NCBI GenBank assembly: GCA_000002435.2
Contig: CM018792.1
Direction: 5' to 3' (one strand)
Length of the DNA stretch: 64,000 nt
Source: Giardia intestinalis
Lineage: Eukaryota
In this document: one piece after another, positions 1 to 64,000 of the stretch
Layout of the letters: each line of letters opens with the position of its first letter
Numbering within the stretch: position 1 is the first letter of the stretch
The notes under the pieces: model-generated
Databases searched by the model: none
What the model was told of the DNA's origin: nothing
What the model saw: the letters and a program-made list of their open reading frames with translations, nothing else
Position numbers and translations under genes: made by a program

Positions 1-10200: not shown

Positions 10201-11976
10201 TACCACGGTTACAGCTTGATGATTCCAGTAAGGAATACGTTTATGCAGCTTCTTATGAACTATCTTATAAAGCCTCCTGTTGTAATCGCAACGCCATCAA
10301 ATCAAACAATTAAGGCTCTCCCAGCTCGTGTAACCTCCGCGTCCCGCTTGCGCATGCTCAGCAAAACACTCAAAGGTATTGCATTTTCACAGAGCATCCC
10401 TGCGCAAGTTAAGCACCATATTTCGAGCATGATAAAAACATATCTCTTCTCCAATGTGTCTCTTTTATTTAGCAATGGAATGGTTGAAATTCTATACGAA
10501 GAACTTCACCAGTTTTACGCAACATATGACGATATCCTCGCAGAAAGCGGATACATCCTGGTGTACGCAGATGTCACGAAAAACATCATCGCGTCAGAGA
10601 AGATGGACCCAGAACTGCTTTTAAATAGTTATCGCTACTTGCTGCGTAACGTCTACTCGACGGGTCTCTTTCAGCTGTACGAACTACCATCTGTGGAGGC
10701 TGTCTGCCAGTGTTTGTGTGGATGTCCCGCCTATAGCAACGCCATCAAAGAGGCTCTAGTAATGCAACTACACAACAATACTATCATGAACATAGAGGGT
10801 TCTGTCTTCCTTTCAAAGGCAAAGGCACAAGCAAAACAAGCTTTAGAGTCCTCCCCTAGTTATGCGTTAAAATCCCCAGCCACAATAAACCCAACCTCGA
10901 AACAAGAAGAAGCGAAGACAGGAGAGGCAGCGTTCTGTTTTAACTCAAATATACCACAAATTACAGTAATACGCCATCTGGCGTTCATAGATATTGCAAA
11001 CTACTTTGGATACTCGTGCAACCTAGACCATGTGATAGGTCATTTTAGTGCTCAAGAGCCACTACCAAAGGAGCTTAGATACATCTTCCAGCTAGCTGCA
11101 TCTGCGTACTCTCTAATCATGAACGACAGTATAAGCAAGAGCGCTAAATCTGTCTCCTCGGCAAATGGAGAACTGAAAAGCAGTGGAACGAGATTCATTG
11201 AGTTTCTTCAAAAATGCGTTTTTGACATGGCGCCCTTTACTAAGGACGAGCAGGCTGTCTTCATGGGCAAATTAGTTGCTCTACAAGCAAATGCTAAGAT
11301 CCGCGAAACGCTACATACACTGGCAGATCTATTTCACATCTATTATATTAAAAACATAACTCAGTGGCCTCAGAAAGTAACGCACATGTACGCACAAGCA
11401 GGAATGTCGAAGTTGTTAGATAGTCTATCACCTGGGATATACTTTGTTAGAACATTTCTGTACATTTTTTCACTAGATGAACGAATCAGAGATGTGACTA
11501 GGTCGTTCTGCTGGGGGATTTTGCCCGGAATAGGAGTATATAGTCCCCTAGACACCAGAATAAAGTACGAAGAATTATTCCAGGAATATAATGTGTCGAA
11601 CATTCTGTGTGACGCATGCAAACAACTAAACCGCCTGGATGTTATGCGTAATAAGGCGTTCTACTGTTTCTCCTGCGGAGGCGTTATAGAAAGTAGCGTG
11701 CTTGAGAGAGGCTTAAGTAGGCAGTTATCACAACTGGTAACCGATTACTTTTCTCGGCAAAGCACATCAAGAACCGTGATAATTCATAAACACAATAATC
11801 TAGACAAAAATGAGGAAGAAATGCTTCTTGACCGTGTAACAAATGAAATAGGAATGATATTATTGGCATCTCAGGTTCATGATATGGTTGATCTCTTTGA
11901 AATGTGCACGTGGTGGAGCCAACAGCTTAATTATCACAACAGACAATTTAGTTTTGCGACGGTGGGGAAACAATAG
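4204..11976 (+). CDS. POLE: DNA polymerase epsilon catalytic subunit (family B), 2590 aa
   Basis: Exo I motif YDIETTK; motif A DVAAMYPNIMLTNKLQP (Pol-epsilon-specific variant of DxxSLYPS); motif B KCILNSFYGY; motif C ELDTDGIWC. A long non-catalytic C-terminal half ends with a Cys module, CDACKQLNRLD...CFSCGG. An AT-rich initiator lies upstream (ACGGAAAAATGG). Confidence 0.93.
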   Translation: MASRKPSEQPRTGTEQIKEQLLAIERADALYGCYRTTTPGVYRGWLYNLYETVLFGDPNEARIPSAQSPPLYAAVECYFMTAALDLFKIIIPVKPYFYIQAPVENYLFIQERLLLHYPDLHIEMTLIERNDLSVQNHIANDGIAHLRLSFDNLTNLRTVSTALLGLLRQKELSAVGDIYNKAGIARITPNTDIKSIPRTLKSLVDYIGNVLEHDVNLTARFLIDNELTMSTWYSVTVKPELETPLLERLEGGEFELPPVPKVLAYDIETTKKPLRFPNAEAGDQIMCISYMFDDQGYLLINRSIFSRDITDFEYTPKPEFPGKFACFNLPTEKDLLIFFFTHIRTARPNIFATFNGDFFDWPFVDVRAAAYGMDLLDEIGVLKSESTSRAGLVEKQYYARAVPHLDCFRWVRRDSYLPQGSQGLKAVTRAKLKYHPDELSPELMVSYAQTDPQVLASYSVSDAVATYYLYRKYVHPFIFALGTILPLNPDDILRRGTGTLCEHLLMVEAYQANVPFPNKHNDPLLQVVFDANKEKRILLNQTYVGGKVEAINAGVYRNDIAYDFGYYSEAFKTRRFEGYGYLLRYIDRDLIIQLNVSKVCNEHTSAYQSVLNILEEISLEQKTIESICKKDSHASATELCFYKTPNKNIIWLPDTWTKARERLKERLSKPFESYGNHVDNLIRHVETTICSNYSEVRNYIIEGLVACSNTVTSKPLLYHLDVAAMYPNIMLTNKLQPTAIVDPNTTCASCDFSTIKEAQVCQRIMEWDWRGSYYPLDFSEYLMIKNQTISQIGADRWMHALTESEKARLLHERLETYSKSQYKLKQKTEEMRRKTIVCQRENSFFIDTVRKFRDRRYRFKREQKDHSLKLSKAKKQLTELMEAGLEASEDAQNLRREIDSQTGLIVLKESLQLAHKCILNSFYGYAMRKGSRWYSLEMAAAVTHAGATIIKRARTLIEMIGFVLELDTDGIWCCLPSSFPETCTFTIIDPGNTDAQSSRRVSFSYPGTMLNALTQTQNTNKQYLINVIHNKDPPSHDHGIKLKCDKNAQGSLPGFDSNDMSLLLYASSPSRDLLLGKNTSSSSTQLESPIKAWKRVNECTIEFEVDGPYSCMVLSAAREEGVRIKKKYAVFDLTGGLSELKGFELKRRGELKIIKSFQTRVFSQFLKGGTLEDAYDHAARVANTYLDIIYTKGSFLTDQQLITLISEASTLKNSLNSTPKNRKSTSITCARRMTSFLDPLFASVDGLSVEYIISKLPEGSPVSERAVPVQIFNSPEHVRFKFLRQWIGDHKGDTVADIRELIDWDYYLARLSGAIYKIIVVPSGLQGIAASPVQRIAFPDWLVQSQAQLSTKQFSNILQQYLKIGSEKSKAAKLNTQAIERGNPYPNEEPLSSANTSNIQEDDPNESEDENDTVSTGTESDDSSCSHEEKDGHVRPHLVENRLVHHPKTAAEFSRWYMQQTVYWTELVEKNIIGRPYYLSHNVSLGGKHSISHQLRANRAMYDASNDFKLHIVTVTVLPSGKVSCFCINKNRIMKRIIFGTSVRVYFNLKTAIPQDVIANYSSPTLTIADVTKKNLVLPDMACCTQLLLYEMSADTHASGQSSFQELKSSVVVTDVYEADVSGPFRFLIEFRHKLDLPETYESRRFLNMGEVPYTYSAKYASQGSAKNGTDWFSIFPFEKDTSPCYPVGFVVETNKHLTSLLPDGRLALITVATDIDPLNLDIDAEAVAPDVASLFAQLLEDFVGHLSTGATKPGQATLDSVVAHTFRYILRVIKQCGVEEKERTSGLNIQTLKNALLFRTARNPSDAIEALAELYSQNSESALLFWKADCKSKSRARSTSTNIYFKEQHFIIDLPENPCPYTEILISHDTHAPYNQDAPTEEPSLKRPPVLSACNSEITRRFTMMLQPLVSLIVDTIVAQYISHIFTIPINLVLDESEFCKVVLPQDLLSGTQASCTTTLLLDTLIAREYANNNMLLPSRDRKESRMFATEYTLRSGMYHGYSLMIPVRNTFMQLLMNYLIKPPVVIATPSNQTIKALPARVTSASRLRMLSKTLKGIAFSQSIPAQVKHHISSMIKTYLFSNVSLLFSNGMVEILYEELHQFYATYDDILAESGYILVYADVTKNIIASEKMDPELLLNSYRYLLRNVYSTGLFQLYELPSVEAVCQCLCGCPAYSNAIKEALVMQLHNNTIMNIEGSVFLSKAKAQAKQALESSPSYALKSPATINPTSKQEEAKTGEAAFCFNSNIPQITVIRHLAFIDIANYFGYSCNLDHVIGHFSAQEPLPKELRYIFQLAASAYSLIMNDSISKSAKSVSSANGELKSSGTRFIEFLQKCVFDMAPFTKDEQAVFMGKLVALQANAKIRETLHTLADLFHIYYIKNITQWPQKVTHMYAQAGMSKLLDSLSPGIYFVRTFLYIFSLDERIRDVTRSFCWGILPGIGVYSPLDTRIKYEELFQEYNVSNILCDACKQLNRLDVMRNKAFYCFSCGGVIESSVLERGLSRQLSQLVTDYFSRQSTSRTVIIHKHNNLDKNEEEMLLDRVTNEIGMILLASQVHDMVDLFEMCTWWSQQLNYHNRQFSFATVGKQ

Positions 11977-12313
11977 ACAAAACCAGATTTTCACGCTCTG
12001 TGGCTATTGTCGTGCCATTATGGAATGCTAGGTACGCTTGCTGAGCATGTGATGCCAATAAGGTCGCAGAGGCAGCAAATCGTCGTATTGCAACAGTATT
12101 TTCCCGACTAATTATACTGTTTTCCAGCCCCAGGTCAACCCCATAGAGCCAGCTAGCGAAGCTCGTGGCCAGATGCTCGTCGTTCATCTATAACTTAGGT
12201 TCTAAATTGATTTTATTCGTCATGTTTTACAAGGAAGAAGCAAGTCACGCTAATTATGCAATTAATTCACTTGTTGCTTTGCAAACACTACAACTTGTAG
12301 TATGATACCGGCG

Positions 12314-13510
12314 TTATTTGTCGTCATATTCAATCCCAGGTCCAGCTGGAGGCGGCCCTTGACGCCCTGTTCTAGTAAACGCCCCGGAGCGGGCCTGGAG
12401 CGCGATTGCGCGGCGCGCGTCTGCGGCGGCGCCTCTGAAGAGCCCGCGCTCGGCGGCGTTGTGGGAGCCACAGCCCGGGCAGCGGTAGAGGTGGTGGCGC
12501 CGGGCGACAAAGAGCCCGCCGCACTCGTGGCATGCGCAGTCGACGAAGACGCCCCGGTACTCGGGCGGGACCGCAAGCGATCCCCGGAGCTCCTCCAGGC
12601 GCGCCTCGTAGAGCTCCCTGTCCTGCCCGAAGAGGACGAGCCGGCGGCAGACCGGGCACTTGTAGTTCGCCCCACCCAGGCGAAAGACGGCCTCGTAGCA
12701 GTGGCGGTGGCACGAGTGGCGCCCGCAGGGAAGGACGATGTACGGGTAGATGTTGTCCCGGAGGCCGTCGAGGCAGTAGACGCAGTTCCCGGGGTCCGGC
12801 GCGCACGCGTGAACCTGGCCAAGGGCGACTGTGTGGCATGTCCCGCAACGCTCGCAGTGCTCCGAGTACCCCGGAAGGCCCTGCCGGCACGTCCCGCAGC
12901 GGGCGCAGTGGAAGCTCGGACGCCCCTCGCGGCCCATTCCGCAGATGAGGCGACACGTCTCGCAGTAGCGCGTCCCGAAGGGCATCTGGCAGTGTGTGCA
13001 GCGGAGCCCGATGGGGCCGGTGGCGCGGCAGAAGAGACAGAAGACCTCTGCCGTGCGGGTCCGCGGGAACTCGTGGTCGTCGTGGGAGGCATCGTGGCAG
13101 AAGCGGCATAGAGAGCGCTCTCCGCAGACTGCGCAGTAGAGGAGGCAGCCCCGGACATAGTGTGGGCAGCCCACGGAGAGGCCCTGCTTGTGTGCGGCAT
13201 AGAGGTAGTGCGAGGCAGGGAGCGCCGGGTCCCGGGCGACCCGGCCGGCGCCCGCTGCGACCCGGATCGCGTAGGGCAGGGCGGGATCGTACGCCTCGAG
13301 CAGGCAGACGGGCTCTGCGACCTCCTCCCAGGAGCCCTGCAGCCCGCGGCCAGAGCCCTCGAGGATCGCCGAGATAAACGTCTTGCGCGGGCACCGCTGG
13401 CTCGGCTCGGCAGGATCGCCGCCGGGAGGGACGGTAAAGAGGGTGGTCAGGAGGACGCAGATTCGGGAGTCCGTAGGAACGCGTTCGACATCTGAAGCGC
13501 TATAGAGCAT
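12314..13510 (-). CDS. CHY zinc-finger + RING E3 ubiquitin ligase (RCHY1/Pirh2-like), left copy; C-terminal tail altered by the duplication junction (…GPGIEYDDK)
   Basis: CHY signature CPHYVRGC…CAVCGERS.CRFCHDASHDDHEF, CTCHY-like Cys/His module, a RING-H2-like CVYCLDGL…CGRHSCHRHCYEAV…CPVCRR and a zinc-ribbon YRCPGCGSHN. Confidence 0.8.
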   Translation of the reverse strand: MLYSASDVERVPTDSRICVLLTTLFTVPPGGDPAEPSQRCPRKTFISAILEGSGRGLQGSWEEVAEPVCLLEAYDPALPYAIRVAAGAGRVARDPALPASHYLYAAHKQGLSVGCPHYVRGCLLYCAVCGERSLCRFCHDASHDDHEFPRTRTAEVFCLFCRATGPIGLRCTHCQMPFGTRYCETCRLICGMGREGRPSFHCARCGTCRQGLPGYSEHCERCGTCHTVALGQVHACAPDPGNCVYCLDGLRDNIYPYIVLPCGRHSCHRHCYEAVFRLGGANYKCPVCRRLVLFGQDRELYEARLEELRGSLAVPPEYRGVFVDCACHECGGLFVARRHHLYRCPGCGSHNAAERGLFRGAAADARRAIALQARSGAFTRTGRQGPPPAGPGIEYDDK

Positions 13511-13544
13511 CTTTTTGCAGGCGCGCAGGGAACGGCGCAGGGAA

Positions 13545-14495
13545 TCACAGGGGAAGGCGGACGTCTCCGAGAACCACCGTCGTCACGGTGTGCGAGTGCC
13601 CGTTGTAGGCGTAGACATACTTGTCGGTCGGGTCGCCCGCGATGTTCCAGAGCTTCGCGCTCTTGTCTGCGGCCGTGATGATGCACGCCGAGTCCGCACT
13701 AAAGGCGCTCGCCCAGACCGTGGCCTCGTTTGTCCCCAGCACGCGGGCGCGCGTCAGATAGCAGTCCTCCTCAAGAGCAACGGACCAGATCTTGCAAGTC
13801 TTGTCGGCGCTGCACGTCGCCAGGACGGCCCCGTCCGGAGAGAGGTTGACGTGCATCACGGCATCCAAGTGCGCCTGGATGGACTGCTGAGGCGCGAAGA
13901 AGTGGCTGCTGCCCTTGTAGGCGTAGACGCGGACGATGCCCCGCCCGTCAGAGCACGCGAGGATTTGAGCCCCCGGGGCGCAGCTGACCGAACGGACGCC
14001 GACGTCGCACTCGAACGCGACCGTCGTTGCGAAGGGGTGCCGGGGCTGGCGCAGATCGTACGCAAGCAGGCGACCCTCCTGATCTCCCGTGACGAGGAGC
14101 GCCGCATCCCCCCGGTCGCACGCGACAGAGAGCGTGTTGAGGGCCGCGTCGTGGACGATGCAGCTAGTCTGCTTCCCCCCGCGGGTGTCGAAGAGCAGAA
14201 GGCGTCCGTCCTCGCCCACGCTGGCGACGGTCGAGTCGCCCTGGAGAAAGCAGCATCCTGTGACGTTGGAGAGGTGTCCGTCGAAGGCGGCGACTGGGTC
14301 CCGCCCGGCAGAGCCGAGGTCATAAACGGTCGTGGCGGAGAACCCGGCTGCAAGCAGGACTTTCCGGTCCGCGCTGAGGGCCAGCCCGTTGGCGACCTTT
14401 CCGAAGTTCAGCGTGCGGAGCGCACTTTCAGAGGTCGGCCGCCAGAGCTTGATCGACCCGTCGTAGCTCCCCGTGGCAATGACGACCTCTTCCAT
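13545..14495 (-). CDS. LST8: LST8 (G-beta-L, TOR complex WD40 subunit), left copy, 316 aa from MEEVVIATGSYDGSIKLWR
   Basis: Seven-WD40 protein of LST8 length. N-terminal blocks align with LST8 (VILATAGYDHTIRFWEA / PVASFEGH..NVT…SEDGT.K.WD.R pattern). The ORF-track 570-aa version carries an S/P-rich junk extension and was trimmed to the internal Met. Coordinate is ±1 nt. Confidence 0.75.
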   Translation of the reverse strand: MEEVVIATGSYDGSIKLWRPTSESALRTLNFGKVANGLALSADRKVLLAAGFSATTVYDLGSAGRDPVAAFDGHLSNVTGCCFLQGDSTVASVGEDGRLLLFDTRGGKQTSCIVHDAALNTLSVACDRGDAALLVTGDQEGRLLAYDLRQPRHPFATTVAFECDVGVRSVSCAPGAQILACSDGRGIVRVYAYKGSSHFFAPQQSIQAHLDAVMHVNLSPDGAVLATCSADKTCKIWSVALEEDCYLTRARVLGTNEATVWASAFSADSACIITAADKSAKLWNIAGDPTDKYVYAYNGHSHTVTTVVLGDVRLPL

Positions 14496-14502
14496 TTTTT
14501 GA

Positions 14503-15843
14503 CTAGAAGCGTCTCTGAGGGTCGAAGCTTGGAAGCAGCGTGGCCAACAGCAGGAGCACAAGCCTTGCGGCGCTGTGCATGCGGGGCCCCTGGGGCTGCG
14601 GAAGATTGATGTTCGCCTCCTCGAGGAGCTTGAAGACAGCCGGGGCTTGCGCGACCCTCCGGTAGCCCCCATGGGCCCGCTGCTCGCAGTCCTCGCGGAA
14701 GAAGTCGTCGAAGAACGCGTGGTAGAGGACGCCCTCGGCCCCCACGGGGTCTGCAGACTTGATGAACTCGACGATTGGCGCGGGCGGCAGGAAGTTCGCG
14801 GTGCTGTAGATGAGGGCCTTGGCGGCGTACGTGACGACGTAGGTCTTCCAGTAGAGGGCGGCCAGGGCGGCGAGGCTGGGAACGCTCGCGAGCTGAAAGA
14901 TGTAGATGACGCAGACGGTCCAGAACGTCGAGAGGACGTGGACGGCGAAGCCGATGGGGGAGACACGGACTGCCAGGAGCAGGTCTGGAGACAGGAGCAG
15001 CGGCCAGGGGGCGGCAAGTCGAGTGGCCACGGCGAGGTGATGGAGGGCGCGCCCGACGGCCACGAGAGGAAGGAGGAGCGTGTAGAGCGTGCTTCCGGCC
15101 CGCACGTACAGCCCGACCTCAAGAAACTGGCGGCGCGAAAACAGCCGGCGAGACTCCTGGCCACCCGAGGGCGTGATCGGGGGCATCTGGACGACGCGCA
15201 CAAAGAACGGCCCCTGGACCCCGGATCGCTGCAGAAACGTGCCGTAGTGCTGCGCAAGGACGCCCATGGGAAGGACCCAGGGAGCCGGATGAAGGCCCCG
15301 GAGGGTGCGGCAGACAGCCAGCGCCGGGTCCTCCAAGGGGCCGCCCAGAAGGTCTGCGGGGTCCAGACTGGCGCGCGTTGACCCTCGGAGGTCTGCTGCG
15401 GCGTACCCGATGTCCCGACAGCGGGCGCTTGCCTCGGGGGCGGCAGCCAGCCCGGGACCTCCAGGCTGTGCCAGGGGGTGGGTGTATCGGAGCCGGGTGA
15501 CGTGCTGCTTCACAACAAGGAAGAACGTGAGGAGCTCGGCGTCGCCCCGGACACGCGTCTGGACACGCCGGAGGTCTTCAAGGGTCAAGTGGAGCGGGGG
15601 GAGCCACTGGAGGAGGTTACGGCGAGACCTGGTGACGACCTGGTAGAGCTCGCAGCAATCATAGTCGGGGAGGGGCGTGGGTGCCGCAGCGGGCCCTGGG
15701 GGCTCGAGCAGGGAAAGGTTGGCCAGGGCTGCAAAGACAACCTCCCGGAGGCCCAGCTGGCCGTGGAGTGTCAGAAGCAGCGCCCGAATGCGTCCCCGGT
15801 GGGCTGTGAGGATGGCCGTCGGGATGCCATCGCTGATAGGCAT
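14503..15843 (-). CDS. multi-pass membrane protein, function unknown, left copy (446 aa)
   Basis: Several clear hydrophobic helices in the C-terminal half. Tightly packed head-to-tail with LST8. ATG sits in an AT-rich CATTTATAATTTTGATG element shared with the divergent neighbour. Confidence 0.6.
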   Translation of the reverse strand: MPISDGIPTAILTAHRGRIRALLLTLHGQLGLREVVFAALANLSLLEPPGPAAAPTPLPDYDCCELYQVVTRSRRNLLQWLPPLHLTLEDLRRVQTRVRGDAELLTFFLVVKQHVTRLRYTHPLAQPGGPGLAAAPEASARCRDIGYAAADLRGSTRASLDPADLLGGPLEDPALAVCRTLRGLHPAPWVLPMGVLAQHYGTFLQRSGVQGPFFVRVVQMPPITPSGGQESRRLFSRRQFLEVGLYVRAGSTLYTLLLPLVAVGRALHHLAVATRLAAPWPLLLSPDLLLAVRVSPIGFAVHVLSTFWTVCVIYIFQLASVPSLAALAALYWKTYVVTYAAKALIYSTANFLPPAPIVEFIKSADPVGAEGVLYHAFFDDFFREDCEQRAHGGYRRVAQAPAVFKLLEEANINLPQPQGPRMHSAARLVLLLLATLLPSFDPQRRF

Positions 15844-15854
15844 TTATAATTTTG
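15844..15854. promoter_or_regulatory. compact AT-rich bidirectional initiator between divergent genes (left arm); right-arm copy at 42314..42324
   Basis: Only ~11 bp separate the two start codons within CATTTATAATTTTGATG. This matches the short AT-rich Giardia promoter architecture. Confidence 0.5.
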
Positions 15855-16667
15855 ATGCCCCCCGGCATGCAACCTGACGACCCCCCGGCACGGCCAGCGG
15901 GATGCTGCCACAGGTTCGGAGCTGCGCTTCTCGCGATGCCCCGGTGTGCACTCTGCCTTCTTGCCCTCGAGCTGCTCGCCGGCCTTTCCCTGTCGCTGGC
16001 CTCGCTGGCGGGGGGCTTCCAGGCTGCAATCTGGCTCTCCATCAATATGGAGCGTGCATACAAGGACCTGGAGCTCTGGCGGCTGGTCAGCGCCCCTGTT
16101 CTCCCGGAGTCCGTCTTCCAGGGAGCCCTCTTCGCCTTGATCGGCTGGAACTCTGCGTTCCTACTGGAGCGGACCGTCGGCTGGAAGGTTTTTCTCGGGC
16201 TCCTCGCCTTTGCGGTCCCCTGCGTCTCCCTTCTGACGTCGGCCCTCACGGCCCTCCTCGCCCTCACCCCCGGCCTCCGGGACGTCCCGTACTTCGCCGC
16301 CCAGTGGACAAGCAATGCGAACATGGGGCCCGGACCCCTGCTGGTATTCCTGACGATTATGGGGATCCGGCTGTCCGGGCATAAGTCGTTCACTTGCTGC
16401 TTCCGGTGCCCCATCCCGGCGTGGGGCGTCATCCTCGTCACCGTCCTCATGGCCCAGGTGATGCTCTATCCCCCCTGGGAGGGCGTTCCCTACACGCTCT
16501 CGGGCGTCGTCGCAGCGTATGTCCTGCCGCGAAGAGCCTTCAGGAGGCCTTTGTCCCCGGAGGACGAGGCTCTCGTGGCCAGCGAGGACGGGCCCGAGGA
16601 CGTCCGGCCTACAGAGACACTTCCGCCTCCTGCCGAGGAGTTCCGGGGCCGGGGGAGGAGCCTGTGA
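15855..16667 (+). CDS. rhomboid/derlin-like polytopic membrane protein (probably catalytically inactive), left copy
   Basis: About 6 TM helices. A 'WR' motif (ELWRL) sits in the first luminal loop as in rhomboid-superfamily proteins. The GPGP segment lies where GxSG would be. The motif call comes from memory, not from a search. Confidence 0.45.
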   Translation: MPPGMQPDDPPARPAGCCHRFGAALLAMPRCALCLLALELLAGLSLSLASLAGGFQAAIWLSINMERAYKDLELWRLVSAPVLPESVFQGALFALIGWNSAFLLERTVGWKVFLGLLAFAVPCVSLLTSALTALLALTPGLRDVPYFAAQWTSNANMGPGPLLVFLTIMGIRLSGHKSFTCCFRCPIPAWGVILVTVLMAQVMLYPPWEGVPYTLSGVVAAYVLPRRAFRRPLSPEDEALVASEDGPEDVRPTETLPPPAEEFRGRGRSL

Positions 16668-17901
16668 CCGGTGTAAACCCCTCCCACGCAACTCCGTGGC
16701 GCCTGCTTCGGTTCATCAGGCGCAAACTACTCGTGGCAAAGCCGGGTAGGCTGTTGAGCCGGTGCTTGCAAAGGAGGTCGAGGGTCTTGTCTACCGGGCG
16801 ACTCAGGGGCCGTTCCAGACGCTGCCAGCGGAGGCAGAGCACCTGGGTCTCGAGGCGCGCGGCGAGCGCTCGTCGCAGTCGGAGGTTTCGGTCTGCAAAT
16901 GCGCGGCGCAGACGGTCGAGCGTGGGGGCGGCGCTGCCGGCCATCATCTCGCCGACGATGCGACGGGTCTCGTCGAATGCAGAGCCCCCAGAGGCCGGGC
17001 GGCTGGGCACTCCGCGGTGCGTGGAGAGGCGGCAGATCCCCGGCGCACGCCCACCTCTGCCCGCAAGCGACCCGCGGGCCCGAGGAAGCACAGGCGCGGC
17101 CGAGGAGGGCTCAACCGCAGACGGCACCCCGTCGTCGTTGAGGTCTGCCACCAGGCGCTCGATGTTTGCAAACTCGAAGGCCTCCTCGACCGCCTTGCTG
17201 ACCCCAACGACGCTGAACTGCCGCTGACGGGCGTGTGTCCTCGAAGGCCCGACAGGCGCCGATGCCAGCGGGAGCAGGGGCGCTGCGGCGTAGAGCCCGA
17301 CGTTCTGGACCGCCTGGAGGTGCGTCACGTCGTCGTGCTCGTCGTCCGGGGAGACAACTGGGCGGGAAAAGTAGGGCGCGCCCTGTGCGTCTGCGGGCGA
17401 AAGCGTCCGAAGGCCCTTGACAAGGTCGTCGTTTGCGCGAAAGCGGTTCTTCACGGGGCGGAGGCGTAGGGGAATGCCCGAGCGGGGCCCCAGGACCCCG
17501 CCGATCCCTGCGATGTTCGTTGGATAGGCCGGCTCGAAGCCGACGAAGCTGGAGGCCTCCTCGCTCGCGAAGGCGGCGCACGGGTCTGTAGGGAGCGGGG
17601 CCATGCGAGTTGAGCCTATGTGCGACTCGCGGTCCTGGAGGTAGAGAAGGGGCGGCTGGCCCGCGTAGATCTGGGCTGCAGTCGCCTGCTCAAGAGACAC
17701 GGCGCTGCTGCGCGTCACAAGGGCTGCTCTGTGACGGGGCGTGGGGGCCCCGAGAGCGACCTCGAGGGCGGCGAGCCTCTGTTCGCGCACCGCAATCGCG
17801 GTCATTAGAGGCGCCTTCCGAGCCGAGAGCTCGTCGAGGCGGCGGCTGATGGCCCAGAGCTCCTGGATTGCCGCGCCAAGCAGGGTGCTCTCGGGGTCCA
17901 T
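16609..17901 (-). CDS. hypothetical protein (430 aa from MDPESTLL…), left copy
   Basis: The longest ORF in this block with balanced amino-acid composition. Competing frames are R/P/G-rich. Divergent from the ankyrin gene across a short AT-richer spacer. Confidence 0.45.
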   Translation of the reverse strand: MDPESTLLGAAIQELWAISRRLDELSARKAPLMTAIAVREQRLAALEVALGAPTPRHRAALVTRSSAVSLEQATAAQIYAGQPPLLYLQDRESHIGSTRMAPLPTDPCAAFASEEASSFVGFEPAYPTNIAGIGGVLGPRSGIPLRLRPVKNRFRANDDLVKGLRTLSPADAQGAPYFSRPVVSPDDEHDDVTHLQAVQNVGLYAAAPLLPLASAPVGPSRTHARQRQFSVVGVSKAVEEAFEFANIERLVADLNDDGVPSAVEPSSAAPVLPRARGSLAGRGGRAPGICRLSTHRGVPSRPASGGSAFDETRRIVGEMMAGSAAPTLDRLRRAFADRNLRLRRALAARLETQVLCLRWQRLERPLSRPVDKTLDLLCKHRLNSLPGFATSSLRLMNRSRRHGVAWEGFTPVTGSSPGPGTPRQEAEVSL

Positions 17902-17925
17902 TGTAAATTCCGATCGCAAGTTCAT

Positions 17926-20175
17926 GTGAAATTGCAGCCAACACAAAATTCCTGGATGCCCGACGACTCGCAATACAAGCGAAACCTCGACGCCTGGTTT
18001 GAGGCGGCGCGGTCCGGAGAGATCAAGTTCACCGTTGTCCATTGCAAGCAGTACCAGGGGGCCGTGCTCCCGGACGGGCCCGGGCTCACGGCGCTACACC
18101 TTGCAGCCCAGGGCGGCCACACAGGCACGGTCAAGTACCTTCTCCCGTACGAGAAGGACATCCGGAGCGACACAGGCTGGACCGCCCTCATGTCGGCGGC
18201 CATGCACGGCCACGATGCGGCGGTCTCAGCCCTCGCGCCCTACCAGGCTGGGAGGCAGCTTTCCGCCGCGGCCTTCGGGTACCCAGCTGGTGCGACGGCC
18301 ATTGAGATCGCCGCCTCCCGCGGCCACCTCTCGACCACGAAGGCACTCCTGGCGTTCGACCAGGAGCGGCCGTACCTCGCCGAGCCCCTTCTCGCCGCCC
18401 TCGATCTGAACGAGCCGGCCCTGAGGGCCCACGTGGCCGCAGGCGCCCAGACCCGGGACTGCCTGGGCCGCACACCCCTCCACTATGCCGCCCTCTCTCC
18501 GCGAGACCCCACCGTCTCGGTAACGCTCCTCGCCGACCTCTACCGCGGAACACGGGATGCGTCGGGGAAGACGCCCCTCATGCTTGCCGCAGAGTTCGGG
18601 CGCGCAGACGCCGTCCGAGTGCTGATTGAAAGGACGCCCGAGGACGTCGGCGCGGCGATCCCCGACAACCCGAGCTGCGGCGACCACGAGGGCTCGACCG
18701 CCCTGATCCTCGCAGCAGACGCAGGCCACCTCGCGTGCGTGAAGCACCTCATCGACGCCGAAAATGCCCAGCCCAACAAGACCGGAACAACTGCGATGAT
18801 GTTCGCCGCACACCGGGGCTTCCTCGAGATTGTCGGGGCCCTCGCGCCCTTCGAGGCCAACCTCCAGAGCACGGCGCCTCTCGGCCACTCCCCCGGGAAG
18901 GCCACTGCGCTCCAGCACGCAGCCCTGGCCGGCCACGCGCCTATCGTCGGGCTCCTCGCTCCCCTCGAGCACGGGCTCCGGAACGATGCAGGCCAGTCTG
19001 CATACGACATCGCCGTCCAGCACGGCCACCGGCAATGCCAGGAGATTCTGCAGGTCTACGAGGACGAGGTCGAGCCGTGCATCGTCACCGCCCTCATCCT
19101 CGACAGCCGGAGCGAGGAGTTCAACCTGGTCACCGACAAGCCCCTTACCGAGGCGATCCAGCGCCTTGCAGATCTCCTCGGCGTGCGTGACTCGGACAGC
19201 TTCTTCCAGGCGATCGAGGACATCCTCTCCCAGGGAGATGCGATCCGCGAGCTTGAGAAGCTCCGGGTCGAGCTCCAGGTCGTGGCTCAGGAGCGCGATG
19301 ACCTTCGTGCAAAGGTGGACGAGCAGGCGGCGGCGATTCGCGAGATGAAGGGCCATCTGTACGACATGTCCGAGCTCGAGAAGAAGGTTGCCGCCGCAGA
19401 GGCGAGGTATGCAGAGAAGGTCCGCGACACCCAGGCGATGGAGGAGGAGGTCGAGGAGGTCAAGGCCGCCGCCCGCCAGGAAGTCGAGGCCGCGCGGGGC
19501 GAGGTCGAGCTCATGAATGCACACGTCCGCGAGCTCGAGAAGCACATCACAGACCTCCAGAACAGCGACGACTCCGTCCTGGGGCAGCTGATAACGGCCC
19601 AGGAGCGCGTCAAAGAGCTCGAGGGAGAGCTGGCCCGGGCCGAAGCCGCGGGAGGCAACGCGGCGCGCGAGCTGGACGAGACGCGCCGCGAGCTCGACGC
19701 CCTGAGCGCAGAGCACGAGGACGCAAAGAAGCTCCTCGAGGAGATGGAGGAGATGCAGCGCAACCTTCTCGGGATGCAGGAGGCGATGGAGCAGTTCGAG
19801 GCCGAGGGCATCACGGTCGAGCGCTACGCAGACCTTCGCGCAGAAGTCGAGGCCCTGCGCGAGCGGCTCTTCGACAAGTCGCGCAAGGTGACCGAGGCCA
19901 ACTCCGTGATTTCGATGTTGATCGACGACATGTGGATCTGCAACAAGCGTCTGAGCGACACGCTCAAGAAGGCCACCGAGTCCAGTAAGGCGCTTGAGGA
20001 CGGCGACGCAGGCCCGCGGGGCTCCCAGCACTTTGCGATGCCAGACCTCATCGACGAGATGTCGAACCTCATCCGCAGCGGCTCCCTCGGGCGGTCGGCG
20101 GTCGGGGGAGACCTGGGGCTCGGAGAGCTGGACCGCGAGGCCCACGCAGGGCCGGCGAGGTTCAGCTACCTGTAG
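17926..20175 (+). CDS. ankyrin-repeat + C-terminal coiled-coil protein (Giardia 'protein 21.1'-like), left copy; alternative start at 17956 (MPDDSQ…)
   Basis: N-terminal motif LDAWFEAARSGEIKF shared with the two other ankyrin genes in the window. More than 8 ankyrin repeats (G.TPLH.AA..GH…V..LL). A ~300-aa E/A/R/L-rich heptad coiled coil follows. Confidence 0.85.
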   Translation: MKLQPTQNSWMPDDSQYKRNLDAWFEAARSGEIKFTVVHCKQYQGAVLPDGPGLTALHLAAQGGHTGTVKYLLPYEKDIRSDTGWTALMSAAMHGHDAAVSALAPYQAGRQLSAAAFGYPAGATAIEIAASRGHLSTTKALLAFDQERPYLAEPLLAALDLNEPALRAHVAAGAQTRDCLGRTPLHYAALSPRDPTVSVTLLADLYRGTRDASGKTPLMLAAEFGRADAVRVLIERTPEDVGAAIPDNPSCGDHEGSTALILAADAGHLACVKHLIDAENAQPNKTGTTAMMFAAHRGFLEIVGALAPFEANLQSTAPLGHSPGKATALQHAALAGHAPIVGLLAPLEHGLRNDAGQSAYDIAVQHGHRQCQEILQVYEDEVEPCIVTALILDSRSEEFNLVTDKPLTEAIQRLADLLGVRDSDSFFQAIEDILSQGDAIRELEKLRVELQVVAQERDDLRAKVDEQAAAIREMKGHLYDMSELEKKVAAAEARYAEKVRDTQAMEEEVEEVKAAARQEVEAARGEVELMNAHVRELEKHITDLQNSDDSVLGQLITAQERVKELEGELARAEAAGGNAARELDETRRELDALSAEHEDAKKLLEEMEEMQRNLLGMQEAMEQFEAEGITVERYADLRAEVEALRERLFDKSRKVTEANSVISMLIDDMWICNKRLSDTLKKATESSKALEDGDAGPRGSQHFAMPDLIDEMSNLIRSGSLGRSAVGGDLGLGELDREAHAGPARFSYL

Positions 20176-20191
20176 TAAACCGTCGTTTACT
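20174..20191. terminator. palindromic paired poly(A) signals AGTAAAC-CGTC-GTTTACT shared by convergent genes (left copy)
   Basis: AGTAAAC overlaps the TAG stop of the ankyrin gene. Its reverse complement serves the convergent small gene copy 4 nt further on. Confidence 0.55.
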
Positions 20192-20582
20192 GGGCGGGGA
20201 CCCCGTAGAGCTGGAGTCCGGTCGTGTAGGCGCCCGAGCCCCCGAAGTTCTCGAGGATCGTGTAGCGCACGAAGCGCGCCACGCGGGGGGACGGAAGGGT
20301 GCACAGGTGGTCTCCGCCCCGGTGCGGGAGGTCCATCTCGGCGAGGGGCTCGGGGCAGGCAGGGTCGGCCCCGCACGCAAAGGAGACGCGCCGGGGGTTC
20401 TGGCTGTTTTCACCGTGGAGGAAGATGCCCACGCGCGTGAGGCAGACCGGCTGGCCCATGTCGATGACGACGTGCTGGGGGAGGGGCGCGTAGACCGACG
20501 TGAACCAGCAGACCGAGGGATCCTGGCGCACAAGGTTCTGGACCCCCGAGTTGTGGTGGTACTGCGAGCTGAAGTCGACCAC
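20187..20582 (-). pseudogene. 5'-truncated copy of the small galactose-binding-like gene (ATG and first 3 codons deleted by a 31-bp junction deletion)
   Basis: Identical to 37544..37981 from …SLLPRNFGVAENGARVVDFSSQ… onward. No in-frame ATG remains upstream. The Sec31-tail frame runs into it out of frame. Confidence 0.55.
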
Positions 20583-20942
20583 CCGCGCGCCGTTCTCGGC
20601 GACGCCGAAGTTGCGGGGAAGCAGAGCGCCCGCGCGATGATCTTTGCTTGACTCAGATAAATAGATATAGATATCTTATGAGTTGTCACTGGCAAATAAC
20701 CAGCACTCGATTAAAAACACGTGGACAGGACAGGGCACAAGTGAGCAGCCAAGGTAGATGTCATATTTATACTAATGGATTGTCCAAAAAGCTACTGTAA
20801 ACAATGCTAAAAAGCCCTAGTAAATAGTCGATTATAAGGTTACAGTAGTACAACCACAGAAGTAAATAATTAGTTATGGAGTGAAATGCATTCACAATTT
20901 GTGACGAATCTATAACGTTCCGCAAATATCTAACGCTTATGT

Positions 20943-21599
20943 CTATTCTTTTTCGATAGACATTGGAATTCTAAGATACACGTTTGTGCTCCAAGAAGGT
21001 AAAGTACGAAGGTCAATTGGAGATGGGAGCAGAGGCTTGCATTCAAATACACGTTGCTTTGAGCTAGGTCGCTTTATGTCAAACGAAAGAGACTCAATGC
21101 GTCGTGCACTCTCTTGAAGCTGTTCGCACCGACTCCACATGGCGTCTGTCGAGTAATCTGCTTGTTTGTCATTCATTGTTGTATATGGCTTGTAACTCAT
21201 CTCGGTAAGCTTTATGAATATACTCATAGCCACGGCACGGCGTTTTTCATCTTCCTTCTCTTGTTCAGATGGGACGTAGTTCTCCAGAATAGAGATGTCC
21301 TTGGACAGTCTCAAAGTCTGTATCTCATCTTGATGTTTTTGCAGTAGAGATGGACGCCTCTCGACCTGAGATTCAAGATTCTTAAGATTGCGTATTCGGC
21401 GCTCTTCTGCTTGCAGCTTTGTCTGTATTTCAATAGGGATCGTTCTATCCTGCGGAGCAATGAGAGTCGGGACAAAGAATGAACTTGAGGATGACGTGCG
21501 ACTTTCAAAGCGGATTGAGTTGAAGTCGGAGTTAGGATCTAGAAAGATCTCCAACGCTCCCAGAAGCCCATTGAGCTCATAGTAGAATTCAGACGTCAT
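20943..21599 (-). CDS. hypothetical protein (~218 aa from MTSEFYY…)
   Basis: ORF with a charged, partly coiled-coil composition. Divergent from the GPN GTPase across a 48-bp AT-rich spacer. Confidence 0.5.
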   Translation of the reverse strand: MTSEFYYELNGLLGALEIFLDPNSDFNSIRFESRTSSSSSFFVPTLIAPQDRTIPIEIQTKLQAEERRIRNLKNLESQVERRPSLLQKHQDEIQTLRLSKDISILENYVPSEQEKEDEKRRAVAMSIFIKLTEMSYKPYTTMNDKQADYSTDAMWSRCEQLQESARRIESLSFDIKRPSSKQRVFECKPLLPSPIDLRTLPSWSTNVYLRIPMSIEKE

Positions 21600-21647
21600 G
21601 GTTGTAGCTGATGGATTAAATTTTTGCCAGCCCATCTACTCCCAGGT

Positions 21648-22400
21648 ATGCATGGAATCTGTTTCTTTGGGTCACCTGGCTCTGGGAAAACGACACTCTG
21701 CCATGCGCTGACACAATTACTCACCTGTATGGACTATGACTGTATTACTATTGATCTGGACCCCTCCTCTCTTGAAGAAGATTGCTACGATATATCTATT
21801 AAAGATTTAGTCACAGCTAATGAAGTTCAGGACTTGGAAGGTCTTGGACCCAATGGGGCTATCCTCTATAGTATGGAATTTCTCAAAGAGAATGTGCACT
21901 GGCTGAGCACACAAATCTCCACCTTAGCCGGTACGTCCCCCACGAAAAGGCAATTTCTTCTCATTGACTTTCCGGGACAAGTGGAATGCTACATGGCATA
22001 CGATACCATTGACTCTATCCTAACTCACTTGCTTGTTGACCACAAGCACAACCTTTGCGGCCTTCTGCTCACCGAGGCATTTAACCTGTTAAATCCCCGT
22101 TCTCTTCTCTCTGCGGGACTATCTATAGCTGCACAACAAGTTTCCTTGGGGATTCCTGTACTGGCAGTGGCATCCAAGGGTGACTTACTTAGTGCAGACC
22201 AGCAGGCATCACTCATTAAGTGCTTAGAAACGGGAATCATTAATGTGGTTTCTTCCTTGCATAGGGTCCGCTCTTTCCATCTAGCAATGGCAGAGTTTTT
22301 AGATGCCAATCTAAGTCTTCTCCCTCTCCCTGTCTCAGTAGATAATGAAGGAGCTCTTCAACTTCTTCTTCAGGAGGTTACCCGGATACTAGGCATGTGA
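21648..22400 (+). CDS. GPN-loop GTPase (XAB1/GPN family), ~250 aa from MHGICFFGSPGSGKTT
   Basis: P-loop GSPGSGKTT at the N-terminus, then the diagnostic GPN motif (GLGPNGAILYSMEF), with spacing and length as in GPN2/GPN3. Confidence 0.8.
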   Translation: MHGICFFGSPGSGKTTLCHALTQLLTCMDYDCITIDLDPSSLEEDCYDISIKDLVTANEVQDLEGLGPNGAILYSMEFLKENVHWLSTQISTLAGTSPTKRQFLLIDFPGQVECYMAYDTIDSILTHLLVDHKHNLCGLLLTEAFNLLNPRSLLSAGLSIAAQQVSLGIPVLAVASKGDLLSADQQASLIKCLETGIINVVSSLHRVRSFHLAMAEFLDANLSLLPLPVSVDNEGALQLLLQEVTRILGM

Positions 22401-22476
22401 CAGGCAGTGGAGTAACTGTAAATCGGCAGAATGCTTTCTCACAATGCATGACTGATTTCCGAAATCCAAAAAACTG

Positions 22477-25400
22477 ATGGCTGAAACATGGTTTGCTGCA
22501 GCAAAGAAAGCGGACTATGGCACAATACGATCACTAGGTTCAAAGTATTTTAAAGTACACAATGAAAGCGATGATGGAAATACTGCATTACTTTACGCCA
22601 TCAGTTCTAGCAACATGCAACTAATTTCTTACCTAGCTCCTCACGAGGTTCGTGAAACTAATATATTCGGGTGGAATGCACTGATGTTTGCAGCGTATTT
22701 TGACAATCACGACGCTGTGAAGCTCTTCTTAAATGATGAAAAGGGGATGCAAACGCGGGAAGAGTACAAAGGAATCCCAGCAGGAGCAACAGCGCTTCTG
22801 ATAGCTGCTACCCGAGGACATGCGGGTTGTGTCTCCTTGCTATATCCTATGGAGCAATCCACTAGCGGCTGGAATGATCTTTTTCTCGCTGCGTTTACGC
22901 ACAATGCTGCTCTTGTGGCACGCACCATCTCCTTAGTTTCCACACGTGATGCTCTTGGACGCACAGCAATGATGTATTTAGTTATGTTTCCTCGGCACTC
23001 AACCCTTGTGCTTCTGGAGGAGTGCATAGGGTATTTGGCTCAAGCACAGCAAGGTGCCATAGATGCTTGCACTAAGACAGCACTGATGTATGCTGCAGAA
23101 AACAATAATGCAGACGCCGTACAGTTGCTGCTCCAATTAACCACCCTAGAGGCCAGAAAGCAGATGGAAACAAAAGATGAATATACTGCTCTAATGATAG
23201 CTGCTTCGAGAGGCTATAGTGACATAGTCTTGCAACTGCTTCCTAAGGAAGCAGGGATAGTGACTTCCAATGGGGTCACAGCACTTATGTTAGCTGTTCG
23301 CTACAATCAAATTGAGGCTGCACGCTTATTAAAGGACGCTGAAGCAGAATTTCAAACGTCTGGCCCGTTTGATGTCTTTTCTCCAGCAGCCACAGCCTTT
23401 AGTATTGCACAGTACTATCACCGGCAAGAGCTTCTTTCTCTGTTGGGAGCAGGGTCTTTGCAGTTAACAAATACAGAAGAGAACATCACCACTGAAGACT
23501 CAGCAAGGTTAGTTCAGTCTCCGAAGGGTGTAACTGCATCGAGTGCCCTGGCTTTTCAGCAAAAAAGCTACATGCAATCACCAACTACTGAGGATGCCCG
23601 AGTAGCGACAATGATTAGTCCTATTTTTAACAGCAATATCGATATTTCACGACCAACACCGACTAATCATTCCAAAGAAGAACCTCAAGATAACGATCAG
23701 CTGGTTCTCACTGATACGCAAACAGTTGCAATTTTATCGAATACAGAGGCACTAGAACGACTGAAGGAAACCAACCAAGACTTAGCTACACGCGTTTTCA
23801 CCATGCAGAGATCCATGCAGTTAGAGTCTATTGAGCAACAAAACACTATCGATAAACTAGACATAGAACTAAGCTTAACCCGGCAAAGACAGACCGAGTT
23901 GGAAAGTAAGCTGAAGTTGGCAGAAGAGAAAATCACCATGTACAAAGATTATTCACAGCAAGCATATAAGCACAACGAGTCTCTATCAAAGAAATACGCT
24001 GAATTAAAGGAGTCCCATGATTCCCTCGTCAAGGAGAATGCCCAGTTGTCCGATAGTTTGGCCTCACTGAAATCGGAAAAGGCCTCTCTTGAAACAGTGC
24101 ATAAGGATCTAGCTGTCTTGTTTGACGAGCTTCAGCGACAAATAAAGGCAGACAAAAGTGCAGCAGACTCTCATATAACTAAGTATTCCAACGAAGTTCT
24201 AGCTCTGCAGCAAGATCTCAGCGAAACGAAGCAGGCTCTTGCAGCAGCTCAAGCTGCAGCGCATAGCAAGGACCAAGTTGCAAGCTCAGTAACTGAAGAG
24301 CTCTCGCAACTGAAGCCTCGTTATCAGGATTTAACGAGAGAAATATCAGATTTAAGAGCTAAGTACGAAGAGGCGGTCACCCATAGTAATACTATACAAC
24401 AAGAAAACAACTTATTAAAAGATAACTTTGATAAAGCTACAAGTTCGCTGACCTCACTTAAAGAAGAAAACATATGTATGCAAAAGCGGCTGGCGGAAGC
24501 GGAGGCAATCAACGCTGAACTTCATACTACAGTGACCGATCTCAACAAGGCAAAAATTTCCCAGACCCTAGAGTGTGAAAAACTGAGCGAACAAACTGCG
24601 GGGATGGAGGACCAAGTGCAGGGCTTGCAGCACTCTCTCCATAAAGCAACCAGCGAAGTGGAGTCATTGAATAGTCGTCTAGCAGAGCAAACCCTTGAGT
24701 CTCAAAACTTACGCGCCAGTATTGATCAGCTCCAGAAGGATCTTGTTTCTTTAGCTAACGAAAAAGACATTTTACAAACTCAACTATGCGCAGACCAGGA
24801 GCGTCTTGCTATTACAAGATCAGAGCTTTCAGCTGCTCGTCAAAAGGCGCTTGCGTTAGAAGAAACTCTCGATGTGAGATCTTCAGACCACAAAACCCTT
24901 GAGGCTAATTTTCAACGTGTACAATCGCAGGTTGTGGAGCAAACAGAGCTTACCCAGAAAGCTGAATCTGCAAAGGCTGCACTTGAGATAAAGCTAGGTC
25001 TTATTGAACAACAGTTGCTGGAAACTCAACGCGGAGCCAACACCGGGCAGCATGACCTAGCAGCCTTGCGAAGTGAGCTTCAAATTGCAGCGAAGAAGAA
25101 CGAGTGTCTAGAGACTCGCACTGCTGAGCTGGAGACCGCTGCAGATAATCTAAGTAAGGAGAAGGCAACGTTGGTAGCTAAGCTGCAAGATATCACAGAA
25201 GAAAGGGAGTCCTTGAAAGAACAATTGAATGCCTTTTCTTTTCAGCTAGAGCAATTACAAAGTGATAAATCCGCTTTGGAGCATCAGGTCTCTGATCTGC
25301 TTGCTGTCATTTCCCAGGAACAAGAGACCCAGGTCTCCCTCAAGAAGCAGATCATCGAAGCGGGCAGGAGGTCAGCAGAACTTGATGAGGAAGTTCTCCG

Positions 25401-28400
25401 ACTCAAAGATAAGCTAGACAAGGCAATAGACGAAGCGTCTACTCTAACTTCTAAACTTGCTAGTTCTGAAGAAGACAATGCAAAGACCGAAGCAAAATTT
25501 GCAAATTTGTCTAAAGAACGGAATTCTTTATTTAAGGAGCTCTCAACGGTATCTAAAGAGCTCTCAGACCTCAAGTTGGCCAATGCATCTCTCGAGAAGG
25601 ACGCGCAACTTGCACAGCAAAAGCTCAAAGAAGCTAATGTTTCAAAGAAATCGCTGGAGCAGAGCAGTAGCAACTCTTCCAAGAAAATAGCAAGTCTCTC
25701 AAGCGCGAAGACGTCTCTCGAGAAACAGCTATCCACCGCCAACGCGCACATCTCTGACTTGGAAAGTCAACTAACCGCGTTAGAGAAAAGAGATTCCGAA
25801 GCAAAGCAGGTCCTGTTAGCAAAGGAGAAAAACATTACTGAAGCAAACCGTAGTGTCTCCCAATTAAAACGCCAGCTTAAGGATATAAGGGCAGATAACG
25901 AAACAGCTCAAAACAACGTTATTGCGCTTACAAAAGAACTGACGTCTCTTCAGCTTTTGAAGGACCAGACGGACGCCACAGTGGCAAAGCTTACTAAAGC
26001 TGTTGCAGACGAAAGGGAGAAGAATGAAAGCTTGAGCAAACAACTGAATGAGGCAAATGGGCAAATATCTACTTTACAGAGTGCTCAAGACAGCATAGAG
26101 CTAGCACGTCTGTCAGCTACTGATAGAGTTGAAGCGCTTCTTTCGGAGAACAAAGGCCTCGGTGAACTAATAACAGACCTCAAGACTATAATATCGAGAA
26201 CCCAAAACATGCTCCAGGAAATGACCGATGAGAAAAATAACGCACTCGAAAGGTTAAAGCAAGCTGATAGCAAGATTGCCACATATGCACTCGATCAACA
26301 GACAACTAAAGCATCTGTGGATCAGCTCCGAGCAGATCTCAGTACGATGGAGGGAGCAAACAGGCAGCTTCAAAAAGATATTGTTATCCAGACAGAGCTC
26401 TGTGAGGACCTCGAAAGAAAAAATAACCAATTGAGCAAACAAATTTCTGAGTTGATAAAATGTCAAGCTGCGTTAGAAGAGCAATTACAAAGCAAGGATG
26501 CAGCTTTCACTGAAGAGCAATCGGCACGAGATGCTCTTCAGCGCGAATTGTCTTTGGCCGACAAAAGGTATCAAGATCTTCAAGAGGAGCACGTGGAGCT
26601 AAAGCAGGCGCTTGCAAATAAAAGGATTGACATTGAGCAGATGAGTAACTCCAAACTGTCTGCTGATGCAGCTCTCCAAAAAGCTATGGAGAAATGTTCT
26701 GCGCTTCAGGCAGAGGTAACCCTAGGCCAGAAGAGTATCGAATCAATGGCTCAGCATATTAGGGTGCTTGAGAATGAGATAGACAGACTTAAAGAAAAGA
26801 ATGCAAGCATATTTGGAAGCTTGTCACAAGCCGAGGCGTCAAGTGAAAGCTTAGAACGAGAGCTCAAGGCAGCTAAAAGGAAAATTGCAGAGCTCGAGGA
26901 GCATGGTCTGGAGGTCGAGCAGGGACAAGAGCGCATATTTAAGGGCTTGCAAACGGTTACAGGAGAAAAAGATGTTATTGAGCGGAGGCTCAAGGAAAAA
27001 ACGCAATTAGCTGAAGAGCAACATGCAGAGCTGGAGGCCTTGAAAAAAGCACTTGCAGCTAGCAACGAGCTAAATACGGATTTAACCTCCAATTCTGAAA
27101 GTAGTGTTAAAAGCATTCAGCAGCTCTCTAGACAATTAGCCGAATCCCAAGGAGAAATTGCAGGACTGAAGCGAGGTGCAGAGCTGACTGCTCGTAGGTT
27201 GTCAGAGCTGGAGGCCTTATGCGATGACCAGGCAAAGGTAATTTCGGTGAAAACTAGTACTACTACTGAGCTACAGACGGAAAGGGACCTTCTTTTTAAA
27301 AAGTTGGCTGCATGCACAGCTGCATCCACAGAGATCGAAGACACTTTAACAACGATGCAGAAAGAATACTCGGATCAATCCAGAAAGCTTATGGAGCTAG
27401 AGGCAGATAACTTGACTCTTCAAAGAACCGTCTCATCCTCTGAAAAAGCTATCGAAGATCTTAACGTAGCTCTTATGGCTGCAAACCAAGCTGCAGACGA
27501 AAGTGGAAGGAAGATTTTAGACTTGGAAGGAAGACGCGAGATTTTAGAGCGTTCGCTGGCACATGTCAACAAGCGGAATACAAGCTTAGAGGCGGAAAAG
27601 GAGCAACTAGCCAAGAATTTAATTGAGGCAAATCGATGTATGACCGATGCCGAGCTCGAGCGAAACACCCTCACAAGGGAGAATGCGTCTCTTCGAGCTG
27701 CAGCTGCTGAGCTAGAAGGAAAGCTATCGACGTCTGCCACAGCATTAGCCGGGAAGACTGCTGCCGTACTAGATTTGGAAAATCAAGTTGAACTGCTGAC
27801 TCATGAGCGTTCGGACCTAATGGCTTTGAAATTAGAACTTGAAGCCGAGCGAGATTCACTGCAGGTACGTGTAAAGATGCATGCAGAGACCATTGTGGAG
27901 ATGGAGAAAAGCAAGGCCGATACTGAGCAGCTTCTAGTCACTACAAACACTAAGCTTGTTGAGCAGGAAATGGCCTTTCAAACAGCTGAGAGAACACTAA
28001 AGACTCTGAAGGAGAAAGTTAGATTGACGAAACAGGAAAAGACTGCAGCTCTCTCAATTCAGGCAGATCTCAAAAGTGAAATTGCAACTCTTTCAGAGAC
28101 TATTAAGACATTAGAAGATACCGTCAACAGCCTTACCAAGCAGATATCAGAGCGTGATCGTGATAATGAAAGCCTTCGAACAGTTGCCAACGGGCATAGA
28201 TCGAACGAAGAAAAAGCTCTGGAAGAGGTTGAGCGGCAACGGAATATTATTCTCGACTATCAGCAGCAAGTGAGCCAAGCAAGCCTTGAGCAATTGGCAC
28301 TGACACAAAAGATCGACCAGGAAAAGAAAAAGGTTGTTGATGCCATGGCATCTAAGGAAGGACTACAAGATGACCTTCAGGCCCTTCAGAAACGCTATTC

Positions 28401-30453
28401 TGAACTCGAAACAGAGTATGATGCCATAAAAAAGGCACTAGCTAGTAATAACGCTACAATGGAGAAGCTAACGCTTCAGTGCAGTAGCTTGACTGCTGAA
28501 TTAAGTACTTTGAAACTACAATATAATAGCACACGCGTTGAACTGGAATCAGCCCAGATGTTAGTAGAAGCAACAAAAAAGGGTTCTGCGTCTTTGCAGG
28601 GAGAAATAGACAAGCTCACACGTGATCTTCAACAGGCAAACGAAGCGAATTCTCAGCTACGTGCTGAGCAGAACGTCCTTCAGCAGTCCTTGGACAACGC
28701 CAATGCAAGCCTCAACGCCCTTGTCACTCAGGGCGAGACTTTGTCCAGGGCCACTGCAGATAGCAATAAGAAACTCCACGACTATATGAGCGAACTTACT
28801 TTGAAGAATAACGAGGTTGACTCTCTTAAGAGATTACTAGCTCGGAAAGAAGCAGATCTTGAGGAGGTGCATACCCGCATAACTAGTAAGATAGAGGAGA
28901 TAAGTCAGTTGTATTCAGATAAGGAACAGGCAGAGGCACAGATCTGTGTGCTGCTTTCGGAAAACTCTGATCTGAAAATGTCAATAAGTGCCTTAACTTC
29001 TACTTTAGACTCCCAAAAACAACTTGTGAAGGATTTAGAAGGAGAGCTTATCTCGGCTCATGGTGAGTTAAAGAATACCTCTTCTGAAGTAGGACGACTG
29101 GAGCTGGAGCTTCAAAATCTCAGAGGCGATAATAAAGATAGCCATAATCGAATAGAAACACTCAATCAGCAAATGATATCTTATGACAAACAGATGGCTA
29201 GCATAGCAGAAGAAAAAGAGGGTCTTCTGAAGTTAGTTTCCCAGCTTAAGTTGACAATCAATGAACTCACGTTAGCAAAACAAGAGCTTGGCGCTAGCTT
29301 AGCCACTGAAAAGATGGCATCTCTAAAACTGGCATCTGAAAATGATGACCTGCTAAAGCGCTTAGAGTCCGGGCGGGCTGCCTATGAAGAGCTATCTGCA
29401 GAACACAAGAGTCTATTAGAAAGATACCATACTTTGAACTCTATGAAGGAGTTAGCAAATACCGAGCTAAATGCTTTAAGAAGCACAGCAAATATGTCAA
29501 AAGCGGACATAGATAAATTCTCTGCAGAGTACGAGCGATTCAGAGCCAAAGCGTCACAAGATCGGGCGGTTATCGTAAAGCTGCAAAGTGACCTTGAGAA
29601 GCTAGAGAGTAAGAATAAGTTCTTACTCGATGAAAAAACTCAGTGCACAAAGATTATAAAGAATCTAAACAAGGACATTGTAGACTTAAAGCTGCAATTG
29701 CATTCGCTTGACCAGTCCAAGGAAAGTGCTACTCGCAAGCTCTCCGTGCTCGGAACTGATAAGGAAGCTCTCATCAAGGAGGTTGATAGCCTTAGGAAGC
29801 AGACCTGTGATCAAGAGCATTTGATCCACGAACTCCAGAAACAATCTAAGGAGACTGAACGTCTTAAAGAAGACCTTGCACATATGAATACGACAATGGG
29901 AGAATTTGCAGATATGTATGCAGTAACGATTAATAAATATGCGGATGCCATGCGTCACCATGATGATATCTCCAAATTCATGCCGAAATACAATACATAC
30001 ATGTCTGACGCCGGGCTGATGACGGATGCACGTCTTCGACATTTCCTAGAAAACAATAAGGCGCTTCTAGATGAAAAGGCATTAGTCGAACGCAAATTCA
30101 AGCGACTAAGCGAATATGTCAATTATATCAAGGCCGAATTAGTCAACACAGACATGAAATATTTGGCATGGATCCAGCACAAAACAGCTGTGTTCAATAG
30201 GTCCGTGGCAAATGCTCGGCCTACTTCTCGACCTGACTTCATGACCAAAAGAATTGACGAGCAGGCTCGGCGGCTCTCGACAGCCTTGGAACCAACAGAT
30301 TTCAGCGCATCCGATGAAATGAACATTGAGCGGGCATCGATTGATAGAGCTTCATTGGCTAAGCAGCTACAGGCCTGTGATATTAAGTATGACGCGACTC
30401 GCACTGCTCAATATGATCATTACCCATCACGTCCGAGTAGCCAAAACAACTAA
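22477..30453 (+). CDS. giant ankyrin-repeat + coiled-coil protein (2658 aa)
   Basis: N-terminal ETWFAAAKKADYGTIRS motif, ~8 ankyrin repeats, then >2000 aa of uninterrupted heptad-like E/K/L/Q-rich sequence. Confidence 0.85.
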   Translation: MAETWFAAAKKADYGTIRSLGSKYFKVHNESDDGNTALLYAISSSNMQLISYLAPHEVRETNIFGWNALMFAAYFDNHDAVKLFLNDEKGMQTREEYKGIPAGATALLIAATRGHAGCVSLLYPMEQSTSGWNDLFLAAFTHNAALVARTISLVSTRDALGRTAMMYLVMFPRHSTLVLLEECIGYLAQAQQGAIDACTKTALMYAAENNNADAVQLLLQLTTLEARKQMETKDEYTALMIAASRGYSDIVLQLLPKEAGIVTSNGVTALMLAVRYNQIEAARLLKDAEAEFQTSGPFDVFSPAATAFSIAQYYHRQELLSLLGAGSLQLTNTEENITTEDSARLVQSPKGVTASSALAFQQKSYMQSPTTEDARVATMISPIFNSNIDISRPTPTNHSKEEPQDNDQLVLTDTQTVAILSNTEALERLKETNQDLATRVFTMQRSMQLESIEQQNTIDKLDIELSLTRQRQTELESKLKLAEEKITMYKDYSQQAYKHNESLSKKYAELKESHDSLVKENAQLSDSLASLKSEKASLETVHKDLAVLFDELQRQIKADKSAADSHITKYSNEVLALQQDLSETKQALAAAQAAAHSKDQVASSVTEELSQLKPRYQDLTREISDLRAKYEEAVTHSNTIQQENNLLKDNFDKATSSLTSLKEENICMQKRLAEAEAINAELHTTVTDLNKAKISQTLECEKLSEQTAGMEDQVQGLQHSLHKATSEVESLNSRLAEQTLESQNLRASIDQLQKDLVSLANEKDILQTQLCADQERLAITRSELSAARQKALALEETLDVRSSDHKTLEANFQRVQSQVVEQTELTQKAESAKAALEIKLGLIEQQLLETQRGANTGQHDLAALRSELQIAAKKNECLETRTAELETAADNLSKEKATLVAKLQDITEERESLKEQLNAFSFQLEQLQSDKSALEHQVSDLLAVISQEQETQVSLKKQIIEAGRRSAELDEEVLRLKDKLDKAIDEASTLTSKLASSEEDNAKTEAKFANLSKERNSLFKELSTVSKELSDLKLANASLEKDAQLAQQKLKEANVSKKSLEQSSSNSSKKIASLSSAKTSLEKQLSTANAHISDLESQLTALEKRDSEAKQVLLAKEKNITEANRSVSQLKRQLKDIRADNETAQNNVIALTKELTSLQLLKDQTDATVAKLTKAVADEREKNESLSKQLNEANGQISTLQSAQDSIELARLSATDRVEALLSENKGLGELITDLKTIISRTQNMLQEMTDEKNNALERLKQADSKIATYALDQQTTKASVDQLRADLSTMEGANRQLQKDIVIQTELCEDLERKNNQLSKQISELIKCQAALEEQLQSKDAAFTEEQSARDALQRELSLADKRYQDLQEEHVELKQALANKRIDIEQMSNSKLSADAALQKAMEKCSALQAEVTLGQKSIESMAQHIRVLENEIDRLKEKNASIFGSLSQAEASSESLERELKAAKRKIAELEEHGLEVEQGQERIFKGLQTVTGEKDVIERRLKEKTQLAEEQHAELEALKKALAASNELNTDLTSNSESSVKSIQQLSRQLAESQGEIAGLKRGAELTARRLSELEALCDDQAKVISVKTSTTTELQTERDLLFKKLAACTAASTEIEDTLTTMQKEYSDQSRKLMELEADNLTLQRTVSSSEKAIEDLNVALMAANQAADESGRKILDLEGRREILERSLAHVNKRNTSLEAEKEQLAKNLIEANRCMTDAELERNTLTRENASLRAAAAELEGKLSTSATALAGKTAAVLDLENQVELLTHERSDLMALKLELEAERDSLQVRVKMHAETIVEMEKSKADTEQLLVTTNTKLVEQEMAFQTAERTLKTLKEKVRLTKQEKTAALSIQADLKSEIATLSETIKTLEDTVNSLTKQISERDRDNESLRTVANGHRSNEEKALEEVERQRNIILDYQQQVSQASLEQLALTQKIDQEKKKVVDAMASKEGLQDDLQALQKRYSELETEYDAIKKALASNNATMEKLTLQCSSLTAELSTLKLQYNSTRVELESAQMLVEATKKGSASLQGEIDKLTRDLQQANEANSQLRAEQNVLQQSLDNANASLNALVTQGETLSRATADSNKKLHDYMSELTLKNNEVDSLKRLLARKEADLEEVHTRITSKIEEISQLYSDKEQAEAQICVLLSENSDLKMSISALTSTLDSQKQLVKDLEGELISAHGELKNTSSEVGRLELELQNLRGDNKDSHNRIETLNQQMISYDKQMASIAEEKEGLLKLVSQLKLTINELTLAKQELGASLATEKMASLKLASENDDLLKRLESGRAAYEELSAEHKSLLERYHTLNSMKELANTELNALRSTANMSKADIDKFSAEYERFRAKASQDRAVIVKLQSDLEKLESKNKFLLDEKTQCTKIIKNLNKDIVDLKLQLHSLDQSKESATRKLSVLGTDKEALIKEVDSLRKQTCDQEHLIHELQKQSKETERLKEDLAHMNTTMGEFADMYAVTINKYADAMRHHDDISKFMPKYNTYMSDAGLMTDARLRHFLENNKALLDEKALVERKFKRLSEYVNYIKAELVNTDMKYLAWIQHKTAVFNRSVANARPTSRPDFMTKRIDEQARRLSTALEPTDFSASDEMNIERASIDRASLAKQLQACDIKYDATRTAQYDHYPSRPSSQNN

Positions 30454-30479
30454 TTGCCAGAAGAGACCAGCTATTCAGT

Positions 30480-33400
30480 TCACATACCAATCGTGCGACT
30501 CAGGAGGTCATCTGCGCTCTCCAAGCGTTGTCTTGCCTTCTCTATACATTCGCATGATGCCCCTACTTCATTTCGAATTGACACCAGAGCTTCGGTAGAG
30601 CTCCTTAATCTGCTCTCTAATCCGTGTATTGTGGTTTCACTCTCCTGCTTGAAATTCATTAGAGAAGACTCTGCCTCTGCCAATTGTCTTCTCAGCGACT
30701 TGATCTCCTCGTTACCACCCTCGCGCATAGACTTTAGTTCCATGGACATTATTCTCAGGCTTTCTTCTGAACTTGCATTCTTGGTCATTAGTAGCTTCAT
30801 TTCTTCCTGAAGCGCATCATACTCCTGCAGCAAACACTCTGTTTTGGCTTCTAGTTCGCGCTTTTCTCTTGTAAGTACCTCATTATCTGACACTAATCGC
30901 TGGTGTTTTATCTCAAGAGTTTGTAGAGACGTTCCTTGTTCCAGAAGCTGTCTCTCTTTGAAGCTTAACTCAGCTGTTGAGACGCTTATGTCCTTTTGCA
31001 GATGATCTACTTTATTTTCTAGCAGGGCATTCTCCGTTTTCAATGCTGAAACCTGGGACTCCAAATCATCCATCACTTGCAGTTGTGCTCTAAGATCTTC
31101 TAGTTCCTCCTCCCTACGCTTTATACTAGTGTTGTTACGTAAGTCCTCCTGATCCTTGGCTTGGCGAAGGGCCTGCACCTCTTCCTGAGCTGCGTGGAGC
31201 TGCTTCGTTGTAAGGTCTAAATCGGCTGTTAATTTAGATATCTGTTCGCTAAGAAGCATATTCTGCCTTCTTTCCTTTTGAACAGATTCCTTGTAAACTA
31301 AAACTTTATTCCTAAGCTCAGAAAACTTTGCGTCAAAAACTCGTGTCTCTTGTAGGTTCTTGTCCAATTCATCTAAAAGCGTCGACTCTGCTCCTGCATT
31401 TGAACCACCCTGTACTTTATTATCAAATTGGCAGATGGACGATTTCAGTAACGTTAGTTCGCCCTCCAAGGCTGTCAGTGTCTTATTAAGGGAACTATCT
31501 GAATGTACGTTTGATTGTCCGCTCTGTCCAGTTGCTCCAGGTGTTCGGAGCAATGAAAGAATGCTTTCTATAGCCTTTAGACGATTGTTTGTCTCTTCTA
31601 GTTTAGAAATAATAAATCCATCCTGCTGGGTATGTGTCGAGTTTTGATTAAAAGTTCGGTGTTCCGGGGACGTTAGAATGGCATCCTCAGCGACTCTGTG
31701 TTGTTTGAGGATAGCATTTTCACGCTCTAGCTCGCTAATCTTCTGTTGCAGCCCCAAGAGTTCTAAATTACTATTTAGCGCTCCCTGAGCATTGTCAATA
31801 GACAGCTGAGAGTTTGAGCCAAGAGATGCCTTGAAAGCAGCGCCTGTTGTGTCCACCGTTGATCCACTAATGAGATCATTTATAAACAAATCGGGATGCT
31901 TGAGGACCTCTCGTTGTCGAAGAGCTATTAACATCGAGGAGATTTGTTGCACTAGGCCTTCATGTACAGACAACTTAGTTGTAATGTCATCTATTTTCTG
32001 TTGAACAGCTACATGAGAGGTCGTAAAATGAGATTGAAGCTCGTATATCGCCGGATAAATGCGGCTCGAAACATCATATCGAAAGACCTGAAGCTCTGTT
32101 GATTTGTCATCCAGGTCTGCCCGTAGGTTCTCCAATTCAATATTAGAATTAGACTGATCTAGTTCTGCATAGTCTGCGTTGGGAGAAGAGTTGGTAGAAA
32201 GGCGCCTAATTATGTTCCCCACATCATTATGCACCTGTTCACGTGCCAGCTGTTGAATCGTACTGTCTTTTTCTTTTTCTAATTCTTGAATGTAGTTCTG
32301 GTTTTGCGTAATGGTCTTCCTAGCTTGATCCAACTCAGACCGCAGCTCTACTACGTTAGCGTCCACGGACTGCAGCAATGCTATCTTTTTATCAGCCTCG
32401 TAAAGCTTTCTATTTAGTACAGCATTTTCTATTTCTAACTGAAGGCGTGAGTCGCGTTGGCTTTTTGCTGACCATGGTGTTGATTGAGCCACCAAACTCC
32501 CGTCAACATGCAAGCTCGAGTGCTGTTGAGATGTCCGTTCGCTTAATTCTTTATAATTCTGGGAGTCACTAATGTTCTGTTTGCGCCCAGTTAGCTCTGA
32601 AACGGTCATTGGTCTTGTTGGAGATTCAACAGATAGGCTCCCTGTGAGAACTGCCGACTTCGGTCTTCCAGAAACATTGTGAGATAGAGAGAAGTTGGAT
32701 TTCCTTGAAAGTAAAGCGCTATCATCAAAACTTTCTTGCTGCGCTCCAGAAAGACGCATTACTGAAGATGTGTAACTGGCCTTTGCTGTTATTGCGTCTC
32801 CCCGGCCAGTAGGTGTTGATATGGGGATTATTATCGGTTGCGTATAGGGTTCGGTTCCTTGGAAAGGAGGAGAGGAGCCTCGAGATATAAGCCCTAAGGG
32901 TCTATTAGATCCTTTAAGCTGATGATCGGATGAACTACCATAGAGAGACGAATAAATTAGAGACCCATCAATTCGTCCGAGAGATCGAAGAGGGATGGGG
33001 AAGGCAGTGCCCTGACCCGGTTCATTACCTATAGTCTGGAGAAGTGAGACAACTTCTTGTCGCCCACATTGCTTAGCTATTGTCAAAGCAGTGGAGCCAA
33101 CTGGAAACTCGGCCGTTGCGGAAACCGTAGAGAAACTATTTTCATATGGAGCCAGAAGCTTACATATTTCTAAGTTACCAAGGCTTGCAGCAAGCATCAA
33201 GGATGTGATTCCAGACTGGGTTGTGCGACCAATTTCATAGCGCGATAGCATATCGCAAAGGGTGTAGTCTTCCATCTCGACCGCAAGCATAAGGGCTGTC
33301 TTCCCCGCTACAACTGTTCCATTATCTGTTTCATCATATGTGTGCTTATTTATCTCAGTAGTGGTTAGGTCAAGAAGATAGCGCACTGCATCTCGATGTC

Positions 33401-34055
33401 TAGCTGTGACCGCATACATAAGCGCCGTTTTCCCATAAGCATCCTGTGCCCCTTCTTGCGTCCGAATTAAGAGTTTGATGCAGCGTCCTAAATCGTGTCG
33501 CGCCAGAGTATCGCGACGGTGCATTACAAGATACATTAAGGGGGTGCGGTTATAATTATCTCTCGGGGCCACAGATGTGAGCAAGCCAGGGTCACTAGAA
33601 AACGCGGTGTTTAGTGCTCCAAAGTCAACATTGTACGCGGCAAGGAAAAGAGGGGTCCAGCCACTAAGCTCTGCCTCTCGGTCATAAAGAAGCTTTACAA
33701 TTTGATCATGCCCATGCGTAGCAGCAAGGAGAAGAGCAGTGGTGTTAGGTTTATAAGGAGAAACCGTAGTCAACGTCCTAAAGCCTGCCTCATGAGGAAA
33801 TAGGGTTTCCACAATATCTGTAAAGCCATTCTTCGCTGCACTCATAAGCGAAGTCCATCCCTCCGGAGTTGTCAGGCGCTTTTCATGGGATAGTAGAAGT
33901 TTGACGATACTGAGGTTATGTGTCTCTGCTGCCTTCATCATCGCTGTCTGATAAGGAGGGTTAGGTTCTGTACGCTTTGCATTGCTCAAATAGTTTCTAG
34001 CAATGAAACGTACATCTCCATTAGCGGCTGCGTTGAACCACGGGTCAACGTTCAT
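30480..34055 (-). CDS. ankyrin-repeat + coiled-coil protein (1191 aa), convergent with the previous gene
   Basis: N-terminal DPWFNAAANGDVRFIA motif, ankyrin repeats, an S/T-rich linker, then a long coiled coil. Only 26 bp separate the two stop codons. Confidence 0.85.
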   Translation of the reverse strand: MNVDPWFNAAANGDVRFIARNYLSNAKRTEPNPPYQTAMMKAAETHNLSIVKLLLSHEKRLTTPEGWTSLMSAAKNGFTDIVETLFPHEAGFRTLTTVSPYKPNTTALLLAATHGHDQIVKLLYDREAELSGWTPLFLAAYNVDFGALNTAFSSDPGLLTSVAPRDNYNRTPLMYLVMHRRDTLARHDLGRCIKLLIRTQEGAQDAYGKTALMYAVTARHRDAVRYLLDLTTTEINKHTYDETDNGTVVAGKTALMLAVEMEDYTLCDMLSRYEIGRTTQSGITSLMLAASLGNLEICKLLAPYENSFSTVSATAEFPVGSTALTIAKQCGRQEVVSLLQTIGNEPGQGTAFPIPLRSLGRIDGSLIYSSLYGSSSDHQLKGSNRPLGLISRGSSPPFQGTEPYTQPIIIPISTPTGRGDAITAKASYTSSVMRLSGAQQESFDDSALLSRKSNFSLSHNVSGRPKSAVLTGSLSVESPTRPMTVSELTGRKQNISDSQNYKELSERTSQQHSSLHVDGSLVAQSTPWSAKSQRDSRLQLEIENAVLNRKLYEADKKIALLQSVDANVVELRSELDQARKTITQNQNYIQELEKEKDSTIQQLAREQVHNDVGNIIRRLSTNSSPNADYAELDQSNSNIELENLRADLDDKSTELQVFRYDVSSRIYPAIYELQSHFTTSHVAVQQKIDDITTKLSVHEGLVQQISSMLIALRQREVLKHPDLFINDLISGSTVDTTGAAFKASLGSNSQLSIDNAQGALNSNLELLGLQQKISELERENAILKQHRVAEDAILTSPEHRTFNQNSTHTQQDGFIISKLEETNNRLKAIESILSLLRTPGATGQSGQSNVHSDSSLNKTLTALEGELTLLKSSICQFDNKVQGGSNAGAESTLLDELDKNLQETRVFDAKFSELRNKVLVYKESVQKERRQNMLLSEQISKLTADLDLTTKQLHAAQEEVQALRQAKDQEDLRNNTSIKRREEELEDLRAQLQVMDDLESQVSALKTENALLENKVDHLQKDISVSTAELSFKERQLLEQGTSLQTLEIKHQRLVSDNEVLTREKRELEAKTECLLQEYDALQEEMKLLMTKNASSEESLRIMSMELKSMREGGNEEIKSLRRQLAEAESSLMNFKQESETTIHGLESRLRSSTEALVSIRNEVGASCECIEKARQRLESADDLLSRTIGM

Positions 34056-34447
34056 TTTGATTTTTGAGTAAATAGAGCTTGCTTCTTACAGGAACAACTG
34101 GTACCACTACAACGCGCTACTTCACTCCTGTGGGTTTTCTTTGATATCGAGAGCAATATCTTGTGTGACAAATGCGTCACAAGCTGTTGGACCAGTGCTC
34201 TGAGTAATCTGAGAAATAGACCAAGAGATCGTTCATGATTCCTTAAAGACCTCTTTCTAGTTAAAGTAAATAACATATTTACGGAGATTGATGTTCTAAG
34301 GTACATGTGGAAATACATCATCATCTAAAAGCAACCAGTATTCCTGCCTGCCTCAAAGATCCACTGTGTGTTATACACCAGAGTAGTGGGTCTTACGCGG
34401 TGCATATTAGAGCGTCGTAGATAAACACATTAAGTTATTAAAAAATA

Positions 34448-37400
34448 ATGCGGTTATTCAGTCTGCAGGAATGTGGACACCTGGCCTGGTCCCCTGTTAG
34501 CATGCAGTTTGCCTTGGCTACGTCAAGTGCAAACATAACTGAGACATTTGTCAGTGAGACTTCGCTCTCTGTTTATTCTTTGGACATTGACTCCGTTACG
34601 CCTGTCCGTGAGTTCAGCTGGCCGTTTGCGGCAGAATTCACATGTCTCCTCTGGAGCACAAGCGATAGTATTATAGCAGGATTCGAGGATGGATCTCTTT
34701 CTATAGGTCCATGGAATGATATGGGAAATGCAATACGCCTGCAAGCACACAATGCAGCTTTGTCGGCTCTTTCATGTTCAGAGGCATATTCACTCCCCCT
34801 CCTAGCAACGGGGTCTGCCACAGGCGAAGTATCATTTTGGGATCTCAATACTCGCGCCCTTTGGCATGCAGTCAAGAGCCGTGAAGGGGCTGCAGCACAC
34901 CATGGTGCGATTGTGCAAATCAGTTGGAACCCTAAAGTGCCAAGAATATGCTGCACTGCTTCTCAGGATGGCACTGTCAGCATATGGGACATGGACAAAA
35001 AGGGTGGTCTTATGAGCCTTCGTGGAGATGACACGCCTCTTGTTTCAGCTCTCTTTAGTCCCGATGTGGCGACTGTTGTGTTTACTGTCAACACTGCGGG
35101 CCTGGTTTCCATGTGGGACTTACGGCAAAAGACACATCCTGTCTCAACCAGCCGTCTTCAGTTACCAGCTAATGTAGTCCCTGAATCCATGTTTATCCAT
35201 CAATACGAAAAAACCTTCCTTTATATTCCGACCAGTGATGGGAAGTGCTTTTTCTTTCTTCCTAAGCAGACAGACCTGGTCTTCATGGGTTCGATCGATA
35301 GCATTGGTACACATATTAATGCGTCGCCTTTTTATCCTGGCTATTTCCTCTCGCAAGTGTGCGATCCGGTGCAATTTTCTTCAAAAACAGAAGGGCATTT
35401 CCTTCCTTCTCTGATTCCGTTACCTCTGCTTTCCGAGCATGTAGAATTGTTACCTTCACCTGTTCTTCTCCACCCTCTTTTTTTGTTTGCGGAAAACTGT
35501 CCCGAAGACATTTCGGACAACTATGATTTTGCTCCGCGTGCAATAGTAAGCATTGATTCCCATAATGTTATGATAGATGGAAAACAGCGACAGAGCATGG
35601 AGGGGCTGTTTTCGCTGACACAAGTTCGCGACGCGGGAGCTGTGCTGTCTCAAATAGAGCACGTGCTTGCTGTTCCTATTGATGCCCATTCTTGCCCTTT
35701 GCCGTTGCACACTGATCTCTCTCTTCAACCACCAGACAAGATCTTTCGTGCTCTTCTATCCGCTGGATCGTCTGGAATTTTGTCTTGGCTTACCAGTACC
35801 GAGGCCTCTTCAAAGATAAATTTTGTTAAGCAAGTTGTGGCACACCCCGCGTCACAGCCTGTGGTAGCTTCTGATGGAAGAGACTTCTTTGATGATATCC
35901 AGAATTCCTTCCCCGACTCCTTTCCCGAGAATGAAATTCTCGAACCTTCTGTTTCTGCATCCGATAGGTTTTCGTCGTATTATTCATTTTTGTATAACAA
36001 CGATCTGGAGTCTGCGGCAGCTTATGCAGCCAACAGTGGAGATTTTGGGTTAGCCTTCTACATTGCTTCCAAGAAAAGTAATAAGGAGCTCCTAAACTCT
36101 GTGTCAGACTCTTTTAGGAAAGCAATGAAATCCAACTTCATAAAGGCTGTTGATAGCATGGAGACAGGTTATGCAGCTATCATAGAGTGTCTTCCGCCAG
36201 AAAACTGGTTCTATCATCTAAAAATTGCTGCCTCATATGGTGGCGAACAGGCAATACGAGAAGTCGCTGCAACTCTCTTGCAGAGGTCTACTAGCTTTTC
36301 GCCATCTTTATTGACCGCATTAACAATATTGGCGGGACGCATTCCAGAAGCCTTTGAGTTGGCTGCGTCGACATCAAGCCTTTTAGATACACTAGTTATG
36401 GGTCTCCTCTGTGTGTCGCAGGGAGTGTCGATGACGGGTGGCGGTGTCTTTAGAATCCTGGAGGGGCTAGTCGATATTGTTGTTTCACAAGGTGATGAGA
36501 ATCTTGCAGCAACGCTTCGTGGTAAGTTTTCTCTTAACAAGTCAAATCTAACGCCTCAAAGTGCCCCATTTGTGGAAAAAATCCAGGAGAAGGGGGCTCC
36601 TCTGAGTTCTACAACACATACAAAACAAGGGCGTCGTAGTCGAGCTTCTACTATACCACAAGTAACTGGTAATACCCTACTACCTCCACAACTTGCTACT
36701 GCGTCTCTGTTTTCTGGGCCTGCTCCACCTGCGCCAATTACGGCATCTATCGCCCCAGGAATGTCATCAACTCAAACTTCGGTACCGTTAGCAGTGCCCC
36801 CTATGTCTTATACTACTCCGGCTCAAACCGCTTCTTCTTTCCCTGCTGTTCCTCAAATTGCTTTGAATTCAGCTATTACACCACCGATACCTCATATACC
36901 AATGGCACAACCATCTGTTCAACCTCAGTCAGCTGTTTTACCTCTCGAAAGCCCGCAGACTCCCATCTTGTCAATAGCTCAACCGCCTTCAGTGATATCA
37001 GCCCCTTCCGTTAGACTACCACAGGCAGAGGTACCACTTGCTGCTCCTCCGTCTATTACAGCTCCTGCGCCCCCAACAGTTAATGGAGCAATTTCTACAG
37101 AAGTTGTGCAAGTAACTACAACAACAGCGCCACAGGCCCGAGCGCCACGTCGTCAACCAACTCAGTCATTATCGGCGGGCCAACCTTATGATGTAATTCA
37201 TAATATCGCGACAAACGGATCAGCAAATGCAGAGAGATTTAAGGCACTTGTTTTACGCTATGCTGATGTTGATCAATTGGGATTTTTGAAATATTACACG
37301 AAGCTAGGCGATTGTATTATTCATCTTGCAGAGCAAGGGGTGCTTTCAGCAGACACTATTAGTGTCCTTGGACGGTACATTGCTGGACTGGAAATGGGAA

Positions 37401-37522
37401 ATGGACAGGCTGCAACGGAGGCTATAAAAGGTATGGCAGCGCGCAAGCAGCGTCTCTACACTGAAGAGCTTTCTACGTGGGCCGCACCGCTGAAGATCAT
37501 GGCGCGGGCGCTCTGCAAGTAA
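34448..37522 (+). CDS. SEC31: Sec31 (COPII outer-coat subunit), 1024 aa
   Basis: The N-terminal WD40 propeller aligns with the Sec31 N-terminus (…AWSP…LATG..…S.WDL…IIAG.EDGSLS…). This is followed by an alpha-solenoid, a ~200-aa proline-rich segment and a conserved C-terminal domain. Confidence 0.7.
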   Translation: MRLFSLQECGHLAWSPVSMQFALATSSANITETFVSETSLSVYSLDIDSVTPVREFSWPFAAEFTCLLWSTSDSIIAGFEDGSLSIGPWNDMGNAIRLQAHNAALSALSCSEAYSLPLLATGSATGEVSFWDLNTRALWHAVKSREGAAAHHGAIVQISWNPKVPRICCTASQDGTVSIWDMDKKGGLMSLRGDDTPLVSALFSPDVATVVFTVNTAGLVSMWDLRQKTHPVSTSRLQLPANVVPESMFIHQYEKTFLYIPTSDGKCFFFLPKQTDLVFMGSIDSIGTHINASPFYPGYFLSQVCDPVQFSSKTEGHFLPSLIPLPLLSEHVELLPSPVLLHPLFLFAENCPEDISDNYDFAPRAIVSIDSHNVMIDGKQRQSMEGLFSLTQVRDAGAVLSQIEHVLAVPIDAHSCPLPLHTDLSLQPPDKIFRALLSAGSSGILSWLTSTEASSKINFVKQVVAHPASQPVVASDGRDFFDDIQNSFPDSFPENEILEPSVSASDRFSSYYSFLYNNDLESAAAYAANSGDFGLAFYIASKKSNKELLNSVSDSFRKAMKSNFIKAVDSMETGYAAIIECLPPENWFYHLKIAASYGGEQAIREVAATLLQRSTSFSPSLLTALTILAGRIPEAFELAASTSSLLDTLVMGLLCVSQGVSMTGGGVFRILEGLVDIVVSQGDENLAATLRGKFSLNKSNLTPQSAPFVEKIQEKGAPLSSTTHTKQGRRSRASTIPQVTGNTLLPPQLATASLFSGPAPPAPITASIAPGMSSTQTSVPLAVPPMSYTTPAQTASSFPAVPQIALNSAITPPIPHIPMAQPSVQPQSAVLPLESPQTPILSIAQPPSVISAPSVRLPQAEVPLAAPPSITAPAPPTVNGAISTEVVQVTTTTAPQARAPRRQPTQSLSAGQPYDVIHNIATNGSANAERFKALVLRYADVDQLGFLKYYTKLGDCIIHLAEQGVLSADTISVLGRYIAGLEMGNGQAATEAIKGMAARKQRLYTEELSTWAAPLKIMARALCK

Positions 37523-37531
37523 ACCCATAAA

Positions 37532-37981
37532 ATGGCCGGGTCTCTGCTTCCCCGCAACTTCGGCGTCGCCGAGAACGGCGCGCGGGTGGTCGACTTCAGC
37601 TCGCAGTACCACCACAACTCGGGGGTCCAGAACCTTGTGCGCCAGGATCCCTCGGTCTGCTGGTTCACGTCGGTCTACGCGCCCCTCCCCCAGCACGTCG
37701 TCATCGACATGGGCCAGCCGGTCTGCCTCACGCGCGTGGGCATCTTCCTCCACGGTGAAAACAGCCAGAACCCCCGGCGCGTCTCCTTTGCGTGCGGGGC
37801 CGACCCTGCCTGCCCCGAGCCCCTCGCCGAGATGGACCTCCCGCACCGGGGCGGAGACCACCTGTGCACCCTTCCGTCCCCCCGCGTGGCGCGCTTCGTG
37901 CGCTACACGATCCTCGAGAACTTCGGGGGCTCGGGCGCCTACACGACCGGACTCCAGCTCTACGGGGTCCCCGCCCAGTAA
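37532..37981 (+). CDS. small conserved protein (149 aa), possible galactose-binding/discoidin-like fold (IFT25-like?)
   Basis: Intact ORF with ATG 9 bp after the Sec31 stop. Size and a …VCW……NFGGSGAYTTGLQLYG… pattern are reminiscent of small discoidin-type domains. This assignment is speculative. Confidence 0.4.
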   Translation: MAGSLLPRNFGVAENGARVVDFSSQYHHNSGVQNLVRQDPSVCWFTSVYAPLPQHVVIDMGQPVCLTRVGIFLHGENSQNPRRVSFACGADPACPEPLAEMDLPHRGGDHLCTLPSPRVARFVRYTILENFGGSGAYTTGLQLYGVPAQ

Positions 37982-37994
37982 ACGACGGTTTACT
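37977..37994. terminator. palindromic paired poly(A) signals AGTAAACGACGGTTTACT (right copy)
   Basis: Overlaps the TAA of the small gene on + and sits 1 nt from the stop of the ankyrin gene on -. Confidence 0.55.
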
Positions 37995-40242
37995 ACAGGT
38001 AGCTGAACCTCGCCGGCCCTGCGTGGGCCTCGCGGTCCAGCTCTCCGAGCCCCAGGTCTCCCCCGACCGCCGACCGCCCGAGGGAGCCGCTGCGGATGAG
38101 GTTCGACATCTCGTCGATGAGGTCTGGCATCGCAAAGTGCTGGGAGCCCCGCGGGCCTGCGTCGCCGTCCTCAAGCGCCTTACTGGACTCGGTGGCCTTC
38201 TTGAGCGTGTCGCTCAGACGCTTGTTGCAGATCCACATGTCGTCGATCAACATCGAAATCACGGAGTTGGCCTCGGTCACCTTGCGCGACTTGTCGAAGA
38301 GCCGCTCGCGCAGGGCCTCGACTTCTGCGCGAAGGTCTGCGTAGCGCTCGACCGTGATGCCCTCGGCCTCGAACTGCTCCATCGCCTCCTGCATCCCGAG
38401 AAGGTTGCGCTGCATCTCCTCCATCTCCTCGAGGAGCTTCTTTGCGTCCTCGTGCTCTGCGCTCAGGGCGTCGAGCTCGCGGCGCGTCTCGTCCAGCTCG
38501 CGCGCCGCGTTGCCTCCCGCGGCTTCGGCCCGGGCCAGCTCTCCCTCGAGCTCTTTGACGCGCTCCTGGGCCGTTATCAGCTGCCCCAGGACGGAGTCGT
38601 CGCTGTTCTGGAGGTCTGTGATGTGCTTCTCGAGCTCGCGGACGTGTGCATTCATGAGCTCGACCTCGCCCCGCGCGGCCTCGACTTCCTGGCGGGCGGC
38701 GGCCTTGACCTCCTCGACCTCCTCCTCCATCGCCTGGGTGTCGCGGACCTTCTCTGCATACCTCGCCTCTGCGGCGGCAACCTTCTTCTCGAGCTCGGAC
38801 ATGTCGTACAGATGGCCCTTCATCTCGCGAATCGCCGCCGCCTGCTCGTCCACCTTTGCACGAAGGTCATCGCGCTCCTGAGCCACGACCTGGAGCTCGA
38901 CCCGGAGCTTCTCAAGCTCGCGGATCGCATCTCCCTGGGAGAGGATGTCCTCGATCGCCTGGAAGAAGCTGTCCGAGTCACGCACGCCGAGGAGATCTGC
39001 AAGGCGCTGGATCGCCTCGGTAAGGGGCTTGTCGGTGACCAGGTTGAACTCCTCGCTCCGGCTGTCGAGGATGAGGGCGGTGACGATGCACGGCTCGACC
39101 TCGTCCTCGTAGACCTGCAGAATCTCCTGGCATTGCCGGTGGCCGTGCTGGACGGCGATGTCGTATGCAGACTGGCCTGCATCGTTCCGGAGCCCGTGCT
39201 CGAGGGGAGCGAGGAGCCCGACGATAGGCGCGTGGCCGGCCAGGGCTGCGTGCTGGAGCGCAGTGGCCTTCCCGGGGGAGTGGCCGAGAGGCGCCGTGCT
39301 CTGGAGGTTGGCCTCGAAGGGCGCGAGGGCCCCGACGATCTCGAGGAAGCCCCGGTGTGCGGCGAACATCATCGCAGTTGTTCCGGTCTTGTTGGGCTGG
39401 GCATTTTCGGCGTCGATGAGGTGCTTCACGCACGCGAGGTGGCCTGCGTCTGCTGCGAGGATCAGGGCGGTCGAGCCCTCGTGGTCGCCGCAGCTCGGGT
39501 TGTCGGGGATCGCCGCGCCGACGTCCTCGGGCGTCCTTTCAATCAGCACTCGGACGGCGTCTGCGCGCCCGAACTCTGCGGCAAGCATGAGGGGCGTCTT
39601 CCCCGACGCATCCCGTGTTCCGCGGTAGAGGTCGGCGAGGAGCGTTACCGAGACGGTGGGGTCTCGCGGAGAGAGGGCGGCATAGTGGAGGGGTGTGCGG
39701 CCCAGGCAGTCCCGGGTCTGGGCGCCTGCGGCCACGTGGGCCCTCAGGGCCGGCTCGTTCAGATCGAGGGCGGCGAGAAGGGGCTCGGCGAGGTACGGCC
39801 GCTCCTGGTCGAACGCCAGGAGTGCCTTCGTGGTCGAGAGGTGGCCGCGGGAGGCGGCGATCTCAATGGCCGTCGCACCAGCTGGGTACCCGAAGGCCGC
39901 GGCGGAAAGCTGCCTCCCAGCCTGGTAGGGCGCGAGGGCTGAGACCGCCGCATCGTGGCCGTGCATGGCCGCCGACATGAGGGCGGTCCAGCCTGTGTCG
40001 CTCCGGATGTCCTTCTCGTACGGGAGAAGGTACTTGACCGTGCCTGTGTGGCCGCCCTGGGCTGCAAGGTGTAGCGCCGTGAGCCCGGGCCCGTCCGGGA
40101 GCACGGCCCCCTGGTACTGCTTGCAATGGACAACGGTGAACTTGATCTCTCCGGACCGCGCCGCCTCAAACCAGGCGTCGAGGTTTCGCTTGTATTGCGA
40201 GTCGTCGGGCATCCAGGAATTTTGTGTTGGCTGCAATTTCAC
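37993..40242 (-). CDS. ankyrin-repeat + coiled-coil protein, right copy (749 aa)
   Basis: Translation identical to 17926..20175. Only synonymous differences were detected via the other frames. Confidence 0.85.
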   Translation of the reverse strand: MKLQPTQNSWMPDDSQYKRNLDAWFEAARSGEIKFTVVHCKQYQGAVLPDGPGLTALHLAAQGGHTGTVKYLLPYEKDIRSDTGWTALMSAAMHGHDAAVSALAPYQAGRQLSAAAFGYPAGATAIEIAASRGHLSTTKALLAFDQERPYLAEPLLAALDLNEPALRAHVAAGAQTRDCLGRTPLHYAALSPRDPTVSVTLLADLYRGTRDASGKTPLMLAAEFGRADAVRVLIERTPEDVGAAIPDNPSCGDHEGSTALILAADAGHLACVKHLIDAENAQPNKTGTTAMMFAAHRGFLEIVGALAPFEANLQSTAPLGHSPGKATALQHAALAGHAPIVGLLAPLEHGLRNDAGQSAYDIAVQHGHRQCQEILQVYEDEVEPCIVTALILDSRSEEFNLVTDKPLTEAIQRLADLLGVRDSDSFFQAIEDILSQGDAIRELEKLRVELQVVAQERDDLRAKVDEQAAAIREMKGHLYDMSELEKKVAAAEARYAEKVRDTQAMEEEVEEVKAAARQEVEAARGEVELMNAHVRELEKHITDLQNSDDSVLGQLITAQERVKELEGELARAEAAGGNAARELDETRRELDALSAEHEDAKKLLEEMEEMQRNLLGMQEAMEQFEAEGITVERYADLRAEVEALRERLFDKSRKVTEANSVISMLIDDMWICNKRLSDTLKKATESSKALEDGDAGPRGSQHFAMPDLIDEMSNLIRSGSLGRSAVGGDLGLGELDREAHAGPARFSYL

Positions 40243-40266
40243 ATGAACTTGCGATCGGAATTTACA

Positions 40267-41559
40267 ATGGACCCCGAGAGCACCCTGCTTGGCGCGGCAA
40301 TCCAGGAGCTCTGGGCCATCAGCCGCCGCCTCGACGAGCTCTCGGCTCGGAAGGCGCCTCTAATGACCGCGATTGCGGTGCGCGAACAGAGGCTCGCCGC
40401 CCTCGAGGTCGCTCTCGGGGCCCCCACGCCCCGTCACAGAGCAGCCCTTGTGACGCGCAGCAGCGCCGTGTCTCTTGAGCAGGCGACTGCAGCCCAGATC
40501 TACGCGGGCCAGCCGCCCCTTCTCTACCTCCAGGACCGCGAGTCGCACATAGGCTCAACTCGCATGGCCCCGCTCCCTACAGACCCGTGCGCCGCCTTCG
40601 CGAGCGAGGAGGCCTCCAGCTTCGTCGGCTTCGAGCCGGCCTATCCAACGAACATCGCAGGGATCGGCGGGGTCCTGGGGCCCCGCTCGGGCATTCCCCT
40701 ACGCCTCCGCCCCGTGAAGAACCGCTTTCGCGCAAACGACGACCTTGTCAAGGGCCTTCGGACGCTTTCGCCCGCAGACGCACAGGGCGCGCCCTACTTT
40801 TCCCGCCCAGTTGTCTCCCCGGACGACGAGCACGACGACGTGACGCACCTCCAGGCGGTCCAGAACGTCGGGCTCTACGCCGCAGCGCCCCTGCTCCCGC
40901 TGGCATCGGCGCCTGTCGGGCCTTCGAGGACACACGCCCGTCAGCGGCAGTTCAGCGTCGTTGGGGTCAGCAAGGCGGTCGAGGAGGCCTTCGAGTTTGC
41001 AAACATCGAGCGCCTGGTGGCAGACCTCAACGACGACGGGGTGCCGTCTGCGGTTGAGCCCTCCTCGGCCGCGCCTGTGCTTCCTCGGGCCCGCGGGTCG
41101 CTTGCGGGCAGAGGTGGGCGTGCGCCGGGGATCTGCCGCCTCTCCACGCACCGCGGAGTGCCCAGCCGCCCGGCCTCTGGGGGCTCTGCATTCGACGAGA
41201 CCCGTCGCATCGTCGGCGAGATGATGGCCGGCAGCGCCGCCCCCACGCTCGACCGTCTGCGCCGCGCATTTGCAGACCGAAACCTCCGACTGCGACGAGC
41301 GCTCGCCGCGCGCCTCGAGACCCAGGTGCTCTGCCTCCGCTGGCAGCGTCTGGAACGGCCCCTGAGTCGCCCGGTAGACAAGACCCTCGACCTCCTTTGC
41401 AAGCACCGGCTCAACAGCCTACCCGGCTTTGCCACGAGTAGTTTGCGCCTGATGAACCGAAGCAGGCGCCACGGAGTTGCGTGGGAGGGGTTTACACCGG
41501 TCACAGGCTCCTCCCCCGGCCCCGGAACTCCTCGGCAGGAGGCGGAAGTGTCTCTGTAG
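40267..41559 (+). CDS. hypothetical protein (430 aa), right copy
   Basis: Identical to the left copy. Confidence 0.45.
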   Translation: MDPESTLLGAAIQELWAISRRLDELSARKAPLMTAIAVREQRLAALEVALGAPTPRHRAALVTRSSAVSLEQATAAQIYAGQPPLLYLQDRESHIGSTRMAPLPTDPCAAFASEEASSFVGFEPAYPTNIAGIGGVLGPRSGIPLRLRPVKNRFRANDDLVKGLRTLSPADAQGAPYFSRPVVSPDDEHDDVTHLQAVQNVGLYAAAPLLPLASAPVGPSRTHARQRQFSVVGVSKAVEEAFEFANIERLVADLNDDGVPSAVEPSSAAPVLPRARGSLAGRGGRAPGICRLSTHRGVPSRPASGGSAFDETRRIVGEMMAGSAAPTLDRLRRAFADRNLRLRRALAARLETQVLCLRWQRLERPLSRPVDKTLDLLCKHRLNSLPGFATSSLRLMNRSRRHGVAWEGFTPVTGSSPGPGTPRQEAEVSL

Positions 41560-42313
41560 GCCGGACGTCCTCGGGCCCGTCCTCGCTGGCCACGAGAGCC
41601 TCGTCCTCCGGGGACAAAGGCCTCCTGAAGGCTCTTCGCGGCAGGACATACGCTGCGACGACGCCCGAGAGCGTGTAGGGAACGCCCTCCCAGGGGGGAT
41701 AGAGCATCACCTGGGCCATGAGGACGGTGACGAGGATGACGCCCCACGCCGGGATGGGGCACCGGAAGCAGCAAGTGAACGACTTATGCCCGGACAGCCG
41801 GATCCCCATAATCGTCAGGAATACCAGCAGGGGTCCGGGCCCCATGTTCGCATTGCTTGTCCACTGGGCGGCGAAGTACGGGACGTCCCGGAGGCCGGGG
41901 GTGAGGGCGAGGAGGGCCGTGAGGGCCGACGTCAGAAGGGAGACGCAGGGGACCGCAAAGGCGAGGAGCCCGAGAAAAACCTTCCAGCCGACGGTCCGCT
42001 CCAGTAGGAACGCAGAGTTCCAGCCGATCAAGGCGAAGAGGGCTCCCTGGAAGACGGACTCCGGGAGAACAGGGGCGCTGACCAGCCGCCAGAGCTCCAG
42101 GTCCTTGTATGCACGCTCCATATTGATGGAGAGCCAGATTGCAGCCTGGAAGCCCCCCGCCAGCGAGGCCAGCGACAGGGAAAGGCCGGCGAGCAGCTCG
42201 AGGGCAAGAAGGCAGAGTGCACACCGGGGCATCGCGAGAAGCGCAGCTCCGAACCTGTGGCAGCATCCCGCTGGCCGTGCCGGGGGGTCGTCAGGTTGCA
42301 TGCCGGGGGGCAT
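41501..42313 (-). CDS. rhomboid/derlin-like membrane protein, right copy
   Basis: Identical to the left copy. Confidence 0.45.
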   Translation of the reverse strand: MPPGMQPDDPPARPAGCCHRFGAALLAMPRCALCLLALELLAGLSLSLASLAGGFQAAIWLSINMERAYKDLELWRLVSAPVLPESVFQGALFALIGWNSAFLLERTVGWKVFLGLLAFAVPCVSLLTSALTALLALTPGLRDVPYFAAQWTSNANMGPGPLLVFLTIMGIRLSGHKSFTCCFRCPIPAWGVILVTVLMAQVMLYPPWEGVPYTLSGVVAAYVLPRRAFRRPLSPEDEALVASEDGPEDVRPTETLPPPAEEFRGRGRSL

Positions 42314-42324
42314 CAAAATTATAA

Positions 42325-43665
42325 ATGCCTATCAGCGATGGCATCCCGACGGCCATCCTCACAGCCCACCGGGGACGCATTCGGGCGCTGCTTCTGACAC
42401 TCCACGGCCAGCTGGGCCTCCGGGAGGTTGTCTTTGCAGCCCTGGCCAACCTTTCCCTGCTCGAGCCCCCAGGGCCCGCTGCGGCACCCACGCCCCTCCC
42501 CGACTATGATTGCTGCGAGCTCTACCAGGTCGTCACCAGGTCTCGCCGTAACCTCCTCCAGTGGCTCCCCCCGCTCCACTTGACCCTTGAAGACCTCCGG
42601 CGTGTCCAGACGCGTGTCCGGGGCGACGCCGAGCTCCTCACGTTCTTCCTTGTTGTGAAGCAGCACGTCACCCGGCTCCGATACACCCACCCCCTGGCAC
42701 AGCCTGGAGGTCCCGGGCTGGCTGCCGCCCCCGAGGCAAGCGCCCGCTGTCGGGACATCGGGTACGCCGCAGCAGACCTCCGAGGGTCAACGCGCGCCAG
42801 TCTGGACCCCGCAGACCTTCTGGGCGGCCCCTTGGAGGACCCGGCGCTGGCTGTCTGCCGCACCCTCCGGGGCCTTCATCCGGCTCCCTGGGTCCTTCCC
42901 ATGGGCGTCCTTGCGCAGCACTACGGCACGTTTCTGCAGCGATCCGGGGTCCAGGGGCCGTTCTTTGTGCGCGTCGTCCAGATGCCCCCGATCACGCCCT
43001 CGGGTGGCCAGGAGTCTCGCCGGCTGTTTTCGCGCCGCCAGTTTCTTGAGGTCGGGCTGTACGTGCGGGCCGGAAGCACGCTCTACACGCTCCTCCTTCC
43101 TCTCGTGGCCGTCGGGCGCGCCCTCCATCACCTCGCCGTGGCCACTCGACTTGCCGCCCCCTGGCCGCTGCTCCTGTCTCCAGACCTGCTCCTGGCAGTC
43201 CGTGTCTCCCCCATCGGCTTCGCCGTCCACGTCCTCTCGACGTTCTGGACCGTCTGCGTCATCTACATCTTTCAGCTCGCGAGCGTTCCCAGCCTCGCCG
43301 CCCTGGCCGCCCTCTACTGGAAGACCTACGTCGTCACGTACGCCGCCAAGGCCCTCATCTACAGCACCGCGAACTTCCTGCCGCCCGCGCCAATCGTCGA
43401 GTTCATCAAGTCTGCAGACCCCGTGGGGGCCGAGGGCGTCCTCTACCACGCGTTCTTCGACGACTTCTTCCGCGAGGACTGCGAGCAGCGGGCCCATGGG
43501 GGCTACCGGAGGGTCGCGCAAGCCCCGGCTGTCTTCAAGCTCCTCGAGGAGGCGAACATCAATCTTCCGCAGCCCCAGGGGCCCCGCATGCACAGCGCCG
43601 CAAGGCTTGTGCTCCTGCTGTTGGCCACGCTGCTTCCAAGCTTCGACCCTCAGAGACGCTTCTAG
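42325..43665 (+). CDS. multi-pass membrane protein, right copy
   Basis: Identical to the left copy. Confidence 0.6.
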   Translation: MPISDGIPTAILTAHRGRIRALLLTLHGQLGLREVVFAALANLSLLEPPGPAAAPTPLPDYDCCELYQVVTRSRRNLLQWLPPLHLTLEDLRRVQTRVRGDAELLTFFLVVKQHVTRLRYTHPLAQPGGPGLAAAPEASARCRDIGYAAADLRGSTRASLDPADLLGGPLEDPALAVCRTLRGLHPAPWVLPMGVLAQHYGTFLQRSGVQGPFFVRVVQMPPITPSGGQESRRLFSRRQFLEVGLYVRAGSTLYTLLLPLVAVGRALHHLAVATRLAAPWPLLLSPDLLLAVRVSPIGFAVHVLSTFWTVCVIYIFQLASVPSLAALAALYWKTYVVTYAAKALIYSTANFLPPAPIVEFIKSADPVGAEGVLYHAFFDDFFREDCEQRAHGGYRRVAQAPAVFKLLEEANINLPQPQGPRMHSAARLVLLLLATLLPSFDPQRRF

Positions 43666-43672
43666 TCAAAAA

Positions 43673-44623
43673 ATGGAAGAGGTCGTCATTGCCACGGGGA
43701 GCTACGACGGGTCGATCAAGCTCTGGCGGCCGACCTCTGAAAGTGCGCTCCGCACGCTGAACTTCGGAAAGGTCGCCAACGGGCTGGCCCTCAGCGCGGA
43801 CCGGAAAGTCCTGCTTGCAGCCGGGTTCTCCGCCACGACCGTTTATGACCTCGGCTCTGCCGGGCGGGACCCAGTCGCCGCCTTCGACGGACACCTCTCC
43901 AACGTCACAGGATGCTGCTTTCTCCAGGGCGACTCGACCGTCGCCAGCGTGGGCGAGGACGGACGCCTTCTGCTCTTCGACACCCGCGGGGGGAAGCAGA
44001 CTAGCTGCATCGTCCACGACGCGGCCCTCAACACGCTCTCTGTCGCGTGCGACCGGGGGGATGCGGCGCTCCTCGTCACGGGAGATCAGGAGGGTCGCCT
44101 GCTTGCGTACGATCTGCGCCAGCCCCGGCACCCCTTCGCAACGACGGTCGCGTTCGAGTGCGACGTCGGCGTCCGTTCGGTCAGCTGCGCCCCGGGGGCT
44201 CAAATCCTCGCGTGCTCTGACGGGCGGGGCATCGTCCGCGTCTACGCCTACAAGGGCAGCAGCCACTTCTTCGCGCCTCAGCAGTCCATCCAGGCGCACT
44301 TGGATGCCGTGATGCACGTCAACCTCTCTCCGGACGGGGCCGTCCTGGCGACGTGCAGCGCCGACAAGACTTGCAAGATCTGGTCCGTTGCTCTTGAGGA
44401 GGACTGCTATCTGACGCGCGCCCGCGTGCTGGGGACAAACGAGGCCACGGTCTGGGCGAGCGCCTTTAGTGCGGACTCGGCGTGCATCATCACGGCCGCA
44501 GACAAGAGCGCGAAGCTCTGGAACATCGCGGGCGACCCGACCGACAAGTATGTCTACGCCTACAACGGGCACTCGCACACCGTGACGACGGTGGTTCTCG
44601 GAGACGTCCGCCTTCCCCTGTGA
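43673..44623 (+). CDS. LST8: LST8 (TOR complex WD40 subunit), right copy
   Basis: Identical to the left copy. ATG at 43673 lies 7 nt after the stop of the upstream membrane-protein gene. Confidence 0.75.
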   Translation: MEEVVIATGSYDGSIKLWRPTSESALRTLNFGKVANGLALSADRKVLLAAGFSATTVYDLGSAGRDPVAAFDGHLSNVTGCCFLQGDSTVASVGEDGRLLLFDTRGGKQTSCIVHDAALNTLSVACDRGDAALLVTGDQEGRLLAYDLRQPRHPFATTVAFECDVGVRSVSCAPGAQILACSDGRGIVRVYAYKGSSHFFAPQQSIQAHLDAVMHVNLSPDGAVLATCSADKTCKIWSVALEEDCYLTRARVLGTNEATVWASAFSADSACIITAADKSAKLWNIAGDPTDKYVYAYNGHSHTVTTVVLGDVRLPL

Positions 44624-44657
44624 TTCCCTGCGCCGTTCCCTGCGCGCCTGCAAAAAG

Positions 44658-45842
44658 ATGCTCTATAGCGCTTCAGATGTCGAACGCGTTCCTACGGACT
44701 CCCGAATCTGCGTCCTCCTGACCACCCTCTTTACCGTCCCTCCCGGCGGCGATCCTGCCGAGCCGAGCCAGCGGTGCCCGCGCAAGACGTTTATCTCGGC
44801 GATCCTCGAGGGCTCTGGCCGCGGGCTGCAGGGCTCCTGGGAGGAGGTCGCAGAGCCCGTCTGCCTGCTCGAGGCGTACGATCCCGCCCTGCCCTACGCG
44901 ATCCGGGTCGCAGCGGGCGCCGGCCGGGTCGCCCGGGACCCGACGCTCCCTGCCTCGCACTACCTCTATGCCGCACACAAGCAGGGCCTCTCCGTGGGCT
45001 GCCCACACTATGTCCGGGGCTGCCTCCTCTACTGCGCAGTCTGCGGAGAGCGCTCTCCATGCCGCTTCTGCCACGATGCCTCCCACGACGACCACGAGTT
45101 CCCGCGGACCCGCACGGCAGAGGTCTTCTGTCTCTTCTGCCGCGCCACCGGCCCCATCGGGCTCCGCTGCACACACTGCCAGATGCCCTTCGGGACGCGC
45201 TACTGCGAGACGTGTCGCCTCATCTGCGGAATGGGCCGCGAGGGGCGTCCGAGCTTCCACTGCGCCCGCTGCGGGACGTGCCGGCAGGGCCTTCCGGGGT
45301 ACTCGGAGCACTGCGAGCGTTGCGGGACATGCCACACAGTCGCCCTTGGCCAGGTTCACGCGTGCGCGCCGGACCCCGGGAACTGCGTCTACTGCCTCGA
45401 CGGCCTCCGGGACAACATCTACCCGTACATCGTCCTTCCCTGCGGGCGCCACTCGTGCCACCGCCACTGCTACGAGGCCGTCTTTCGCCTGGGTGGGGCG
45501 AACTACAAGTGCCCGGTCTGCCGCCGGCTCGTCCTCTTCGGGCAGGACAGGGAGCTCTACGAGGCGCGCCTGGAGGAGCTCCGGGGATCGCTTGCGGTCC
45601 CGCCCGAGTACCGGGGCGTCTTCGTCGACTGCGCATGCCACGAGTGCGGCGGGCTCTTTGTCGCCCGGCGCCACCACCTCTACCGCTGCCCGGGCTGTGG
45701 CTCCCACAACGCCGCCGAGCGCGGGCTCTTCAGAGGCGCCGCCGCAGACGCGCGCCGCGCAATCGCGCTCCAGGCCCGCTCCGGGGCGTTTACTAGAACA
45801 GGGCGTCAAGGGCCGCCTCCAGCTGGGCCCCAAACTGGGTAA
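44658..45842 (+). CDS. CHY zinc-finger + RING E3 ligase, right copy (394 aa; tail …GPQTG)
   Basis: Same domain set as the left copy. Differs by at least two nonsynonymous SNPs (L/P in the CHY finger, A/T near the N-terminus) and by the C-terminal tail. Confidence 0.8.
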   Translation: MLYSASDVERVPTDSRICVLLTTLFTVPPGGDPAEPSQRCPRKTFISAILEGSGRGLQGSWEEVAEPVCLLEAYDPALPYAIRVAAGAGRVARDPTLPASHYLYAAHKQGLSVGCPHYVRGCLLYCAVCGERSPCRFCHDASHDDHEFPRTRTAEVFCLFCRATGPIGLRCTHCQMPFGTRYCETCRLICGMGREGRPSFHCARCGTCRQGLPGYSEHCERCGTCHTVALGQVHACAPDPGNCVYCLDGLRDNIYPYIVLPCGRHSCHRHCYEAVFRLGGANYKCPVCRRLVLFGQDRELYEARLEELRGSLAVPPEYRGVFVDCACHECGGLFVARRHHLYRCPGCGSHNAAERGLFRGAAADARRAIALQARSGAFTRTGRQGPPPAGPQTG

Positions 45843-48270
45843 GCCGGTGGCTAGGCTCATCACAAAACCCTTTTGGTACTTCACTTTCTGCAAGTATCAC
45901 TTGCCCTGGTGCAGAGGTTTCCGTAGACCCTAAGAGAGACCAGGTATTGTTGAAGGCTTGTGGTTGCTCTTCTATGCAAGGCTCTCTCTTTGTGTGTCCA
46001 CCTAATGCACGAATCATTTGTCTGCCACTGGCCCGTGTGCTTATTAGTGCATACACCTGCCCGTCAGGGCTACAATCTACCCCGCATACTCTATCTCGCT
46101 TATGCCGTTTTTCAAAAATGACTACCTTTTCTTCTATTGCACCGTTCGCTAGCTTAAAAAGCATGCCCTTATCATCACCAATTCCAAAGACATAATGACG
46201 ATCGTTACTGTCAGGATGCGGAGATAGACAAACTTGGTGTATTATTGGCAGGCTGATACTTAGAGGCCGCTTCCTATTAGAATCCTGCTTCTTTGTAGAG
46301 ATACTTGAGTCCCTAATAAACTTATAGTAAAATATTCCTGCTGGGCTGGTGATGCAGACAGAGGTATCACCGACGGCACACATAGTTCTTCGGGTTCGGT
46401 AAGATGAACTCTTTCCTCTAGTCGCTAATAGGTCGAACCTCTCCAGCACCTTGATGCTCACGGGAAAAGGGTGACCATTCTCACTCTTTTCTGAACCGGA
46501 GTAAATAATCTCATAGACGCGCAGCTCCAAGTGGTGCTTATCAAGCTCTGCGTCCCCGAGTACTGCACAGAAATAATGGCCATTTCTAGAAACTCCAGCT
46601 GCTTCCACCCATATGGGAATATCCCCAAGACCATCGCAGATGTCCCAATTAAATACCTCGACAATGCCTGCGTCGGTGAACGTGAAGACCTTAGCCTCTA
46701 GCTGGCTAACAGTTAAAAACAAATCGCAATTAGGAACAGACAACAGAGGAGCCAGCAACTTCACAGACGTGCTGTGCGGCCGAAAAATTTGGGCGAGACA
46801 GATGGAATCGTCAAAACGGCCAGTAGCACGATAAGCATAGAGCACCTCCTCTTGGTGAACATTGTGCGTCAGTTTTAGTCCTGTAACAGCAAGCAACAAA
46901 GATCCGTTAGCCAGCGCAGCGAAGTGAAGGATATGCGGAGGATCCGAGATTTCACATCGAGAATAGACTTTGTTTCGTTGTATAATAGTCACTATATCAG
47001 TTGAGTTCGTGGGTAGCAAAGCAGAACTTGGTATATTTTCTACCCCGTGGAAAAGCTGGATGTCTCCTGGAGACCCATCAGCTAGTATGCTGAGCTGGTC
47101 GTTCTCGCCATATAAGAAGATTCCTGGAGTATCCTTTGGTGTGTAACGCAAATTTCTAGCTGGAGAGACTAACCCATGCCTCTGAGCCATAATGACACCA
47201 GCAGCGGTATCTATCAAATACATTGTGTTGGTTGCTGTAACTACGCACGCCGTCTGGGAGTAGGTAAGAGAGGTTGGAGAGAAGATTGACGGACAAGGGC
47301 ACGAGATGTACCGTACCGGTCCAACCACAGCCGGTCCAAATTGCGGAGTATAATCAAGAAGCGAAAGATTGACCACGATTGTTTCCTCTCCTCCCAGTAG
47401 GACCTTAGGAGTGGCAGTGGTGGCATGAGCAACAGCCAACGCACTGATCCCATTTTTATTCCAATGGAACCGAACATGCTTTGATTGAGCAACAGTGGTT
47501 CCTATTGGTATGCCTTCAAAGCGGTACAGAGCCCCGCGAAGATCACCCATCAAGAATCCATAGGAGGTGCGATGGTTAAACGCAACCAACTGAGTAATAC
47601 AGGCGTCATGAGACATTGTGGAATAGTTATCTGGAAGCCTTCGTGGGGAGTCGGGCCTAGAATGCGGAAATCTGGCAAAGAAAAGCGTACAATCAATAGC
47701 TATATAAATGACGTCATCTGAAATGATTAGTCGACTGCTCGTCCGCTGCAAAGTAAGTTGGTCGGGAGTGACAGGCGGGGGATTCAAACAGACTACATCA
47801 GATAGGTCAAAGACGGCCTTACGCGGGTTGTTGGCTGCAGCCGAGAGACTGTACAAGATGAGAAAATGGGTTCTGTTCTTCGCTGCTTTGGCTTCCAGTA
47901 AGAAGACAAACTGATCAGATCCATCACACTGTGCACACGCAACAAATTCTGGCTCGTGCTGCAAAATGGATCCGTCCTTAGTCTTTTTGGGCCCCTTGTC
48001 CTCTGGTAAGGAGACTTCAAGCGAGAAGTCCCCCGTCCGTGTATTGTAAATAGAGAATCGATGCTTCGAGAGGATGAGAAGCTGTGAATCTGATGCGCGT
48101 AGGAACAAGAGTTGGACTATCCGCCGTTTATGTGTTGGTACTACCTTCAAGAGAGCAAGTGTCACTGGAGACAGTGCAATTATGGAGTCTCCGGTGGCAG
48201 AATAGATTGCGCTACCATCTGGAGCAAATGCAGGAGGGCAGGACGCCATAAAGCCACCGAATGCATCCAT
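45793..48270 (-). CDS. WD40/beta-propeller-like protein, 825 aa (possibly WDR75/UTP17-like; identity uncertain)
   Basis: Repeated SPDG / ..G.I.v. blade-like segments. Its size matches the WDR75 family. Its last 11 codons lie inside the right repeat arm, and a remnant is therefore present in the left arm. Confidence 0.5.
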   Translation of the reverse strand: MDAFGGFMASCPPAFAPDGSAIYSATGDSIIALSPVTLALLKVVPTHKRRIVQLLFLRASDSQLLILSKHRFSIYNTRTGDFSLEVSLPEDKGPKKTKDGSILQHEPEFVACAQCDGSDQFVFLLEAKAAKNRTHFLILYSLSAAANNPRKAVFDLSDVVCLNPPPVTPDQLTLQRTSSRLIISDDVIYIAIDCTLFFARFPHSRPDSPRRLPDNYSTMSHDACITQLVAFNHRTSYGFLMGDLRGALYRFEGIPIGTTVAQSKHVRFHWNKNGISALAVAHATTATPKVLLGGEETIVVNLSLLDYTPQFGPAVVGPVRYISCPCPSIFSPTSLTYSQTACVVTATNTMYLIDTAAGVIMAQRHGLVSPARNLRYTPKDTPGIFLYGENDQLSILADGSPGDIQLFHGVENIPSSALLPTNSTDIVTIIQRNKVYSRCEISDPPHILHFAALANGSLLLAVTGLKLTHNVHQEEVLYAYRATGRFDDSICLAQIFRPHSTSVKLLAPLLSVPNCDLFLTVSQLEAKVFTFTDAGIVEVFNWDICDGLGDIPIWVEAAGVSRNGHYFCAVLGDAELDKHHLELRVYEIIYSGSEKSENGHPFPVSIKVLERFDLLATRGKSSSYRTRRTMCAVGDTSVCITSPAGIFYYKFIRDSSISTKKQDSNRKRPLSISLPIIHQVCLSPHPDSNDRHYVFGIGDDKGMLFKLANGAIEEKVVIFEKRHKRDRVCGVDCSPDGQVYALISTRASGRQMIRALGGHTKREPCIEEQPQAFNNTWSLLGSTETSAPGQVILAESEVPKGFCDEPSHRLTQFGAQLEAALDALF

Positions 48271-48302
48271 TCTAATAATTGTATTTCTTTTTAGTCATAG
48301 AA

Positions 48303-49022
48303 ATGGTCCCTGCTCCTTTCCTTGACCAGGACCGCTGTTTTGAGTGGTTTCTAGAAGAGGGTGCACGAGAGCTAGAGGCACTCCACAAGTGTGCGTCCCC
48401 CGTGCAAAACGCCATTTTTGTTCAGCACACTTCTCCAATTTCTGATTCGTCTGCAGGGTCTGTGACTGTGGAACTAGGTGGAAGCAAGGTGGCGTGCTCC
48501 ATCACCCTCCAACTTGTAGAAGAAGGAAATCCAGCTATTGTGATAGCGGTAGATTGTGGTCCTTTAGCAGCACATAAAGCCCTTGGGCGGCAGATTCACG
48601 AAATCCTCTCGAAAGTTTCTTTACACTTTGAGGAGCCGGCAGTGGAGACAGGGTGGTTACTTCAATATTCGGTTTCCTTGTCCTTGATTGTTCCTGGCCC
48701 TTCCAACATACCTGCCTTAGCAACTGCTTTCAGTGAATGCTTTAAGGCTGCTACTAGACCTGCAGATTTGTATGCAGACCAGAGTCCTCGCGTCCCTATT
48801 CTAGATCCTTCCGTTGAGCCTCTTCTGGCATCCCGCTTTACCTATGTTTCTTCCAAGTCAGGTGTAATCCAGATCAGGAACCCAACGGTAACCCAGTCAA
48901 AGATATCTGCAGGTCACATGGACATAATAATGCAGGGTGAGTCTATTTACTTTCTGGATGCCTACAATGTCCCTGCGGACATGATGAAGAGATTCTTCCA
49001 ACTTCTTAGACAGAGTTCCTAA
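48303..49022 (+). CDS. hypothetical protein, possibly an RNase PH-like exosome subunit (~239 aa)
   Basis: …DSSAGSVTVELGGSKVACSITLQLV…IVIAVDCGP resembles the DGSA…G.TKV…V.GP core of RNase PH domains. Divergent from the 825-aa gene across 32 bp. Confidence 0.3.
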   Translation: MVPAPFLDQDRCFEWFLEEGARELEALHKCASPVQNAIFVQHTSPISDSSAGSVTVELGGSKVACSITLQLVEEGNPAIVIAVDCGPLAAHKALGRQIHEILSKVSLHFEEPAVETGWLLQYSVSLSLIVPGPSNIPALATAFSECFKAATRPADLYADQSPRVPILDPSVEPLLASRFTYVSSKSGVIQIRNPTVTQSKISAGHMDIIMQGESIYFLDAYNVPADMMKRFFQLLRQSS

Positions 49023-52000
49023 CCTCTTTGCAGTTGGCATCGTAACTATATACGTGACCTCTATACAGTGCCCGGTCTAGAAACGACGCTCGGTAAAAGT
49101 CTGACTCATGATATGGGACAGAAGAGAGCCGTCTAACAAAGTCGTCGCTTTGAATCTTTGGATGCATGAGAAGGTATGTCGCTATCGAGGCGCCAGATAT
49201 ATGGCTAGATATGGCAGTAAGATCTTCTGTTGAGATATTGACAGTCTTCAACCCAGTCTCGAACGCCTTCATTAGGTTCCTTCTGTTATCAACAATTCTA
49301 TTGGCTACACCAATGTCCTGTAACATTCTGCAAATATATTCGACATCTGACTCATATATGTTGGAGAAAGTAGTGTTAGAGAAAGACTTGTCTTTGTTAC
49401 CCTTCAAGTTTTCATAGTAGCGCCAAAAAAGAGCACAGAAGTATGCAGCGGGGAAAAGATTTGATAGCTCTATTTGAACCAGGTATTGAAGGGTATCCGA
49501 TAAGGTGCTTGCGACTCTTTCAAATGTGTTTCTAAGGTCGAGAGTCAAGTCATTAATCAGCGATTGATCGTGTGTAGCAGTAAACAGTCTTCCTATGTGG
49601 CTGTCTCGAAACGTACTCAGAATCACATAGACTAGCTTAGATGCAACTACATTGAGGGCCTCACTAACAACCTCCTTGACCGAGCTCACTTGTGCTTCAA
49701 TTACAGAACGTGCAAAAGACTCTGATTTCAGGGCACTCTTCACAAAGTCTGTAAGCTTTTCAAGTGAGTTTGGTATTAAATCTATATCATTTGCCAATGC
49801 AATATAGTGACGCGTTTCGAGCTTTTCACCTGACCAGAGCGACTCCGCGACTGGGCACCCACAGGTGGAGGAGGCATCAGAGTTAGCAACGTTTGATTGG
49901 CCTGCTACACCCTGAGATGCAAGCGTCTCTTGTAGGTTTAGTCCGGTAAGACAACTTGAGTTCCTACTGTGTGCACTGGCAGCCATAACGCTACTGGTAT
50001 CAGTGGCCATTTGGCGTGGCCTCCGTCGGATGCCGAATATCCCCCCAAACTTAGTATCGCTCGCTCGATAAAGAGGCTCGGCTTTGCTTGTCAGTTCTGA
50101 AGCAAGAGCTTGAGGGGATATCAAGGAGGAAGACCCGAGTGTTTCAGAAAGGAACTGAAAATCATCCGAATTAAGACCCTCTCTTTTAATGCTCCAAAAA
50201 GCGTCGCTAGCTAAGAGGTTATTAAAACTGTGTGCACCATCAACTATTTTGCAAAGATACTGGATGTTCATGGGCGGATCAATGCCAGAGATATTGCCAA
50301 GAATGTCGTACACAAAATTCTTTATTGCAGTACAGGCGGCGTTATAGGTTTCAAGAAAGATGCACTTCCCCAAGTCTGCAGTTAGATCAATGGTGCGAAG
50401 CTGTTCAAGGAAAATTGCAAAGATTGTACTTATAACTCCAGTCATAATGGTCCCCTCAGAGGTTGGTCTGGACGTATCCAGATCCCGTACATAGGTAAGT
50501 TGAATCTTATAGCATGCCTCGCAAAACTTCCGCAAAACATCCCTCTTGTATTGAGAAACGACAGATTGCATGGGTGCCTCCAGCGAGTATGCATTGACAA
50601 AGAACAGATCCTTTGCCTTCTGCTCCACCATTGTAGCTTTGAGTTGTGATTTCATTGCTGAGTCCTTGGAGCCTGTAAGAGAACTTAGAACCATATCTAT
50701 TGTAATTGCCCTGTCCGTGGAGCTCATGCCACTCCAAGCTGTCTCAGCAAGGCTGAGTACACAATCGTGGATTGTAAATATACAGGGGTGGGATGAAGCC
50801 TGGGCCGAGAATGGAGCTAGATCAAAGAACTTCCCGTCTGTTCGCACCATAGCATAGCTCGATCCCTTTGCCCTGGAATCCTCAGCCATGCCATCTTCAA
50901 AAACAGAAGTGAGGCTAGAGTGCCAAGAGCGATAGTGTGGTGACACTCCTGCGTGGGCTGTACCCCTGGCGATATTTTGGAAATAAACCGCATCAGGAAA
51001 GCGGCAAACAGCCCAATTAAATCCACGAGTGTCTAACTCTGTGGTGTAAGATGAAGCAAACGCAATAAGGGAGTGTAGCACCTCTTGTGTTAGAGCTACC
51101 GTCTCTGAAATGTTTCTAAGGACCCCCTGAACGTGATTGTGTATAGCAGAGACGTAAACAAGCGGAAGATTGAAGATACTAGCAACTGGAATGTGCGAGC
51201 TATTTGGGGAAAGAGGTGATGCGAGTGCGACTCGAGTTTCCTGAGTGCCGAGCCCTTTATAATATGCTTCTACAATGACAGTAGCTGCAGGCTTTCTAAA
51301 CGGGGGTTCAATGTGCATTTTTATGTGATCTAGATCCTCCTGTATGATTGATAGGAGGGTGTCCAGAAAGGTCTGGAGGTCTGAGTCTTTTGCGCCATCT
51401 GAATCATTCTTCATCGTTGACATAGCTGACCTCTCAGAGTGCTTACCCATCCTGCTCGAGAATGTGTGAGGCCGCACACGCGTACTTTGCTGCTCGTAGC
51501 GGTCAGGGATAACTGTGTTGTACACGGTATTGACGATCGCAATCCACGCTTTCGCAGCTCCTCTCTCCTCCAGAGTTTCCTGCGCAGAAAGGTTTAGAAT
51601 AAGTTGCTCCACAATCTCTCCTATATCACGCCTGGCTATCGTTTTTGAATCAAAGAGCTGTGCTGGCATTTTATCTGTGATATAGGAGGACAACTCCCGG
51701 GACAGATCCAGCGCACTCTTGAAAAACGTATTGTCAAAAGACGTTGCTATTGACGTGAGTTCTGCAGACAACTTGTCGAGCTGGACTGTCTTGAGACTTG
51801 ATGAGTGGGTAAGTGAGCTTACATACTGCTTTGGAAGCTTACGCACATCATCTCTATTCTTTAAGATGGCAAGAATTTCCTTCTGGAGCTCAAAAACAGA
51901 GACAGGGGCCGTTTCTCTTCGAGCCCATTTGCCAGCAACGACTGCTGCCCGGGCTGGGACCGAGACGACCTTTTCATAAAGCTCCTGGGTTGCAAGGGCG

Positions 52001-52329
52001 TTGGACAGCCCGTGACCAACATGCTGCATCAATATGCTGACATCTGGAGGAAAATCCTCTTCCGTCTCGCCGTAACTGGTAAGTTTAGACGCATCGTTCT
52101 GGGCTGTCTCAACTGTTTCCTGTGCCCGCACCAGAAGGTCTATGAATGAAGATGCCTTTGTAACTTGGGCATTTACGCATCGGGAAATCTCCTCCTCAAT
52201 GTGGGCCGCCTCCTGGGAAAATTGCTCAAAGACCACCTGATAGACATTCTCTCCAGACGCGGCAGCAAGAGCCGACTTGAGAAGCTGGAAAGCCTCTGCC
52301 TGCACATCGGTCTCATCAACGGATGTCAT
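49006..52329 (-). CDS. large hypothetical protein (1107 aa), predicted mostly alpha-helical
   Basis: Uninterrupted ORF with average composition and no motif I can name. Overlaps the previous gene's 3' end by 17 bp. Confidence 0.55.
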   Translation of the reverse strand: MTSVDETDVQAEAFQLLKSALAAASGENVYQVVFEQFSQEAAHIEEEISRCVNAQVTKASSFIDLLVRAQETVETAQNDASKLTSYGETEEDFPPDVSILMQHVGHGLSNALATQELYEKVVSVPARAAVVAGKWARRETAPVSVFELQKEILAILKNRDDVRKLPKQYVSSLTHSSSLKTVQLDKLSAELTSIATSFDNTFFKSALDLSRELSSYITDKMPAQLFDSKTIARRDIGEIVEQLILNLSAQETLEERGAAKAWIAIVNTVYNTVIPDRYEQQSTRVRPHTFSSRMGKHSERSAMSTMKNDSDGAKDSDLQTFLDTLLSIIQEDLDHIKMHIEPPFRKPAATVIVEAYYKGLGTQETRVALASPLSPNSSHIPVASIFNLPLVYVSAIHNHVQGVLRNISETVALTQEVLHSLIAFASSYTTELDTRGFNWAVCRFPDAVYFQNIARGTAHAGVSPHYRSWHSSLTSVFEDGMAEDSRAKGSSYAMVRTDGKFFDLAPFSAQASSHPCIFTIHDCVLSLAETAWSGMSSTDRAITIDMVLSSLTGSKDSAMKSQLKATMVEQKAKDLFFVNAYSLEAPMQSVVSQYKRDVLRKFCEACYKIQLTYVRDLDTSRPTSEGTIMTGVISTIFAIFLEQLRTIDLTADLGKCIFLETYNAACTAIKNFVYDILGNISGIDPPMNIQYLCKIVDGAHSFNNLLASDAFWSIKREGLNSDDFQFLSETLGSSSLISPQALASELTSKAEPLYRASDTKFGGIFGIRRRPRQMATDTSSVMAASAHSRNSSCLTGLNLQETLASQGVAGQSNVANSDASSTCGCPVAESLWSGEKLETRHYIALANDIDLIPNSLEKLTDFVKSALKSESFARSVIEAQVSSVKEVVSEALNVVASKLVYVILSTFRDSHIGRLFTATHDQSLINDLTLDLRNTFERVASTLSDTLQYLVQIELSNLFPAAYFCALFWRYYENLKGNKDKSFSNTTFSNIYESDVEYICRMLQDIGVANRIVDNRRNLMKAFETGLKTVNISTEDLTAISSHISGASIATYLLMHPKIQSDDFVRRLSSVPYHESDFYRASFLDRALYRGHVYSYDANCKEVRNSV

Positions 52330-52595
52330 GAAAATTATGGCTACTCATTTAAAAGTATGCAGCACTCACAGAGAGATGCATGCTAAGTCCTATACGACCG
52401 TGTGTGAACAAGTGCACTCCTCTGCAAGCATCACACGATAAAGACTTTGCAAAATAGTTTGCACAACTGCTCTCTTGACGCCGAAGCACGAGCTGGAGCT
52501 GCGAGTGCTGCACAGAGATTCCCCTGGGAGATACCCTCTCGCCTTGAGGGCAGAACCTCAAGACGCGCTACCGCCGGCGGAACCCTTTTTTGCGC

Positions 52596-52630
52596 GCAAA
52601 AATTTGAGCCCAAGTTAAGAAAATAAAAGG
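52596..52630 (+). promoter_or_regulatory. beta-giardin upstream region: perfect palindrome TTTTTGCGCGCAAAAA followed by an AT-rich initiator (AAGTTAAGAAAATAAAAGGATG)
   Basis: A 16-bp perfect palindrome sits at ~52593-52608. An A/T-rich stretch lies immediately 5' of the ATG, as in Giardia core promoters. Confidence 0.4.
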
Positions 52631-53449
52631 ATGTCTATGTTCACCTCCACCCGTACGCTCACCCAGACGATGGACAAGCCCGACGACCTCACCCGCAGTG
52701 CGACCGAGACGGCGGTCAAGCTCAGCAACATGAACCAGCGCGTCAGCAGGTTCCACGACAAGATGGAGAACGAGATCGAGGTCCGCCGCGTCGACGACGA
52801 CACGCGCGTGAAGATGATCAAGGACGCCATCGCACACCTCGACAGGCTCATCCAGACGGAGTCGAGGAAGCGCCAGGCCTCGTTCGAGGACATCCGCGAG
52901 GAGGTCAAGAAGTCCGCCGACAACATGTACCTAACGATCAAGGAGGAGATCGACACCATGGCTGCAAACTTCCGCAAGTCCCTTGCGGAGATGGGCGACA
53001 CACTCAACAACGTTGAGACAAATCTCCAGAACCAGATCGCCATCCATAACGACGCCATCGCGGCTCTCAGGAAGGAGGCCCTCAAGAGCCTGAACGATCT
53101 CGAGACGGGCATTGCCACGGAGAACGCAGAAAGGAAGAAGATGTACGACCAGCTCAACGAGAAGGTCGCAGAGGGCTTCGCCCGCATCTCCGCCGCGATC
53201 GAGAAGGAGACGATCGCCCGCGAGAGGGCCGTTAGCGCTGCCACGACAGAAGCGCTCACAAACACGAAGCTCGTCGAGAAGTGCGTCAACGAGCAGCTCG
53301 AGAACGTCGCCTCGGAGATCCGCGCTATCCAGGAGGAGATCGACCGCGAGAAGGCCGAACGCAAGGAGGCAGAGGACAAGATCGTCAACACTCTCGAGGA
53401 CGTCGTCTCGAAGATCCAGGGCGGCCTCTCGATGGTCACAAAGCACTAA
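52631..53449 (+). CDS. bg: beta-giardin (striated-fibre assemblin family, ventral-disc microribbon protein), 272 aa
   Basis: From memory, the translation is the beta-giardin protein. The standard genotyping primer sequences G7 (AAGCCCGACGACCTCACCCGCAGTGC, at ~52675) and the reverse complement of G759 (…GTCGTCTCGAAGATCCAGGGCGGCCTC, at ~53402) are present verbatim. GC3-rich codon usage indicates a highly expressed gene. Confidence 0.93.
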   Translation: MSMFTSTRTLTQTMDKPDDLTRSATETAVKLSNMNQRVSRFHDKMENEIEVRRVDDDTRVKMIKDAIAHLDRLIQTESRKRQASFEDIREEVKKSADNMYLTIKEEIDTMAANFRKSLAEMGDTLNNVETNLQNQIAIHNDAIAALRKEALKSLNDLETGIATENAERKKMYDQLNEKVAEGFARISAAIEKETIARERAVSAATTEALTNTKLVEKCVNEQLENVASEIRAIQEEIDREKAERKEAEDKIVNTLEDVVSKIQGGLSMVTKH

Positions 53450-53457
53450 GCGCCTGC

Positions 53458-53472
53458 AGTAAATCATTTACT
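53458..53472. terminator. palindromic paired poly(A) signals AGTAAATCATTTACT between beta-giardin (+) and the convergent RING gene (-)
   Basis: AGTAAAT lies 9 nt after the bg stop. Its reverse complement overlaps the TAA of the minus-strand gene. Confidence 0.55.
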
Positions 53473-55915
53473 TAGGGAGTCCGACTACCTCGCCGCCGCA
53501 CCGCATCTGCACCACGGGCTGTCTGCAGAGCGCACACCGTCCGGATCGGAGCACGAGGCGTGCGGCGCACTCTGCGCAGAAGTAGTGGTTGCAGTTGAGC
53601 ACCACGATTGCCGCGCGGCAGAGCGCTCTGAGGCAGACTGCGCAGACCTCCTCATCTGCGTCTCCGTCAGAGGCGCTTTCCGACCCCTGCACCATGTCGG
53701 GGTGTGTCGAAGACTCTCTCTCGGTGTCTTCCTGCCGTCCTCGGGGCTCGATGACCATCTCCTTTGCTATGGACCCATCAAACTGGGCATAGGTCCAGGA
53801 CACCCGTTCCGTAGCCAACGTAGTAATGGCCTCAGTTTCCCTTGCAACGGCCCTGGATCCGAGGCGCCAGGATTCAAAGGGAGCATTCTGATCGGAATAG
53901 TAGTCTGTGTTGGTGTAGTCACACTGTTCAGGCCTAAACATAAAGTGTTCTGTGCTCTTGTCAGCCAATTCATCGAGCGTTGCTTTCTTGAAGATAGAGT
54001 AGAAATTAAGACTTTTCAGCGACTCCGGTGGATGCGTAATAAGTGAGGCATAATATGTCATGTACCGTAGCGCAGCAAACGCAGCCACCTGGTGATTTTG
54101 AACACTAAATTCCTTGTTGTCCAATACCCGATAGGCGTAAATTGCGAGGATATGTTTGAGGGAGTTGAGAAAGTGCTCGCCGTGTGACAAAGGTTTATAC
54201 TCATTGAACAGAATGTACGCCACCAGAGGCGAATACCCTGGTCCCAAATTTGGGCAGTTTGTTTGAAGCCACTGTGCAGCAGCCCCAGTAAGTTCCTCTT
54301 CGTGTACAGCAGGACCAGCATGGGAAAGAAGTAGGAGGAGCAAATTTGCCCTCTGGCCAATGCCCTTTGCAACCAATTCGGCACAGCCTTGATAGATATG
54401 CAAGAGCCTCTCATCAATGGTGGATTTGCTCAGTTCAATTTCAAGGACTTTGGCACAGGTGTCAACAAACATGAAAAGATGCGGAAGACAGTTGATGCGT
54501 TGTAGCTTTGCAGTTGCTAGGGTTGCAATAAGCGCATCTGGACCCTCCACATATGATTCGGCCAATCCGTCTGCAAGATGGGAGAGAAATGATCTGCATA
54601 TTTGCTTGTTTGTGGGGAACGCTGCTATGGGGTATGCAATCGCCTCAGAAAGCTCCTTGATTTCAAAGCTGCGCATTACAACCTCGTCAAAAAATTCTGC
54701 TGGCCGACAGTGTTCGTTTTCGTATGCAATCTGATAGCACAAGAGATAAATATGCACAAGGTCGGACTCACTAGGGTTTGAGAAATCAATTTCGTGATGT
54801 AAAGGATGAAGGTCGAGACGTGAGATGGCTTCTCTTGCAACTAGACCAGAGTCTAGGATAAGGTGCCGGCCAATATTTGATATGTGCGTAAGGATGTCGT
54901 TCGACACCATCTTATTGAAATGCAGATATGAACAGGCTCGGTAGAACTGAGCCATGACCCCCGTTTGATAAGGGTAGCCATTTAGGCCCATATCTAGGGC
55001 AAGATTAGCAAAGAAGCTGTACAGCACAGTCGAGTACAGAGACGATAGAAAGGTCACTGCGAGCTGAATTTGTTTCTCGTGGTATGCCACCAGACCTGAT
55101 ATTTTATGCTGTACAAACGCCACCTCAAGGGCAGTCCTAGTTGGAGGCATGGGTGACATGAGAAAGCAGTGCATGAAAGAAAAAAGAGCCAAATACCATG
55201 CATAGGGTGTGTGTGTGACGACGATCTCACTCAGAATTCCTGCCAGCTCTGCTGCATCTTCATTTGTATAGTTCTTTAGCGGCAGTAGGTCATCCAAATC
55301 AAAAGTGCGGGATGTTAAAAGCATAAGAGCCTTGTAGATAGCCGTGTTTTCACTAGAGGGAGCTTCGGGAACAAAGGCTATCAAGTGGCCCAATAGTTCT
55401 ACAGAGAGCTGCTTGTTGTACGCGTGGCATACAATAAGCTTCTTGTAAATAGGTATGGTTGTATAGATACCAACACGCCCTGTGCGTGCGGTTTGAGCCT
55501 CCTTGGAGTCAGAGGCCGTGCCTGTGGCGAGCACAACAGAAAGGACAAACTCATAAATGAAGAGGGTCTCCTCTATCGGGCCCTCGCTAGAGCCTGGCTT
55601 TGGAGGAATGTCGGTACTTACTTCTTGCAACGATAGAATCAAATGCGTCCCGCGAATAATAGAACATTTGTCTTGCTGCAAGAGCATGAGCCCACTAGCA
55701 ATAACATCACTATCTATATAAACAAAAGGGTCGTGCAGGTACATCTGCAGGTCTCCAAGAACAAACACATGAAAGCTGTTTCCTGGCGTTAAGACGACTG
55801 CCTCGGAGAGAAGACTCAGAGTCTTATCCGAAACTATGTACGCGTTCCTCTGGACTCGGCTCGCACGGTGTAGCATGCCAGAAAGAGAAGTGATGTCCAA
55901 AGGTCTTCTGAGCAT
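53468..55915 (-). CDS. large protein with a C-terminal C3HC4 RING finger (815 aa); possibly a Vps11/18-type tethering subunit or another E3
   Basis: C-terminal CAVCLRALCRAAIVVLNCNHYFCAECAARLVLRSGRCALCRQP is a canonical C3HC4 RING. The upstream ~700 aa are helical-repeat-like. Confidence 0.55.
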   Translation of the reverse strand: MLRRPLDITSLSGMLHRASRVQRNAYIVSDKTLSLLSEAVVLTPGNSFHVFVLGDLQMYLHDPFVYIDSDVIASGLMLLQQDKCSIIRGTHLILSLQEVSTDIPPKPGSSEGPIEETLFIYEFVLSVVLATGTASDSKEAQTARTGRVGIYTTIPIYKKLIVCHAYNKQLSVELLGHLIAFVPEAPSSENTAIYKALMLLTSRTFDLDDLLPLKNYTNEDAAELAGILSEIVVTHTPYAWYLALFSFMHCFLMSPMPPTRTALEVAFVQHKISGLVAYHEKQIQLAVTFLSSLYSTVLYSFFANLALDMGLNGYPYQTGVMAQFYRACSYLHFNKMVSNDILTHISNIGRHLILDSGLVAREAISRLDLHPLHHEIDFSNPSESDLVHIYLLCYQIAYENEHCRPAEFFDEVVMRSFEIKELSEAIAYPIAAFPTNKQICRSFLSHLADGLAESYVEGPDALIATLATAKLQRINCLPHLFMFVDTCAKVLEIELSKSTIDERLLHIYQGCAELVAKGIGQRANLLLLLLSHAGPAVHEEELTGAAAQWLQTNCPNLGPGYSPLVAYILFNEYKPLSHGEHFLNSLKHILAIYAYRVLDNKEFSVQNHQVAAFAALRYMTYYASLITHPPESLKSLNFYSIFKKATLDELADKSTEHFMFRPEQCDYTNTDYYSDQNAPFESWRLGSRAVARETEAITTLATERVSWTYAQFDGSIAKEMVIEPRGRQEDTERESSTHPDMVQGSESASDGDADEEVCAVCLRALCRAAIVVLNCNHYFCAECAARLVLRSGRCALCRQPVVQMRCGGEVVGLPK

Positions 55916-56271
55916 TTACTTTGAAGAAAAGAAGAAACTGCCTCAAGCACAAACGCGTCTGTATCATCTATCTTTAGTGGCCATATCCTTTGAAGAACCC
56001 TCTTCGGAGCAACAGCGAGATGTGCAGCACATTTCGTAGAAGTTTATGCACAGAGACCACGATATCAGTAATATCACGACAGACATGCCAAAAACAAAAC
56101 CAAGGGTGATGACCCAGATCTCAGCTGAATGGAGGGACGCACGGGAGTAAGACTCGACGGCTATAGAGACATCGACCATTTTTTACAGTGATCCAAGTTG
56201 TGGGTGCAGCAGACCTGCAGCATTTCATACGTGCTGAGCTGACTAAGGAAGCATAGATATGTCAATCTAAG

Positions 56272-64000: not shown

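What the first reader, a model, noticed from the sequence alone, without database searches (positions are those of the whole stretch)
12342..45826. 8.3-kb near-perfect inverted duplication flanking a 16.8-kb spacer
Two blocks (12342-20644 and 37493-45826) are reverse complements of each other. I could find only ~4 SNPs and one 31-bp indel, so the arms are >99.9% identical. Each arm carries six complete genes: a CHY-RING E3 ligase, the TOR-complex subunit LST8, a membrane protein, a rhomboid/derlin-like protein, a hypothetical protein and an ankyrin/coiled-coil protein. The duplication is therefore recent or is kept homogeneous by gene conversion. It doubles the dosage of a TOR-pathway component and an E3 ligase. 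A long inverted repeat of this size in a compact protist chromosome is also a strong substrate for recombination, so the locus is structurally unstable.
Basis: seen in the sequence. Interest (0 to 1): 0.85.

Follow-up and report, generated by a model that had tools for sequence, protein, structure and literature searches.

The report
Ancient GC-rich palindrome in Giardia
The 8.3-kb inverted duplication is real and already tagged in the Giardia WB reference genome, but it is an old palindrome shared by assemblages A, B and E whose arms are kept almost identical by copying between them, and only the arms have become far richer in G+C than their surroundings.

Summary
Observation confirmed exactly. 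The arms are 12342-20644 and 37493-45826: an 8,285-bp core with 3 mismatches, a 31-bp indel, and an 18-bp remnant with 1 mismatch. The window is G. intestinalis WB C6 (2020 PacBio reference), where arm-R genes already carry 'd' (duplicate) tags, so the duplication itself is known.

Not previously reported, as far as I could find:
- All four arm/flank junctions occur at the same nucleotides in DH (A2), P15 (E) and GS (B).
- Junction-anchored arm pieces are 99.5-100% identical within each genome but 5-8% different between assemblages. The duplication is therefore ancient and evolves in concert.
- Sixteen substitutions have been fixed in both WB arms since a close A-type isolate split off.
- Arms are 67-70% GC against 42-47% in spacer and flanks. 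The step falls within 100 bp of all four edges, at all codon positions and in non-coding DNA.
- In G. muris the orthologues are single-copy, in the arm-R position, with ordinary GC (0.52-0.55).
- Third-position G/C-to-A/T fixation is 2.3-3.5 times lower in arms (GC3* 0.64-0.75 vs 0.45).

The parts
12342..20644 (.). Arm L, the derived (inserted) copy between PolE and gene 6084. 67.5% GC.
   Evidence: It carries an 18-nt remnant of the Sec31 3' end at its inner edge and the last 33 nt of gene 17354 at its outer edge, so it was copied from the arm-R locus.
37493..45826 (.). Arm R, the ancestral copy between Sec31 and gene 17354. 67.6% GC. Its genes are tagged GL50803_00d##### in the reference.
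   Evidence: G. muris has the order 17352h-GBL-CHY-...-17354h-249aa-94762h-SF-assemblin-RING, the same as the WB right flank.
20645..37492 (.). Unique spacer of about 16.85 kb at 44.9% GC. Genes: 6084, a GPN-loop GTPase, two large ankyrin proteins and Sec31.
   Evidence: Logan short-read contigs of 16,972 nt and a 17,992-nt DH contig end just inside the arms.
37511..37541 (+). 31-nt segment present in arm R but deleted from arm L, bounded by a CTCTGC direct repeat. It includes the Sec31 stop codon.
   Evidence: The deletion is shared by WB and DH (assemblage A). P15 and GS keep the 31 nt in both copies.
12314..13510 (-). CHY zinc-finger (Pirh2-like) gene, arm-L copy, 398 aa. Its stop codon lies 28 nt outside the arm.
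   Evidence: PF05495, PF14599; KAE8304265.1; C-terminus ...PPAGPGIEYDDK.
44658..45842 (+). CHY zinc-finger gene, arm-R copy, 394 aa. Its 3' end overlaps the convergent gene 17354 (45793-48270, minus strand).
   Evidence: (KAE8304282.1; C-terminus ...PPAGPQTG).
13545..14495 (-). WD40 protein LST8/GBL, 316 aa, arm-L copy. The arm-R copy is 43673-44623 (+).
   Evidence: The G. muris orthologue TNJ30531.1 is annotated 'G beta-like protein GBL'.
14503..15843 (-). Hypothetical protein 17352, 446 aa, with TM-like segments, arm-L copy. The arm-R copy (d17352) is 42325-43665 (+).
   Evidence: (KAE8304267.1 and KAE8304280.1 are the same sequence).
15852..16667 (+). ORF of about 270 aa with three TM-like segments and no Pfam family, arm-L copy. 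The arm-R copy is 41501-42316 (-). The start codon is uncertain.
   Evidence: A gene is called at the same place in P15, GS and Logan contigs..
16609..17901 (-). Hypothetical protein 17351, 430 aa, arm-L copy. The arm-R copy is 40267-41559 (+).
   Evidence: (KAE8304269.1 and KAE8304278.1).
17926..20175 (+). Ankyrin-repeat plus coiled-coil protein ('21.1'-type), about 739-749 aa, arm-L copy. The arm-R copy is 37993-40242 (-).
   Evidence: (Ank_2, 2.8e-47).

Best explanation
This is an ancient chromosomal palindrome. After Giardia intestinalis split from G. muris, but before assemblages A, B and E diverged, an 8.3-kb block was copied in inverted orientation into the PolE/6084 intergenic region about 17 kb away. 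The block ran from inside the 3' end of Sec31 to inside the 3' end of gene 17354. Since then the two arms have repeatedly repaired each other by intrachromosomal (arm-to-arm) gene conversion, so a mutation in one arm is either erased or copied to the other. Shown: the arms evolve in concert and about half as fast as their flanks. Inferred: the conversion is GC-biased, or equivalently it preferentially removes new G/C-to-A/T mutations. Over a long period this raised the arms, and only the arms, from ordinary composition to 67-70% GC and shifted the encoded proteins toward Gly/Ala/Arg/Pro. In assemblages A and E the arms now sit slightly above their current equilibrium and are slowly losing GC. 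Also inferred, weakly: crossover between the arms can flip the spacer, giving two isomers.
For: Real and ancient:
- Independent assemblies contain all four arm/flank junctions at the same nucleotides. P15: L001, L002, L008. GS: L003 (2009 assembly), L007 and L004 (2013 assembly). DH: both ends of one 17,992-nt contig, L005 and L010.
- The 2007 WB Sanger assembly also has a partial CHY next to PolE and a full CHY next to 17354.

Concerted evolution:
- Junction-anchored pieces within one genome match at 530/530 (DH), 291/291 and 425/427 (P15) and 363/364 (GS_B), and WB arms match at 8282/8285. The same pieces differ by 5-8% between assemblages.
- WB differs from the A-type isolate L020 at 34 arm sites. 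Sixteen of these are derived and present in both WB arms.

Direction of copying:
- Arm L holds fragments of the Sec31 and 17354 3' ends.
- G. muris shares the arm-R synteny.

GC enrichment tied to the duplicated state:
- Arm GC is 0.676 / 0.666 / 0.702 in WB / P15 / GS, against 0.42-0.48 in flanks.
- GC steps from 0.37-0.52 to 0.66-0.72 within one 100-bp bin at all four edges, including both edges of the ancestral copy.
- GC1, GC2, GC3 and non-coding DNA are all raised, GARP residues are up and FYMINK down. The SF-assemblin control gene has only GC3 raised.
- The G. muris orthologues are single-copy with GC 0.52-0.55, the same as their neighbours.

Ongoing bias:
- At third positions the S-to-W rate is 0.062-0.094 in the arm against 0.216 in the flank, with equal W-to-S rates. 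GC3* is 0.64-0.75 against 0.44-0.46.
- Third-position distance WB-GS is 0.19-0.28 in the arm against 0.45-0.47 in the flank.
Against: - All-site polarised counts show net GC loss in the arms on the WB, P15 and L020 branches (S-to-W: W-to-S = 170:57, 231:41, 12:4 and 16:2). The bias now operating in assemblages A and E therefore cannot sustain 67% GC. Most of the enrichment predates the A/B/E split and cannot be watched happening.
- The W-to-S rate is not elevated in the arms, as simple gBGC predicts. The fit requires an additional general rate reduction of about 0.6-fold.
- Arm-to-arm identity over the whole arm in GS, P15 and DH rests on collapsed short-read consensus. Only the junction-anchored 290-550 nt are copy-specific.
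- There are only three paralogous variants in WB. Two are clearly derived S-to-W alleles in a single arm. The third is ambiguous: P15 and L020 point to a derived S-to-W allele in arm L, while GS shares that allele. None can reveal the direction of conversion.
- No read-depth or long-read data could be examined here.
Confidence: 0.75

Rival explanations
1. A recent segmental duplication in WB whose arms have simply not had time to diverge. This is the reader's first alternative, and it is how near-identical Giardia duplicates were read by Sun et al. 2010.
For: The arms are 99.96% identical. PMC2829556 treated such pairs as recent because gene conversion in Giardia was 'unresolved'.
Against: The same four junctions, at the same nucleotides, occur in DH, P15 and GS, whose flanks differ from WB by up to 26%. 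Independent identical duplications in each lineage are not credible.
Confidence: 0.02
2. An assembly artefact: a false duplication or mis-join in the PacBio WB reference.
For: Near-identical repeats are a classic source of assembly error, and no reads could be inspected here.
Against: Both outer junctions are present in the independent 2007 Sanger assembly. All four junctions are present in three other isolates and four other assemblies. Logan short-read contigs from many runs break at the arm edges, giving 8,288-nt arm contigs and 16,972-nt spacer contigs.
Confidence: 0.02
3. The palindrome and its concerted evolution are real, but the GC richness is not caused by arm-to-arm conversion. Possible alternative causes are selection on codon usage or expression, an allelic recombination hotspot, or a block that was already GC-rich before it was copied.
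For: The arms are now losing GC in assemblages A and E. The W-to-S rate is not raised. Highly expressed Giardia genes can reach GC3 of 0.9 (SF-assemblin).
Against: The GC step coincides, within 100 bp, with the duplication breakpoints on both sides of the ancestral copy. That would be a coincidence if the enrichment came first. The enrichment affects GC1, GC2 and non-coding DNA, unlike the codon-selection control. The single-copy G. muris orthologues have the same GC as their neighbours.
Confidence: 0.18
4. The lower divergence in the arms reflects only stronger purifying selection on the arm genes, not copy correction or biased conversion.
For: LST8 and the ankyrin protein are very conserved at first and second codon positions (p12 of 0.03 for WB-GS).
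Against: Third-position distances are also 1.7-2.5 times lower than in Sec31 or PolE for WB-GS, including the poorly conserved hypothetical genes 17351 and 17352. In the nearest isolate the arm differs by 0.41% and the adjoining flank by 0.6%, though the flank sample is small.
Confidence: 0.1

Closest known systems
Primate Y- and X-chromosome palindromes (e.g. P6; the 12 conserved X palindromes)
   Same: Inverted arms separated by a unique spacer. Arm-to-arm identity above 99.9% is maintained by gene conversion. The orthologous palindrome is conserved across diverged lineages. Arms are richer in GC than flanks, which is attributed to GC-biased conversion. Rare spacer inversions occur (PMC3723533 and PMC8981503, found).
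   Different: The arms here are 8.3 kb rather than tens of kb to Mb. The structure lies on an ordinary chromosome of a tetraploid, binucleate protist with no known meiosis. The genes are housekeeping genes, not testis-expressed ones. From my recollection of those papers, which I did not open, the primate GC excess is only a few points, against about 23 points here. The lineages sharing this palindrome differ by about 25% in flanking DNA, far more than human and macaque.
Plastid genome inverted repeat (IRa/IRb)
   Same: A long-lived inverted repeat kept identical by copy correction, with a substitution rate several-fold lower than single-copy regions, and flip-flop isomers of the single-copy region between the arms. 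This comparison rests on established knowledge, not on a test here.
   Different: This locus is nuclear and linear-chromosomal, with no rRNA operon (Rfam and tRNA scans were empty). Isomerisation is only suggested here.
Giardia rDNA arrays (about 75% GC)
   Same: A multicopy, concertedly evolving Giardia sequence with extreme GC, for which GC-biased gene conversion has been suggested (PMC10123126).
   Different: Those are tandem subtelomeric arrays of RNA genes, where structural selection on rRNA confounds the signal. Here there is a two-copy block of protein-coding genes with a single-copy outgroup as control.
WB reference 'd' duplications (Xu et al. 2020)
   Same: This locus is one of them. 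The paper states that 6.9% of the genome is duplicated, with multi-gene duplications up to 20 kb, and the arm-R genes are tagged GL50803_00d17351, d17352 and so on.
   Different: The paper does not discuss this locus, its conservation in other assemblages, its composition, or gene conversion. Its text contains 0 occurrences of 'gene conversion', 'GC content' or 'inver'.

Membership tests
Large palindrome maintained by arm-to-arm gene conversion (Y/X-palindrome type) | Two inverted arms with more than 99% identity around a unique spacer | tested here: met
   8,285-bp core with 3 mismatches, and a spacer of about 16.85 kb.
Large palindrome maintained by arm-to-arm gene conversion (Y/X-palindrome type) | An orthologous palindrome in diverged lineages, with paralogous arms more alike within a genome than orthologous arms between genomes (concerted evolution) | tested here: met
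   The same four junctions occur in A1, A2, B and E. Within-genome identity of junction-anchored pieces is 99.5-100%, against 92-95% between assemblages. Sixteen derived substitutions are shared by both WB arms relative to L020. Caveat: outside WB, only 290-550 nt per junction are copy-specific.
Large palindrome maintained by arm-to-arm gene conversion (Y/X-palindrome type) | GC content of the arms raised relative to flanks and spacer | tested here: met
   0.67-0.70 against 0.42-0.48 in three assemblages, with the step at the edges. The single-copy G. muris orthologues are not enriched.
Large palindrome maintained by arm-to-arm gene conversion (Y/X-palindrome type) | Conversion events that demonstrably favour G/C alleles (polarised paralogous variants) | tested here: inconclusive
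   WB has only 3 paralogous variants. Two are clearly derived S-to-W alleles in one arm and the third is ambiguous. Indirect support: third-position S-to-W fixation is 2.3-3.5 times lower in the arms. Against: net GC loss on recent branches.
Large palindrome maintained by arm-to-arm gene conversion (Y/X-palindrome type) | Two copies confirmed by read depth or by reads spanning an arm plus both flanks | not testable with these tools
   No read data were available. Indirect support comes from independent assemblies and from contig breaks at the edges.
Inverted repeat with flip-flop isomers (plastid-IR-like behaviour) | Both orientations of the spacer exist | tested here: inconclusive
   WB pairs PolE with 6084 and Sec31 with 17354. 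P15 (L001), GS 2009 (L003), GS 2013 (L007) and ERZ21878060 (L017) all pair Sec31 with PolE or 6084 with 17354. That is 4 of 4, or p of about 0.06 if the pairing were random. However, L015, L016 and L020 show that assemblers pass through one branch of the repeat, so these paths may be arbitrary.
Inverted repeat with flip-flop isomers (plastid-IR-like behaviour) | Substitution rate in the repeat lower than in single-copy DNA | tested here: met
   Arm divergence is 7.3% (WB-P15) and 12.1% (WB-GS), against 12-13% and 25-26% in the flanks. Third-position distances are about half.
Recent (young) segmental duplication | Absent from sister lineages that diverged before the arms could have accumulated differences | tested here: not met
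   Present with identical junctions in A2, B and E. Absent only from G. muris.
CHY-RING (Pirh2/RCHY1-like) E3 ligase, for gene 12314-13510 / 44658-45842 | CHY zinc finger followed by a RING and a zinc ribbon | tested here: inconclusive
   PF05495 zf-CHY scores 35.7 bits, above its 31.3-bit cutoff. zinc_ribbon_6 scores 17.4 bits, below its cutoff. No RING model was reported. 964 homologues were found at E<=1e-10. E3 activity was not tested.
LST8/GbetaL (TOR complex subunit), for gene 13545-14495 / 43673-44623 | A protein of about 300-320 aa made only of a seven-bladed WD40 propeller, orthologous to LST8 | tested here: inconclusive
   316 aa with WD40 propeller hits across its length. The G. muris positional orthologue is annotated 'G beta-like protein GBL'. 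No orthology tree or functional test was done.

The most novel reading that the evidence does not exclude
Giardia, a binucleate tetraploid with no observed meiosis, has frequent homologous repair between intrachromosomal repeats, with each site converted about 5,500 times per mutation. On this reading the repair is strongly GC-biased. Over evolutionary time it raised a 6-gene block by about 23 GC points (GC3 to about 0.83) and changed the amino-acid composition of conserved proteins such as LST8. The same palindrome exists as two spacer isomers in different assemblages. If so, this locus is a natural reporter for recombination and mismatch-repair bias in Giardia. The same process could help explain its 75%-GC rDNA and its very low allelic heterozygosity.
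Probability: 0.55. Interest if true: 0.7.

Novelty: new member of a known kind. Interest (0 to 1): 0.55.

Why it matters
How Giardia keeps its four genome copies nearly identical, and whether it recombines at all, are long-standing questions. This locus gives sequence-level evidence that homologous copying between repeats is frequent and ongoing in Giardia, and that it leaves a very large compositional footprint.

It also has a practical consequence. Near-identical Giardia duplicates cannot be assumed to be young (compare Sun et al. 2010, PMC2829556), and dS-based dating of such pairs is invalid.

The locus is a tractable two-copy system, with a single-copy outgroup, in which to measure conversion rate and bias. 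That could be done in population data or experimentally by marking one arm. It also flags a likely mis-assembly and mis-phasing hotspot, covering the TOR-pathway gene LST8, in every short-read Giardia assembly.

Tried and rejected
- Rfam and tRNA scans of the window found nothing, so this is not an rDNA- or organelle-type repeat.
- I first suspected a herpesvirus- or plastid-like genome because of the GC-rich inverted repeat. I rejected this once VSP, PolE and ankyrin genes and exact matches to WB proteins appeared.
Edge alignments across assemblages showed it is real.
- Two homologous-protein searches (CHY and LST8) failed to return G. muris. The exhaustive HMMER search did return it.
- All-site polarised substitution counts seemed to contradict gBGC. 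Splitting by codon position showed that the remaining A/T sites in the arms are mostly constrained first and second positions. The net recent GC loss in assemblages A and E is nonetheless real, and I report it as evidence against.
- I tried to establish the spacer isomer from assembly paths. This does not work as proof, because de Bruijn and 454 assemblers demonstrably run through one branch of the repeat.
- I searched the supplements of Pollo et al. 2020 for the locus gene IDs and found no occurrences.
- Pfam scans of 17351, 17352, the 271-aa ORF and the old model 23079 found no family, so 'rhomboid/derlin-like' is unsupported.
- Literature searches for Giardia with palindrome, gBGC or concerted evolution found no description of this locus.


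Full report
**1. The observation**

The repeat finder reports a single long repeat in the window, an inverted pair of about 8.3 kb. blastn of the two halves gives 12342-20626 against 45826-37542: 8,285 bp, 3 mismatches and no gaps, or 99.964% identity.

At the inner edge, arm R has 31 extra nucleotides (37511-37541, bounded by a CTCTGC direct repeat). Beyond them, 18 more nucleotides match with one mismatch. I wrongly doubted the indel at first (note 1) and corrected this later.

**2. Organism and prior knowledge**

Pfam finds a Giardia VSP, the DNA polymerase epsilon catalytic subunit, ankyrin '21.1'-type proteins and Sec31-like WD40 proteins.

Exact-sequence look-up places every tested protein in *Giardia intestinalis* WB C6, on a 2,761,001-bp chromosome of the 2020 PacBio reference (KAE83… accessions). 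The arm genes each have two accessions, and one copy carries a locus tag of the form GL50803_00d17352.

The reference paper explains that 'd' marks a duplicated gene. It states that 6.9% of the genome is duplicated, with multi-gene duplications up to 20 kb. It says nothing about this locus, gene conversion or GC content (PMC7000408). The duplication as such is therefore already annotated.

**3. Gene content**

Each arm holds six genes:
- a CHY zinc-finger protein (PF05495 above its cutoff);
- a 316-aa WD40 protein whose G. muris positional orthologue is annotated 'G beta-like protein GBL', i.e. LST8;
- hypothetical protein 17352, which has TM-like segments;
- a roughly 270-aa ORF with three TM-like segments and no Pfam family;
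- hypothetical protein 17351;
- an ankyrin/coiled-coil protein.

The outer repeat edge lies inside the CHY ORF. As a result the two copies end differently, at 398 aa and 394 aa. On the right side the edge also lies within the last 33 nt of the convergent gene 17354.

**4.

The arms are 67.5% GC. The spacer is 44.9% and the flanks are 43-47%. In 100-bp bins, GC jumps from 0.37-0.52 to 0.66-0.72 exactly at each of the four edges.

Arm genes have GC1 of 0.64-0.72, GC2 of 0.43-0.56 and GC3 of 0.79-0.85. Non-coding arm DNA is 0.65-0.69. The encoded proteins are enriched in G/A/R/P (0.30-0.41, against 0.19-0.27 elsewhere) and depleted in F/Y/M/I/N/K.

An internal control shows what codon-usage selection looks like. 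The SF-assemblin-like gene at 52631-53449 has GC3 of 0.89 but GC1 of 0.55 and GC2 of 0.34, and it has the same pattern in G. muris. The arm signal is therefore regional and not codon selection.

**5. The duplication is ancient**

Contigs from other assemblies were fetched by exact protein look-up.

- **P15 (assemblage E).** ACVC01000153 reads 6084…Sec31-arm-CHY-PolE-VSP (L001, L008). ACVC01000151 begins with the last 291 nt of the arm and continues into the 17354 homologue (L002).
- **GS (assemblage B).** The 2009 contig reads Sec31-arm-PolE (L003). The 2013 contig AHHH01000111 reads 6084-arm-17354 (L007). AHHH01000047 has PolE plus the last 364 nt of the arm (L004).
- **DH (assemblage A2).** One 17,992-nt contig is the spacer, with 530 nt and 550 nt of arm at its two ends in inverted orientation (L005, L010).

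Edge alignments show the same outer junction (…CCAGCTGG|) and the same inner junction in all of them. P15 and GS retain about 55-62 nt of the Sec31 3' end in both copies. The 31-nt deletion in the 6084-side copy is shared by WB and DH only.

The independent 2007 WB assembly also had a partial CHY next to PolE and a complete one next to 17354. Logan short-read contigs from many runs are 8,288 nt (arm) or 16,972 nt (spacer), which means they break at the edges.

An assembly artefact and a recent origin are both excluded.

**6. Concerted evolution**

Pieces of arm anchored in unique flank are nearly identical within a genome: 530/530 in DH, 291/291 and 425/427 in P15, and 363/364 in GS_B. The same pieces are only 92.6-94.8% identical between WB and P15 or GS.

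Across the whole arm, WB-P15 identity is 92.7% and WB-GS is 87.9%. The two WB arms are 99.96% identical.

On a short time scale, an A-type isolate (L020, SRR18693181) differs from WB at 34 of 8,280 arm sites. Polarised with P15, 16 of these are derived in WB and present in both WB arms. Copying between the arms is therefore recent and ongoing.

Under the simple equilibrium d = 2µ/c, an arm divergence of 3.6e-4 implies about 5,500 conversions per site per mutation.

**7. Which arm is the original?**

Arm L carries a remnant of the Sec31 3' end at its inner edge and the last 33 nt of gene 17354 at its outer edge. It must therefore have been copied from a locus where the block lay between Sec31 and 17354, which is arm R.

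The outgroup agrees. An exhaustive HMMER search found the G. muris CHY orthologue (TNJ30530.1, 41% identity). Its locus reads 17352h-GBL-CHY-(one extra Ank-RING gene)-17354h-249aa-94762h-SF-assemblin-RING. Apart from the one extra gene, that is the gene order of the WB right flank.

Each G. muris gene has one accession on one contig, and no repeat lies within ±10 kb. The block is single-copy there.

**8. Is the GC enrichment a consequence of the palindromic state?**

Three observations say yes.
- The same GC-rich block, with the same edges, is present in A, B and E (0.676, 0.666 and 0.702, against 0.42-0.48 in flanks). It is also present in a more divergent unnamed lineage (L013: 76% identity, 70% GC).
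- In the ancestral copy the GC step coincides with the duplication breakpoints on both sides. That is unexpected if the block had been GC-rich before it was copied.
- In G. muris the single-copy orthologues are 0.52-0.55 GC (GC3 0.57-0.62), indistinguishable from their neighbours 17354h and 94762h at 0.52-0.53.

**9. Direction of substitution**

With GS as outgroup, all-site counts on the WB and P15 branches show more S-to-W than W-to-S changes in the arms (170:57 and 231:41). The recent WB and L020 branches show the same (12:4 and 16:2). The arms are therefore slowly losing GC in assemblages A and E. This is consistent with GS (0.702) > WB (0.676) > P15 (0.666).

Splitting by codon position gives a clearer picture:

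| Third positions | W-to-S rate | S-to-W rate | GC3* |
|---|---|---|---|
| Arm | 0.17-0.19 | 0.062-0.094 | 0.64-0.75 |
| Flank | 0.17-0.18 | 0.216-0.217 | 0.44-0.46 |

A process that suppresses fixation of G/C-to-A/T changes still acts specifically in the arms. It is too weak, though, to hold the present GC3 of about 0.83.

The pattern fits GC-biased conversion (B of about 1) combined with a roughly 0.6-fold lower overall rate. It equally fits copy correction that preferentially erases new, mostly S-to-W, mutations.

Overall the arm evolves about half as fast as its flanks. Third-position distance for WB-GS is 0.19-0.28 in the arm against 0.45-0.47 in the flanks.

Of the three WB paralogous variants, two are clearly derived S-to-W alleles sitting in one arm. 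The third is ambiguous: P15 and L020 suggest a derived S-to-W allele in arm L, but GS shares that allele.

**10. Spacer orientation**

WB pairs PolE with 6084 and Sec31 with 17354. This holds in both the 2007 and the 2020 assemblies.

Every non-WB path that crosses a whole arm pairs Sec31 with PolE (P15 L001, GS L003) or 6084 with 17354 (GS L007; the SPAdes contig L017 from ERZ21878060). That is four of four for the opposite isomer.

However, other contigs run through one branch at the outer edge without any basis for phasing (L015 and L016 into 17354, L020 into PolE). Assembler choice therefore cannot be excluded. A spacer inversion between assemblages is suggested but not shown.

**11. Comparison with known systems**

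The anatomy and behaviour match primate Y/X palindromes: arm identity above 99.9% through gene conversion, conservation across species, GC-biased conversion and rare inversions (PMC3723533, PMC8981503). In its reduced substitution rate and possible isomers it also resembles plastid inverted repeats (established knowledge).

It differs in several ways:
- the host is a tetraploid, binucleate protist with no observed meiosis;
- the arms are much smaller;
- the genes are housekeeping genes;
- the lineages sharing the palindrome are much more diverged;
- the GC excess of about 23 points is very large. From my recollection of the primate papers, which I did not open, the primate excess is only a few points.

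In the Giardia literature I found only general statements. One study assumed near-identical duplicates to be recent because gene conversion was 'unresolved' (PMC2829556). Another speculated that gBGC acts on the 75%-GC rDNA (PMC10123126). I found no description of this palindrome.

**12. Verdict**

The duplication itself is already annotated.

What appears to be new is that this is an ancient, conserved palindrome. It shows ongoing concerted evolution, a halved substitution rate and a large GC enrichment confined to the arms, which is absent from the single-copy outgroup. It is a new member of a known kind of structure, in an organism where evidence for recombination is scarce.

Confidence is about 0.9 that it is an ancient palindrome evolving in concert. 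Confidence is about 0.7 that biased conversion caused the GC enrichment.

Noticed in passing
window 52631-53449 (+); L014 18596-19414: The SF-assemblin-family gene has GC3 of 0.89 with ordinary GC1 and GC2 (0.55 and 0.34). The G. muris orthologue shows the same pattern (GC3 0.91). This is a conserved codon-usage-selection signature, and I used it as an internal control.
   Followed up: partly
window 45793-45842: The convergent genes CHY (arm R, + strand, stop at 45842) and 17354 (- strand, stop at 45793) overlap by 50 nt at their 3' ends. The repeat edge (45826) falls inside this overlap.
   Followed up: partly
window 37511-37541 against 20626/20627; L005 and L010: A 31-nt deletion between CTCTGC direct repeats lies right at the inner edge of arm L. 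It is shared by WB and DH but absent in P15 and GS, and it has not been repaired by conversion. This suggests that conversion tracts rarely reach the last few tens of nucleotides of homology.
   Followed up: partly
L014 11209-12240 (G. muris): G. muris has an extra 343-aa ankyrin-plus-RING gene inserted between CHY and the 17354 homologue. It is absent from G. intestinalis. Upstream of 17352h lies a 2.2-kb stretch with no called gene, then a VSP, rather than 17351/Ank/Sec31.
   Followed up: no
L013 (Logan SRR22936437, 3,025 nt): An unnamed, more divergent Giardia lineage: 76.5% nucleotide identity to the WB arm, LST8 86% and CHY 70% amino-acid identity. It has the same 17352-LST8-CHY order at 70% GC. 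The contig ends 11 nt after the CHY stop, possibly at a repeat edge.
   Followed up: partly
L015, L016 (B-type), L020 (A-type), L011/L012: Logan contigs always break at the inner arm edge but run through the outer edge into one flank: 17354 in the B-type samples and PolE in the A-type sample. The reason for this asymmetry is unexplained.
   Followed up: partly
window 1-3776: The left end of the window is 58-64% GC. It carries a VSP gene (1821-3776, PF03302) directly upstream of PolE. In GS a 451-aa gene and a PI3K-like gene occupy that position instead, so the VSP neighbourhood is not conserved between assemblages A/E and B.
   Followed up: no
arm position 7402 (window 44943 / 13225): At this paralogous variant, WB arm R shares the derived A allele with the A-type isolate L020, while WB arm L keeps the ancestral G seen in P15 and GS. 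Either the variant has persisted unconverted since before the split of the two A-type lineages, or it was converted back.
   Followed up: no

Follow-up and report, generated by a model that had tools for sequence, protein, structure and literature searches.

In the genome of Giardia intestinalis WB, the genes for Sec31 and a GPN-loop GTPase lie in a unique segment enclosed by two inverted, nearly identical arms. The reading that we favour, with a probability of about 0.6, is that this spacer is an NAHR-type invertible segment between ancient arms homogenised by conversion. The arms would derive from an old inverted segmental duplication, older than the split of assemblages A, B and E, and their six genes (8.3 kb) would have been held near-identical by repeated intrachromosomal gene conversion from arm to arm. 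Because the arms are inverted relative to each other, a conversion resolved as a crossover would turn the 16.9-kb spacer round, and no gene would be damaged. NAHR between inverted repeats is a textbook mechanism.

Architecture of the locus

The window analysed is a stretch of 64,000 nt from the 2020 PacBio reference of G. intestinalis WB. A scan for inverted repeats returned a single pair, at 12339-20633 and 37535-45829 (8,295 nt, with 16,901 nt in between); the window contains two arm copies and no other repeat. Base-by-base comparison and BLAST refined the arms to 12339-20626 and 37542-45829 (8,288 nt). These differ at one position on the outer edge (12341) and at three internal positions (13110, 13225 and 18831 in left-arm coordinates), so that the 8.3-kb inverted repeats that the preliminary description had placed around an intervening segment are real. 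The limits that it assigned to this segment, 20645 and 37492, stand as the ends of a 19-nt extended homology, but not as those of the ungapped spacer, which runs from 20627 to 37541.

12339-20626: left arm, 8,288 nt, 67% GC, with a GC step at both edges
20627-20645: GPN-side remnant of the 3' end of Sec31, 19 nt, with 2 mismatches to 37492-37510
20627-37541: unique spacer, 16,915 nt ungapped, 43-46% GC, five genes; the part that an arm crossover would invert
37511-37541, plus strand: 31 nt present on the Sec31 side only, comprising the stop codon of Sec31, intergenic sequence and the start codon (ATG) of a 149-aa ORF
37542-45829: right arm, copy of the left arm in reverse complement, with mismatches at the 3 internal positions; 37571 is where short-read contigs terminate

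The 19-nt remnant is the leftover of a longer ancestral repeat. In GS the repeat is 8,345 nt long and takes in the final 12 codons of Sec31. In WB, the 31 nt at 37511-37541 are deleted in the GPN-side copy, and this indel separates the 19-nt homology from the right arm.

The genes of the spacer and of the outer flanks are the following.

4204-11976, plus strand: DNA polymerase epsilon (polE) catalytic subunit, GL50803_23064 (outer flank A)
20943-21635, minus strand: conserved 230-aa ORF (orf230) at the GPN end of the spacer, with orthologous ORFs in GS and BAH15c1
21624-22400, plus strand: GPN-loop GTPase (Pfam ATP_bind_1, E = 6e-35)
22477-30453, plus strand: ankyrin/coiled-coil protein, 2,658 aa
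30480-34055, minus strand: ankyrin-repeat protein, 1,191 aa
34448-37522, plus strand: Sec31, 1,024 aa, KAE8304275.1
45793-48270, minus strand: hypothetical protein GL50803_17354 (outer flank B)

The beta-giardin genotyping marker is located 7 kb beyond the right arm. The spacer content reported previously (Sec31, the GPN-loop GTPase and two ankyrin/coiled-coil genes) was recovered as claimed, along with the conserved 230-aa ORF. No gene crosses an inner arm edge, and the Sec31 transcript ends at approximately 37524-37540, short of the arm edge at 37542; either isomer would therefore leave every gene whole, in agreement with what had been proposed. The arm genes form six-gene blocks, as follows.

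12314-13510, minus strand: CHY zinc-finger protein, left copy, 398 aa; stop codon outside the arm, tail GIEYDDK and stop
44658-45842, plus strand: CHY zinc-finger protein, right copy, 394 aa; tail QTG and stop
13545-14495, minus strand (left), and 43673-44623, plus strand (right): WD40 protein, LST8/Pop3-like TOR-complex subunit, 316 aa
14503-15843, minus strand (left), and 42325-43665, plus strand (right): hypothetical protein, 446 aa
15852-16667, plus strand (left), and 41501-42316, minus strand (right): hypothetical hydrophobic protein, ~270 aa
16609-17901, minus strand (left), and 40267-41559, plus strand (right): GL50803_17351, hypothetical, 430 aa in the current annotation
17926-20175, plus strand (left), and 37993-40242, minus strand (right): ankyrin-repeat and coiled-coil protein, ~739-749 aa

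The right zinc-finger copy differs from the left one by A96T and L134P, and the stop codons of both copies sit in the outer flanks, which stay joined to the arms. One of the two copies of GL50803_17351 bears the 'd' locus tag GL50803_00d17351. Among the scanned ORFs of arms, spacer and flanks, Pfam recognized CHY zinc-finger, WD40, ankyrin, GPN-loop and related domains only, and four arm or spacer ORFs had no Pfam match at all. A site-specific recombinase switch, as in FLP of the 2-micron plasmid or in bacterial invertons, was discarded, given that the scanned ORFs contain no recombinase or integrase Pfam domain and that gene blocks of 8.3 kb stand where short specific sites would be expected. 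Terminal inverted repeats of a transposon or retroelement were likewise rejected: no transposase or reverse transcriptase domain was found in these ORFs, the arm products with recognizable domains are of the LST8-like WD40, CHY zinc-finger and ankyrin types, and the window holds only two arm copies.

Independent evidence for the duplication

The arm duplication is genuine and is no assembly artefact. Six WB-type short-read contigs end at 37571, 30 nt inside the right arm, two polE short-read contigs end at 12363-12371, and arm-only contigs of exactly 8,288 nt were found in independent read data. The same repeat with the same gene content is present in P15 (assemblage E), in GS and BAH15c1 (assemblage B) and in read sets of sub-assemblage AII, and the polE-ZnF and 17354-ZnF junctions both occur in P15 and in GS. 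It could be argued that the long-read assembler produced the second arm spuriously, considering that the 2007 WB assembly held a single complete arm and that its polE contig broke off after 223 codons of the zinc-finger gene. This explanation is, however, already effectively refuted by the occurrence of all four junction types in independent short-read data, with contigs breaking off 30 nt inside the arm edges, and by the zinc-finger copies, which differ in their C-termini and flanks in WB, P15, GS and DH.

The few differences between the arms can also be followed outside the reference. The left-arm alleles at 13110 and 13225 are borne out by a polE-linked contig from independent short reads, and the right-arm allele at 13110 and 18831 is common to AII contigs and, at 13110, to P15 too. 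These differences are therefore real and recent, and not polishing errors.

Age and concerted evolution of the arms

Inside one genome, arm identity is ~100%, whereas orthologous arms are 87.9% identical between WB and GS and 92.7% between WB and P15. In GS, the 17354-side arm (AHHH assembly) and the polE-side arm (ACGJ assembly) differ at 1 of 8,345 nt, a figure to be read considering that draft arms may be a consensus of collapsed copies. Arms that are almost the same within a genome and 88-93% alike between lineages imply that arm-to-arm recombination is ongoing; having been homogenised independently in each lineage, the arms must recombine with each other. On this comparison of lineages, the arms evolve in concert.

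The presence of just 3 differences in 8,288 nt would also be expected if the duplication were recent, and the identity of the arms a matter of youth, not of homogenisation. The comparison of assemblages refutes this possibility, which we regard as highly improbable: A, B and E, in which single-copy DNA is only 70-87% identical, all carry this repeat with an unchanged set of genes and almost unchanged edges, lineage-specific substitutions are common to both arm copies, and the inner edge has been eroded in a lineage-specific manner.

The arms as a GC island

At all four arm edges, GC content climbs from ~0.40 to 0.73 within 200 nt, and GC3 is 0.79-0.85 in the arm genes as against 0.39-0.46 in neighbouring genes. 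The rate of GC-to-AT fixation at third codon positions is 0.057-0.088 in the arms and 0.18-0.19 in the spacer, i.e. two to three times lower in the arms, while the corresponding AT-to-GC rate is about the same in both. Judging by these rates, the arms are under a distinct, GC-favouring substitution regime, which is restricted to them. The predicted equilibrium GC3 of the arms (0.58-0.73) lies below the present value (0.81-0.83), so that GC enrichment would not now be rising in the A and E lineages. GC-biased gene conversion may be the cause of the high GC content of the arms, with selection on codon usage as an alternative.

An outgroup for this test and for dating was searched for, and the search yielded only a distant Sec31 contig (L028, 65% GC throughout) without adjacent arm genes; the matches to LST8 included no Giardia muris locus. 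The arms had also been suspected to be rDNA because of their 67% GC content, and this was rejected, as the window yielded neither an Rfam family above threshold nor a tRNA.

Orientation of the spacer

In WB, the locus reads polE-arm-GPN...Sec31-arm-17354, and the protein numbering of the 2007 WB assembly (17354, ZnF, ..., 17351, ..., Sec31) matches the order in the window. All five arm-crossing contigs from assemblages B and E show the opposite linkage. ACVC01000153 (P15) and ACGJ01000948 (GS) read Sec31-arm-polE; AHHH01000111 (GS), JXTI01000107 (BAH15c1) and NODE_562 of ERZ21878060 read 17354-arm-GPN; the two GS assemblies thus yield complementary junctions. It should be noted that, with identical arms, both isomers give the same short-read data, and the path taken by a draft contig may therefore be arbitrary. 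The P15 assembly was built with MIRA from unpaired 454 reads, the 2009 GS assembly from 250-nt unpaired reads, and NODE_562 is a short-read metagenome contig. Since the reads behind at least three of the five contigs cannot bridge an arm, the opposite linkage is suggestive only. If the paths were arbitrary and independent, the chance of all five opposing WB would be 1/32; BAH15c1 is perhaps not independent of GS, which makes chance agreement likelier.

The WB-type Logan contigs all break at arm edges or cross one edge only, none of them spanning an arm, and among the data examined there is no read or clone spanning the whole arm in both orientations. The ambiguity of assembly that the preliminary description had suspected at this locus is thus borne out, as draft assemblies either break here or cross the arms in conflicting ways. 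The length of the zinc-finger tail was considered as a marker of orientation and dismissed, because the tails stay with the outer flanks either way and those of GS are both of one type.

At least one spacer flip probably took place during the divergence of the assemblages, with B and E reading 17354-arm-GPN...Sec31-arm-polE. We infer that conversion is accompanied by crossing over, and that the assemblages genuinely differ in orientation. Alternatively, the palindrome could be static, with non-crossover conversion only, one orientation in all lineages and genome copies, and opposite linkages that reflect arbitrary choices of the assemblers within a collapsed repeat. The draft contigs do run across one arm and end ~200-800 nt into the second, as in the greedy assembly of a collapsed repeat, their authors themselves describe the reads as unpaired and short, and the DH assembly instead breaks at every arm edge. 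We consider a static palindrome somewhat unlikely, however, in that the five B/E contigs are mutually consistent and opposed to WB, and the two GS assemblies are complementary in their junctions. Moreover, in yeast mitotic recombination between inverted repeats, some conversions are resolved as crossovers, and given this share, which is general knowledge from yeast, a total of zero flips across 12% divergence would be unlikely.

A further question is whether a clonal culture contains both isomers at appreciable frequency, with the four genome copies or the two nuclei of a cell differing in orientation. Gene-order variants have been found together by PCR at other GS loci (PMC2723961), and within the AWB isolate, 162 inversions averaging 19.4 kb were predicted from nanopore data (PMC7048089). 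Against such coexistence at this locus, which appears quite improbable, the same isomer is seen in the PacBio reference of WB and in the gene order of the 2007 Sanger assembly, and the three arm differences persist, two of them being placed on the polE side by a separate WB-type run, so that exchange between the arms is not very frequent. In addition, the analogous yeast region is described as stable on laboratory timescales (PMC9731477), and the arm and spacer genes are unmentioned in the consulted portions of the Pollo 2020 supplements, an observation that carries little weight. The best explanation is that a single orientation predominates in the WB-C6 clone, and flipping is likely to be rare on laboratory timescales.

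Significance

The locus is a clean, testable case of concerted evolution, and possibly of inversion through homologous recombination, in an organism whose capacity for recombination and sex is debated and whose two nuclei might differ. From a practical point of view, the Sec31/polE gene order in Giardia references should not be trusted unless resolved by reads longer than ~10 kb; the drafts of the assemblages disagree here. A difference in orientation between lineages could affect linkage patterns near beta-giardin. Moreover, the repeat edges coincide with a 27-point GC step, which offers a way to test biased conversion as the maker of GC-rich islands in Giardia.

It is conceivable, if unlikely, that the locus is an ancient palindrome of the sex-chromosome type, in a protist without known meiosis, in which frequent GC-biased recombination between the arms built a sharp 67% GC island from ~45% GC DNA, with the orientation fixed differently in A and in B/E or even polymorphic between nuclei. 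In that case, biased conversion driven by repeats could account for GC-rich islands in Giardia in general, and the inversion would be both a structural marker and a local recombination barrier 7 kb from beta-giardin.

Comparison with known systems

The locus shows several features expected of an NAHR-invertible segment: long near-identical inverted repeats around a unique segment, concerted evolution of the repeats, and genes that would remain intact after inversion. The mechanism and coexisting inversions in Giardia are already known; the Sec31/polE locus is not among the cases reported for GS. It is absent from the published synteny-break tables of GS and P15, and none of the published GS inversion primers maps to it. 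The reference paper (Xu 2020) mentions duplications in general terms only and reports no inversion here, the long-read papers on Be-2 and g12a2 give no locus-level detail, and the locus is not discussed in Klotz 2023 (nine PacBio assemblies).

The closest cases in the same species complex are those of Franzen et al. 2009, who found by PCR two coexisting gene orders in GS, produced by recombination between very similar genes 15-30 kb apart, and considered that such inversions may be common, discussing both variants in one isolate and possible differences between nuclei (PMC2723961). Recombination between very similar sequences is shared with the present locus. The GS cases, however, involve single paralogous genes, such as those for dipeptidyl-peptidase I (GL50803_28651 and GL50803_22553), with formation of hybrid genes, while the present repeats comprise six genes each, and recombination between them would yield no hybrid gene.

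The 24-kb 'flip/flop' region of yeast chromosome XIV (Salzberg et al. 2022, PMC9731477) has a similar architecture, i.e. a unique multi-gene segment between gene-bearing inverted repeats several kb long, which are homogenised within strains and species and diverged between species. Orientation in the yeast lineages varies by repeated re-inversion and is stable on laboratory timescales, whereas in Giardia the second orientation is putative; the Giardia arms are twice as long (8.3 versus 4 kb) and carry housekeeping-type genes (LST8-like, CHY zinc finger, ankyrin), in place of a sporulation gene family. Unlike yeast, Giardia is a binucleate, tetraploid protist that is not known to undergo meiosis. 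The Giardia arms also form a sharp GC island, and we know of no report of one for the yeast region.

Plastid genomes with large inverted repeats exist as flip-flop isomers, reportedly described by Palmer in 1983. There, too, large repeats are homogenised by recombination and the single-copy region between them inverts, but the isomers are roughly equimolar in each cell, of which there is no sign in Giardia, and the Giardia locus is nuclear and linear.

In human palindromes and at Xq28, the arms are at least 99.9% identical through arm-to-arm gene conversion and the spacer is invertible by NAHR; palindrome arms evolve more slowly than unique DNA, with a bias favouring GC. The sex-chromosome palindromes were reportedly described by Rozen and co-workers in 2003, and the FLNA-EMD inversion at Xq28, with 11-kb inverted repeats, reportedly by Small and co-workers in 1997. 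Near-identical converting arms that change more slowly than unique DNA, an NAHR-invertible spacer and a GC-favouring bias would be common to these systems and to Giardia, where the scale and genome context are different and the GC contrast, 27 percentage points, is far larger. Orientation polymorphism is documented for the human palindromes and Xq28, and the Giardia spacer is a candidate invertible segment of the same kind.

Structure and gene content of the inverted repeat

Base-by-base comparison and BLAST define a single inverted pair in the window, beyond which no further repeat was found by either method. The arms, of 8,288 nt each, differ at three internal sites (left-arm positions 13110, 13225 and 18831) and at one site at the extreme edge. 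The arrangement and its genes are as follows.

Features of the locus
Left outer flank: DNA polymerase epsilon (polE)
12339-20626: left arm
20627-37541: spacer, 16,915 nt ungapped, with a conserved 230-aa ORF, GPN-loop GTPase, a 2,658-aa ankyrin/coiled-coil protein, a 1,191-aa ankyrin protein and Sec31
37542-45829: right arm, inverted
Right outer flank: GL50803_17354 (17354)
Six genes in each arm: CHY zinc-finger (ZnF), LST8/Pop3-like WD40, 446-aa hypothetical, ~270-aa hydrophobic, GL50803_17351, ankyrin/coiled-coil
12314-13510, minus strand: ZnF, left copy, C-terminal tail GIEYDDK*, polE side
44658-45842, plus strand: ZnF, right copy, C-terminal tail QTG*, 17354 side
13545-14495, minus strand, and 43673-44623, plus strand: WD40 gene, orthologue of LST8/Pop3 (TOR-complex subunit)

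The preliminary description had placed inverted arms around a spacer carrying Sec31, the GPN-loop GTPase and two ankyrin/coiled-coil genes; the repeat comparison bears out this structure, and ORF and Pfam analysis recovered the genes. Its spacer limits, 20645 and 37492, are also accurate, since homology extends past the arm as a 19-nt remnant, whose end they mark and which a 31-nt indel separates from the right arm.

By exact-sequence look-ups the window belongs to Giardia intestinalis WB (ATCC 50803), to a chromosome sequence of 2,761,001 bp in the 2020 PacBio reference, and its proteins are KAE8304264-KAE8304283. In that annotation a "d" in the locus tag marks duplicated genes (PMC7000408), and duplicated segments account for 6.9% of the WB genome (Xu et al. 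2020). One copy of an arm gene bears the tag GL50803_00d17351; the duplication is already annotated.

The duplication is no artefact of assembly. In short-read data of WB type, six contigs, taken from different runs, stop at 37571, 30 nt (k-1) into the right arm, two polE contigs stop 24-32 nt into the left arm, and arm-only contigs of exactly 8,288 nt occur. In an independent read set, the alleles that the left arm has at 13110 and 13225 are tied to polE. One WB-type short-read contig (L001, from SRR14213833; window 4127-17971) has both these alleles and runs unbroken from polE across the arm's outer edge and through 5.6 kb of the arm; it differs in this from the other runs, which break, and itself ends at 17971 without visible cause.

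The two ZnF copies are non-identical proteins (A96T, L134P and the C-terminal tails), the C-termini differing because the stop codons sit beyond the arm edges. In the assemblage B isolate GS both copies have the 17354-type tail, and therefore the outer edge of the repeat has also shifted. The best matches of the WD40 protein outside Giardia are fungal LST8 proteins (30-33% identity); because its gene lies in the arm, two identical LST8/Pop3 copies are present in all assemblages examined.

Age and concerted evolution of the arms

P15, which belongs to assemblage E, the assemblage B isolates GS and BAH15c1, and read sets of AII type all carry an equivalent repeat structure. The GS arm adjoining 17354 (2013 assembly, AHHH) and that adjoining polE (2009 assembly, ACGJ) differ at 1 of 8,345 nt, although arms in draft assemblies may be a consensus of collapsed copies, while orthologous arms are 87.9% identical between WB and GS and 92.7% between WB and P15. 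Since the structure is common to the assemblages, and the arms are alike within a genome and diverged between genomes, the repeat must be older than the assemblages and homogenised separately in each lineage, which in turn implies that arm-to-arm recombination is continuing. The caveat of collapsed copies is tempered by assemblage B short-read contigs, which also pass through the arm without a break. Overall, the arms have diverged more slowly than the spacer.

The inner edge has shifted between lineages. The GS repeat is 57 nt longer (8,345 nt) and takes in the last 12 codons of Sec31 (compared sequences L018, 2832-2890, and L006, 13054-13110). In the GPN-side copy of WB, 31 nt adjoining a GCAGAG direct repeat are deleted and the 19-nt remnant is kept (20627-20645 versus 37492-37541). 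From this GPN-side loss and the longer GS repeat it follows that the Sec31-side arm is the parental copy at the inner edge. The deletion takes with it the ATG that starts a conserved 149-aa ORF, so that only the right-arm copy of this ORF has a start codon.

Base composition of the arms

Of the new observations the most interesting is that the repeat edges coincide exactly with a large step in GC content, which changes between ~0.40 outside and ~0.73 inside over a single 200-nt interval at every one of the four edges (12139-12539, 20426-20826, 37342-37742 and 45629-46029). Third-position GC (GC3) is 0.79-0.85 in the arm genes versus 0.39-0.46 in spacer and flank genes, and first- and second-position GC is raised in the arm genes too.

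With GS as the reference point for polarising the changes in WB and P15, third-position AT-to-GC rates are alike in the arms (0.12-0.15) and the spacer (0.15), whereas the arms fix GC-to-AT changes 2-3 times less readily (0.057-0.088 versus 0.18-0.19). GC-biased gene conversion between the arms would give such a pattern, which is consistent with it; on the other side, the equilibrium GC3 implied for the arms, 0.58-0.73, is under the present value, and codon selection is a possible alternative source. The GC step, the arm GC3 (about 0.83, against about 0.43 in neighbouring genes) and the low GC-to-AT fixation may be the footprint of GC-biased gene conversion limited to repeated DNA.

High GC also occurs elsewhere. 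The beta-giardin gene, a standard genotyping marker (52631-53449, plus strand; Pfam SF-assemblin/beta giardin, E = 1e-106), lies 7 kb outside the right arm and has a GC3 of 0.89; in contrast to the arms it is a lone GC3-rich gene, most likely through expression-linked codon usage. The window opens with a GC-rich stretch (1-3776; 64% GC over the first 2 kb) that holds a VSP gene (1821-3776, plus strand; Pfam VSP, E = 7e-39) and a GC-rich 442-aa ORF at 193-1521, plus strand, with no Pfam match. A 10,015-nt contig from SRR31929897 (L028) has 65% GC throughout and encodes a Sec31 that is 30% identical to the WB protein, followed by unrelated genes and with no arm gene close by; it presumably derives from a distant Giardia-like organism.

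Orientation of the spacer

The order in WB is polE-arm-[GPN ... Sec31]-arm-17354, and the 2007 Sanger assembly numbers its proteins (17354, ZnF, ..., 17351, ..., Sec31) in agreement with this order. All five arm-crossing contigs of assemblages B and E have the opposite linkage, the two GS assemblies supplying complementary junctions.

Contigs crossing an arm in assemblages B and E
ACVC01000153, P15: Sec31-arm-ZnF-polE
ACGJ01000948, GS: Sec31-arm-ZnF-polE
AHHH01000111, GS: 17354-ZnF-arm-GPN...Sec31
JXTI01000107, BAH15c1: 17354-ZnF-arm-GPN
ERZ21878060 NODE_562, assemblage B metagenome: extends 191 nt beyond the inner edge on the GPN side and 457 nt beyond the outer edge on the 17354 side

It should be noted that, with identical arms, short-read data are the same from either isomer. 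The P15 assembly was made with MIRA from unpaired 454 reads, its authors stating that repeats could not be spanned, and the GS reads of 2009 were unpaired and 250 nt long (PMC2723961). Short unpaired reads and identical arms therefore limit the weight of the five opposite linkages. The contigs end a few hundred nucleotides into the second arm, as expected from a collapsed repeat. If all paths were arbitrary and independent, the chance that all five oppose WB would be 1/32, and higher if they are non-independent; the BAH15c1 assembly may have been guided by GS. On balance, we put the probability that assemblages B and E truly carry the inverted isomer at about 60%.

A crossover at any point in the arms would alter long-range linkage alone: on a flip, each spacer end would keep its inner arm edge and each flank its outer one. 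The inner edges are not crossed by any gene. Several Sec31 contigs end 2-18 nt past the stop codon (L015 at 37527, L016 at 37524, L014 at 37532, L017 at 37540), two of them reading directly into Illumina adapter sequence, and appear to be transcript-derived. The adapter-bearing contigs place the 3' end of the Sec31 mRNA at ~37524-37540, short of the arm edge at 37542. With edge attachments kept, both isomers would thus leave all genes intact, as originally proposed.

The strong form of the flip-flop reading, in which orientations are mixed inside one strain, has no support yet. Both WB assemblies show one isomer, and arm-specific differences persist, which speaks against frequent flipping. In favour of the possibility, at other GS loci WB-like gene orders coexist with orders rearranged by recombination between similar genes that lie 15-30 kb from each other, and Franzen et al. 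(2009) considered such inversions perhaps common and perhaps different between nuclei (PMC2723961); Pollo et al. (2020) predicted 162 inversions from nanopore reads within the AWB isolate (PMC7048089). The present locus is absent from the rearrangements in the examined portions of both papers.

Candidate junction primers, with uniqueness established within the 64-kb window only
A, 12051-12076, forward: GATGCCAATAAGGTCGCAGAGGCAGC
C, 21113-21138, reverse: GTGGAGTCGGTGCGAACAGCTTCAAG
D, 37331-37356, forward: GAGCAAGGGGTGCTTTCAGCAGACAC
B, 46062-46087, reverse: ATGCGGGGTAGATTGTAGCCCTGACG
Products expected from the reference isomer: 9,088 bp with A+C, 8,757 bp with D+B
Products expected from the inverted isomer: ~8,787 bp with A+D, ~9,058 bp with C+B
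Since the arms are identical, template switching during PCR can yield spurious recombinant products.

Comparison with known systems

The locus is neither a recombinase-driven switch nor a transposon: the arm, spacer and flank ORFs scanned with Pfam gave no domain of a recombinase, a transposase or a reverse transcriptase, although four ORFs of the arms and spacer match nothing in Pfam. With no Rfam family at threshold and no tRNA in the window, rDNA is ruled out as well.

Inversion of the spacer by recombination between the arms, as the preliminary description had it, would be mechanistically sound and finds indirect backing in the concerted evolution of the arms and in the opposite linkage seen in assemblages B and E, but it is unproven. 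The mechanism itself is textbook, and inversions of this type have been under discussion in Giardia since 2009; as the duplication is moreover annotated, the locus is another case of a known phenomenon. Systems that operate in this way include human sex-chromosome palindromes, the Xq28 FLNA-EMD inversion and plastid inverted-repeat isomers. The nearest known parallel is the 24-kb flip/flop region of Saccharomyces chromosome XIV, which is bordered by continually homogenised 4-kb inverted repeats and has re-inverted repeatedly in evolution while being stable in the laboratory (PMC9731477).
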